From contig OZ249441.1 of the NCBI GenBank assembly GCA_965235115.1, forward strand, positions 7,130,001 to 7,194,000: a stretch of 64,000 bases of DNA, given 5' to 3'. The stretch comes from Laetmonice hystrix (Eukaryota). The notes beneath the pieces were generated by a model. The model was not told the DNA's origin and made no database searches. It worked only from the letters and a program-made list of their open reading frames with translations. The translations under genes were made by a program, and so were the position numbers. Numbering within the stretch: position 1 is the stretch's first letter; each line of letters starts with the position of its first letter. This document shows, one piece after another, positions 1 through 64,000 of the stretch.

Positions 1-230
1 ACTCCCAACGTCAATGGCTGCTCAAATTCTCAATGGCCGTACTCCCAACGTCAATGGCTGCTCAAATTCTCAATGGTCATACTCCCAACGTCAATGGCTG
101 CTCAAATTCTCAATGGCCGTACTCCCAACGGCAATGGCTGCTCAAATTCTCAATGGCCGTACTCCCAACGTCAATGGCTGCTCAAATTCTCAATGGCCGT
201 ACTCCCAACGGCAATGGCTGCTCAAATTCC
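1..230. repeat. 40-bp minisatellite, about 6 copies, truncated by window edge
   Basis: Unit actcccaacgtcaatggctgctcaaattctcaatggccgt. Confidence 0.95.
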
Positions 231-881
231 CAAAGACCAATTGAGAATTTCGTAAAAATATCGTTAAATCAAGCCCTAAATCCCCTGTTCCCTCCTGACT
301 TAGTAGCTCATGACTTACTGACTTAGTATCTCCAGGAGTCGGGGCGTTAAATCATGAAATCCTCCCCCCCCCTCATCGTGTGATATCGTCTCGGCTCAGA
401 CAGTCTGATAGACGCCACCATATCCCTCCCAGCGTCCGGCTTAAACAGCCTGGCGCCTTGCTTCCTCATATCAGAGTAGGTAATTGGTCTATTCTAGAAT
501 CAAAACATGGATCTGGGAGGGTTTCAGAGCAGGAGGTAATGTGAGCGGTGTTTGTAAATGGACAGGTGCGGGCCGTGTGGTCTATTCATACTCTCAGAGA
601 TGATACGCTTTTTTTTATTCACGCATCGGTGCATGAGCAAAAACTTGAGTATGGTGTTGGGAGGCATTCTCTATCAACAAACCTCTTCAGCTGCTCCGTG
701 ATGTATTCCTTGTAGTAGTAACTCTCCTGTTTGGGGGTTGAACTGAAGAAGTTGGCATGATTATCAAAAGCTTAGATTGTAAATGGGTTTCTGCACTGTA
801 TTTTGTCATGCCATGCGTGACGCACGAGTTCCATGGAAGAAACAGGCAATGATACTTTATTAAGAGGTGATTGTTTTTCAG

Positions 882-3800
882 CGGTTCAGTTTGAAGTGTG
901 CATACAAAACCGTTACAAACTTAACAAGAAATATCGGAAAGTCCTGCCCAGTAATGTCGAAGATGTACAGGACAATTCACCCGAGGGGAAGACGCTCACG
1001 CAGCAGGCCCGGGTATGTTCTCCGGTCTCTATGTATACTGAGTCCTTTTACTACAGATCTTATCGTAAAATAAAGATGAAATGTCCAAATGTTTTTGTAA
1101 ACATATAGAATAATAGTGTTATTATACCGAGTTACCCCATACCGCCTGTAATTTATATAGAATATATGGTGAGTCAACCAAGAAACCTACTGTTTATATT
1201 GTAGTCATGTTTACAACAGTCATAAAAGTACAACTACAAACGTACAATACGTCTTTGATGTGTAAGGGTAGGAGCAGATGGATCACATCTATTGTTTTCT
1301 ACATGATGATATATTGGCGTTCTGAGTACAGATGGCAGCAGATGCTGAACACGACGACAATGTGGCTGAACAACGTCGACAACACGGTAAACGGGTCCGC
1401 TATGGAGAGGTCATCCAGGTACAGTATATATACCCACCACATATTCTAACAACATATACCCACCACATATTCTAACAACATATACCCACCACATATTCTA
1501 ACGACTCGGTAAACGGGTCCGTTATGGAGAGGTCATCCAGGTATATATACCAGCCCATATTCTAACAACATATACCCACCACGTATTCTAACAACTCGGT
1601 AAACGGGTCCGTTATGGAGAGGTCATCCAGGTATACCCACCACATATTCTAACAACACGGTAAACGGGTCCGCTATGGAGAGGTCATCCAGGTACAATGT
1701 ATATATACCCACCCTATATTCTAACAACTCGGACATCTACAGGACTTCTTTCGTAGACGCCTAGATGTCGGTTTCAACTATAAACTGTTTTGCTTCCAAA
1801 TGACTTCATAGATGTATAATTTAACACCTATTTTTTCCTCATATACTGGAAAAAGGGCCCCTCCTTATTACATTCTATAACTTTCATCAGGTTTTTTTTT
1901 TTTTTGGGGGGGGGGGTCTTCTTCAACGAAAAAGAAATATAGGAGGAGAGAAAAGGAGAACATAAAGGAAAAGGACAAAGCTCTGAAAATCAGGATGTAG
2001 TTTGTATTTCCCTCATGTTATTAGCAACTAGTCCGACTTCAATTTTATAACTCGCGATAAAAGCTAACAGTAGGAGTATTACTGTTTGTCGGGCTGGACC
2101 TGTCGGAATCGGGGCATAGTATGTGGCTGAGTCCGCCCCGATCTCCTACCATTGCACCCGGTGACGGCGTCAGGCCGGACCGGTCGGAGTCGGGAGTATG
2201 TGGCTGAGCCCGCCCCAATCTTCTACAGCCCACCATTGCACCCGGTGACGGCGTGGAACCTGTTGAGTTTTCTATATTTTCGGCAGGTTAAGGTTTGGTC
2301 ACAACATAGCCTGAGGGTGTGTGTAATGTTGGCGTTCATACAACCACTATGTTCTTTTTCTTCCACAGCTCAGACACGTGTTTACCGCCAAGTACATCCA
2401 CGTCAGCACCACACAGACGAGTCGTCGTGATAAGAACAACATGCTTGTAAGTACTCGCTTAACGAGGTCCTCTCTCCCTTCAACTCACAAAGTCTCCCTC
2501 ATTGTACATAGAGCTCCCGTACATGGTATCTGTATCATTAGATCGGTTCATGTATATATTCTCTATGAGTATGTGTTCCCTTGCCTCCTGATAATCATTG
2601 TACATAGAGCTCCCGTACATTGTATCTGTATCAATAGATCGGTTCATGTATATATTCTAAATGAGTATGTGTTCCCTTGCCTCCTGATAATCATTGTACA
2701 TAGAGCTCCCGTACATTGTATCTGTATCATTAGATCGGTTCATGTATATATTCTCTATGAGTATGTGTTCCCTTGCTCCCCAAACTCGACCAACGTAAGA
2801 AGGAAGGCGATCTACAGACTTATACATGAGTTTGAAAAGAACATTATGTCAACATATGCACGAAATTTAAATCTAAAAAAAGTTGTCCCTCTGTGTTAAC
2901 CTGAGTGAATACAGTTGTATAATCTTGATGGAAATCGGACGTTTATTACAGGTCAGTCTATTGGACTACAATGCGAAACATGGACAGTTCAAATTACTAC
3001 CACGGTATAAAGTGAAATCCGAGGGAGAATTCGTAAGTAGAAATTATTGTCATTAAGAGATTTCTCAGCCAAGGTTGGGGGCATGTATTCAAGGTGTGGC
3101 CGTAGATAATGGAAATGATCATATAAAAAAGTATATCTACACATTCTGCTCGTAAATATTGTAAGTGGAAAGAGTTTTGATGGACACATATACATAGGGA
3201 ATTCAGAAAGCAAAGTCCATATTTATGATCTATGCGTATTCTATCTGGCAGTGCCATTCAGGAGGTGCCATACGGTGGTCCGTGTGTAAGCAATCTGTCG
3301 GTGTCGTGCCGTATTCATGCCCCAAACATCTCGTTCCACACTTCCCCGCAGTGAAGGACACTCATCCCGTTACGTGTTTATGTTTGACTTATATGTGTAA
3401 ATGGTAGGCCTACTGCCAGTACCTTTAGGTAGGCTACGTATGGCTGTAATGTTTTACGACTCCGCCAGGTACAAATCTACGACCAAATCATTCTGGAGAG
3501 CGTCAAGTCTCCTGGCCAATACCTGCACGCTAGCGCCGCATGGAAGATAGACCACTTCAACATCGGGCAAGTGTTTCTATCACCGCACTTCGGACCGGTT
3601 TTCAAGTTCCTGATTGTCTTTAGTGGATTCATTTTATTCTTCTGAAAGTGAACCAGCCCTCCGCCACTGTGATGTTTAGCAAGTCCTTTATCCGAGCTGA
3701 GAACGGAAGTTTTTCAGTGAAGGAACATCTGTAAAATTTGTTCAAAGTAGGCCTTTTTTCGATGTTAACCTCAAAATTTCTTTTTGCCGTATATTCTCTG

Positions 3801-3999
3801 ATTGGTGATCAGAGCGGGTGATGTTATGGTCGCTATGAGGTGTATTGTGACATGTTTCTGTAGTCTGAGCATCAAACGATTGACTGCCCTCTGTTCTCTT
3901 AACGTGCCCAGGTCGGAGTTGAATTTGGGCATCCAGCCAGCTGGATTCACTGTCGTCAAAAACTGTCGCCCTACCGAGGATCACAAGCTACTCGTGAAG
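882..3999 (+). CDS. ITPR-like exons 1-6: N-terminal suppressor beta-trefoil
   Basis: Exons 882-1012, 1332-1418, 2369-2446, 2952-3032, 3469-3566, 3912-3999 translate to VQFEVCIQNRYKLNKKY...MAADAEHDDNVAEQRRQHGKRVRYGEVIQ|LRHVFTAKYIHVS...|VSLLDYNAKHGQFKLLPRYKVKSEGEF|VQIYDQIILESVKSPGQYLHAS, matching the IP3R N-terminal pattern. Confidence 0.9.
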
Positions 4000-6900
4000 G
4001 TAGGTCGGCCTGCTGTCCCATCCCCCTGTCCCGGCCTCCTGTCCTGGCCCCCTGTCCCGGCCCCCTGTCCTAGCCCCCTGTCCTGGCCCTGTCCAAGGCC
4101 CCCCTGGACCCCCCAGCCCCCCGGGCCCTCCCGGCCCCCCCGTCCTGCGGTGCCCGGTTCCGCCCGGCTCGTCCCGGTCGAGTTCGTCTGGCAGCGCCTG
4201 CCAATCAAGGGCAATAACTGGTCGCAATGGAGCGGACGGTAAAGTTAAAACGGTTAAACAACTGTAAAAAGTCACCCATGTCTGTGTTGGAATGTACCCA
4301 GCAATGATACTGGCGCCTGGACTGTGGGGCCTGTGGCACAGTCAGATTGTATACTGGGTGTATACTGGGTGTATGGGACAGTCAGATTGTATACTGGGTG
4401 TATGGGACAGTCAGATTGTATACTGGGTGTATGGGACAGTCAGATTGTATACTGGGTGTATGGGACAGTCAGATTGTATACTGGGTGTATGGGACAGTCA
4501 GATTGTATACTGGGTGTATGGGACAGTCAGATTGTATACTGGGTGTATGGGACAGTCAGATTGTATACTGGGTGTATGGGACAGTCAGATTGTATACTGG
4601 GTGTATGGGACAGTCAGATTGTATACTGGGTGTATGGGACAGTCAGATTGTATACTGGGTGTATGGGACAGTCAGATTGTATACTGGGACAGGGTGTATG
4701 GGACAGTCAGATTGTATACTGGGTGTATGGGACAGTCAGATTATATACTGGGACAGGGTGTATGGGACAGTCAGATTGTATACTGGGTGTATGGGACGGG
4801 CGGACACCTATACACACAGTCCTTCCCGATTTATTTTCCTTATAGGCGAGGCCCATCAGTACGCCGTTAGGCAAAGTCTGGGGTTCTCCCTCTATTTCTG
4901 TGTCTACAGCTGGCCATGTTTCCCAATATGCTATGACCTTGTTTGCAGTTTAGATGAATTTATCTGGGCCTACAGGCTATGAGTGAACTTAGAGATATTA
5001 AAGTATCTTGTAAATTATCGTAAACAGTGTAGGAGGTTATGAAGCAGGCCCGTTGACAGTGACTTGGTTTATGTCGGGCAGGGCGGCAGCGTTATACGAC
5101 TGTTCCACAAAGAGTTGGAGGCATACCTGGTGGCTGAAGGATTGTTTGACGATGAGATCACTGAGGATGGTAAGTCAGACCCAACCTGTCGGGCTCTGTC
5201 TCCCTGGCTCTCTCTGTCTCCCTGGCTCTCTCTGTCTCCCTGNNNNNNNNNNNNNNNNNNNNNNNNNNNNNNNNNNNNNNNNNNNNNNNNNNNNNNNNNN
5301 NNNNNNNNNNNNNNNNNNNNNNNNNNNNNNNNNNNNNNNNNNNNNNNNNNNNNNNNNNNNNNNNNNNNNNNNNNNNNNNNNNNNNNNNNNNNNNNNNNNN
5401 NNNNNNNNNNNNNNNNNNNNNNNNNNNNNNNNNNNNNNNNNNNNNNNNNNNNNNNNNNNNNNNNNNNNNNNNNNNNNNNNNNNNNNNNNNNNNNNNAACC
5501 CCGCTCTTACAGCACATTATCTTATCCCGATCCTGTAGTACAGTTGCTTGCCCCGATCTTGTAGTACAGTTGCTTACCCCGATCTTGTAGTAAAGTTACT
5601 TACCCCGATCTTGTAGTACAGTTGCTTACCCCGATCTTGTAGTATAGTTGCTTACCCCGATCTTGTAGTACAGTTGCTTACCCCGATCTTGTAGTACAGT
5701 TGCTTACCCCGATCTTGTAGTACAGTTGCTTGTCCCGATCTTGTAGTAACTTGCCCCGATCTTGTAGTACAGTTGCTTACCCCGATCTTGTAGTACAGTT
5801 ACTTGCCCCGATCTTGTAGTAAAGTTACTTACCGTCATGTTGCAGTACATTTACGGATTCGTGAAGTAGATCAATTGATACCCAAGTCCCTGTACCCGTC
5901 GACATCCGCCAACACATACTGGCAGATTGAGGCGGAGAGCAGCGTCCTCAACGGTAAGCACCAACTCATCCCCATGGTAACGCTTCCCACGGGGTGATGG
6001 GGTGAGGGTTAGGGACAGCAATAGTCATCTGGGGGTGTCTGGTATCTTGGCAGGGAATCTACCCAGCAAATCTGCTTCAATACACGCCGGTACACTTCAT
6101 ACGGTAGTCGTTAGATCGTGTTGGTTAGGAGTTGGTATATCTGATATTGTTCCAGGTGACATTATACGATGGGAACAACAGGTCCGGTTCCGTCACATCA
6201 CCACCCGCCAGTACCTGTGTATTACGTCCGACCGTAGGGTCACCTTGACCCCTGACCCCAAGGATCCCAGAACTGTATTCCGGTTACATCCCGTAATCAA
6301 GGTAAGTCGTCACGCCGATTAGTAACTCGGTAAATGTGATGAGGGATGGTGAGGACTGAAACGTTTTAGACTGTTTTACTGTAGGAGAATTGCTTGGATT
6401 TTGTGTTTGTTTTCTTTAGAAGTGCGTGTTGGCGTTGAACACGTAGGCTAATGTAGACCGTAATAACGTATGAGGGTTGCAGTGTTCTCTCGTTCTGTTT
6501 AATGTCAAGTTGATAATACTTACTAAATGCGTTCTTTGAATTTAATAAATACTTATGTTTTACATACAGGTAATAATATGGGTTGATAGATGAAGTAGTG
6601 TTTATTAGAAGGATAACTGGTTTGGTGTCTACTATTTACTAGTAGACAGTTTAATATCTCCCTCTGCTTTCTATGTGTCTCCTAGAAACAAACAGAACCC
6701 CATGTGTAAGTCGTTTCCAAGCAAACTTCTGCTAACCGGTTAATTTCAAATCCAACTGCAACGATTCATTTTGTAATGTCCGACTGCAAGGATGTAACGT
6801 TACCGGTTAAAATTAACTAGCCCACTTAAGTGTCGGAAACGGGAATTAATAATAATAAGAACAAATTTGATCTTCGAGTAAAACCGAGGTCGGGATTTTT

Positions 6901-9900
6901 CCCCCAAAGAAGGAGATATTATTCTTTCCTTGATACACATTTTATTAGTGTTACACTATAGTATTTACTTTATGTTGCAGTTACTTATTGCTTTAACGTT
7001 AGTATCGGTTAGGATATCAAACACCATCCCTGTAGTTGTTATAATGTTCTCTCTTCTGTTAATCCTCAATTCGATTATCGCAAGACGTCCCTACGCTTTG
7101 TAACAGTGTCACTTCCTCTTTATCCCGCGAGGTGGCGCTCCGACAGACACCGGAGTGGGGCGTCTGCTTGTGTCGTGAGGCGTAAAAGTTTTGTTAAGTC
7201 TTTTTGTTGTAGTTTTTGATTGGTTACTTTCTTATAGGGCCATTGGAAGGGAAAATACAAGCGCATATTTGTGCCCAATCCGGTAGGTTAACGTGTACTG
7301 ATGTAGAACCTAACATCAAGTATACGGAACCGTCTCTGAACTAAAGTAGTCAAGAAACTAACAAACTGTCAACTGTCCTTTGTAACCCACACAATTTCTT
7401 CCAATGGTAAGTGGAAATATTTTCACCCAGGCCGGGAAATGTTACAGTTTCTAGGTTATACAACACTTCGCTTCAGACTTAGGTGAAAATCTTTCCTACG
7501 GATTTTAAGTTGCATTTAATTAAAAGATGTTACTTTTTGCTTCCGAGAACGTTTACATGTGAATTATTCACAAACCAGCACGAAGGTAACGAAATCCTAC
7601 AAACCACAAGTATTTAAGTTGATTTTGTTAAGTCTATTTAAGCCTTGTATGACTGTGACATGAAGCAGGAAACAGACTGGGTACGACCTTGTATGGGCAG
7701 AAGTCGACTCCAGTCTGTTTTCACGGGTATATACGAACGATCCAGCCTGGACCGTCTGTGACTGGGTGCCTGCTGCCATGATTATCTCTCGGGGAGAGTG
7801 GCTGTGGCCACGATCACTTGGCGGGGAGAGTGGCTCGTCTGTCCACGGCCAGTCCTCCCGTAGAAACTCCATATCGACGAGTCGGTCGATGCAATACGCA
7901 TGGTAGTCTGAATGGCTTGAAACTGTATCAGAGTTGGTACTACATACTGAGGGACGGTTGTGAATTAATGCTTGACGCTTGACTTAGACAGGTTGTAACT
8001 ATGATAACAAGTATGATAGCATTGGGCTTATGCTTGAAGACAGGAGGTTTTTATTACAGTAATGATTCCCCGCTGATGCTTATATAGATCGGGTCGTCAG
8101 AACTTGGACAATCGATAGAATGAGTCCAGTGTCCGACGTGAGACATGTCGCTTGCTCATAGACTGTGGTGTCCGTCTATGATCGGTAGACAACGTACAGG
8201 GATCGACAAGCAAGGCGACTTCAGTCTCATTGATTGTGGCACTCACAAGGCTACTGATGCTTAACAAATATCTGGTCGCTTTTAGTCGTTGGGCAAGGAA
8301 TGAACACTGGAATGGGGTTACTGTCATATTTGTGCATATCTAGTATGTCTCAAATACAGCAAGCAAGCAAGCAAGCAAGCAAGCGAGCAACACGCCTATT
8401 GCCACGGCTATGTTCATAGCGGTACACTTCGTGAAACAATGCATGCAAAATACACACGATTGCATCGAAGATTCTTGGTCTATGTGACGTGCATTAAAAT
8501 GCACGTGCTTCCAAGCAAGGCGATGTGTGAGGTTTCCAAACGCACGTCGTTATCGAAACAACACTTGTAGATTACTGCCACGTCTTCACTGCCTTCTCGC
8601 ACTACGAAATCCCGCTACACAAATCGTTACTATGCATTTTTAGACTCGTGTAGAAAAGGCGGTTGCGGGGAAAACAGCATGCATCTAAATTGCTAGTTTT
8701 GTTTGTATCTAAAAAGATATCGCTGACGTAGGAAAATCGCCTGAAATATATGGCGTAGAGTAATTTTTGAAAATAGATCCACATTTCTTCCGATGAGAAC
8801 TTTGATTTTAGTGGGCAATTGATATTTTGTTCAATTTTTTTAAGTGAAGTTAACTGAAAAGTCAGTGTTGATATAGTTTTCGCCTCCGACGAAGGAATGG
8901 ATCCTGAATGATGTAATGTCTGTTTGTGTCTGTAACCCTCCCCCCAACCCTCCGACCCCCTACCCCGAGCAGTTGTAACCCTTGTCGCCTACCACCCTGC
9001 CCGACTAATGCCCGTTGGCCGGCCGACCGTTAGCACACCCCCGACCTGCTTCCAGTAGAGTTTAGGTAGTGATCGCGCATTGATACATCTACGAGACAAC
9101 CAATCAGAATTGATGTACCTATGTGCTGCGGGCCGCCCTTATCCTGCCAACCCTTGTAAGGGGCACCCTTTCATTTCAATGGCGCTTGTGCCCCAGTCTT
9201 CTAAAGCCTAACACATATTTCCCATCTGTCCTTTTTACAGCCAGGCGAAGCCAACTTCGTAAGAAAAAGCGTTTCGTAGTGTCTGGCATGATCGCTCTAC
9301 CGGAACGGCCAGTTCTGTGAACTGGGTTCGTTCAACGCCCCTGCTCTGCTTCGTTATGCATGATCTGGTGGCGTTGCCAGCTTTTGCAGTGCCCCTTCTC
9401 TTTTGACCCCCTTGAGGCGAGCGGCCGCCATTTTTGGTTTATTCTGACGTCACCCTAGATATTTGTGAACGTAAATATGGTTATTCCTTTTTTAAAGCAG
9501 AGGCTTTTTGGTATAAGAAGATTTTGCTTGTCTTTTGTCGGTATCGTTTTGAGTATTGAACGTTTTGAGCTTTTTTGATATTGATGATTGTATATGCGAC
9601 CACCAGGGGGTGTGCCGCTGTATGGTCTGCATGTCCAGCAAGTGGCGGGCCGCTGTGTGGTCTGCATGTCACCGGGTCCCGTTATGAATGCGATCTTTAC
9701 CGTCGGTTTGATCAGTGTGTCTCTATTGACCGTGAGCGCACGATGTGTGATTTTTACCAGTATACGTACCGCACACACCCTCCCTCCTATCTATAGACCA
9801 GTCTATGACAGAGTTCGTAAACTATCTGCCCAATATCGACCGCTCATTTACACTGACGGACGATACGAAGTGAATTTTGTAAGCACTTCTATAGAGAGTC

Positions 9901-12900
9901 ATTGTGAAGTGTTGCACTGTTGTAGTTGACCGTGGTCCCAAGTAATTGGTCAAGTTATGATGTTAGAATTTTCCAAATACTTATAATTTTTGCAAGCGTT
10001 CCATCTGCATAAAGCTGGCTGTCCAATATGGCGTAAGTCTCCAGGCAAGGCAGCACATTATATTTACTATATTTGGAAATGTAATGATGTAGAGGCTGTT
10101 GCGAATGACTTAATGCAATTTTTTAATCACAGCTCTGATGTATCAAAGGGCATGCGATATGCCTGAGGGGCTTGTATGAACCCTTTTCATTGATTCCATC
10201 CCTTCGGTTTCTCCGTTCTTAATTCCAAATCACTCTCACAATTCGGTTTTCTCAACTCCTTGTGAGGAATGAAAATTCTCAGGGCCGCAGCCAATGCCAC
10301 ATGATTGTATCCCGGCATGATTTAAGGCGACAGTCACGCATGCGCACCTTGTCCAGCTGCTCACCTTGGCCTCATCTTGAGTTTAATTTGATATAGCCTG
10401 TATTACTATTTCACCTCGATAGTCCCGCCGGTCGATGTCACACCACTAAAACTAGGACGTTCCTCATTTGTTTGACTTACCCACAGGAAGCGGATGAGAT
10501 TCAGTTCGAGAGCTACGCGAGAATTGAACATGTGATTACAGGATTCTGGCTGCATGCCATGAGAGGTAAGGATTAAAATAAAATAGTGGATCCATGATCT
10601 CGCTTTCGTGGGGGTTGGGGTGGGGGGTGGGGGGGGGCGGTCAAGCATATTTCATCAGAGAGAGATAGAGGGTGAATTGAGGGCGAGGTCAGGCCCTGTC
10701 ATGTTTCCGCCCAATCCCAAGCCTATAGGGAGCGATGCCAGATAGCGGTGGTGGACGCCAGGCTACACGTCACGTGACACAACATACGTCATGTTTCAGA
10801 CCAGGAATACGTCAGGAGACAGCTCCGCGAAGCACAGGAAGTAAGCGGTGATTCGATGAAGTCGCTGCGCTGGGACGGCGCGACATTGCGAACGGTACGT
10901 CAGTTTGAGTCACCTTGTGGTGAATACTTCACAAGTCGCTGTCCTCGAGTCTACTCCCGTCATCCAAAGTCTTAACCGTGCCATATAAACAACATTTGGC
11001 CTTAATCTAAAGGCTCTGCAGTCATTTGTACATGTTGACTGTGCCAATTGTTACTGCCCATGAAATCATGAAACCCACAACCCCCTCATATTTCCCCCAC
11101 CAACAGATCACAGCCAGCGGAGAGAAGATGTACCACGACGCGTACACGATCCAGGCGGTGGAGGCGGCCCACATGAGGACGTGTAATTTTGTAGGTGGAA
11201 TGGTGCCTTTCCTGCTCAACCTTATCCTTGATGTAAGTATACAATATACAATAACTAATATATTTTAACAAAATATACAGCTCTGATGTAGGGGCCCCAG
11301 AAGGTCACATGCTTAATTGAAATGCTCCCTCAGCCGCCCCACGGAGCTAAACAATGCAATGATGTTGTCTGGTATATAACCACAGATGAACGATCTGGCA
11401 TATAACCACCACTGGCGACATTATAATTGATAATTGCGTCAGTAGTCCAGTACAGTGGGATGGAATAATAAGCTCTGCATGTTTGAAGAGATACAGGTAG
11501 AGTGTGTGATTTTTTTTTCAGCGGAAAGAAGGAAAAATCCTGAACGCCAAGAAAACGCACAAGATCACTGTGGTAAGTCAAATACGCCTGTGCCTTTATT
11601 TCTATTCATGGTAACCTTTTTGAAACTGAGAGAAAACGTCCAAATGTTTTATGTAAACGAGTATTCACATCATAGAAGGCCGCAGATAATTATTAGCTGT
11701 CACTCAATCCACTGTCTGTGTCTGAGATCAAACCTAAGTTTCCCATCTACCCGCACCCAATCATGCCTCCCATCTACCCGCACCCAATCATGCCTCCCAT
11801 CTACCCGCACCCAATCATGCCTCCCATCTACCCGCACCCAATCATGCCTCCCATCTACCCGCACCCAATCATGCCTCCCATCTACCCGCACCCAATCATG
11901 CCTCCCATCTACCCGCACCCAATCATGCCTCCCATCTACCCGCACCCAGTCATGCCTCCTATCTACCCGCACCCAATCACTGCTGTTCGCAGTGTTTTTA
12001 CTAGGCCTTGTTTTTGATGAATTCCCACTGGTTGTGACTTCAGGCTTTAGAGGAATTGAAACTCTTCATGATCATCAAAGGCCTCGCAACCAAGGAGCGC
12101 CAAAAACTGATGAGGAACCTCAGGGTAGGAACAAGCAACATTGATATTGTCCGAGGGATTCCAATGGCGTTGAAATTATTGCATGTATAATTCATGTTGC
12201 TAAATGATATATCAATGCTTTAACCCTTAAACGGGATTTTTTTTATTTGCCCAATCACAATGAACTGTAGATGTTCTAGTTTTGTATGTGCGTATTTTTC
12301 AGGTCATCGATTTGCTTGTACGCCTGCTTCAATTTCCACTAGATGGCGCTATTGACCAATCTCACCTGACGAAGGTCTTTAAAGGGGCGTATGACGTCCT
12401 CTACACCTACATGATAGGAAACTCAAGAAAAAATGCCCTGTACTTCGCCAAGTACATAGACTTCTTCCAAACACAAATAAGTGTCAAGGTAAGCACTACG
12501 AGACTCCTTGGCAGTTTTTTTTCAATTGATCTTACATTTCACAGCTTTCGATCGCTTTCATATCCCTCTATGATGGTAACGTTGTGATGGTTGGGTATTT
12601 GTAGGGCGACATCGGGCTGAATGTGGCCCAGATGATTGTAGAACTTATCAGGGACAACAGGAAAATTGTTGACCGAATTACTCAGGAGCAAATTGAAATG
12701 TTCGTTGGGCTGCTTCGACAGAACAAGGTATGTTTATTTCTTCACCATACAACATTACATTGAATACTCGAGGTAGAAAGACTTGCCAACCTTAGTGCCA
12801 ACCTTAATAATATGTGACGCCTTCAACAGTCTAGGAATCCAGTAGAATGCCTCAAGTGAGGCATGCCTTCTGTCTAGAAAACGTGTCTGAATACTTGACA

Positions 12901-15900
12901 GAACTATACTGGTACCTGGACCTACCTTTGTTTACTGACCAGAACTACCTGGACCTACCTTTGTTTACTGACCAGAACTACCGGTACCTGGACCTACCTT
13001 TGTTTACTGACTAGAACTACCGGTACCTGGACATACCTTTGTTTACTGACCAGAACTACCGGTACCTGGACATACCTTTGTTTATTGACCAGAAGTACAG
13101 GTACCTGGACCTGCTTTTGGTTATTGCTCCTGAAGAACTTCCAATAGCAAGATCTGCTTTTGTTTATTGCTCAGAACTCCCAGTACCTAGACCTACTTTT
13201 GTTGATTGCTCAGAACTCCCAGTACCTAGACCTACTTTTGTTTATTGCTCAGAACTCCCAGTACCTAGACCTACTTTTGTTTATTGCTCAGAACTCCCAG
13301 TACCTAGACCTACTTTTGTTTTTTGCTCAGAACTCCCAGTACCTAGACCTACTTTTGTTTATTACTCAGAACTCCCAGTACCTAGACCTACTTTTGTTTA
13401 TTGCTCAGAACTCCCAGTACCTAGACCTACTTTTGTTTATTACTCAGAACTACCGGTACCTGGACCTGCTGAACGTGCTGTGTGTGTGTGACGGTGTGGC
13501 CATCCCGGACAACCAGACCTACATCACCGAGCACTGGCTGCGCAGAGACCGGGTGAGTGACCGCCCCTCACCCCCATCCTCACCCCACCCCCCAACACCT
13601 CACTATTCGAGGGCCGACAACCCGACTACTATCACCCCACCCCTCCCCTCGTCATACACATCTACCGTTGGTACCATAGACGGTGGAGCAGTCCATGGTT
13701 TGGGCGTATATGTTATTGGGATGGAATAAGCTCTGCATGTCTGAAGGGATACAGGTAGAGTTTAAGGGAGCCAAGACTCTGGGACTATACGGATTAAAGT
13801 TTAAGGACAGAAAGGTCAACTTAAAGACTCGTAGGTTGAGTATTAAGTTTTGTAAGCATGACACAAATCATGTCAAAGGTAGAAGTTTATACTACAAATA
13901 TATCATGCGACATATGATTGATCAGGACACTGTGAGCCTCACCGTCTATCTTGGTCATATTATATTCTATTCACATTATATAAGTAAGTTTTGGTTTTAT
14001 AGTAAACATTGAATCGTTTCGTACCACATGCCCACCTTGTCGAATGCTTTGCAACTTTAATTCTCTTATTCTTTAAATACAATCATTTTGCATAGCAGTG
14101 ATCATTATATGTATAAATGTTTTTAACGTTGGTATTTTATTGGTTATTCAAACCGGAGAGGTGGTAACAGTTCGTAGCTAACTCCTCAGAGTGGCCGACC
14201 GTTAAGTTTAATATATTCCCATATTGCTCCGATTTTGTCCATGTAATATATTCCCATATTGCCCCGGTTTTGTCCATGTAATATATTCTCATATTGCTCC
14301 GGTATTGCCCATATAATGTATTCTCATATTGCTCCGGTATCGTCCATGTAATATATTTTCATATTGCTACGGTTTTGTGAGTGTAATATACTATGATATT
14401 GCTCCGGTTTTTGTCCGTGTAATATATTCTGATATTGCTCCGGTTTTGTCCGTGTAATATACTCTAATATTGCTCCGGTTTGCCACCCCGTTAATTATCA
14501 CCTTCATGTGTGTCTACCGTGTTGGTCTTGTCTCCGTGATGTACCGCGCTGGGAGGACGCAGTATACATAAACCCTCCACAATTTTTGTCGTCTCATTTC
14601 CACACTAGAAATTGGTTATTTTTTCACAAAGATTTCCGGATCCAGGCTCTACGTTTGTTATTCTGTATCCGTCCAAATGCAGACTGGCTCGACCGCCCAC
14701 ATATTACGGCACATATGAACGTGATCTTCTCCTTGTATCTACTTTAAATTTTTGGTATTGATATAGTTGGAGCTGCCAGTGAGACAACTTGATTCCAACA
14801 AAAAGACCTGTCAGTACCATTTGCAGCGTATTTGATTAATGTTTTTCGTACTGGTTTGCTTCCGAAAAGCTTGGACGAGCAGAAGCTGTCAAACCGTATA
14901 AAAAACAGCCGGTCCGGACTGAGGTAACCCTAGTCTCTGAACTAGTTTCTTACACGAACTACTAACCAACCAGCCAGGCAGTGTTCCTTTGAACAGTGTA
15001 GTCCATTCTTTTTTGTGTAACTGGTACAGAATTAATGAGATTTTGTCCTGGGAGGAGGCGGTTACTTCAGCATGAGTCGGTAACGTGCCATGTTACCTAA
15101 TTGGAGGTAGTTTTAGGTCGGAATCCCGCTCTGTGTGACTGTCTACGTGGATGGCTTGGCTCGTAGCCGCCAGTATACAATCCTCGGTTTCCTCATGTAT
15201 TATTTCATTTTTATTTCAGTTGTAACATTGCTTTAATGTATGGACAGCTTTTCAGTTCCATTTTTCTGTTTGGCAAAGAGTGGTCGTATTTACGACGAGT
15301 GGCATGTTTTCAGTTTTATTCTTTACGTGCACAATTTTGTTACGATCGAAACACTAAGTTTTCACCTCTCACTGAAATCACGTCACGTGCATCCGGTGCA
15401 TGTGGTATACACGCATGCCCTGTTTCAAACAAACCACCGTAGCTAATGGAACTGCTTCCTCTTCCGGGTCAAATAGACCGGGCTTTGCCCCCGAGGAAGA
15501 TAACATGACACTGTAAACCGTAATCAATGTTATGTAAGATAACATGTAAATGTATTTCATGAGGTGCCTTCATGGCGACCATAACACCCCACACCTTCAA
15601 TAAGGTCGGCATTTGTCAGGCTGTTTTAGCTCCTGCTGCATGGTCTCTGAATTTCTTGCCAATTCCTTCTCTATCTCTGTCTCTATCTCTATCAGAATGC
15701 TAGAATGTGCGGAACATGTAAGATGTTCAGCTGTGTTGGCCGGATAATGCCCTCATTGACTGCTGTCGCCGGTTCTTTAATGTTCATGTTGAGGAGCCGT
15801 TATTGGACTCCTAGCGGCAGATAGTGAGTTCTCGCGCTGCCCCATCTTTTGGTCATGCTTTCTGTCAATCCTCCACCAGCACGTTAAACCTTGAGTATTA

Positions 15901-18900
15901 CCATTTTGGACTTGCCTGTTATGTTTGCTGTCTGAGCCCGCTCGCACAGGCAGAGGGCGCCACGTGTACTGACTGTGTGCGGTGGTCATGTTTTAGTCGG
16001 GAGCACGGTTCCTCACGGAGCGAGGTCAAAACGTGAATGGGCAACCAAACATCATGTACGTGTCGACGGACAACGGTACAACATGGACGTCACTGCACGA
16101 GTTCGTCGACGTGAGTACAGCAACGGGGTTTCCAAACTCATAAAGTACTGTATCCTCATGTATAATAGGTCCAACCTCTTCAGGTGATTTCGTTCGCTAG
16201 AAATGAAAGTTTTGTATCTTGGTAATCCATGAGTTCTGTGACTTTCCGCATCTGGCTGGATAACGGAAACAGACAAAACAAGTTAAAGGGCTCTTACACA
16301 GGTAATGGAGCCAACTTATCAAGTCAAGAAGGAATTACGGCAAATTTGGGACAAGTAATAGCATTTCAAGGTGGATATCCATGTGACGTAATTGTTGTAA
16401 CATGTGTTTGTACTTGCAGAAGGAAAATAACCTCTCGTACTCCGATGAAGACGTACTTTTCTTCGAGCACCAACTGGACTTATTCGGAAAGTTAGCATAC
16501 GTGAGTGTTTCTATTGGTATATCATAGGTCTCATATTTCAAATGTTCTCACAGGACAATGTCATCGTGCAGGATTCGTCGCCAGTTTTAACATCTCTAAG
16601 AAAGTAGTCGTTTAATCGTTCTGATGACCTTCAGGGGTAACTTTGTCACAACCAATCGTACTGATGACCTTCAGGGGTAACTTGTGTGACAACCAATCGT
16701 TCTGATGACCTTCAGGGTTAACTTTGTGACAACCAATCGTTCTGATGACCTTCAGGGGTAACTTTGTGACAACCAATCGTACTGATGACCTTCAGGGGTA
16801 ACTTTGTGTGACAACCAATCGTACTGATGACCTTCAGGGTTAACTTTGTGACAACCAATCGTTCTGATGACCTTCAGGGGTAACTTTGTGACAACCAATC
16901 GTACTGATGACCTTCAGGGGTAACTTGTGTGACAACCAATCGTTCTGATGACCTTCAGGGTTAACTTTGTGACAACCAATCGTTCTGATGACCTTCAGGG
17001 GTAACTTTGTGACAACCAATCGTACTGATGACCTTCAGGGGTAACTTTGTGTGACAACCAATCGTACTGATGACCTTCAGGGTTAACTTTGTGACAACCA
17101 ATCGTTCTGATGACCTTCAGGGGTAACTTTGTGACAACCAATCGTACTGATGACCTTCAGGGGTAACTTGTGTGACAACTAATCGTACTGATGACCTTCA
17201 GGGGTTACTTTGTGACAACCAATCGTTCTGATGACCTTCAGGGGTAACTTGTGTGACAACCAATCGTTCTGATGACCTTCAAGTGTAACTTGTGTCACAA
17301 CCAATCGTTCTGATGACCTTCAGGGGTAACTTTGTGATAACCAATCGTACTGATGACCTTCAGGGGTAACTTTGTGACAACCAATCGTACTGATGACCTT
17401 CAAGTGTAGCTTGTGTGACAACCAATCGTTCTGACCTTCAAGTGTAGCTTGTGTGACAACCAATCGTTCTGACCTTCAAGTGTAACTTGTGTGACAACCA
17501 ATCGTTCTGATGACCTTCAAGTGTAACTTGTGTGACAACCAATCGTTCTGATGACCTTCAAGTGTAACTTGTGTGACAACCAATCGTTTTGATGACCTTC
17601 AAGTGTAGGTTGTGTGACAACCAATCGTTCTGATGACCTTCAGGGGTAAATTTGTGACAACCAATCGTTCTGACCTTCAGGGGTAACTTGTGTGACAACC
17701 AATCGTTCTGATGACCTTCAGGGGTAACATGTGTGACAACCAATCGTTTTGATGACCTTCAGGGGTAACTTTATGACAACCAATCGTTCTGATGACCTTC
17801 AGGGGTAACTTTGTGACAACCAATCGTTCTGATGACCTTCAGGGGTAACATGTGTGACAACCAATCGTTCAGATGACCTTCAAGTGTAACTTGTGTGACA
17901 ACCTTGTAATGTTTCAGGGAAGGAACGACTTTGCAATATTTGTGATCACGCGAGAGTTGGGTATCCTCACGTGGGATGAAGCGTTCCTCTCCATCCGGTC
18001 GACGCTACTTCCGGACGCTCTCCGTGCCAAGTACTGCGAGCTCATCATCGGTGAGTGCTCGTCACTCCCGATCCTCCGGTACCCAGTCCCCCGGTCCCTG
18101 GTCCCCCAGTTCCCCGGTCCCCGGTTCCTCGGCCCCCCCGGGCCCCCGGCCCAGGCCTGGGGACTAAGCCTTCCAAAAAATTAAAACCAGTTCAATCCGC
18201 ATGAGACAGGTGGAAACATGTGGCCAGACGGAGGTGGGTCATGTGTCATTCCAGCCGTGAATTATGACTGTCTTATTTTAACAGAACAGCCCAGACTGGG
18301 ACTTGCCGTTCTGCCTTGTCCCACCAAACTTGACGTTATTACCCCAGCCGCCCAGGTTGGGAATCATACGGCGTTGTGCCTAGGCCCATATCGTTAAGGT
18401 TCTCTTTCAAACTACAGCGGGATTTTAACGAACAAAATCAAAATGAATATCACACGAGCGGCGCCGTACGGTTGACTCCTGACGCTGTCCTAGATCTCTG
18501 CTCCCCGCCACCCTCCACCACCTTGCAGGACGATCTCCCTGAACAATGTTCGTTCTCCTTCCAACAGGTCTGTTTATTGATGTTGGAACGAATTACTCTG
18601 TGCTCGACCACACCAACCTGTCGTTCATCTACGAGGATGTTCTCTCTCCCGGCCCGAACGCTGACGGCGAGTTTGTAAGTACCTCAGTCTGACCTTGGCT
18701 TGTTCCTCGTGTGCGACTCCCGTCCGCACCTGTCGTGTAGTCTGCTTCAGAATCTGCGAAAAATGAAACATGTTATTTGAAACACGATTATTGGGAAATT
18801 CCAGGGAATTAATATTCTGCGTTGTATGGTCAAGCGACATATTCTAGAAAGGATATGTATAATGTTATAATGTATAGAAAAGATGTTTGACCCAAGAAAT

Positions 18901-21900
18901 TGAAACTCAAGACCAATAGAGAAATATCTAATGCTTTTGATATAAATCTTTTCTTGTTCATACTAGAGTAGTTCTAGGTTCTCTTACGTAGCTACTTTAC
19001 AATGATTTCATCCAAGCGGTGTGTGTCCATGTGTTGTATTATCTGTAGACTTGTATTAGGACCCCTACTTGGGTTCTACTTTATGTATAGGTAACGCTGA
19101 ATCGTTTTGTTCAATTTGTCGTATATCTGGGAGGTCTGGACCGATTGTTTTCGTGTATGGTAATATGTACAAGCCGTTATATGCAAATATTATCTTTGAT
19201 CGTACACGACGTGACCATTTGGACATGTGACCAGCCATTTAATTACAGGACGTTGATCAATTCATGGGAGAGTTACCGTCAGTCCTCCAATCAGAACTTA
19301 GTCCGTCTATAAGGTTAAATAGTTAATTATTCAGAAACGTTTCAGAGGCTCAGTGATTGGAATTTGTAGGCCTATAGATTTTGTATTTGATGTAGTGGGG
19401 CCGTCCTTCATAGCATCTCAGGCAGGGCTGTTTTTTTTTTGTATTTGATATAGTGGGGCCGTCCTTGATAGCATCCCAGGCAGGGCTGGTTTTTGGACAG
19501 AGTTCTGATTTTTAACTAAACGCTACCTGCTACAATCGACAGATAAAGAGGCTGCCACGTATGGATAATTGGATAACCAAAGACGGGGTAAGACGGTAGT
19601 GTTGAGGAGGACACTAAGGAATGCGGCCCCTTGCTGTTACACTAATAAAAAAAACACGTCCTTGTGTGACGTCATCAGGATGAAAGAGATGCTGGCAGTG
19701 GTCCAATTGACTACTCACAACTAGTTCTTAAGATTCACTAACCGCTCGCATTACTTCACGAACAGTGGCTGTCACTACGACAACCATAGCCGTGTAGTCT
19801 TTGTATTGTAGGATGCTTCGTAGGCAGGAGGGTATTTACCACTAACCGCTCACTGGACTAGCTTTAAGGGACCACAGGCCGCCCGCCAACCCCCGCTGGC
19901 CGACGCCGCGTCCCATGGTTACCAAACGACATCAATAGTTCCGGTTTTAAACCCGAACCGGAAGTGCATGTTTGTGACGACACAATGACTGGTGACGACA
20001 CAATGTGCGTTGGGGTAGTGGACGACCGTTATCGAAGCAGTGACTCTGATTGGCTGATTCTTCCTGGTGCCGCATATAGTGTGATGTTTCTGCTAAAAAA
20101 ATGCTACTGTTATGTATGTCATGCGGCAGGTAAGGCGGGCCATCCCACCTGTGGAAAACTGGTTAGCTCCAGAAGGGGTAAGACGGCGGCTGGATATGTC
20201 CAAACACTAATACTGTTTCCACTCTCCCTAACCTTACTAATCTTACAGAGCTTATTTGTTGTTCTCACCTTCTGTTTCTATATACAACCTCCTTGTGGTC
20301 CCACCCTAGGGCACACCCTGCACCTTGGACGCATGGTTGAATGGATGACTCCAAGTTACTACTGTAACACAGCTTGTCCACCCACTTACCTAACAGAAAC
20401 TACAACCTCACCCAGTCCAGCAATACAGCATAACCACACTCCCGTATTGTAACGTAACATGCGTTCCCGTATTGTAACGTAACATGTGTTCCTACATTGT
20501 AACGTAACATGTATTCTCGTATTGTAACGCAACATGTGCTCCCGTATAATAACGTATATTATAACAACCCCCAATATAACGTGATCTCTGTCCAATATTA
20601 CACAGCCTCCCCTCCCTTTATATAAGGTTTAACCTGATCCTGACGCCATTGCCGTTACAAGGAGAGATCCTCCTTCACGTCTGTACAAAACTTCCCGTCT
20701 ATGTTCATTTCCTACACCAGTACGCAGGCCTATACCCCTCAGTCTACACCAACCAAAAACCTACACCTCAATAACCTACACCAACCAGTAGACCTACATC
20801 TTAACAACTTACACCAACCAGTGGACCTACATCTTAACAACTTACACCAACCAAAAAACCTACACCTCAATAACCTACACCAACCAGTAGACCTACATCT
20901 TAACAACTTACACCAACCAGTGGACCTACATCTTAACAACTTACACCAACCAAAAAACCTACACCTCAATAACCTACACCAACCAGTAGATCTTAACAAC
21001 TTACACTAACCAAAAAACCTACACCAACCAGTAGACCTACATCTTAACAACTTACACCAACCAGTAGACCTACACCTCAATAACCTACACCAACCAGTAG
21101 ACCTACATCTTAACAACTTACACCAACCAGTGGACCTACATCTTAACAACTTACACCAACCAAAAAACCTACACCTCAATAACCTACACCAACCAGTAGA
21201 CCTACATCTTAACAACTTACACCAACCAGTGGACCTACATCTTAACAACTTACACCAACCAAAAAACCTACACCTCAATAACCTACACCAACCAGTAGAC
21301 CTACATCTTAACAACTTACACCAACCAAAAAACCTACACCAACCAGTAGACCCACATCTTAACAACTTACACCAACCAAGAAACCTACACCTCAAATCAA
21401 TAACCTACACCAACCAGTAGACCTACATCTTAACAACTTACACCAACCAAGAAACCTACACCTCAAATCAATAACCTACACCAACCAGTAGACCTACATC
21501 TTAACAACTTACACCAACCAAAAAACCTACACCTCAATAACCTACACCAACCAGTAGACCTACATCTTAACAACTTACACCAGCCAGTAGACCTACATCT
21601 TAACAACTTACACCAACCAGTGGACCTACTTCTCGTTCTCGACTCTGTACCTATACCACGTCGTACTGGACTTCTCAATCCTTGCCACCATGACCGAAGC
21701 ATGAACACCAATCTCTATATGCACGGATGGTTCTCTAAGGGAATGTTAGACTATGACCTGTTTTATCTAAACTTATCTATTCCACCCTCGTGTGTGTACC
21801 AAATAATACTCACTGTTAGAGTATAGCGAATGCACTCCATCTTTAAGGGATCTTTTCTTCCAGAGCGATTGGACCCAAAAGAGTTGTGTGATCCTAAATA

Positions 21901-24900
21901 TAAATTTGTGTCTCATACTGACGTCATCAATTGTTTGTTAGATCTGTAGAATATAAACAGTAGTATAATATATTAGTAGTAGTAATGTGCCCACGGCTTG
22001 ACGACTGCAATTCTAGCATTATGCACGTGAATGAACTTTAATAAATCAGTTGTATGTATACACGAATATAGGCTTACTTGTCACAGATATATTCCGCTAG
22101 GATTTAGTAATCTGCAATAAAAGTCGAGTTATTGATAGAGTACGTAAGACTTTCGAAATGTGACCTGTGCGTATGGGCAAACTACGAGATCCAGAAAAAT
22201 AACATCTACTTAAACAGGAATTTGAGTACTTTACCCAATATTTGAGCGGACTAACCTCTAATACCCTATGTAAAGAGTTGATACTGTGTGGATCTTTATG
22301 ATTAATACACTGTACTTGGTTTGTCAAAGTTTGTTTTATAGTCAATGATTGTTTGCTGTGAAGTAGTTTTTGGTATGAGATATACTATAATTAGAAGCAG
22401 AGGTGTAAAAATGGTACCGTTAGTACGGGTCGTCGTGTGGTACGGCCTACTCGTTACCATCTTACTGTTGTTTCCATGGTTTCTAACAGATGATTAAGGT
22501 TGTTTCCATGGTTTCTGACAGAGGATTAAGATTGTTTCCATGGTTTCTGACAGATGATTAAGATTGTTTCCATGGTTTCTGACAGAGGATTAAGATTGTT
22601 TCCATGGTTTCTGACAGATGATTCAGACCGTTTCCATGGTTTCTGACAGATCATTACGGTTGTTTCCATGGTTTCTGACAGATCATTAAAGATCTGGTGA
22701 CGCTGTTCCCTGTAATCCGGGATTGGATCGCCGAGTTCCTGGAGGAAAACCGCGACATGACGGCCTCTATGATCGGTCGGAACATGCTCATAGACCAGGT
22801 ACACCCTCTCTCTCTCTCTGTCTCTGTCTCTGTCTCTTTCTCACAGCAATATTTTCAGAATACATCCGAAGAATTATGTGTGTCAGAAAGACATCAGGAA
22901 TGCCTTATATAGGCCTATGCCTTAATGAGTTGTGAGAGATGAGAGAGACATAAGTTGTCTTTATAACAGCATATCATGCTGCCCAGGATTTTAGTCTTTG
23001 TCAGGAACTAAAAAATGACACGAGCCTAGATAATATTCCGTACACGAGGATTAGATCACCTATAAACGCTGCCGTCTTCGTATAATATATAATAAATCCC
23101 GTTTTCCACCAGGTACTGCGCCTGTTTCACTTCCTGGTGAAGTTCGGTTACTATGGCAGCGACGATATCAAGGCTCTCCTCAGGCCTCTCCTCAACCTGG
23201 TGAACGGGAAACTGGACAAACCCTTCCCGCCTGACACCGAGAAGGGAGGTAGGTCATGACCTGGGTATCCGCTGGGGGTCGCTGTGAACGGGAAGCTAGA
23301 CAAACCCTTCCCGCCTGACACAGAGAAGGGAGGTAGGTCATGGGTATCCGCTGGGGGTCGCTGTCAACGGGAAGCTGGACAAACCCTTCCCGCCTGACAC
23401 CGAGAAGGGAGGTAGGTCATGGGTATCCGCTGGGGGTCGCTGTCAACGGGAAGCTGGACAAACCCTTCCCGCCTGACACCGAGAAGGGAGGTAGGTCATG
23501 GGTATCCGCTGGGGGTCGCTGTCAACGGGAAGCTGGACAAACCCTTCCCGCCTGACACCGAGAAGGGAGGTAGGTCATGGGTATCCGCTGGGGGTCGCTG
23601 TCAACGGGAAGCTGGACAAACCCTTCCCGCCTGACACCGAGAAGGGAGGTAGGTCATGGGTATCCGCTGGGGGTCGCTGTCAACGGGAAGCTGGACAAAC
23701 CCTTCCCGCCTGACACCGAGAAGGGAGGTAGGTCATGACCTGGTTATTCGCTGGGGGTCGCTGTCAACGGGAAGCTGGACAAACCCTTCCCGCCTGACAC
23801 CGAGAAGGGAGGTAGGTCATGACCTGGGTATCCGCTGGGGGTCGCTGTCAACGGGAAGCTGGACAAACCCTTCCCGCCTGACACCGAGAAGGGAGGTAGG
23901 TCATGGGTATCCGCTGGGGGTCGCTGTCAACGGGAAGCTAGACAAACCCTTCCCGCCTGACACCGAGAAGGGAGGTAGGTCATGGGTATCCGCTGGGGGT
24001 CGCTGTCAACGGGAAGCTAGACAAACCCTTCCCGCCTGACACCGAGAAGGGAGGTAGGTCATGGGTATCCGCTGGGGGTCGCTGTCAACGGGAAGCTAGA
24101 CAAACCCTTCCCGCCTGACACCGAGAAGGGAGGTAGGTCATGGGTATCCGCTGGGGGTCGCTGTCAGCAGGGGTGTACAATAATGTACGGGGGTCTCCGC
24201 CAGGGATGTACGGGGGCCAGCACCAGGGGTGTACGGGGGTCTCCGCCAGGGGTGTACGGGGGTCTTCGCCAGGGGTGTACGGGGGCCAGCACCAGGGGTG
24301 TACGGGGGTCTCCGCCAGGGATGTACACGGGTCTCCGCCAGGGGGTGTACGCGGATCTCCGCCAGCGATGTACGGGGGCCAGCACCAGGGGTGTACAGGT
24401 GTCTCCGCCAGGGGTGTACGGGGGTCTCCGCCAGGGGGAGCTAGCAGTGGGAGGGCAGGCAGTGAAATAAGGACCTGTAAATTTCTCCTAGTTATAGGGC
24501 CTACACCTCAACATGAGGGCAGAAGACGGACTCTTTCCCGAAGTACTGCCCATTCCGGGGGTGTTTTACGAATGTTTGTGTGCGCCTCCTTACGACATTA
24601 TCATCATAATACATTATTGTTTGGGTTCTGTGATGGGATTATAATATAAGATATTCCAGACGGATCTGATAATTACATACATAATTGGCCGAGACATAAA
24701 GTATCGTTTTGTACGTGTACTTACCACTTTCATTTGGTATTTGAAGGCAACCCTGGGTTCACCAAAGATTCCATGAAGCTTGTGACTGCATTCCGCAATA
24801 AAGATCGTTATGAGGTTGGACCCGAAACGGAAGCTATCGTCAACGCCAAGTACCAGTAAGTGTTGGTCATTTTGTCTTGTGCACAGTCCTATTGTGGAGT

Positions 24901-26593
24901 TACCGTTTACCGTAACCTGATACGGTAAACAGACTGATACGGTAAATAGACTGATACGGTAAACATACTGATACGGTAAACAGACTGATACGGTAAACAG
25001 ACTGATACGGTAAACAGACTGATACGGTAAACAGACTGATACGGTAAACAGACTGATACGGTAAACAGACTGATACGGTAAACAGACTGATACGGTAAAC
25101 AGACTGATACGGTAAACAGACTGATACGGTAAACAGACTGATACGGTAATAGACTGATACGGTAATAGACTGATACGGTAAACAGACTGATACGGTAAAC
25201 AGACTGATACGGTAATAGACTGATACGGTAAACAGACTGATACGGTAAACAGACTGATACGGTAATAGACTGATACGGTAATAGACTGATACGGTAATAG
25301 ACTGATACGGTAAACAGACTGATACGGTAATAGACTGATACGGTAATAGACTGATACGGTAATAGACTGATACGGTAATAGACTGATACGGTAAACAGAC
25401 TGATACGGTAAACAGACTGATACGGTAAACAGACTGATACGGTAAACAGACTGATACGGTAAACAGACTGATACGGTACCGTAATACAAACACGATATCG
25501 CTGTGACATGTTACTGGATCGAAGTAACCCGCATGTAGCCGGGAATCCAGTAGATCATGGAAGAGAAGCCAGGATTGATCGAGTTGGAGATACACAGCTG
25601 GTTTCTACCCGTACTTAGGATGATGACTTTGGCATGTATTTCACAATCCGGGTGGGCGAAAATCAGTGTTGGGTTGCATCTGCCATCAGGTCGTATATTG
25701 GGCAGAGGGGTCAATGATATCTTCACATGTTTTAGATATTATCTTCCCATCCATCCCCCTTGCTTTCACCTGCCCCCTGGTCCCTACACCCTACCCTACC
25801 CCGGCCGTCTGTGCCATACGGACGGCCGGGAGATACTGTATTGAACCCCAGTTACCCTGAAAATGGCTCTGAACTCGATGCGCTTAGCACGGGTGGTTAA
25901 CCACGGTTAGATGCTGTGTGTGACGCTAGAATTAATGGTGGAAGGAAGTCTAGAGGTGCTAACTCACGTATGGCGCTAACATGTGCAAGTCATGTTAGTC
26001 GTTAACCATGCAAATCTCATTTTACCTTCCCACAGGGCAATGTCCGTACTCGATCTACTGCTCACCTTCCAGTTCAACACACGGTTAGAGGTAAGAGCCC
26101 AACTTTTCCTCAGTTTTTTTCCCCTTTTTTATTTTTTTAGGTTTTGCTTGAAAAGTTTCAACACGTGGGTCTCATTTGATACGTATAGTGGCAGCTGCTG
26201 ATGTTTGAGTTAAGACTCCACCAGGTGGCGGTTGTAATGATTGCCCGGATATTGGTGTAGGCCTACTCTGCGGATAGCAGGTATAACCAGTCTCCCATGG
26301 GTGGATCTGCATATATATAAACTATATATTAGACCGTATACTATGTTGGTATTCCTGACCGGGGGGGGGGGGGGGGGTACTACAATACTAGAGCCGCTCA
26401 TATATTTTTAAGGCAGAAGTAGGGCCTAAGTGGGGAATCTTTTCGTATTAATAAGAAAAAAAAGATAAAAAAAAGAACGAAAGAACCAAAACAAACAAAC
26501 AAAAAGCTGAGAAGAAAAGGAGACCGGTTCTGTATGAAAATGAATAATTTGAACGGAGTGTGGTTCTGTCTTGATATTCTGTTGGCGGTATCC

Positions 26594-26628
<35 letters not shown>

Positions 26629-29600
26629 ATCTCTCTGTCTCTGCCTCAGTATCTCTGTCTGCTTCTGTCTATCCCTATCTCTCTATCTGTATTAAATCTT
26701 CACATCCCACACAGTTGATATTTTCCCGAGCTATGAGACTGTTAGGTCGACATTAACGCCTGAACTTGATCGCTACCAGAGTTTCATCGCCAAGTTCAAG
26801 ACGGCCGAGACCACAGCGGCCGCCAAGAAAGCCAAACTTCGCAGCGTTCTCTCTCCACTTCTCTACGAGACGTTTGACCCATTCGACCAGAGCAAGTATG
26901 TATAGACGGGCCTTCCCTGCTTCACTCTGGTTGTAAACGGGCTCTGCCTACCTCCCTCACCCTGGATGTAAACTGGCTCTGCTTACCTCCCTCACCCTGG
27001 GTGTAAACGGGCGCTCCCTACCTCCCTCACCCTGGGTGTAAACTGGCTCTGCTTACCTCCCTAACCCTGGGTATAAACAGGCGCTCCCTACCTCCCTCAC
27101 CCTGGGTGTAAACGGGCGCTCCCTACCTCCCTCACCCTGGGTGTAAACGGGCTCTGCTTACCTCCCTAACCCTGGGTGTAAACGGGCGCTCCCTACCTCC
27201 CTCACCCTGGGTGTAAACGGGCGCTCCCTACCTCCCTCACCCTGGGTGTAAACGGCCGCTCCCTACCTCCCTCACCCTGGGTGTAAACGGCCGCTCCCTA
27301 CCTCCCTCACCCTGGGTGTAAACGGCCGCTCCCTACCTCCCTCACCCTGGGTGTAAACTGGCTCTGCCTACCGCCCTCACCCTGGGTGTAAACGGGCGCT
27401 CCCTACCTCCCTCACCCTGGGTGTAAACGGGCGCTCCCTACCTCCCTCACCCTGGGTGTAAACGGGCTTTGCCTACCTCCCTCACCCTGGGTGTAAACGG
27501 GCGCTCCCTACCTCCCTCACCCTGGGTGTAAACGGGCGCTCCCTACCTCCCTCACCCTGGGTGTAAACGGGCGCTCCCTACCTCCCTCACCCTGGGTGTA
27601 AACGGGCTTTGCCTACCTCCCTCACCCTGGGTGTAAACGGGCTCTGCCTACCTCCCTCACCCTGGGTGTAAACGGGCTCTGCCTACCTCCCTCACCCTGG
27701 GTGTAAACGGGCGCTCCCTACCTCCCTCACCCTGGGTGTAAACGGGCACTCCCTACCTCCGTCACCCTGGGTGTAAACGGGCGCTCCCTACCTCCCTCAC
27801 CCTGGGTGTAAACGGGCGCTCCCTACCTCCCTCACCCTGGGTGTAAACGGGCGCTCCCTACCTCCCTCACCCTGGGTGTAAACGGGCCTTGCCTACCTCC
27901 CTCACCCTGGGTGTAAACGGGCTCTGCCTACCTCCCTCACCCTGGGTGTAAACGGGCTCTGCCTACCTCCCTCACCCTGGGTGTAAACGGCCGCTCCCTA
28001 CCTCCCTCACCCTGGGTGTAAACGGCCGCTCCCTACCTCCCTCACCCTGGGTGTAAACGGCCGCTCCCTACCTCCCTCACCCTCGAGACGGGCGCTCCAT
28101 TCCCTATGCTCGGCTTCCTTTATTTTTACACCAACCTTTCCTGGTGAATTAATCATTCCCACCCTCTCACAACAATCCTCAAATAAAACTCCATAGATTC
28201 TTCCTCCGACACCTCGGAAAAAAGATCGGAACAGTTTTTCCTTCCTGCGTTCTTACCTGAGATGAGATACACGACCCATTTAAAAACTAGTCTGGGATTT
28301 CTTACAACCTTGCACTGAATATCTACCAGATAACTACACCAAAGTGCTTGAGTAAAGTTACAATACTAATAGCTTAATCTCATATACATTTTTAGGGCAT
28401 ACTGAGTTTTAAATGATGATATAATAATGGTCGGTGTTATCTTTAGTTATCTCTGCATTTGTTATAGATCCTCAAATATTATTAGGCCTAAATCCATGTC
28501 TCCCTAGTGCGTATTGTGTAGTGCGTAATCAAAACAGTGAATATACGCATTACGCACCACGCACACTGGGAGTCACTCCAACTTGTTTTCATTGACTTTG
28601 ATGAATACACATTACGCAGTGCGCATTACGCATCACGCCCACACTACGTACACATGGATTTCCAGCTCATCTGTTATCTATCGTCGACACCTTATTTCTG
28701 CACCTGTACCGTATTGACGCACTTTTAGGCGCATGCACCTATAAGTGAGCATGCGCCTATACCTGGGCACTTTCTAATTTCAATCGTGAAAACCAATATT
28801 CACATAATTTCCCGCGTTAAATCTAATTTTCAATTGTGTTTGCAGTTGTGTTACCGTATAGGCCTGAGAACATGAATGGACGTAGCCTGGGCCCATGTTT
28901 TTCACTCGGGCTGTCGGTGGCAGTATTGCACTCTACCATTAGATCTAGGGGTGTGCATGTGCGCCTATTTCAGAATATTGGGGTGCGCCTGTGTGTGAAT
29001 ATAGGGGGTGTGCTTATACCCGGATATAGGCGCATGCGCCTATATCTGACGATTTTTGATATTGAAATTTTCTCCCAAAAAAACGCAAAAATCCGCTTAT
29101 AGGCGCACGCGCCTAAAAGTGCGTCAATATATATTATAGTGCTAAATAAACATACGTGTCTGATCATTTCGGGGCATCGTGTGCTCTTTTACACAACCGC
29201 ATTTACCCGTAGCGGCCCCCTTCATGTAGGCGAACAATGGTGCTCAAGTACAACCCGTGCAGCGCACGGGTGTTAGCTATAGCTAGTCGACAGATACATG
29301 TGTACATGTATATTTGGGGCGGGAGAAGTACATGGCAGTTCGTTGATGCCAATTGGTAGGTTGACCTTAGATATCTGGAATAAGGGCACTGTTCTTTGGA
29401 GAACACGTTTAAATAGTTACATATCCGAGGGTTTGCAGCAGACCTTTCAAATTATGAAACAGTCCACCATAATAAAATATGACGATGACAAAGAGCGAAG
29501 TACGTGTCTACCACTTGTTGTGGTCGTGACGCACTCGGCTGGTGCGGCACGTTATGTTACATGAGCGTGTGCCACAGGGGTACATCCCCCGTGGTAACTT

Positions 29601-32600
29601 AACCCCCACTAAATCATAGCCCTGACCTTATCCCTAATCCCGGTCCATACATCTCCCAAAAACATATCCCTATTCTATCCTTATCCCTAACCCATGCCAA
29701 AAGAACTTGTGGGGAAGTTGTACACTGACAGGTCAACACTCCAAGGACTTGTCACCTTTCACTAATCTTCGTGAAGTGCAAGTTGTTCTAGCTCGAGGGG
29801 GATTCGAACCCAAACGTGACAGACCCTGTTGGTCAACAGCCATAAGCTTTACCAATGCGCCACAGAGACTAGCCCACCACTACCCAGCGTGGATGGCAGT
29901 ATTGTGACGGTAAGCAAACACCGTCCAACGACAGACCGACCAGCCTCACCATATACCTCTCAAGTACTGCACAGTGTATCAAAACCAGGTGTGAAAGGAA
30001 TGGAGCTCTGTCGAACCTAGATTCCCTGGTCAAGTCCTAGGTAATCAACTTTGTGGTATAAGACAATATAATTAAGAAAATACAAATGGATTGAGATTAA
30101 GGTTAGGATTAGGGATAGGATTCTGAAGAAATATTTCCTAAAAAAACGCAAAAATCCGCTTATATGTGCACGCGCCTAAAAGTGCGTCTACACGGTATAC
30201 GTATATTTATAGTGCGAAATAAACACATGCGTGGGTGCGCCAATATTCACATACAGGCGCATGTGGGTCAGTTTCTGATTTCCCGCGTTAAATCTGTTAT
30301 TCAGATATAGGCGCACCCACGTACGTGATTATATTGTGCAGTTGTGTTACCGTAGGCCTGAGAATATGAATGGACGTAGCCTGGGCCCATGTTTTTTCAC
30401 TCGAAGGACTGTCGGTGGCAGTATTGCACTCTACCATTAGGGTGCATGTGCGCCGGCCTAAATGAAGCCAGCCACCCTTTGCGAGCAGTATTTGTTTTTT
30501 TTCTTTTAATTATTTTCAATTTATTTTAGGATAGCACAGGTCTCAGCTTCAGGGTAACCACTTCCCCCCCCCCCCCCATGTCCTATGTGCATTTTCATGC
30601 CTTTGCCAAATATAGGCTAACCCCTTTCCGACTTCGTCCCGGTAGCCCCCCCCCCCCCTCCCCAAGCGAAAATCCTGGATCCTGGATCATTGGCTGTTCA
30701 AGTCAATGCCAGGTCAACAACCAGCCATTAACCGTTCGTTTCATGGCGACAACAGGCAACTGTAATACATGTTGTATTAAATTTCATTAGATTTCTCCAC
30801 TTCTGTGGGTAAACAATTATTATTGCATTTTGGAGTCATTGAAATGAGAGATACTCTGACTCCTTTAAAGGTTATTTTCTGTTTTATGATAGTTATTGTA
30901 GTTTCTTATCGTACGTTGCCATGGTAACCGTTATTTTTTCAGGAAAGGACTCAAACAACAGAAGAAGGCCCTGAAGGAGCTCAAGGCTATGTTTGACTTC
31001 ACGTCGTATTTCGACTCGGAGCAAATAACGTCGATTTTGATGGTACGTTGGTGTCTATTATTGTGACGTCACAGAATACTGTTGTGATGACGTTTGTTGG
31101 CGTTCGTTCTCACACCCCGCTGGGGGCACAGGGCGATGGAGGGCAGGGAATCTGCCAGTCTACCACAGGAATAGACTCTCACCATTAACCCAAACAGTAA
31201 AAAAATGGAAGCTAAATATTTGTTATGTTTTCGCCATCGTGTGATCGTAATGTTAGACATCCGGACGGTTCACGAAGCTGACCCTGGAGATAATGAACGC
31301 ACGTGTTTCTATCGTTATACTTGAGTTTCTGGAGTCCAGCGAAAACTACCTCCATACATACTTCATTACCTCAACAGTAAGGCAACGCGAGATTTGGCGG
31401 TAATCTTCAGGCTCCCGGATGTAGGCCTACAGTTGCTTCTCGAGTGTGTCTTTATAGTATCTCAAGCAGTCTGGCTTGAAAGAAGGAAAAACTTTCTATT
31501 TCATTCATCGCTATGTCTATGCAGCAGAAAACATCGGTGATAAAAGCCAAGTACTTGAGTTGATATTATGTCGTTATATATTCATAGGATCTGTCAAACT
31601 ACAAGTATGATAAGATGGTCAACAAGGCTCTGGCCCTGCTGAATAAATACTACTCGTCCAAGACGAAACTCTTCAAGATGGCCGTTCAGGCAATGGTAGG
31701 GCACTCCAGCATCAAATTAAGAAAAATTGTCTGTTTCAGGACCTCATGTCCATACTTATAATACGTTATCTAATGCGTATAAGTAATGAAATTAAGAGAT
31801 GAACACCATTTTGTCTGTTATTTGATTACGCAGATTAAAAACAAATTATATATATGCGTAAATGCGATCAGTAAATTTGCTAATGATTTGTGATGACAAG
31901 GAAAGGAGAAGGAAAGCAGGCCGCTTTCATCCTGAATCTGAGGTCCCGGGGAGCGTTGTGGTTCCAGATTTCACCACTAGGGGACTATTTTCTGTTTCAG
32001 GTCCTGATCACAACGGACTCGTGTCACGTGCACCGAGAAATCGCGAGAACGATGCCAATCTTACGGCGGTACACGAACGCTAAGCTAAACGACGACCAGG
32101 TCCGAACTATAGGCGGGGTCCTCGATCGATACACCGAGTAAGTCTTCTCGGGCTACTGCCTTTATTTAAAACCAAACTCTAACAATACCCTTGACGATCT
32201 TAAACGGTGGCTTGGTGGCTTTAATTCATTAATTGTTATTAAATAGTTAATATACAATCCCGACCTGATCTTGCCTTTCAAAACCTAAGATCTTGCTTCA
32301 GCTTCCAGCTTCTGATTGGCTAGTCTGCCTCAGCCAGCCAATCTGGAGCGTTAAGCTTTTTTAAAAAGAGCTTAAGTATTCTAAAGCCGAGCTTTCTGTC
32401 CAAGACCTCGCTCAGTTTACCTCAGTCCTGCTGGTCCATGACTGAAATCTCTGACAATATTGGGCTCGTTCACGGACGATCATGGTACAGGAATGGTAAT
32501 GACATTACTGGCAGACTCCTTCCGTCCCGTTGCACGCGATCTCCAGGGTCGGACAGACTCTGAATGGATCGGTAACCACGCCGAAATGGACTAAAAATTA

Positions 32601-35600
32601 AACTCACTAATCTGTCTGTGAATGGAACCATTAACCTGCATTCGACATTTACCTACATTTACCTACAATCGTTCAGATACATTTCTATACAGTACCAACT
32701 GTAGCGTGTTGATATCGACCTCAATGTTTGAGTACCAACAATACACTCGGGTTAGGTTGTATGACCCGCTAACACCCCATACATGCTACATGTTATACAT
32801 GTTTGGTCGGTCCTAAATACGATCTTTGTCTGGGGTACAATACGATCCCGTCACGTGACGTCATCAGCCTATATTTGGCATAGTGGCACGTTGATAAGAT
32901 TAGTCCCTATCTATAGAGGCATAACCTCTATAGTTTCCCTAAGTTGTGGGTTGGGGGTTAGTGTTTCTGGGTAGAGCTAGGGATACTTATTGTGAAGGTT
33001 TTGGCGCTGGGACCAGCGGCTACGATTAGGTTTGGGCTGAGAATAGTAATATATTGCTATTTTCTATCTCACAACTTTCGTGGACTTGTTTCCATGATGG
33101 ATACCAACACTAAGGTAGACAACCTGCCCCGTTTGACGACAGATGGCGCTGCAGTAGTGGCTCCGAAAGGTTTCCCCAATGTTGATGGTATCGGTACATG
33201 TAACTCTGGGTTGTTGTGTGTGGTTGTAGGTTCTGTCATCTACCCAAGGAGGAACACGAACGGCACCCAATGAACCAAAACATCCTCATCAACCATGGTA
33301 ACGACCTTCAGCTCTCTACATGACCTTGGCCTAACACAGCCGTCAATGGCAGTCCTACGTGTACATGTGATAATAATATATGCCAGCATGAGGACAGATT
33401 AATAAAGTTATTGATACAGACTGACTGTGACCATCATACCATCAGGTGGTCAATACGCCTGGCTATACCTGTTGTTGTGAACCCATGAATTCTGCACGAT
33501 AACTACTCTCATCAAAATATCTAACAGAGGGCCATGTTTTAATTTTGTTCAATGTTTCTTTCAGAGGTCCTCACGTTGGTGTTTGACATTTTGTCTCAAG
33601 AAATAGATGCCAAACTCACGGTACGTTAAGGTTTTTACCCATTGGCTAATCACAAGCGCACATTAAGTGTCCGCCGTTTTGATATTAAATGCGCCACCTT
33701 GTAGTGTTTGAGTTATAATTGCGGGCCGCGGGCGAACCTTACCGTATTTTTACAGTACTTTGCCGTATTTTTACGGTATCTTACCGTGTTTTTACAGGAA
33801 CAATACCGAGGGATTGAGGAGATCCTCAAGAAGTCTCTCAAACTATTGCGTGCCCTCGCCAGGGGAAACGACCTGGTGCAAATGCGCATGTTTGAGCGGC
33901 TTGACACCCTTCTCAAAATCAAAGTCGTCGAGTCGGACCTCTCCATCGCCTTGAAGGAGGTTTGTGGTTCGTTTTTAACGGATAAGATTTACATCGTGTG
34001 ATACCGAGGCATAGGCGTGTACTGTACAACAATAAAATCACACCAGGTGATATGAGGCATAGGCGTGTACTGTACAACAATAAAATCACACCAGGTGATA
34101 CTGAGGCATAGGTGTGTACTGTACAACAATAAAATCACACCAGGTGATACTGAGGCATAGGTGTGTACTGTAAAACAATAAAATCACACCAGGTGATACT
34201 GAGGCATAGGCGTGTACTGTACAACAATAACATCACACCAGGTGATACTGAGGCATAGGTGTGTACTGTACAACAATAAAATCACACCAGGTGATACTGA
34301 GGCATAGGTGTGTACTGTACAACAATAAACTCACACCAGGTGATACTGAGGCATAGGCGTGTACTGTACAACAATAACATCACACCAGGTGATACTACAG
34401 CGTAAACAATGTACTGTACAACGTTAAAATCATGACATTACGTTGTATGTATCTCAGCATTTTTTGTACAGCCAACACGATTGAACACGAATCCAAAGAC
34501 ATATTGAACTTTCTGGATTAACGTACGTAAAGGTGTAAAGGCGTCTGTTGAATGTTTTATTTTGGGATGGTTGCAGACGTTTATAGGTAATCAAGTGACG
34601 TGCCTCAAGGTTTTACCGCAGCAGATTCAAACCATCGTGAACCTGGCGGCCGAACATCAGGAGAAAGCACCCGAGTTTCTTGACCTTCTCAACACGATCG
34701 TCAAGGTTGAAGGTCTGGGGCTGACGCTCAAACGTAACCAGGCCTACGTCATGAAGTACATCATGCAAGACTACAACAAACTGGCCTACGTCCTTGACCA
34801 GCCACGGGAATTCAGGTACGTCATGACGTCACGTTACCATGGTAACGCGACCACATGATGCCACCAGTCACGGGAGACAGTGATGTGGGAGTTACAGCGG
34901 AACTGTAGTGGATTTACTTTATATGGAACGCCCAGTATATATTATAAATATACACGATAAACTGTTTTATGTTTACAGGGAGAAAATACTCACTTTGCAA
35001 CTTGGCACAAGTCACCTCAAGTACCTCATCAACTTGATCGGACTTCTGGCTACATGCGCGGAGGTAGGTGTTCGCACGTCAGGCTGTCATGGAATGAGAA
35101 TTGCTGAAATATTTAATGATTTATTCTCATGAGTGTACAACTTGAATATGGTCGCATGAAGTGAGGTATTTTAAGGATGCAGTATGACTATACATTGGTG
35201 GTTTCAGGGAGAGAATCGTTTTATCGAGTCCATGTGTCAGACAATCATGTCAGTGGACGAACTGATGTGGATCATGAATCACCCGGATGTGGACCCCAAC
35301 CTGAAGAAACCATTCATGCATTACTTCCTGTGGGTCTACATGAAGACGGCCGGAAGTGCCGTGGAGAGTGGCGCAGGTGATCTGCCTCACGACGGGTAGG
35401 TCTCATACTCTCTGCTGGAAGGGTGCTCCTGCTCCTGCTCCTGGTGGCGGCTATAGTAAATTTAACATCTGTTCCTGGTGGCGGTTATAGTCTATTAACA
35501 GCTGTTCCTGGTGGTGTTTTGCAGCAACTTGTGGAAGTACTTGCAGCAAGTGGCCAAGGACGCCATGGAGCTGACAGAGTACGTGTCCAAGAACCAGGAG

Positions 35601-38600
35601 ACTGCCACCAATCTGCTCAAGTCTCCCCCAGACAAGGTGTAAGTACGCCACCACCCTCCCCAGACAAGGTGTAAGTACGCCACCACCCTCCCCAGACAAG
35701 GTGTAAGTACGCCACCGCCCTCCCCAGACAAGGTGTAAGTACGCCACCGCCCTCCCCAGACAAGGTGTAAGTACGCCACCACCACCGTCCCCAGACAAGG
35801 TGTAAGTACGCCACCGCCCTCCCCAGACAAGGTGTAAGTACGCCACCACCCTCCCCAGACAAGGTGTAAGTACGCCACCGCCCTCCTCAGACAAGGTGTA
35901 AGTACGCCACCGCCCTCCCCAGACAAGGTGTAAGTACGCCACCACCCTCCCCAGACAAGGTGTAAGTACGCCACTGCCCTCCCCAGACAAGGTGTAAGTA
36001 CGCCACCACCCTCCCCAGACAAGGTGTAAGTACGCCACTGCCCTCCCCAGACAAGGTGTAAGTACGCCACCACCCTCCCCAGACAAGGTGTAAGTACGCC
36101 ACTGCCCTCCCCAGACAAGGTGTAAGTACGCCACCACCCTCCCCAGACAAGGTGTAAGTACGCCACTGCCCTCCCCAGACAAGGTGTAAGTACGCCACCA
36201 CCCTCCCCAGACAAGGTGTAAGTACACCTCCGGCCTTTATCTTTTGGGTGGGAGGGGAGGAGGGATGTAAAACCTTGGTAGTTTCAAAAGTATTTTCTAA
36301 CTGTAATAAAGCTGGTAAGGTATCAGCCTGTATTTCTACGTTTTTGACACACATACACCTTGGGCATATTTTAGTGACGTGGCCGATCCCAACGACATTG
36401 AAAGTGTCGCCCATTGCACCCTGCATTATTTCTTCGACGCTGTGATGCCCATTCTACAGGTAAAATATGTTATATTGATGTATAATGTTATTGTTTAGAG
36501 GTCGAAAAGAGGAGAGAATAAATAGAAAATCTGCATGGATAAGACTTTGACCTTCTAAAAGAATATACAAGACTTGAAGTGAATCTTAACTTTGTAAATT
36601 ATCTTTGTTTTTCATACAATAATGTCATCCTGCTAACAGTACGTGGTGGTGTGTTTTTTTACCTACAGGCCTTTTACACAAAATTCTACATTCCGGAAAA
36701 AGACTTGTACCCAGCGGAGGTAGAGAATACGGACAAACTGTCGAGAGCACTGGTTGTGAGTTTACCTGAGTATCTAGTAAATACAAGACGGCGTTAGGCT
36801 GTCTGGAAACTACTGATATAGATAACTAAGTCATTGTCAGGGACATAAAGTATTCAGCCTTCAGTTAACCAGTTTTATTGATGTTATTCCTAGAGAACGC
36901 CTAAAGATGTGGAAACTTTTTACCACAGGTGTAATTGGTATTGATGTAGTAAAAAACATGATGTAGAAATTGTTCATCTGTCTTCCAAGATTGACTGATG
37001 TGGTACATGTTTTATCCGCCAGGGGTTCTGCGAGGCTGTGATCCCGCTATTGTCACGCCCCAGTCACCTGAAAGGGATTATTTCCTGCATTACGGCACTC
37101 ATTCCGGCCTCTACCGTACCCAACAGTGTGAGTATACAACACCCCCTCTACCGTACCCAACAGTGTGAGTATACAACCCCCCCCCCCCCTCTACCGTACC
37201 CAACAGTGTGAGTATACAACACCCCCTCTACCGTACCCAACAGTGTGAGTATACAACCCCCCTCTACCGTACCCAACAGTGTGAGTATACAACACCCCCC
37301 TCTACCGTACCCAACAGTGTGAGTATACAACCCCCCTCTACCGTACCCAACAGTGTGAGTATACAACACCCCCTCTACCGTACCCAACAGTGTGAGTATA
37401 CAACACCCCCCTCTACCGTACCCAACAGTGTGAGTATACAACACCCCCGCCCCTGTCGGTCTACCACTGCTACTCTACCCTCTACTCAGCTTATTGTATC
37501 AATGTTTTATACCCGTCTCATGGGTTTACTCAAAGGTAAACAGACCCCGGATGCCGGGGGTACTCGATCGCAGACGTTGATTTATTTTCTTCATGTTTTC
37601 TTACTGTTCTAACAGGTTATGGAGGGACTTATCGAGCAACTTCGGAACTCCAACCGACTCCGGGAAAGTAGGCACCACATAGCCAAGGTGAGGCGTTTTG
37701 GGGTAAAATCTTTGAAATCATGTGATAGTGCAGGGGTGGCGTGAAGAAGGGGGGGGGGGGGTAAGTCCCCCTACAGGTTGTATGGTGGGGGCGGTCCTCC
37801 CGGCTGTGAGGATATCCCGACCCTCTGGTGTAGGGATGGGTTCTATCCCTGACAGTGGCGCCCCCTTGTGGCACTGACGGGTCTCCAATCCTGATTATAT
37901 TCCACTGTGGTAAAATTCCCACTAAATCGAGTGTAAAGATCAGTAAATTAAAGTCTGAGGCCCGGGAGTTGGTGTCAGCTTATATGTCACCTTTCCCCTT
38001 GTTATCCCAGGGACATAAGGAATATTACCTGGCGGAGCTGGAGCTAAACGCTAAACTACGGACGTTCGCCGTGAACTGCTCACTGTTATACGGTGGCCAC
38101 AACACGGTACAGGCTCAACTCAAGGCCAAGTCAAAACGAGGTGAGTTTAGACCGTTGACACACCGACGCTCCAATGCGCTTCAAATCGAGTTAAATCGCA
38201 TTGATACGGTTCGTGACACACACAACACGGTTCCTAATGCGCATTGAATCGCATTGAACCCAAACCACATCCAAATGTGAATTCAATGCGAATCGAAGCG
38301 CATTGAAAAAAACCGTTTTTGGTGTGTCAACAGCTCTCGTGGACGGGTAAGATGAAATTAGTGGGCCTGTGTCTGTTATAAAGGTTACGGTAGTTTCTCT
38401 CAGGTTTTTGCTCTGTTCAAAACTGTTCCTAGTTTACCGTCAAAGGTTTTGTTCATTCAGAGTCCCGTTTCCAGTTTACTGTAATGGTGTGTGTCCGTTC
38501 AGAGTACCGTTCCCAGTTTACTGTAATGTTTTTTGTCCATCCAGAGTTCTGTTCCCACTTTACCGTAATGGTTTTTGTCCGTTCAGAGTTCCGTTCCCTG

Positions 38601-41600
38601 CACTGTACCGTAATGGTTTTTGTCCGTTCAGAGTTCCGTTCCCACTTTACCGTAATGTTTTTTGTCCGTTCAGAGGTCCGTTCCCTGCACTGTACCGTAA
38701 TGGTTTTTGTCCATCCAGAGTTCTGTTCCCACTGTACCGTAATGGTTTTTGTCCGTTCAGAGTTCCGTTCCCTGCACTGTACTGTAATGGTTTTTGTCCG
38801 TTCAGAGTTCCGTTCCCTGCACTGTACTGTAATGGTTTTTGTCCGTTCAGAGGTCCGTTCCCTGCACTGTACCGTAATGGTTTTTGTCCGTTCAGAGGTC
38901 CGTTCTCACTTTACCGTAATGGTTTTTGTCCGTTCAGAGTTCCGTTCCCTGCACTGTACTGTAATGTTTTTTGTCCGTTCAGAGTACACGCAGATCGGCG
39001 GCGATGAAGAACTCCCTCTAGGAGAAGAGTTCCAGGAACATCTCAAACGTTTCCTCCGTCCCAGCGAGAAGAAGGTCAATAAACGAATAGAACTTATCAG
39101 AAAGATTGTCGACCAACTGGCGTAAGTATCAGCTTTTTTCATCAGTATTCATTTTGCACATCTAGATTACCAAGTTTTAACAAAAGCGTAATCTTGAAAG
39201 TGTTTTCAAACTTAGTAAATACAGGAATTTCAGTAGTGGTTTCCAACCAGTGAAGATGGCAATACAGATTGATGTATTGTGGTGTTTTTATGTGCATCGA
39301 CAGGGATTATATTGTACCATGGAATAATTTACCTATTGCTATTTACATTCAGATGTTTTCACAGGTAACACCTTAACTTATGATAGTAAATGCCTTTAGG
39401 TATGCTGACTTTGGCGAGGAAACCTTTTGATATGTTACGATATATTAATTTACTGTCACAAACTATTTTAACCATGATGTGTTCATTATAATCTCAATCT
39501 GTTCCAATTCTTATTATTTACGTCAGAAGGTGTATACATATTTTCTGTTAGCGTTTTTTGCCTACAGCGTGACGTCATCAGGGCGGTAGAGAGTATAGAG
39601 GAGCTATGTGCGTCGCGTTTATTTCAGCGGCCTGCTTTGGTATCTAGGTCTAGTTCAGGGAGCTCTTAGACAGCGCCATTAAAACTGCTCCTTCTCACAA
39701 CTTTCAGATACCGTCGTTCCAGGCTAGTACCGGTGTGACAGGAATCCAAGTCCCCCTGAAATGCAGGTCCGACGGACCTGCATTCCTAGGACTATTATTT
39801 AAATATTTCTTCATAATCCTATCCCTAACCTTATCACTAATCCTACTGTATTTTCTTAATTATATTGTCCTACACTACGAAGTTGACCAAGGACCCTTCA
39901 TAACCAAGGAATCCAGGTCCGGCGGACCTTCATTCCGGTGGACTAACATTCCGTTTACACCTGTGGAGGAACCAATGGCACTTCATTGGGTCAACTTAAA
40001 GTTAGAAATTTAAACCTGATTTTCATTTTGTGCGGCAGAATCTCGTCTTCCATGCACCGGAAGTTGACGACGGAGGCGCAGCGGATCGAGCAGGAGGAGT
40101 TGGACATCCGGTGTCTGCAACTTCTCCGGGCAGTCATCCATAACGAAGAACGCAAGCTGCCTGAAGACTGGGAGGAAAATCCGACAGAACACAAAAAGTA
40201 GGTCCTCCCAGCATGACGTCAGCAGAAAAAATAGGTCCTCCCAGCATGAGATCAGCAGGAAAAACTAGGTCCTCCCAGCATGATGTCAGCAGAAAAAAAT
40301 AGATCCTCCCAGAATGACGTCAGCACAAAAACAAGGTCTTCCTGGCGGGAATCAGCAGAAGATGACTTCTGATAACCTTACTTCAACTTTATGGTACACT
40401 TTCTGTCCCTTTGAACGCGATGTAGACTTATGTCGCTTCAATGTCAGTTTAGCCACAGTGTCAGAGGCGTGCGCCATTGAAGGGAAGTGCTTGCGACTCA
40501 AAGAATGACAAACAGCGGCACATGACTGACCAGAAAAATTAGACCTGATAGCTTGGCATCGATACCAATCCCAAAGGCAATACAGAAGGAATGTCCATGC
40601 ACCTCTGTGTTGTACAGGTCTGTCCCATACCTTGGTTCTCTGTAACGGTTGTTCCTGTTCACAGACAGGTGGCGCTGATCCACGAGCTGCAGATGGAAAT
40701 GAACGATATGGGTGCCGTGATCAAAGTGCTGCCTCACCTCGCCCGACCCTCAGATCGTATCGCCAAGGAGGTGCTCGCCTTCGTCTGTATCATGCTCTTC
40801 AATGCCAATTCTAACGTACAGGTGAGGCCAGGCTAGCACACACAACACGTGTGGTCCCAACGGAAACACACTGAGGACAAGTCTCTCTGTGGCGTCACAC
40901 AGGAGACCTATATGTTTTCATGGACGGCAACTTGTATATTCGGGTGTTTAGGAGATAACTGTTTGACTTCAAAATGTTATCCACAGGAGAAGTCTTTGAG
41001 TTGGAAACACAATCAATCGGAAGTAGTATGGTTCTTCAATTTTGAATCATTTAAAATTTTGGTCTGCCAGCCGAGTGTTTGTTAAGTGATGGCTGATCAT
41101 TTCCTGTTAATGCTACATTTCTATGCTCGTTATCCAAAGTATACCATAGCAGTCAACATACATTCCTTATCTTCGCAGTCTTCCCTGCTAACTTACTTCC
41201 TACAAACGCGAGAAGAGAGTTTCTTCGCTGCTATCCGAAACAGAATGCACCTCTCGGCATTAGCAATTAAAGAAAGGTAAGTGTGTCTGAAAGCCCCCCC
41301 CCCCGCCCAAACAGCGCTGAATGTCTTATACATTTGTAGTTGAAATGTGGTTCTGTAAGTTGTCCCCCTACCACAACATGTACTGTGATCATTGGTTGGC
41401 TGGGCCCAGACGGAAGTCACATGACCTGCTCCTTACAGACGCTCGCTGGCGGCACAACAGAGGGCGCGTCAGAAGGAAGTGATGGCACAAACGAAGAGTA
41501 TGCAGAATTCGATTACCATCGGAAAGAAGGCGCTGCAGGTAAGTGCATCCTCACCGGCTGATGTAGAACGTCATGGTAACCCTGACACTCTCAGCATCCG

Positions 41601-44600
41601 GATGGCCTTCAATTTTTAAGATAGGGAAATGACTACTCCAGGAAAGCTGTTGGAGCAATCTTGCAGCCAAATAAATGAGAGGCATTTATATTTTGCATCC
41701 GATGTTTTATTCCGTCTTCCCCACATTGTATCTGCCTGAATAATGAAATCGATTTGTAAAACATTCCAATTCTTGGCCTCGTTATTCTCGGGAAAGCACT
41801 TTCTCCATGAATTGAATACCACCGATGTGTTATCACGGAACGCCAAGCGTTCGATCGTATAGCCAGCTTTGTCTTACGTCATTGTTCCTCCTGCTGCGTG
41901 TACTCCATACTTTGACTGATTCCCACTCTCTTTATGACCTGGCCTCCACTCGCAGGAAATAGAGGCCATAGACAATGCTCTACGGAGGAGTAAATTTGGC
42001 CAAGGGGCAAGTAAAGCCGTGTGCTCTGGCATGGTCTGCATGTTCCTCACTGTTCTAGGAGTACTAAGCAGGGCCAAGCGGAACTCGACGAACCCTGTTC
42101 CTTCAGTTTTCCCTCCACTTTATTGTATGGATATTGCTTGGTTCTGAATGGGATATTTTCCCGGGAATGCGTATGTTTCCAGCCTTGCAAACAGGTTGAC
42201 ACTTTCCAATTTTAGAATTCTTTATCCTCTTTTTTCTTTGAAACTATTTCTTGAACTTAATTGTTTTGGTGGAAATGTTAGACGTCTCAACCTTACAACA
42301 CATCATGACCTGATCTTGGATTGGTCTGGGTGTAAACCACAACAGTTTTTATCTGTGTTCCTCCGTACCTGTCCGTTCCAATATGCTTGTGTTTATTGTG
42401 ACATTGTTGTGTGTCTTACCCCTGAGTTACTCGATGGTGTTCCCAATCTGACAGTAATATTAATCTGTCCAGAGCATACTAATGCTGACTAAAGACTGAG
42501 TCCATTGGCTCTGGCTAGTCGCTCTAAACAGTGTTAAATGATGCAAATTGGAGTGTAGTTGATGCAGAAAACCAACATTTGCAATGTTGTAGGTCTCTTC
42601 CTTTAGTCCTTTAGGGACAACGCTCATTTCTTTGAGTTCTTGCGCATTGAAAAATATGTTCCCTGATTTTGAAGTTCAGTGTTACACGTTTGACAATTAT
42701 TACTTTATTTTGGCATGCAAAGACTTGATATAGTACAACCCATTCCCCTCTGAGGTTCTCCATTAGTTGATATTCTTCTGTATCCCCTTTAATATTTCCC
42801 CGTGTCAAGTGTTACATTGTCAGTTATGTGTTTGACTCCTTGGTAAACATTCATATATGATTCTAACTTATTTGACGGCATAAATTTGACCTGTAGAACC
42901 TAGAATTGATTTCTTACCCATACAAAGTAGAGTTGGCTTTCGTGTCACCATTCTAGACCGCCTTGGCTGTGTTTGCTGCGATCTGGCGGATGTAAAAATC
43001 ATGAAGCTGCACTGACCTGACGTAGTTTTCCTTGTGTCACCTTTGTAAGCTTGTGTAACCTTTGTAACCTTATGTAACCTTTGTAACCTTGCAGCGGAAA
43101 GTCTCGCTGTCTACACTGCAGAGCAAAGCAGCAAAAAGACGCGAAGACAAGAAAAAACAAAACAAGGCACCGAAGAAGAAGAAACCTAAAGAGTCCAAAG
43201 TGAACGGCTTCACGAGCGACAAGATGAAGGATTCACAGACCTTGATAAATGCCGAGCAGATCGAGATGGAACCGATCGAAGTTACGGTCGAACAGGTTAG
43301 GAAAAAAGTAGGCAAAGTACGCTCTAAGTCTGCCCCCACCACGGCATGTCGGCATGGTCCACTGTAGGCGACACATGCCATGCACGGCAGGTATGCTGTC
43401 TGCAACATGCCAGAAGTTTGTGAACTCGAGTCCTGACAACTCGCCACAGTCGGAGGTTGAAACATGTACAGAACGATGTTTCAGGAACGAGGAACACAAA
43501 TCCTTTAGGGTCTGGGGAGATTTGGAAGGAGAGTTTGAGGGAGGGATGTTATACAGCCCTGACAATCCACATTACAAATACTGACAAGGAAGGGGATATC
43601 AGGACTGCTCCTGGTCAATATCTTAGTTAGGCTGGCAGTCAGTATACACACCGTTTTATCAACCTCTGGCCACTAATTCTGCACCTTACACTCTACGTCA
43701 TGACAATATTGTAGATAGAGTAACTAAAGTGGCATGATATTTTTTAATATATGTTAATGATTCAATCATTTTAATAACATACATTTTGTTGACCTTTGGT
43801 TTTCTAGTTAGAAGTTGTTCATAGGTCTAGATACGTTAATTGATAGTCGAACTTTTATACTCACTGCCTAAAGTCTCACTGTTGAACTAGCACCAACACC
43901 ACTATGGCTGCCGTAGATTTCAACTTGTGTCTTATAAACGATTTCACGGTCACAGTCTGCATGTGTTATAATCAATCAATGGTTACCCTTGTATACCGGT
44001 AGGGGGCGGTAGTGGTACTGCCTCTTCCCGTTAGTGCCTGGGTTGACAAAGTAAGAGTAAAATGATTGCTCCAAGCCCTATTTACTTCAAACAGATATAT
44101 ATTTCGTAATGCTACAAGCGATAGTCGGCCTACGTTAAATTAGGTGGTATATTTCCCGTTCATGACAGTTAGACTCGTAGCGCCGCCTGTCGGCCCAGCA
44201 CAGAACCCATTCATGTATTAATCCCATAACATGCCCGTGAATCAGGCTATAGAAGGCGATAGACCATAATTTTGTAGCGTAATAATTACTTATTTCTTCA
44301 TTGAATCATTATTTCTGTGTTTATTATTTGAAGTGTATCTGTGACTTTGTGTCCGACTTGTAGCCAGGCGGGGCCGAGGGTGAGAACGCTGACAACACGG
44401 TGGTGCCAGCCTTCAGTGACGACATGGAAGAAATCGATCAGAAAGACGATGGATACATCGAGTTAGTGTTACGGGTTCTAGCCCGGATGTGCGACGGCCA
44501 GCACCGCGGGTTACAGGTCAGTCAACCAACCGATCTATATCGGTTATCACACCAATCGGACAAAACCATACCTTTTTGGACATCGTTACGTCAAAATGCT

Positions 44601-47600
44601 AACCCGCCCGCTTAAATCTGTTCATTTAAGCTTAAATCCTACTTTACCCAACAGTAACCCATCCATCTGCATACACTGTATCTGTAATCATGATTGTAAA
44701 TCCGTAAAAAGGGGGTTTAACAGTTATACCTTTACCGCGATGTCTTTGAGAGGGTGGAGAGCCTGTAATTTCTTAAACTAGTAATAGTTGCTAACTGTAG
44801 GTTTATGATTTAAAAGGACTATCTGCGTGAGCAACCGGACAACATGAAATCGTTTAACATCGTGGCTGAGACAGCTCAGTTCGTCAATCTGTGCTACTCG
44901 AACGTTAACCCCCAGAACATCGAACTGGTGATACAACTGTTTGAGACACTCAACGAGTTCACAGTGGTACGCTCACATAGACTCTGATCGAAACTTTTAA
45001 TGTCTAGTGTTTAATTAATTATCACTATTCTAAACTCAAACCTCAACCGCCTTGGAAAGCCTTGAATTTGTTGTCACTAAACCTGGAATTTGTCTGGGAT
45101 ATGATCATGGGCGAGTAAACCCATGTTACTACACTAGGTCCTACGGCCCTAACCCATTGTTACTCAAACACCTGATAACTGTTTGTTGCTACCTGCAGGG
45201 AAACCAACACAACCGGTCGGTGATGTTGAACAGTAAGGTGGTTGATTACATCAACTTTATCCTGCGGGCTGGCGAATTCAAGGACTGTCCCATGGAGCAC
45301 GTGAGTACACGTCACTTCCGCCCAGTCACATGTCCTCATGACGTCACGTCCGACCCGTGTATTTGATAAGGAACCCAGCGTTCGGAGGTGTTGATGTCAT
45401 GTAGAGTGTTTATCTTGTAGGTGTTGCAGCTGAAGCACTCCATTGGGAACCTATTGATCTCCCTGATGGAGGAGAATAGCCCAGAGAACCTACAGGTGGC
45501 AAAGGTAAGCCACAAACTCCAGTATGCCTTGCCATTTGATTTCCAAGTATATCTGATATGGGAAACATAATAAATTTATTAGATACATAAACTATATTTT
45601 GTAGAGCTTCCTATGTACTGTCTTGGAGGGCACTCTGAAATGTTATTTCAAAATATGGAGTTTTAATCTTGTAGGAAATCAAGGATACTTTAGATAAGGA
45701 AGCTCTGTACCGATGTATGGCAGGATGCTACGAGATGTCGATGGTAGGTTTTTATTGTTATATTGTTGACCTAACCGAGCAATCGTTTACCGGCTTTGTT
45801 TACTGGGCTGTCGCCAGCTGGCACTCAGACATATGTTGTCATTACTGGCCAGGTTTCTAACCTTGGACCATGTTAAACGTCCGCCATGCCTTGATTCCAT
45901 CATATTTCATGACAACACCATGCAGTTTGCACTAAATAACTGGAAATGTCTTGATCCCATTTCGTTTGAAGAGAATGGAGTATGAACATGAACGCTTTCA
46001 ATTGGAAATACATTTACCATCACATGGATGGAAAATACTGCTCGAGCCTGTGTTTATCCCCAAGTTGATCGTGTGAAAAGAGTCAAGCTCTAAGATTTCC
46101 ATGACTTTCGAGTTGTGTTAACGATTGTCTTTTCGGCCACGATTCTGCTGTTGTATCTGAGATTCACCTATTGGTTTTAATAATACGATACATGATATGT
46201 TGCCCCAGGAACCTATTTTGTCCACCAGCTAGCAGTTCGATGTTTTCACTGAATTTGGTATATTTGATGACCAAGCAGCAATCAGTGCTCACAAAGCAGC
46301 GTCCCATCGTTACACCTTGTTCTAAGTCAGACCCGTAGCGTCCCAGATGGAACTTTTTTTTAGATACTCGCGCGGAGCTATTCTGGCGACCTGCGTCGTT
46401 ATATGACATAATTTCTGACGTCATTTTCCAAGCAGACGATAATGCATTTTGCTTTCTTTCCTGGCGCGCAGCCTGACAGGCCGAAGCTGGAGCTTGTGCC
46501 AAAAGGCGGTAATCTGAACATTGGCATGACGCTACAGTCGGCCAAGAACTTAGCCAAGCTAGGCACCAAAATGTTCTCAAGCAGCCCGGTAAGGCATTTG
46601 GTCGCCATGGTAACACCACATAGTGTGTCGCAGTGTCCATGCGTGCGGTTGTTAGCTGACCTCCCAACCAGTCTCACCAGTAGCCGGCTTCTACATGTAG
46701 ATCAGCCGGACATCAATTATATACAAACAAATCCTCAAGACTCCAGGCAATCCGTCTGAAAGGGTGGCTGTCACTCCACCGCGACTTTGTAAGATCCTAA
46801 CTGGAAGCAGCAGCAATCTGAGGGTGGCAGGATGTCAGCCGACAACCGCTCTCAACTCGCACAAGTACTTTAAACATTTGCCTGAAATTCCAATCGCAGA
46901 ATATAGAGCCATTCATCGGAATAATAACCACATAGTGGTCCAGTCGTAGAGAGTCTTACTTGGTCAGAAACACCAATCCGTAGATTTTTCCAAATGCAAC
47001 GTAGTTCAGGCACTGAATGCATTCTTAAAATAATCTCGCACCCAGTGCATGTAGATATATTAACGCATGTGAAATTCGATTACAAAGGTGCAGTGCAGAC
47101 TTGCATTTTGGTTTTGCTTGTTGATAATCTAACGTGAATTAATTTTGAATTCAGCACATTAGTGACTTTTTTGGTGCATGAATGTTTTTTCTCCGATATG
47201 AAGCTGACTAGGATATTTTCCCCTTGTATTGTCGTATCAAGGAGAGAAAGCTCCAGGAAAATTAGATAACAATATTACACTACATGAGTTCCATGAAATA
47301 CAGGCGACAGTGTTTATTTGTGTTACCAATATTTTGTCTTGGCATAAACCGACCTAAAATGACGCAGTTAAACTGAAGAACGCATGTTCTCCGATGGACC
47401 GATTGGCTTGCCTCTGGTTCTGCACCAAGGTCCAGGATATCGGGATGGTGCATGCTTCCTTTTGTCTATGACGTCATTATATAGACTTTTGTGACTGCAC
47501 TGGATTGTGACGTCAGGGTGTGGCACGATCTTTCCTTCTCGCACATTCCATACCTCACCAATGATAAGTGCGTTAATATTCATCACGTTTGTTCAAGGAC

Positions 47601-50600
47601 AATTGAAAGTGAAGAGAAATACTCTTACCGTCCTCATTGACTTTAAATTTTAGGTTCAAATGGATAAAGTGTATCTGGTTTCGAAGTGCTCATCACAAAC
47701 TTGATAACTGATGCTGCGTAGCTTTTCTATAGATAGTATTAACGCTTGTTATTTGGTTCACCAACATGTCTAGTGGTTAGCTGATGTATAATTCACTTCG
47801 TTCTCCTTGAATAACCAAACTGACCCTGAGTGATTGGCGGAGGTCTCTCCGCCAGCGTCCCAGCCGACGGTGGTGGTGGTGGTGGGAGTGGTGGTGCCGT
47901 GGTGCTGAATCTCCTGTACTAGGCCTATAGATGATGAACACATGCACAGTAACTCACCACCGTACCACCAGTCGCGATACTTATTGTACAGTTCTTGTAC
48001 GGAATGTTATGTCGTTGTCCCATGTTGTGTAGTCCGTAAGATATGCTCCGCATTAGTGGTAAAGGGGCGAGTAATGCACATACCATAGTTTGTAAGTAGA
48101 AGTCAGTGCACCGAACGCGAAGTAGTGCTACGGTTGTGGTACAGACTTGTTTTATTGACTCTCACTCCAAACCTTTGCTAATTATGAAGGAGGAACCCAA
48201 GTCACCTGAAACGAAGGAGAAACTGGACGAGGTTGGATTTGTTTACTTCCTCATCCTGGCCAGAATGCACGACATCGACCCGAAATTGGTTAAAACAGGT
48301 GAAAACAACAAGTTTACATTCCAAACCCAGGAACTCCGCGGGTCCTTAAACATCTCGAAAAGCCTTGCGTTTGCAAAGAAAGATTCAAGGCTTGTAACCT
48401 CTGTGAAATGAGAGCTTACATACATTAGATAACATCCCAGGGTTGGCGCTATAACCTTTTGAATACATGTACTGCCCTCCGTCTCGTCATGAATGGCCGT
48501 GAAATTCTCGCCATATCAGCCTTAAACAAAATTGAAAAGTGTTAAATTTGAGAGTCTGAAGCCACGGCGAATCTAAGTATACTGAGGATTGATCTAAATC
48601 TGTGTCATTCTGTAGTCTCTTTGATAGATTTTCGGTATTAATTTTTGGTTGTTTGATTCAGCTGAGACCACGGTGACGCCTGTACAGCAGGAAGCCTACA
48701 ACCACTACAAGAAAAACACGATGTCGATAGAGCTGCTCAAAGATGATCATCTACAGAAAGTCAACTTCAGGGTGAAAAATAAGGTACATAATGGGCGTTA
48801 AAACCCAGGGGCGTGATGGGGGGGGGCAAACTTTCAAGATGAAAGATTGAAACCCCCCCCGTCCTAATATTGTGCACCATCCCTTTGATATATGAGATGG
48901 TTAAGTGTTAACTATTACCGCGCCAGCCGTCCGTAACCGCCGGCGCTTATATTGTCAATGTGGACCGGCGCCTATACTATGGCCTGGCGCTTATATCATG
49001 ATCTGGCGCCTACCTTAGTTATGGTAGAGTTTATTAAAGTCTTGGGTTTCCGTTACTATAGTTTCCTATTCAGTTTGCTGTGTTTGTGTTACTGATGAAC
49101 AGTGTCGTTGTTGTTGTCCCGCAGAACGTTTTAAGGGACGAGGTAAAAGAGAAGATGATATGGAGCGTTGACCGTTCCTCTCCAAGCAACAAGATTCGAG
49201 ATCTGATGAAATGGTCCAAGGACATCCTCAGGGACATCTACTACCAACGCAAAATTCTCTCCAATCCACTGTCTACTTTCCTGACAAAGAATTGGTACAA
49301 CCATGCTCTATTATATGCAGATTAAATCCACTGGCATTTTTGTAATGTTCAAGGAAGACTCCGCCAAGTAAAGGCCAAAACCATTCATATTTCGGCGGAC
49401 GGCATTTGCGGCACAAATCAATGCCAGCTTTTGATCGCTAAAGTTTGTTGTATTAAATGTAGTAGAAATATAAATAGAAAATACAATAGGTATTTCTATT
49501 GTAACTGTCGAAGGACTGAGTAGACAAACAGTTAGGATTAAATGATTTCATTGAGAAGCCTTTTATCTCCTCATGTCTGTGCTGTGTTTGTTCAGGCTGT
49601 TTTGGAACCGCATGGTGATTCTCCTGAGTGTTGCCATCAACGTGCTAATGCTCGTGACGTGGAACGCCCGGGCTTCCCTCGGCAGTGACGGCATGTCTAG
49701 TAACGAAAGCTACGTCCCGCCTGCCATCTTTGAGTGAGTACAGTTCAATCCAAGTCCTGTCTGCCATCTTTGAGTGAGGACAGTTCATTCCACGTCCTGT
49801 CTGTCATCATTGAGTGAGTACAGTTCATTCCACGTCCCACCTGCCATCTTTGAGTGAGTACAGTTCATTCCACGTCCCACCTGCCATCTTTGAGTGAGTA
49901 CAGTTCATTCCCCGTCCTGTCTGCCACCTTTGAGTGAGGACAGTTCATTCCACGTCCCACCTGCCATCTTTGAGTGAGGACAGTTCATTCCACGTCCTGT
50001 CTGCCATCTTTGAGTGAGGACAGTTCATTCCACGTCCTGTCTGCCATATTTTAGTGAGTACAGTTCATTCCACGTCCCACCTGCCATCTTTGAGTGAGTA
50101 CAGTTCATTCCACGTCCTGTCTGCCATCTTTGAGTGAGTACAGTTCATTCCACGTCCTGTCTGCCATCTTTGAGTGAGGACAGTTCATTCCACGTCCTGT
50201 CTGCCATTTTTGAGTGAGGACAGTTCATTCCACGTCCTGTCTGCCATCTTTGAGTGAGTACAGTTCATTCCACGTCCCACCTGCCATCTTTGAGTGAGTA
50301 CAGTTCATTCCACGTCCTGTCTGCCATCTTTGAGTGAGTACAGTTCATTCCACGTCCCACCTGCCATCTTTGAGTGAGGACAGTTCATTCCACGTCCTGT
50401 CTGCCATCTTTGAGTGAGTACAGTTCATTCCACGTCCCACCTGCCATCTTTGAGTGAGTACAGTTCATTCCACGTCCTGTCTGCCATCTTTGAGTGAGTA
50501 CAGTTCATTCCACGTCCCACCTGCCATCTTTGAGTGAGGACAGTTCATTCCCCGTCCTGCCTGCCATCTTTGAGTGAATAGAGTAACGTCCCACCTGCCA

Positions 50601-53600
50601 TCTTTGAGTGAGGACAGTTCATTCCAAGTCCTGTCTGCCATCTTTGAGTGAGGACAGTTCATTTCCATCCTGTCTACAAGGGAAAAATGAGTGGCCTATC
50701 GACAAAATGGTCTTTCGGATCTAGAGATCAAGTAGCCAAAAAAACCTCTATGGCCATCTTACTAGTTATTCATAATATTCATATTAGTTAATGATTTTTC
50801 TCTTGTGAAGAGAATATCTGCCTCCTAGTCTGAGTGATGCTTGCTTACGTTCCAGTCCGAGACCTAATGTTGACCTTGAAAACTACGAGATCATCATCTA
50901 CGCACTGGGAGGCGCACACAACTTCTTCTCATTACTCGTTCTAGTAACATACTTCTTGTCCAACCATCCGACTCTACCGGACGTCAAATACGTGAAAAAT
51001 AAAATACAGTAAGTCTTTTTCTCTCTGAATTTTAACGATGGCTGTATATAAACTGTCACAGATTTCAAACTGAATTCTGATGTGATCAGGAAAGAACTAT
51101 ATCCTCGTCCAAGTGCAGTACTGGGCACACTGATTTAAGGCAGTTATTTTTAGCTGTGATAAGTAGAACTTCTGGTATATATTTTTTCATTCTTTCATCT
51201 TACTTCTAGGCACGCATGCTCTAAAAAGGCCAAGGAAAAAGAGGACGATCAGAATAAGGGTGATTCTAAATTAGAAGTAAAGTGTCTTAGCTTTACGACC
51301 TTGTACTATATGGTAAGTACTTGCGCATCCAGTCAAAGATAGCAGTTGAGCGTCTAAAATTCTAGTATTTGTTTTTTAGGGATTAGGCTGTTGTTTTTCT
51401 ATTGAAATACTGAAATAAAAGAATATGTATTAAGTAGATAAGTTTGTTGTGTAATAGCTGAGTGCTAATATCGCTCCGTCTGTTCTTGTACCTGACAATG
51501 TGCTGCTGATATTGTTTCAGATATTCCTGGGTCTTTCTGTAGCAGGAACCATATATCAGGGATACTTTTTTGCCTTCCATCTTCTCAATATTGTAAACAA
51601 CAATCAGCTACTTAAAGGAGTCATCCAAGCTGTCACACAAAACGGTGGGTGTCAACTGCTAGTACTAAAGTCGCTGTTTGTGTAACCTGAGCCTAAAACG
51701 TGTAGCAGTTTGTGTGACCTGACCGCAACACGTGAAGCTGTTTGTGTGACCTGAGCCTAACACGTGTAGCTGTTTGTGTGACCTGACCCTAACACGTGAA
51801 GCTGTTTGCGTGACCTGACCCCAACACGTGTCGCTGTTTGTGTGACCTGACCCCAACACGTGTAGCTGTTTGCGTGACCTGACCCCAACACGTGTCGCTG
51901 TTTGTGTGACCTGAACCTAACACGTGTAGCTGTTTGTGTGACCTGACCCCAACACGTGAAGCTGTTTGTGTGACCTGACCCCAACACGTGTAGCTGTTTG
52001 CGTGACCTGACCCCAACACGTGTAGCTGTTTGTGTGACCTGAACCTAACACGTGAAGCTGTTTGTGTGACCTGACCCCAACACGTGTCGCTGTTTGCGTG
52101 ACCTGACTCCAACACGTGTCGCTGTTTGCGTGACCTGACCCCAACACGTGTAGCTGTTTGCGTGACCTGACCCCAACACGTGTCGCTGTTTGTGTGACCT
52201 GAACCTAACACGTGTAGCTGTTTGTGTTACCTGACCCCAACACGTGAAGCTGTTTGTGTGACCTGACCCCAACACGTGTAGCTGTTTGCGTGACCTGACC
52301 CCAACACGTGTAGCTGTTTGTGTGACCTGAACCTAACACGTGTAGCTGTTTGTGTGACCTGAGCCTAACACGTGTCGCTGTTTGTGTGACCTGAACCTAA
52401 CACGTGTAGCTGTTTGTGTGACCTGACCACAACACGTGTAGCTGTTTGTGTGACCTGAGCCTAACGTGTTCCGCTTGTTATGTGTTCCAGGCAAGTCTCT
52501 GGTGTGGGTAGCCATTCTGGGTATGGTCGTGTTCTACCTGTACGCCTTGGTCAGCTTCGCCATGCTACGATCATCGTTCGACTCCGACAGCGGCATGTAC
52601 TGTCACACACTGTGGCAATGTACTGTCACCGTCATCAGATACGGCCTCATAGGCGATATATTTGAGGTGAGTTAGCATAGACCTAGCTTGCCACTTGAAG
52701 TCTTGACGCTAGAGCTAGCCTATACCCCTTACTTCTTATGTGTTCACGTATATTTGAGGTGACCCACTGTATGTCTGTCTGAACTCCTGCCGACCACCCC
52801 TGGCTCCCTGCCACTATTTGGTCTCTTCTCTCTCCCCCGTGACCTTCAGTCATTGACCTCTCTATCGGCCTTGACCTCACGGAGGACTGGAAGCACCACG
52901 TGATCCACACGTTGCCGTGATGACTTTTGTCAAGGTGACCTTCGCCTTTCTGGTCAAGCTTTTGTTTTGAACTCTTTGAGATAAAACCCTTTCTCCTCGT
53001 CATATCCGACAGTTCGGTAAGTGGAGAAAGTAAACCCAAACCTCTTTAAAAATCCAAAATATTGTACAATGGGCATGCCGCTACAGAATCTTTTCTGGAC
53101 TCGGTGGTCTATACTGTCTTTACTCCTTACGCTCCTCTACTGAATGCCCTCCGCAGTGGAGACATGGACTTTGTACCGTGCTGCCCTAATTCTATTCTCC
53201 AGCCAATTTTCTCTTGCAACCTCGCTAACTGCGCATTGATATCTGCTGGAGGTGAAGCTTTTTTTAATGAGTATCTGCTAAATCGGCTTATAAAACTGCG
53301 GCCATGCTTATTTCTAAACAAGATAACGCGCATTTTACCTTAAAACTTTAAGGCTTTCTGCTCGTAAACTTCGACTTCTAAATAAATACATGTGGTCAAA
53401 CTGAGACTGGATTGCATGACAGGGAGGAGTCAGATAAGCACGTTGTAGGAATAGATTGAAGCACCTCGTTGGGAGATATGTAGTGTCCACTGACCATCCA
53501 TCCTAGTGTTGGTCTGAGTGACCTACAGCTAGGGACTAGAGGAGGTCACCCACTCTGTCCACAGAGACCTGCTCCTGTAGGTGTAGTCACATCACACACC

Positions 53601-56600
53601 CCTCAGTCACATCACTAGATACGTATCATTGTCACCGTGATACACGTATCATTATCTCAATGATACACTTGAAGCATGAAGCACAAGTAATACATACGGT
53701 AGATGTAGTATACCTTTGCAAGGATGTACTTGTTGGATTTTTTATTCATGGTAACCTTTAGCAAACCCAGTGGGTTGATGTGTCTTTTTCTGTGACTATT
53801 ACTGAGCGTTGATCATAACTATGTCACTGTATTTTATATTTGATTTGAACATTTATATATGCCATAATCAAATTTTGGATATATCGTATTTTTTCGTATT
53901 TTATCACCAATCAGATTGTTTCTCTACTTGCTTCCATGTAATTTTGTGTTAGGACCAAGTAAGCGACCGATGGACGGCGCCTCACTACGTCTCCTTCCAA
54001 CTTCACCTTCAGCCCATACCCCTCCCCTGATCAATACTGCAAATAGAACCTGACCTAAAGCATTCACAAACCGAAAGCTGGCTTCAAACGTGACAAAACG
54101 TATACACCGTCCGTAAATATCTGACCAGGGGATCGTGAAGATCAATAGAGAGTGACACCATGTAATCCGGAAACTGGAAACTTCATTCAAAACATGGAAC
54201 CAGAGTCTGTGTACAAAACATTCATTCAAAACATGGAACCAGAGTCTGTGTACAAAACATTCATTCAAAACATGGAACCAGAGTCTGTGTACAAAACATT
54301 CAGATCATCTGGAAATATTGCAGTCACCGTCCTCATCGCAACAATATTCTGATGACTTCTCTGGTATTACTATTATTATAAACCAAGTCAAGGATCGACT
54401 TGTATTTCAAATACAATTAAAATGAAGCCAGAATATACATTGTAAACTTTTAGTAGACAGCTTCTTCGAGCGAGTGTCCCTATTCGGAGGTTCCATAGTT
54501 TGTTAAACAGTACTATAATCTGAACCGTTATGGCATCATTAATAACGTATACGATAACGTTTATAGGAAAGGCAAAGACCCAAAAAAATCCCAAAGAAAA
54601 CAAAATAATTACCAAATTAAAAATCCCACATTGTCGTCACTCGAGATGATAATTATGGAGGGTATTCCATCAGTGACGTTTCTCTACAACTCTCTATTAC
54701 CCTATACTCATGATCAAAATGTAGAAACCCTCTCTACGTGTGTGTACCGCTCATAGTATACCTAGGACATCCCCTCAACACCAGCCTATAGCTGCAGCAG
54801 GTTCACCTCAAATTGTCGTTCTACACAACATCGGATGAAGGGTACAGGCAGCGGCTGGCAGACAGCTAGGCCTATTCTACCTCGTCTAAAATAGATCTAC
54901 GGGGGACCCGGATCAAAGACAACCTCATGCTAATCTATCAATTCTTTTTTTCAGAGACAACCTGTCACACAAATGTTCTTGTATCTAGTCACGTAAATTG
55001 CCATGTCTTTTCGTCTTCCATTTCGATATTGCGTTCTTTCCTGCAAGAGCTATCGAAGCGCGAGTGGATGAACTCGGTCTAAGTATGCCAGGCCGTGCCA
55101 TGGTAAGGGTTTGCATCTCTACGTAGGAAATCGTTACTGTTCAGACTAACATTTACTTCTTCGTTTCTCTAAGATCTGAAGTTGGCCCAAGATCGTTTAA
55201 TTCTGTCTAATATTAGCTGAAGATTCGTATTCTTGCTTTTGGTGGCAAGTACCTGTATCCTAACTCAAAACCTTGACTCCCAATTCTGTTTGAGATCTGC
55301 GCTTTTCAGATGCAACACTAGAACTTCATACATACATATTTAGACAAATAAATCCAACTTCAGCAAGTAGTGAACTCCAAGTAGAATGATTACTGGCGTA
55401 TTTCCTATCTGAAGGTGTAAACGTTTACAATGAATGCATGCTGAGCATTAGTCCGGCCGAGTTGCGTGGCATTAGACCCGGTCCGGTTCCGTGGCATTCG
55501 TCCGGTCCGGTTCTGTGGCATTAGTCTGGTCCGGTTCTGTGGCATTTAGTCAGGTCGAGTTCGGTGCAGCATGAGCGTGCCCCACGCTTTGATGTTGGCT
55601 TTTATATCGCTCTGCAAACTGTCGAGATACAAGAATGGTGCTTGGCCTACGTCTGTTTCTGACCAGCGACCACGAACTGGGAGAACTTGCACTCAATCCC
55701 TAGACTTTCTCAAGTTGTACGATCATGATGGCATCCAGAGTCATTCCAAGTTGTGTAACTACCAGGGATAGGAGAACTTGTTCTTCTAATTTGTCATCGT
55801 TGCCCTTCTCGGGTTGGTAGAGTATCCAGCTTGCTAGTTCTCTGAGGTACAAGATGGCAGAGTAGTACTAAATCTCACAGAATGGAGTGTGCTATTACCT
55901 AACGTTCTCCTTAAGTTTGTGGGTTTTATCTTTATTTTCCTCCTGTTTATTTTTCCATTTCCTGAAATATTTGACCATTTCTTTTACTGAAGTTATTATG
56001 ATTGACTGATGATGACCTGGTAGTATTAGGACTGTCAATGGAGGTCGATATCTTCATTTGTTTATGTTTCCTGTATTTGGACCAAAATAACAATGTGACG
56101 CTGACAGTAAGCCTGCTGATAGAGGTGTATAGTTTACTCACCCATGTATGAGATCTTTTGACCGCTGTCCTGTTTGGGTCCAGTTTGACGGCAGTAACTC
56201 TGACCGTCGGCGTTAGTTATTGAACTCACATACCTATCATATCACCGACATTCAGGTAAGATGGTATTTTGAAATAATGCACCGATTGACCTTTGTTCCC
56301 TTAACCTTTGTTTCATTATACATAAGGCAGAAACCATTCACTCTGTACTCTGCTATCACACTGGTATATTTAGATTAATATAATAAATAGTTGAGAGGTT
56401 ATTGAGGGACGTCAGCATGATTTATTATCACTCTCTGGGTCACTCTCTAAGTCACTCTCTACGTCACTCTCTAATCATGACCGCGCGCGTTTCTATCGGT
56501 CCAGGGGACCGTCTCACAGACACTGATGGACCGTCTCACCAACCATGGACCGAGAAGGCGTTGAACGGTCCCTCCCCGGTCGGACGGTCCATAGCTGTTT

Positions 56601-59600
56601 GTGAGACGACCCCCAGATATTTAAAGAGTAAAACAGGCGGGTTGGAAGCTGTGTAAGTAGGAGCTCATAGTGACAAATTCGGGTTAGTGTGGAATCCGTT
56701 AACATTGTGTAGTTGTAGTTGATCCCTGTAGATGATCGATTGTTTAACATTGTGGTGAAGTGAAATTTTAAAGGTTTTGAGATCCCAGCAACTTTCAGTG
56801 ACCGTTTAAACGGAGGAGAGTCCTGCAGCTGGCTCCAGCTGGCTCCAGCTGGCTCCAGCTGGCCCCTGGCACTGTTGTTGTGTAAACTCTCAGAGTAGGT
56901 CATTGTAATTTACGGGTGTGGGAGGGCCAACCTTTGTACAGAAGAGTGTCAACCTTTGTATAGGAGAGGGCCAACCTTTGTATAGAAGAGGGCAACCTTT
57001 TTAAAGGAGAGAGTCAACCTTTGTATAGAAAAGCGCCTAAGAGTATGAGGAAGCACATGGCTGGAGATATTGCCAAGGCCGACCTCCTTTGTTCACGTTG
57101 CTCTGTTTCGTTACACAGAACCTGGTCAGTCATCCAGCTGAGAACACCTTCATCAGGTTCGGCTTCATCGTCATATTCCATCTCTCCTTCTTCATCTTCA
57201 TCACCACCATTGGTCTGAACATCATCTTCGGTATCATTGTGGATACTTTCTCCGAACTCAGAGACTTAAAGGTAAGCATGTGGCAACTGATCGCAGCAGA
57301 GATAAGTTGTGGCAACTGATCGCAGCAGAGATAAGTTGTGGCAACTGATCGCAGCAGAGATAAGTTAACATTCCGTGATGTGAATGTTTGTTGTCAATTT
57401 GTTGTTGATATTGTTGTTTTTGATTTTGTTGTTGTGGTGGTTGTTGTTGAAACATGCCCTCACCCGTGTCATGTGGTTTCCAGTGGCGTGCCGAGAGAGA
57501 CATGAGTGACACGTGTTTCATCTGTAGCCGAGGCTCGTACGACTTTGAGCACCACGGACATGTAAGTTTCTCATAGTTTCTCACAAACGACATGCAGACT
57601 TCAGCCTGTCTCTCAACCATGGTTCTGATCCCGCCTGATGACTGCAAACCGGCAGAATATTTAAGCTAACAGATCAGAGTTACTTCCTTCTGGTACGGCT
57701 TCTAGAGAAGAGACATTGAAACTGTCATGTTTATGTTTCAGGGTTTCGAGCATCACATCAATTATGAGCACCATATCTGGGCGTATATTTTCTTCTTTAT
57801 CCATCTTCATGACACAAAGCAGAGTGACTACACTTCTCTCGAGCTGTTTGTATACAAATTGGTAAGTTATTGGTAGATCAGATAACTGGGTGGGAAACAG
57901 TGGCTACAAGTCATGGAGCTGACCTCGTAAAATGTCTGCATTCTTCTCCTTCCTCTTACTCTTCCTCTCCACTTTCTCCTCCTTTTTGTCCTCTTTCTCC
58001 CTCCTCCGCATCCTCCTCCTCTTCCCCTCCTAATCCCCCTCCTAGATTTAACAAACTAGGACCTTATGGTATCAACACTCTTTGTAAAACGCTAGCATTA
58101 TGCTCAGACACATTTTCCTGTACATTCTTGGTTTATATTTAGATGTTTTATATTTAGATGTTTTGATCAATCCTAGTGTTCTGTTAATGATTAATTTTTT
58201 GTTTCCAGCTGGAATACGAGCGGTACGATTTCTTCCCGTTAAACCGGGCACTGTCTCTATCAGCTATGGACGAGGACAGCACTGAGAGCAAGGTGGACGA
58301 CCTGCTCCGGTTCGTCATGATGCTGGTCGAGCGACAGAAAGAAGAGGTCAGTGTCACCCTCCTCACTCTAGGAATAACCCCCCACCAAAATATCACCAAC
58401 TCACTCTAGGAATAACCCCCCACCAAAATATCACCAACTCACTCTAGGAATAAACCCCACCAAAATATCACCAACTCACTCTAGGAATAACCCCCCACCA
58501 AAATATCACCAAAAATACCGAAACACCGCATCTATTGTGCCGTCAATAAGCATACTTTTTCAAAGTTTCTGTATTTCTTGTCAAAGCCCCTCATCTCATT
58601 ACACTGATCATTCTCAGTCATCTCGAGTGACATTTTATCATTAATCCTGCATTTATCCGTTTATTCTCCGTACGTTTCCAGGACGCCAAACGGAAGCGTG
58701 AAGATGAGCGTCAGAAACAAATCCGATGGCGCGAGGAACACCGCAGTGCCATGATGCAGGATGATGACGACTCGATGGACACACCCGACTCAGACAGAAA
58801 CAACCGTGGAGGAGGTGGCGGTGGTCCTGGAGGACCTGGCGGCCCAGGACCTGGAGGAGGCGGTGGAGGAGGTGCTGGAGGTACGGCGTTCGGCCGTCCT
58901 GGCGCACAGAACTTCCGACAGAAGCGGTGGCAGCGCGGCTCCAAGTATTCTCACTTTGGGGACTCGGTGGATACGGCGGACACTCAGGGTTCGAACGTCT
59001 CCATCAATAAGTATCAACCAGTCACCAAGGACTCGACTCTAGACTCACCCGACGAGAGGACTGAGGGGGCCGCCTCCATGAGGAGTCCGTCAGGTCGGTC
59101 TGGTAGCCGTAGCCCGGCGGACATGCTTGACAGCTCACCCACACCGCTCGACTCGACTCTACCACTGGATGAGGAGATGACAATGGATGACTCGGTACAT
59201 CTGATCGATTTCGGCGGAGTCGGAGGCCGAGACAGCCGATCTGACGGCCGCCGTGGTCGGGATGACGACCACCTCATGCACGACTTACATGATGACGACA
59301 TGGAGGATGAGGAGGAGGAGGAAGACGAGGAGGAGGAGGAAGATGAGGAGGACAGTCGGTCGGCACGTGGTCGACAGCCCCACCACCACCAATACTCGCC
59401 CCACCACCACCCCCACCACCATCCCCACCACCGCCAGCGGCCCAGGTCACGTACGCCTTCCCCGACCAACATGGACGACCTCCTGCTCGACTCGGCGCCC
59501 ACCCTCCCCCGCCGTGGGTCCCGCCGCGGGTCCCACCAACCACCCCCAGACCACCGCCTCCCAGAGTCAGGCTCACTGAGCTCCCTGCCCCGTCAGACCA

Positions 59601-59998
59601 GCCTCCAGTCTCAATCCTCCCAACCACGCACACCCGACGGTGGCTCCCTCTCGAGGAGCTCTTCACGTAGAAGCATTCCTTCCAAGCCGAGCACGTCGGA
59701 CGCCGAGCCGACTGACCCGAGTGACGATCACCACGACAGGCCGCGATCCTCGAGCTCCCGGAGTTCTAGACGGTCCGAGCGCCCCTCACAACCCTACTCA
59801 CAACCACCCTCACAACCAGCGTCACAACCCTCATCACAGCAAACTTCAGAGGGCCCATCTCGGGGTCCCTCCAGACAACCCTCCAGTCAGTCGGACTCGG
59901 ACCAGCTTCCCCCCAGGCCTCCATCGCAGGGTCCTGACCCCCTGGACGACGAACCGGCTCCCTATGTGGGCAGTGACTCGAGGAGTACGCGGGTCTAG
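882..59998 (+). CDS. ITPR: Divergent inositol 1,4,5-trisphosphate receptor-like Ca2+ release channel, 67 exons in window, 5'-partial
   Basis: All exons have AG acceptors and GT donors (two GC) and join in frame; total 8936 nt = 2 + 2978 codons including TAG. Family motifs: RYGEVIQLRH, GGSVIRLFH, FRHITTRQYL, KERQKLMR, SRKN, YLDLLNVLC, DYLREQPDN, LMEE, VIQAVTQNGKSL, NIIFGIIVDTFSELR, CFIC...HINYEHHIWAY, DFFPLNRALSL. The symbol denotes the family only, not orthology to vertebrate ITPR1-3. Confidence 0.95.
1381..1735 (+). repeat. Compound repeat containing exon-2 3' end plus donor
   Basis: cggtaaacgggtccgYtatggagaggtcatccag|gta recurs with donors at 1419, 1541, 1631, 1692, interleaved with atatacccaccacatattctaacaac units. 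Confidence 0.9.
2500..2778. repeat. 96-bp tandem repeat, about 3 copies
   Basis: attgtacatagagctcccgtac... starts at 2501, 2597 and 2693. Confidence 0.93.
4338..4797. repeat. 29-bp minisatellite, about 15 copies
   Basis: Unit gtcagattgtatactgggtgtatgggaca. Confidence 0.95.
5082..11232 (+). CDS. ITPR-like exons 7-12: MIR / IP3-binding core beta domain
   Basis: Exons 5082-5169, 5846-5953, 6156-6301, 10487-10565, 10800-10894, 11107-11232: GGSVIRLFHKELEAYL, VHLRIRE...STSANTYWQIE, VRFRHITTRQYL, ESYARIEHVITGFWLHA, YHDAYTIQAV. Splice phases are consistent. Confidence 0.9.
5243..5496. other. Assembly gap (254 N) inside an intron
   Basis: Run of N preceded by a ctctgtctccctggct repeat and followed by another minisatellite. 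Confidence 0.99.
5520..5835 (+). repeat. 26-bp minisatellite abutting the exon-8 acceptor, about 12 copies
   Basis: Unit ttaccccgatcttgtagtacagttgc; ttgtag|taca mirrors the true acceptor ttgcag|taca at 5845/5846. Confidence 0.9.
8359..8390. repeat. (GCAA)n microsatellite
   Basis: gcaagcaagcaa... visible directly. Confidence 0.9.
11522..18674 (+). CDS. ITPR-like exons 13-21: IP3-binding core alpha / first RIH domain
   Basis: Exons 11522-11572, 12044-12124, 12303-12488, 12605-12727, 13448-13552, 15997-16110, 16420-16500, 17918-18050, 18568-18674: KERQKLMRNLRVIDLL, GNSRKNALY, LIRDNRKIVDRIT, YLDLLNVLCVCDGVAIPDNQ, FFEHQLDLFGKLAYGRN, LPDALRAKYCELI. Confidence 0.9.
11742..11978. repeat. 27-bp minisatellite, about 9 copies
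   Basis: Unit ccatctacccgcacccaatcatgcctc. Confidence 0.95.
12900..13465 (+). repeat. 39-bp acceptor-spanning minisatellite, two subfamilies
   Basis: Units gacctacctttgtttactgaccag|aactaccggtacctg and gacctacttttgtttattgctcag|aactcccagtaccta; the last copy is the start of exon 13448. Confidence 0.92.
14205..14482. repeat. About 35-bp degenerate minisatellite, about 8 copies
   Basis: Unit taatatattcccatattgctccggttttgtccatg. Confidence 0.88.
16614..17902. repeat. About 40-bp minisatellite, about 32 copies, filling most of intron 19
   Basis: Unit gacaaccaatcgttctgatgaccttcaggggtaactttgt, with a caagtgtaact variant block. Confidence 0.95.
20745..21628. repeat. About 33-bp AC-rich minisatellite
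   Basis: Units acctacatcttaacaacttacaccaaccagtag / acctacacctcaataacctacaccaacc. Confidence 0.95.
22465..22690 (+). repeat. 32-bp acceptor-spanning minisatellite, about 7 copies
   Basis: tgtttccatggtttctgacag|atgatta...; the last copy gives exon 22682 (atcattaaa). Confidence 0.9.
22682..41538 (+). CDS. ITPR-like exons 22-46: armadillo / second RIH regulatory region
   Basis: Exons 22682-22798, 23113-23248, 24747-24855, 26036-26090, 26780-26895, 30943-31042, 31588-31695, 32001-32137, 33230-33297, 33565-33620, 33798-33959, 34577-34815, 34979-35063, 35208-35395, 35525-35638, 36375-36459, 36669-36755, 37023-37127, 37616-37687, 38011-38140, 38983-39121, 40039-40197, 40665-40821, 41179-41276, 41439-41538. 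All phases chain without stops (e.g. FLVKFGYY, LRALARGNDLVQ, LLATCAEGENRFIESMCQ, LDIRCLQLLRAVIHNE). Confidence 0.87.
23200..24165 (+). repeat. 79-bp donor-spanning minisatellite, 12 copies
   Basis: gtSaacgggaagctggacaaacccttcccgcctgacaccgagaagggag|gtaggtcatgggtatccgctgggggtcgct. Confidence 0.96.
24185..24437. repeat. About 20-bp G-rich minisatellite
   Basis: gtacgggggtctccgccaggg units directly after the 79-bp array. Confidence 0.88.
24918..25478. repeat. 16/17-bp minisatellite
   Basis: gatacggtaaacagact / gatacggtaatagact. Confidence 0.96.
26930..28085. repeat. 35-bp minisatellite, about 33 copies
   Basis: Unit ctacctccctcaccctgggtgtaaacgggcgctcc, starting just after donor 26896. Confidence 0.96.
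28709..29130. mobile_element. MITE-like element with about 33-bp terminal inverted repeats
   Basis: 28713-28745 attgacgcacttttaggcgcatgcacctataag is the near reverse complement of 29096-29128 cttataggcgcacgcgcctaaaagtgcgtcaat; the left end follows TA; no ORF. Confidence 0.7.
29793..29869 (-). pseudogene. tRNA-Asn-derived sequence, probably a SINE head
   Basis: Minus strand reads GTCTCTGTGGCGCATTGGTAAAGCTTATGGCTGTTGACCAACAGGG...GGGTTCGAATCCCCC. It resembles eukaryotic tRNA-Asn(GTT) (GTCTCTGTGGCGCAATCGG...GGCTGTTAACC), with A and B boxes but a broken acceptor stem. Confidence 0.7.
30135..30455. mobile_element. Second, rearranged partial copy of the 28.7-29.1 kb element
   Basis: Shares aaaaaacgcaaaaatccgcttat...gcctaaaagtgcgtc (ending acggta) and tgcagttgtgttaccgta...ggcagtattgcactctaccattag with 28807-29160. 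Confidence 0.75.
34005..34400. repeat. 49-bp minisatellite, about 8 copies
   Basis: gaggcataggcgtgtactgtacaacaataaaatcacaccaggtgatact. Confidence 0.95.
35624..36226 (+). repeat. 31-bp donor-spanning minisatellite, about 20 copies
   Basis: ccctccccagacaaggt|gtaagtacgccacca. Confidence 0.96.
37108..37447 (+). repeat. About 37-bp donor-spanning minisatellite, about 9 copies
   Basis: cctctaccgtacccaacagt|gtgagtatacaac plus a variable C-tract. Confidence 0.95.
38150..38335. mobile_element. About 185-bp palindromic MITE-like insertion
   Basis: ccgttgacacacc...caatgcgcttcaaatcg pairs with cgaatcgaagcgcattg...ggtgtgtcaacag. Confidence 0.65.
38440..38990 (+). repeat. 42/45-bp acceptor-spanning minisatellite, about 12 copies
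   Basis: gtaatggtttttgtccgttcag|agttccgttccctgcactgtac; the last copy is the start of exon 38983. Confidence 0.94.
39731..39963. mobile_element. About 230-bp MITE-like element with imperfect TIRs
   Basis: ggtgtgacaggaatccaagtcc versus the reverse complement of ggactaacattccgtttacacc; internal hairpins tgcaggtccgacggacctgca and aggtccggcggacct. Confidence 0.6.
41956..43295 (+). CDS. ITPR-like exons 47-48: Lys-rich, probably disordered linker
   Basis: Exons 41956-42006 (GC donor) and 43095-43295: EIEAIDNALRRSKFGQG|RKVSLSTLQSKAAKRREDKKKQNKAPKKKKPKESK...; both phase 0. Supported by splice signals and frame only. Confidence 0.7.
44364..49294 (+). CDS. ITPR-like exons 49-57: RIH-associated domain and pre-TM region
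   Basis: Exons 44364-44516, 44817-44966, 45199-45300, 45421-45504, 45675-45743, 46472-46588, 48190-48298, 48662-48783, 49125-49294: VLARMCDGQHRGLQDYLREQPDNMKSFNIVAET, ETLNEFTVGNQHN, LLISLMEEN, YKKNTMSIELLKDDHLQKVNF. Exon 46472-46588 is the least certain. Confidence 0.88.
49596..57271 (+). CDS. ITPR-like exons 58-63: six-helix transmembrane channel domain
   Basis: Exons 49596-49733 (TM1), 50856-51008 (TM2), 51210-51312, 51521-51644 (TM3/4, S4-S5 linker VIQAVTQNG), 52491-52666 (TM5, pore helix, YGLIGD), 57119-57271 (TM6 ...GLNIIFGIIVDTFSELRDLK). Confidence 0.93.
49712..50662 (+). repeat. 40-bp donor-spanning minisatellite, about 24 copies
   Basis: cgtcccacctgccatctttga|gtgagtacagttcattcca. 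Confidence 0.96.
51668..52466. repeat. 32-bp minisatellite, about 25 copies, filling intron 61
   Basis: gtgacctgaccccaacacgtgtagctgtttgt. Confidence 0.96.
54180..54302. repeat. 39-bp tandem repeat, 3 copies
   Basis: ttcattcaaaacatggaaccagagtctgtgtacaaaaca. Confidence 0.92.
56504..56614. repeat. About 110-bp inverted repeat / small MITE-like hairpin
   Basis: ggggaccgtctcacagacactgatggaccgtc pairs with gacggtccatagctgtttgtgagacgacccc. Confidence 0.6.
57279..57367. repeat. 29-bp tandem repeat, 3 copies
   Basis: gtggcaactgatcgcagcagagataagtt, right after donor 57272. Confidence 0.9.
57484..58346 (+). CDS. ITPR-like exons 64-66: C2H2 Zn-finger linker and C-terminal helix
   Basis: Exons 57484-57561, 57742-57861, 58209-58346: CFICSRGSYDFEHHGHGFEHHINYEHHIWAYIFFFIHL...DYTSLE...DFFPLNRALSL. 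Confidence 0.93.
58365..58512. repeat. About 38-bp tandem repeat, 4 copies
   Basis: cactctaggaataaccccccaccaaaatatcaccaact. Confidence 0.9.
58682..59998 (+). CDS. ITPR-like terminal exon 67: 438-aa coiled-coil end plus low-complexity tail
   Basis: Acceptor ttccag at 58681, phase 0 (DAKRKREDERQKQ...), continuous with ORF 58751..59998; stop TAG at 59996-59998. Confidence 0.85.
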   Translation, partial: DAKRKREDERQKQIRWREEHRSAMMQDDDDSMDTPDSDRNNRGGGGGGPGGPGGPGPGGGGGGGAGGTAFGRPGAQNFRQKRWQRGSKYSHFGDSVDTADTQGSNVSINKYQPVTKDSTLDSPDERTEGAASMRSPSGRSGSRSPADMLDSSPTPLDSTLPLDEEMTMDDSVHLIDFGGVGGRDSRSDGRRGRDDDHLMHDLHDDDMEDEEEEEDEEEEEDEEDSRSARGRQPHHHQYSPHHHPHHHPHHRQRPRSRTPSPTNMDDLLLDSAPTLPRRGSRRGSHQPPPDHRLPESGSLSSLPRQTSLQSQSSQPRTPDGGSLSRSSSRRSIPSKPSTSDAEPTDPSDDHHDRPRSSSSRSSRRSERPSQPYSQPPSQPASQPSSQQTSEGPSRGPSRQPSSQSDSDQLPPRPPSQGPDPLDDEPAPYVGSDSRSTRV

Positions 59999-61429
59999 GG
60001 TGTTGTTGTGAAGAGACAGTGGTTTGTTTCCCGATCCTGTGGCCAGTGATTGTCGAAGAGACTTGAAGAATGAGACATGTTATGTTGTCGACTCAAGGGA
60101 GTGACTTCATTATTGCGTTGTTATGTTACTCAGATGTTTCTTGACGAACCAAAGCTACTTTGGTGAACGTACCTGGCGTGTAGATCATTGGCAGAAAGTC
60201 CTCTCGATCACTGAGTCAGTGGATGACAAGGCGGTCCTCAAGCAGGCGTGGTGTGACACGATACCGACTGCATTATAAACTCTAGTCGCCTTGATTTCAT
60301 AGTGATCAGGTTAGAACCTCCATTTGGAAGAAAAATGCCAATATTTGGACATTTTAGAATTACATGCGGTGTATAACGTCACACGCAATGAGCAATTAAT
60401 GAGGCGAGGGTACGTTAAAGGTCAAGGGTCAGGGTTCATATAAGGTCGGTGGACCCCGTGCCAACCCAGCCTTGGAGCCAAGATAAAGACTTGGAAGAGA
60501 ACAAATCCAGATCTTAGAGCAAGATATTTCTTGTCCTGTTTGGGTCAGGACACGGTAAAGAAAGCTGTTCCTGGCGATGAGGGACCCTCGAACAATCTGG
60601 CCATCTGAACACTTGTTTCAGACACCAGGAACAACAAACACCCGAGTCAAGGAGAAGATTGACATTTTAGCCAAGTATAAGAAGTTTATGAAATGATCGA
60701 AGATGTTCCATGTTAAATCTTTTAACTTTAGTGTATAACTATAATGGCTTTCACCGGGCTTTGTACAAGTAGTCGGGATTTTACCTCGGGTCGCCGGCAT
60801 TTCTTCCTTTAGATATTTTAAACCTTTGTTCATCATTTACATGTGCATGTAATTTATAAGTATAACTTGACGTCATGTTATGAAATGCCCCCCCCCCCCC
60901 CACACACACACACCTGCCCCAGGGGGTGAGTGGGTCACCCCCACCCCCTATCATCACCCTCCTGACCCACAGTGCCCTGCCCGCCCGGGGCCTTCTTATT
61001 TCTAACCTGTTGTCTGTGTTTGTGAAAACTGAATTGATTGCCGCCAGAGTGAGAGCATTGGTTGTAAGTGTAAGGGTATTAACAAAAGGTTTCATCACAA
61101 GTGCCTGACCAGAATCCAACGACCAGGGTGGGTTCACCAGGCGGGCAGTCCTGTAGACACCGCTGTAGGCACTGTAGTACCGCAGTAGGCACCGCTGTAG
61201 GCACCACGGCATCTCTTGTGGATCGCAACCATCATATCACATGTAACCTTATACCTAGTCAATCATTAATAATCTCAAGAGCCTGTTCAGAATGGCGTAT
61301 GCTGGGTCTGTGTAGGTGGTCTGGTGCAGGGTTCAGTGTGAACCATACAGTCAGCTTGTACATACTCCAGTATGGTACTGTGAACCCGTCCAACCTATTG
61401 TCGGTTAGTCCGGCTGTTACGGGCCCCGG

Positions 61430-63010
61430 CAGGCTATAGAAGGGTACTTGAGGCTGTAGCGGGTGTCCAGCTATAGAAGGGTACGTGAAGCTGTAGCGGG
61501 TGTCCGGCTATAGAAGGGTATACGTGAGGCTGTAGCGGGTGTCCGGCTATAGAAGGGTACGTGAAGCTGTAGCGGGTGTCCGGCTATAGAAGGGTACGTG
61601 AGGCTGTAGCGGGTGTCCGGCTATAGAAGGGTACTTGAGGCTGTAGCGGGTGTCCGGCTATAGAAGGGTACGTGAAGCTGTAGCGAGTGTCCGGCTATAG
61701 AAGGGTACGTGAAGCTGTAGCGGGTGTCCGGCTATAGAAGGGTACGTAAAGCTGCAGCGGGTGTCCGGCTATAGAAGGGCACGTGAAGCTGTAGCGGGTG
61801 TCCAGCTATAGAAGGGTACGTGAGGCTGTAGCGGGTGTCCGGCTATAGTAGGGTACGTGAGGCTGTAGCGGGTGTCCGGCTATAGAAGGGTACGTGAGGC
61901 TGTAGCGGGTGTCCGGCTATAGAAGGGTACGTGAGGCTGTAGCGGGTGTCCGGCTATAGAAGGGTACGTGAGGCTGTAGCGGGTGTCCAGCTATAGAAGG
62001 GTACGTGAGGCTGTAGCGGGTGTCCGGCTATAGAAGGGTACGTGAGGCTGTAGCGGGTGTCCAGCTATAGAAGGGTACGTGAAGCTGTAGCGGGTGTCCG
62101 GCTATAGAAGGGTACGTGAGGCTGTAGCGGGTGTCCGGCTACAGAAGGGTACGTGAGGCTGTAGCGGGTGTCCGGCTATAGAAGGGTACGTGAGGCTGTA
62201 GCGGGTGTCCGGCTATAGAAGGGTACGTGAAGCTGTAGCGGGTGTCCAGCTATAGAAGGGTACGTGAAGCTGTAGCGGGTGTCCGGCTATAGAAGGGTAC
62301 GTGAAGCTGTAGCGGGTTATAGAAGGGTACGTGAAGCTGTAGCGGGTGTCCTGCTATAGAAGGGTACGTGAGCCTGTAGCGGGTGTCCGGCTATAGAAGG
62401 GTATACGTGAGGCTGTAGCGGGTGTCCGGCTATAGAAGGGTACGTGAAGCTGTAGCGGGTGTCCGGCTATAGAAGGGTACGTGAAGCTGTAGCGGGTGTC
62501 CGGCTATAGAAGGGTACGTGAAGCTGTAGCGGGTGTCCGGCTATAGAAGGGTACGTGAAGCTGTAGCGGGTGTCCAGCTATAGAAGGGTACGTGAGGCTG
62601 TAGCGGGGGTCCGGCTATAGAAGGGTATACGTGAGGCTGTAGCGGGGGTCCAGCTATAGAAGGGTACGTGAAGCTGTAGCGGGTGTCCAGCTATAGAAGG
62701 GTACGTGAAGCTGTAGCGGGTGTCCAGCTATAGAAGGGTACGTGAAGCTGTAGCGGGTGTCTGGCTATAGAAGGGTACGTGAGGCTGTAGCGGGTGTCTG
62801 GCTGTAGAAGGGTACGTGAGGCTGTAGCGGGTGTCTGGCTGTAGAAGGGTACGTGAGGCTGTAGCGGGGGTCCGGCTATAGAAGGGTATACGTGAGGCTG
62901 TAGCGGGTGTCCGGCTATAGAAGGGTACGTGAAGCTGTAGCGGGTGTCCGGCTATAGAAGGGTACGTGAAGCTGTAGCGGGTGTCCAGCTATAGAAGGGT
63001 ACGTGAGCCT
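61430..63010. repeat. 37-bp minisatellite, about 43 copies, downstream of the stop codon
   Basis: ggctatagaagggtacgtgaggctgtagcgggtgtcc. Confidence 0.97.
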
Positions 63011-64000
63011 ATGATGAGTACGATGGGCGGACAATTGTTTTTGCTCTGTATATTTTGAATGATATTACTATGTTCAAGTGCGACCGTTATTTATGTAGGT
63101 TGTATATTTTGAACGAAACATGGGTGGCGAATCTTCGAACATGTGCATTCGTTTGAGCATGTACGGTCAGTCACTTGCACCATAGTCGTCGACATGTCTA
63201 GAAACAAAAAAAAAATAACTTGGTTTTGACTGTTTTGACAGCGACGACTGCATTCCCGCGCTGGATGTGTTGTCCTCGTTATTAGTGTGATTGGTCGCCG
63301 CCAGGGGACCTAGGTTTTTTTTTATTATTATTGTATTAATTACTCGTCATTGCCTGTGTATATGCAGAGGCACATCACGTGACTGTTTTTAGCCAGTCAG
63401 AGCACATGTTACACATCGTCGTCGTATTCGCACGCGGTCATCAATGTACACACGTTCGTCATGCCATAGGTTCTATGCAATCGTTCTCTTTCTCAACCCA
63501 GAAGGTATATTTCTGTGAACTGGGCTCGTAGTACACATACAAACAAATACATTGTAACTGAAAACACCACAGCCGACTCTGGCGGTGTGCGGTGGCGATG
63601 ATAGTCGGCGAACGGCACAGATGAACTCAGTCCCAATAGCTTCTTGGCCATATACAAGCATGTCGATAGGCGCGCAGATCGACCGTCGAACATATGTTGA
63701 CAAAAGTGCCTTTGTCCACAACATTGTGTGACGTTCAAAAGTAAAAGCAGCCCAATAACTTGATATATATACAATGTGTTCACAACGCTGAACCTGCTCG
63801 CCCCATAGAGCCTTCACTGTTAGCCCCATGTGTCTGTAGTATGGTAATGTACTTAACTAAGGCAATAGACAACGTATATTAAACATTGTGATTTACTGTT
63901 AACGTGTAGAATGTATTTGATCATCATTTCACCATTTACAATACTGTATTTGTCACGTGGAGTGCACGTCTGTAAGTCTAAGGTTCATACGAAGGTATGA

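What the first reader, a model, noticed from the sequence alone, without database searches (positions are those of the whole stretch)
882..59998. Intact but highly divergent IP3R-family channel, probably not the canonical IP3 receptor
Seen: 67 exons chain in frame over about 2980 codons with no stop, so the gene looks functional. Knowledge: the domain order is IP3R-like and there are no RyR SPRY domains. Motifs that are nearly invariant in canonical animal IP3Rs (LSTLGLVD-like region aside: CPMNRY, QDYRKNQEY, GPCHENQ, GGGVGD) appear here as CIQNRY, GNSRKNALY, GNQHNR, GLIGD. Inference: this belongs to a second, poorly characterised IP3R clade (an IP3R-A/IP3R-B split is reported in holozoan phylogenies; recalled, not verified) and may be an uncharacterised intracellular channel with its own gating and selectivity.
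Basis: partly seen in the sequence, partly recalled or inferred. Interest (0 to 1): 0.75.

Follow-up and report, generated by a model that had tools for sequence, protein, structure and literature searches.

The report
Intact IP3R-B type calcium channel gene
This worm gene is an intact member of IP3R-B, a known but barely studied sister family of the IP3 receptor that vertebrates have lost; it is an ordinary member of that family, whose trigger and pore still need testing.

Summary
A homologue-guided spliced alignment gives 70 exons and 3,040 codons with no stop. All splice sites are canonical except one GC donor. 68 exons (2,987 codons) lie at 882-59998, and the first two coding exons lie 0.9-1.8 kb upstream of the window. 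The N gap (5243-5496) sits in an intron. The exons on either side abut without loss when aligned to orthologues.

The gene is one of nine IP3R-like paralogues in this genome. The genome also carries a canonical IP3R, whose S6 exon is 45/48 identical to mammalian IP3R2, and one RyR. In trees the gene is sister to an Owenia gene, with a normal branch length. It falls in a holozoan family (choanoflagellates, Capsaspora, sponges, Trichoplax, invertebrate bilaterians) that splits from the canonical IP3R and RyR. This matches the published IP3R-B family.

Family-wide, the triple glycine of the selectivity filter is gone, but an acidic residue is kept. Half of the IP3 pocket is invariant and the other half is rewritten. 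The Ca2+-site residues, zinc finger and S6 are conserved.

The most likely function is a Ca2+-regulated intracellular release channel that is not a classical IP3 receptor. No RNA data exist for this organism. It is a new member of a known kind. The scan also flagged a sister paralogue elsewhere in this genome.

The parts
882..5169 (+). Coding exons 3-9 (882-1012, 1332-1418, 2369-2446, 2952-3032, 3469-3566, 3912-3999, 5082-5169). They encode the N-terminal beta-trefoil (Ins145_P3_rec-like) region and include CIQNRY at 899-916.
   Evidence: Spliced alignments to P0190 and P0208. Pfam Ins145_P3_rec hits on those orthologues. The donor at 3566 is GC.
5243..5496 (.). Assembly gap, inside intron 9.
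   Evidence: The exons on either side abut in alignments to Owenia and P0074. Tandem arrays at 5194-5242 and 5498-5854 flank the gap.
5846..11232 (+). Exons 10-14 (5846-5953, 6156-6301, 10487-10565, 10800-10894, 11107-11232). They encode the second beta-trefoil / MIR domain. The beta half of the ligand pocket (LRIREVDQ) is at 5851-5874.
   Evidence: The alignment of the Owenia orthologue to rat IP3R1 1-604 puts R265 opposite the second Arg, T266/T267/G268/R269 opposite E/V/D/Q.
11522..16110 (+). Exons 15-20 (11522-11572, 12044-12124, 12303-12488, 12605-12727, 13448-13552, 15997-16110). They encode the first armadillo/RIH domain. The alpha half of the pocket is KERQKLMR at 12092-12115 and NSRKN at 12420-12434.
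   Evidence: Pfam RYDR_ITPR on the orthologues. Residue mapping.
16420..18674 (+). Exons 21-23 (16420-16500, 17918-18050, 18568-18674).
   Evidence: 34/36 to 40/44 identical to Capitella P0208 for two of them.
19543..19587 (+). Mini-exon of 15 codons, phase 0-0. Probably a cassette exon.
   Evidence: 11/15 identical to Capitella P0208. It is absent from all other family members aligned.
20130..20177 (+). Mini-exon of 16 codons, phase 0-0, similar to the previous one. Probably a cassette exon.
   Evidence: 9/16 identical to Capitella P0208.
22682..33620 (+). Exons 26-35 (22682-22798, 23113-23248, 24747-24855, 26036-26090, 26780-26895, 30943-31042, 31588-31695, 32001-32137, 33230-33297, 33565-33620). 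Helical regulatory region.
   Evidence: Exon 26036-26090 is 19/19 identical to Capitella.
33798..35395 (+). Exons 36-39 (33798-33959, 34577-34815, 34979-35063, 35208-35395). Second RIH domain.
   Evidence: The second RYDR_ITPR stretch is seen in P0190.
35525..43295 (+). Exons 40-51 (35525-35638, 36375-36459, 36669-36755, 37023-37127, 37616-37687, 38011-38140, 38983-39121, 40039-40197, 40665-40821, 41179-41276, 41439-41538, 43095-43295). Helical region and basic variable linker.
   Evidence: These were resolved only with the Capitella guide, for example 42/67 identical for 43095-43295.
44379..45300 (+). Exons 52-54 (44379-44516, 44817-44966, 45199-45300). RIH_assoc region with the two Ca2+-site acidic residues: Asp in MCDGQH at 44487-44504 and Glu in LNEFT at 44949-44963. 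GNQHNR is at 45199-45216.
   Evidence: Genome scan with PF08454 hit this spot at 46 bits. The orthologue aligns to the RyR1 stretches LCEGHN and LTEYIQG. Family counts are D in 110 and E in 113 of 116.
45421..49294 (+). Exons 55-60 (45421-45504, 45675-45743, 46472-46588, 48190-48298, 48662-48783, 49125-49294).
   Evidence: Exon 49125-49294 is 52/57 identical to Capitella.
49596..51644 (+). Exons 61-64 (49596-49733, 50856-51008, 51210-51312, 51521-51644). Transmembrane helices up to S5.
   Evidence: Pfam Ion_trans on P0190. Helices are seen in the model of the orthologue.
52491..52666 (+). Exon 65: S5 end, short luminal loop, pore helix and filter. RYGLIGDIFE is at 52637-52666.
57119..57271 (+). 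Exon 66: S6 pore-lining helix and gate.
   Evidence: 45/51 identical to Owenia. S6 is nearly invariant in 116 family members. It hits solved IP3Rs at 26 bits.
57484..58346 (+). Exons 67-69 (57484-57561, 57742-57861, 58209-58346). C-terminal domain with the CxxC...H...H zinc finger: CFICSR at 57514-57531 and the His pair within 57742-57771.
58682..59998 (+). Last exon: a basic helix, then about 415 residues of low-complexity tail (Gly run, acidic run, His-rich block, Ser/Pro-rich end). Stop TAG at 59996-59998.
   Evidence: A single open frame runs 58631-59995. Orthologues also carry long low-complexity tails.

Best explanation
The window holds exons 3-70 of an intact gene for a 3,040-residue subunit of the IP3R-B subfamily of the IP3R/RyR superfamily. 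I infer that four subunits form an intracellular (ER) cation channel that releases Ca2+. The parts that couple Ca2+ binding to gate opening are conserved: the two acidic Ca2+-site residues of the central domain, the zinc-finger C-terminal domain and the S6 gate helix. The most likely trigger is therefore cytosolic Ca2+, as in RyR.

The N-terminal ligand clam keeps its basic alpha half (Lys/Lys/Arg and Arg/Lys) and one Arg of the beta half. The other beta-half contacts are replaced, family-wide, by a hydrophobic residue, Asp and Gln. Classical high-affinity IP3 binding is therefore unlikely. The pocket either binds another or a weaker anionic ligand, or the family's invariant Asp pairs with the basic half.

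The pore loop has lost the triple glycine. It offers acidic side chains (Asp 2436, Glu 2439) on a short turn after the pore helix, so conduction and selectivity probably differ from IP3R and RyR.

Shown here: gene integrity, family placement, residue conservation and the paralogue census. Inferred: localisation, tetramer, gating and permeation.
For: Integrity: 9.1 kb of coding sequence without a stop and with canonical splice sites. Identity is 73% to Capitella P0208 and 57% to Owenia P0190 over the full length.

Family: Pfam Ins145_P3_rec, MIR, RYDR_ITPR, RIH_assoc and Ion_trans on the orthologues, with no SPRY or RyR repeats. Solved IP3Rs match at E 3e-36 and RyRs at 9e-26 for the channel domain. 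The fold of the modelled channel domain (pLDDT 85) matches IP3R and RyR structures about equally.

Placement: sister to Owenia P0190 (SH-aLRT 99), inside a clade that follows the species tree from choanoflagellates to bilaterians. That clade is split at 98 from the genome's own canonical IP3R and RyR.

Sites in 116 family members. At the IP3R1 contact positions: R265 is R in 99; G268 is D in 88; R269 is Q in 78 and P in 20; R504 is K in 110; K508 is K in 111; R511 is R in 110; Y567 is S in 108; R568 is R in 107; K569 is K in 111. At the Ca2+ site, D in 110 and E in 113. The zinc-finger Cys and His residues and S6 are nearly invariant.

Pore: the GGG is absent in all placozoan and bilaterian members but kept in choanoflagellates and some sponges.

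Literature: Capsaspora IP3R-B did not bind IP3 (Alzayady 2015, as summarised in PMC9113742). IP3RB is understudied, and one leech copy is specific to touch neurons (PMC7992859).
Against: There is no transcript evidence. No RNA run is on record for this organism, so exon use, above all of the two mini-exons and the linker exons, rests on homology alone.

No binding, localisation or current has been measured for any bilaterian IP3R-B. Six of the eleven IP3 contacts are kept or conservatively changed, including the three whose mutation abolishes binding in IP3R1 (R265, K508, R511; from my own knowledge). IP3 gating therefore cannot be excluded.

The register of the pore-loop alignment differs between HMMER and MAFFT. 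The structural reading comes from a monomer model of the Owenia orthologue, not from this protein. The tree holds only one canonical IP3R and one RyR, both from this genome, so the root and the A/B/RyR branching order are untested.
Confidence: 0.6

Rival explanations
1. It is a true IP3-gated release channel. The retained basic residues suffice for IP3 binding, perhaps with lower affinity, and the gene is simply a second kind of IP3 receptor.
For: R265, K508, R511, R568 and K569 are identical and R504 is Lys. All are nearly invariant in 116 family members, which argues for a conserved anion-binding site. The N-terminal region matches IP3R1 far better than RyR (E 3e-19 against 2.5e-5).
Against: T266, T267, G268, R269 and Y567 are replaced. 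An invariant Asp stands at the G268 position, where it should repel a phosphate. The only family member tested, from Capsaspora, did not bind IP3 according to the summary in PMC9113742.
Confidence: 0.25
2. It is a non-conducting or decaying copy: a young pseudogene, or a subunit that only modulates other paralogues.
For: There are nine paralogues in the genome, so redundancy is possible. The canonical filter is lost. No RNA evidence exists.
Against: There is no stop or frameshift in 3,040 codons, and splice sites are canonical. The terminal branch is of median length and one-to-one with an Owenia gene. S6, the zinc finger and the Ca2+-site residues are kept. The altered filter is shared by the whole placozoan-bilaterian clade, so it is ancient and maintained.
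Confidence: 0.07
3. It is the canonical IP3R of a fast-evolving lineage, misplaced by long-branch effects.
For: Automatic annotation calls its relatives 'ITPR1/2/3-like'.
Against: The same genome has a canonical IP3R whose S6 exon is 94% identical to the mammalian one. The window's protein is 26-30% identical to it in the channel domain. No vertebrate, insect or nematode protein is among the 120 best hits of either search.
Confidence: 0.01
4. The model is an artefact that joins two genes, or hides a break in the assembly gap.
For: There is a gap at 5243-5496. The linker exons are weakly conserved. Guides other than Capitella produced spurious small exons.
Against: The whole length is collinear with single proteins of several phyla. 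The exons flanking the gap abut in the orthologues.
Confidence: 0.03

Closest known systems
IP3R-B subfamily (Alzayady et al. 2015, Mol Biol Evol 32:2236; Capsaspora CO.IP3R-B)
   Same: It lies in a holozoan clade apart from canonical IP3R and RyR, and no vertebrate appears among the 120 best hits of either search. The clade containing the window's gene includes Capsaspora CAOG_04510, choanoflagellate and sponge proteins. Domain order is IP3R-like. The IP3 pocket is incomplete.
   Different: The Capsaspora and choanoflagellate members differ in the pore loop: choanoflagellates keep GGGLGE, and Capsaspora has its own variant. This gene belongs to the spiralian RYGLIGD branch and carries a 438-residue last exon, about 415 residues of it a low-complexity tail. 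I could not read the 2015 paper, so I did not check which accession its authors call IP3R-B.
Leech ip3rb1 / ip3rb2 (Heath-Heckman et al. 2021, PMC7992859)
   Same: They are annelid IP3RB genes. That paper's data set contains Capitella model 201920, the closest relative of this gene. It describes the family as absent from vertebrates, Drosophila and C. elegans and as physiologically uncharacterised.
   Different: Leeches have two IP3RB genes, whereas this genome has nine. Nothing is known about expression of this gene, whereas leech ip3rb2 is specific to touch neurons.
Canonical IP3 receptor (ITPR1-3; this genome's copy at C13:4.46-4.59 Mb)
   Same: Same domain order, S6 motif, zinc-finger C-terminal domain and size class.
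   Different: Identity in the channel domain is 26-30%. There is no GGGxGD filter. The S5-pore luminal loop is short. 5 of the 11 IP3 contacts are replaced.
Ryanodine receptor (this genome's copy at C3:20.62-20.72 Mb)
   Same: The luminal loop is short. The central-domain Ca2+-site motifs align best to RyR. Identity in the shared channel columns is 34%, slightly above the value for IP3R-A.
   Different: There are no SPRY or RyR repeat domains. The protein is 3,040 residues rather than about 5,000. The N-terminus is IP3R-like.

Membership tests
IP3R/RyR superfamily | Domain order: Ins145_P3_rec, MIR, RIH, RIH, RIH_assoc, then a six-helix channel domain | tested here: met
   Pfam on orthologues P0190 and P0208. 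The window's protein is collinear with them over its full length. RIH_assoc was also hit directly in the window.
IP3R/RyR superfamily | Channel-domain fold like solved IP3R and RyR structures | tested here: met
   A model of the Owenia orthologue's last 552 structured residues (pLDDT 85) matches IP3R1 and IP3R3 at E 5e-17 and RyR1 at E 5e-16. This was tested on the orthologue, not on the window's own protein.
IP3R/RyR superfamily | Conserved S6 gate helix and CxxC...H...H zinc finger after it | tested here: met
Canonical IP3R (IP3R-A, ITPR1-3) | Selectivity filter GGGxGD | tested here: not met
   The pore loop reads RYGLIGDIFE. The genome's C13 gene has GGGIGD.
Canonical IP3R (IP3R-A, ITPR1-3) | All eleven IP3-contact residues of the binding core | tested here: not met
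   Five are identical, one is Arg to Lys and five are replaced.
Canonical IP3R (IP3R-A, ITPR1-3) | Groups with vertebrate IP3Rs | tested here: not met
   S6 exon 26 bits against 81 bits for the C13 gene when both are compared with solved IP3Rs. Split at SH-aLRT 98 from C13 in the tree. Only one IP3R-A sequence was available.
Canonical IP3R (IP3R-A, ITPR1-3) | IP3-evoked Ca2+ release | not testable with these tools
   Needs expression and assay.
IP3R-B | Member of the holozoan clade that excludes canonical IP3R and RyR | tested here: met
   Tree of 64 channel-domain sequences. The clade follows the species tree from choanoflagellates to bilaterians.
IP3R-B | No vertebrate, Drosophila or C. elegans members | tested here: met
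   None is among the 120 best hits of either of two searches. The lists are capped, so this is not exhaustive.
IP3R-B | Identity with the sequences that the 2015 authors named IP3R-B | not testable with these tools
   PMC4540961 is not held. The link rests on Capsaspora CAOG_04510 falling in the clade and on the leech paper's data set.
RyR | SPRY and RyR repeat domains, about 5,000 residues | tested here: not met
   No such Pfam hits on the orthologues. RyR repeats in this genome are found only at C3. Length is 3,040 residues.

The most novel reading that the evidence does not exclude
Placozoan and bilaterian IP3R-B proteins form a distinct class of intracellular channel. In this reading the glycine filter of IP3R/RyR has been replaced by an acidic side-chain filter (Gly-Asp or Asp-Gly, plus an aromatic-acidic pair). 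The ligand clam no longer needs IP3, because an invariant Asp takes the place of a phosphate against the invariant basic half; alternatively it binds another anionic messenger. The expansion to nine genes in this annelid would then supply cell-type-specific release channels, as the touch-neuron-specific leech copy hints.
Probability: 0.3. Interest if true: 0.7.

Novelty: new member of a known kind. Interest (0 to 1): 0.4.

Why it matters
IP3R-B is the third ancient branch of the large intracellular Ca2+-release channels, and no animal member has been characterised physiologically. This gene adds a complete, well-supported gene model. The comparison built around it gives three concrete handles for experiments. 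First, a filter without the triple glycine but with conserved acidic residues. Second, a ligand pocket in which one half is invariant and the other is rewritten in the same way across phyla. Third, an intact Ca2+-sensing and gating core. Together these say what to mutate and what to assay when someone expresses one of these channels. The nine-gene expansion makes this genome a good place to ask whether the paralogues divide up cell types. None of this changes what kind of thing the gene is: the family and its absence from vertebrates were published in 2015.

Tried and rejected
1. I first read the pore loop as five residues shorter than canonical (note 1) and withdrew this. HMMER and MAFFT keep the distance from pore helix to S6 about equal. 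MAFFT places only a two-residue gap inside the GGG.

2. Distant guides (P0050, P0074, P0106) produced spurious small exons in weakly conserved or low-complexity stretches: 362-377, 4117-4170, 13815-15395, 41956-42262, 43450-43465, splits inside the last exon, and 60861-63652. I dropped these after the Capitella and Owenia guides gave clean joins.

3. The search for RNA runs found only three DNA-like holders from one study. I did not use read laying because it could not show splicing.

4. I could not bring canonical IP3R or RyR proteins of other species into the tree. Both homology searches filled their 120 rows with IP3R-B proteins, and none of about 310 fetched proteins is more than 31% identical to the C13 gene. 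This genome's own C13 and C3 genes served as outgroups instead.

5. The representative search with the pore exon returned mostly short fragments.

6. I tested whether tandem arrays sit on splice junctions more often than chance. They do not: 10 junctions observed against 30 expected for random positions.

7. The 2015 paper is not held.

8. The bacterial promoter/terminator scan downstream of the stop is meaningless for this organism.
Full report
**What is there**

The window is G000:C6:7130001-7194000 on the + strand of a 627-Mb, 35-contig genome. Stop-free stretches on the + strand carry IP3R-like peptides from 882 to 59995. I ran it with guides found from the pore exon and from a full-length search.

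The best guides are Capitella teleta P0208 and Owenia fusiformis P0190. The genome is therefore very probably an annelid's, which agrees with earlier notes of this scan on other windows.

**Gene model**

- 70 exons, 9,123 nt, 3,040 codons and one terminal stop (TAG, 59996-59998).
- All introns are GT-AG except a GC donor after 3566.
- Coding exons 1 and 2 lie upstream of the window, at window coordinates -1836..-1751 and -961..-888. An in-frame stop lies three codons before the first ATG.
- In-window exons: 882-1012, 1332-1418, 2369-2446, 2952-3032, 3469-3566, 3912-3999, 5082-5169, 5846-5953, 6156-6301, 10487-10565, 10800-10894, 11107-11232, 11522-11572, 12044-12124, 12303-12488, 12605-12727, 13448-13552, 15997-16110, 16420-16500, 17918-18050, 18568-18674, 19543-19587, 20130-20177, 22682-22798, 23113-23248, 24747-24855, 26036-26090, 26780-26895, 30943-31042, 31588-31695, 32001-32137, 33230-33297, 33565-33620, 33798-33959, 34577-34815, 34979-35063, 35208-35395, 35525-35638, 36375-36459, 36669-36755, 37023-37127, 37616-37687, 38011-38140, 38983-39121, 40039-40197, 40665-40821, 41179-41276, 41439-41538, 43095-43295, 44379-44516, 44817-44966, 45199-45300, 45421-45504, 45675-45743, 46472-46588, 48190-48298, 48662-48783, 49125-49294, 49596-49733, 50856-51008, 51210-51312, 51521-51644, 52491-52666, 57119-57271, 57484-57561, 57742-57861, 58209-58346, 58682-59998.
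- Identity is 73% to Capitella P0208 (a C-terminally truncated model) and 57% to Owenia P0190 over the full length.

**The gap**

The N run at 5243-5496 lies in the intron between 5082-5169 and 5846-5953. It sits between two tandem arrays, which is the usual reason for such a gap. The two exons align back to back with Owenia and P0074, with no residue missing. The frame therefore does not depend on the gap. I cannot formally exclude a lineage-specific extra exon hidden in the gap, but no homologue has residues there.

**Family**

- Pfam finds Ins145_P3_rec, MIR, RYDR_ITPR (two stretches), RIH_assoc and Ion_trans on the orthologues, and no SPRY or RyR repeat.
- The N-terminal region of the orthologue matches solved IP3R1 at E 3e-19 and RyR at only 2.5e-5.
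- The channel domain matches IP3R2 at 3e-36 and RyR1 at 9e-26.
- The central RIH_assoc region matches only RyR.
- An AlphaFold model of the orthologue's channel domain (pLDDT 85, pTM 0.75) matches IP3R and RyR structures about equally.

**The rest of the genome**

Scans of the whole assembly gave three kinds of locus:

- A canonical IP3R at C13:4.46-4.59 Mb.
- One RyR at C3:20.62-20.72 Mb.
- Nine IP3R-like loci with the short pore-to-S6 layout: C6:6.93 Mb (-), C6:7.18 Mb (this gene), C6:8.80 Mb, C6:8.99 Mb (-), C1:38.57 Mb, C1:38.60 Mb (-), C7:16.72 Mb, C10:13.10 Mb (-) and C10:6.78 Mb.

I fetched their 3' halves and aligned them to this gene's last 553 structured residues. All nine read through without stops over the roughly 550 residues aligned. 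The C13 gene has the GGGIGD filter and a long luminal loop. Its S6 exon is 45/48 identical to mammalian IP3R2, whereas the window's S6 exon reaches only 26 bits.

**Trees**

With 65 and then 64 channel-domain sequences:

- The window's gene is sister to Owenia P0190 (SH-aLRT 99).
- Its terminal branch is 0.29-0.38, against a median of 0.39-0.47.
- Next come nemertean and mollusc orthologues.
- The whole family follows the species tree: choanoflagellates (including Salpingoeca PTSG_02461), Capsaspora CAOG_04510, sponges, Trichoplax, then bilaterians.
- The family is split at SH-aLRT 98 from the genome's canonical IP3R and RyR.
- Spiralians have two old subfamilies. This gene and six paralogues fall in the RYGLIGD one, and the two C10 genes fall in the other.
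- Four paralogues (C6:8.80, C1:38.57, C7:16.72, C1:38.60) form a lineage-specific cluster.

Limits: these are quick searches with SH-aLRT support only. There is one IP3R-A and one RyR sequence, so the root is not tested.

**Functional sites**

I aligned 116 full-length family members with the window's protein and mapped positions to rat IP3R1 through the HMMER alignment.

| IP3R1 contact | This protein | Count among 116 family members |
|---|---|---|
| R265 | Arg276 | R in 99 |
| T266 | Glu277 | variable |
| T267 | Val278 | hydrophobic |
| G268 | Asp279 | D in 88 |
| R269 | Gln280 | Q in 78, P in 20 |
| R504 | Lys489 | K in 110 |
| K508 | Lys493 | K in 111 |
| R511 | Arg496 | R in 110 |
| Y567 | Ser540 | S in 108 |
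| R568 | Arg541 | R in 107 |
| K569 | Lys542 | K in 111 |

The family therefore has its own fixed signature: the basic alpha half is intact and the beta half is rewritten.

Other sites:

- The residues opposite RyR1's LCEGHN and LTEYIQG glutamates are Asp1893 (D in 110) and Glu1947 (E in 113). I know these glutamates as the Ca2+-activation site, E3893 and E3967; that assignment is from my own knowledge, not a tool result.
- The zinc-finger Cys and His residues and S6 are nearly invariant.

**Pore loop**

- Choanoflagellates and several sponges keep GLxSGGGLGE. All placozoan and bilaterian members lack the GGG. Capsaspora and some sponges lost it separately.
- MAFFT L-INS-i aligns GLIG--DIFE under GLRNGGGIGD. 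Glu2439 (acidic in 101 of 103) then matches the canonical Asp, and the loop regains its length further on. HMMER shifts the register by one residue.
- In the model, the pore helix runs through RYGLI, Gly-Asp forms a break, and IFEN forms a short turn. This is a monomer model of the orthologue, so it is only a hint.
- Nearly every member has one acidic residue in the two-residue break (GD, DG or EG).

**Mechanism**

Inferred, with odds given in the explanation sections. The gene most likely encodes a tetrameric ER cation channel gated through the conserved Ca2+ site and C-terminal domain. Its ligand clam is no longer a classical IP3 site. Its filter uses acidic side chains in place of the glycine backbone.

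**Literature**

- Alzayady et al. 2015 defined IP3R-A and IP3R-B, reported loss of IP3R-B in vertebrates, and found no IP3 binding by the Capsaspora IP3R-B. I could not read the paper and rely on its summary in PMC9113742 and PMC7992859.
- The leech paper calls IP3RB understudied and physiologically uncharacterised, and shows that ip3rb2 is specific to touch neurons. Its sequence set includes Capitella 201920, which is P0208.
- Searches for papers on the IP3R-B filter found none.

**Verdict**

The gene is a normal, conserved member of a family already described from phylogeny, so it is a new member of a known kind. What goes beyond the literature I could read is the family-wide site analysis and the nine-gene census. 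These are leads, not demonstrations.

Noticed in passing
window 882-58682: 22% of the locus is minisatellite arrays, found in 26 of 67 introns. In ten cases the repeated unit includes a splice junction. At 23203-24166, a 79-nt unit holding the last 46 nt of the exon plus its GT donor is repeated 12 times. Similar arrays lie at 35626-36225, 37108-37448 and 49712-50675. This is no more frequent than chance placement, but the repeated donor copies could affect splicing.
   Followed up: partly
L018 4686-6682 (G000:C10:13101686-13103682, minus strand): The paralogue on C10 has two intact tandem copies of the pore exon, with filters reading GLIVGTYE and GLIDGLFN, and two copies of the S6 exon. They are candidate mutually exclusive exons giving two pores. 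Earlier notes of this scan describe similar duplicated pore exons in other channel genes of this genome.
   Followed up: partly
G000: C6 6.93, 7.18, 8.80, 8.99 Mb; C1 38.57, 38.60 Mb; C7 16.72 Mb; C10 6.78, 13.10 Mb: There are nine IP3R-B-like genes, all open over the roughly 550 residues aligned, against two reported in leech. Four lie on the window's contig and two lie 35 kb apart on C1 in opposite orientation. Filter variants include GMIGD, GLVGD, GVVGD, GVVGG, GVVGN, GLLGE, GLIDG and GLIQG.
   Followed up: partly
window 19543-19587 and 20130-20177: Two similar mini-exons of 15 and 16 codons are shared only with Capitella. They sit at a site where other family members carry unrelated insertions, which suggests a hotspot for alternative exons.
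   Followed up: partly
window 58751-59995: The C-terminal tail is about 415 residues of low complexity: a Gly run, a Glu/Asp run, a His-rich block and a Ser/Pro/Gln-rich end. Orthologues in Owenia, nemerteans and molluscs also have long tails of unrelated sequence.
   Followed up: no
window 1-233 and 61432-63007: Tandem arrays flank the window's part of the gene: a 40-nt unit repeated 5.8 times within the intron upstream of exon 3, and a 37-nt unit repeated 42.6 times downstream of the stop codon.
   Followed up: no
window 3566-3568: A GC-AG intron follows exon 7. It is the only non-GT donor in the gene, and all guides chose the same site.
   Followed up: no
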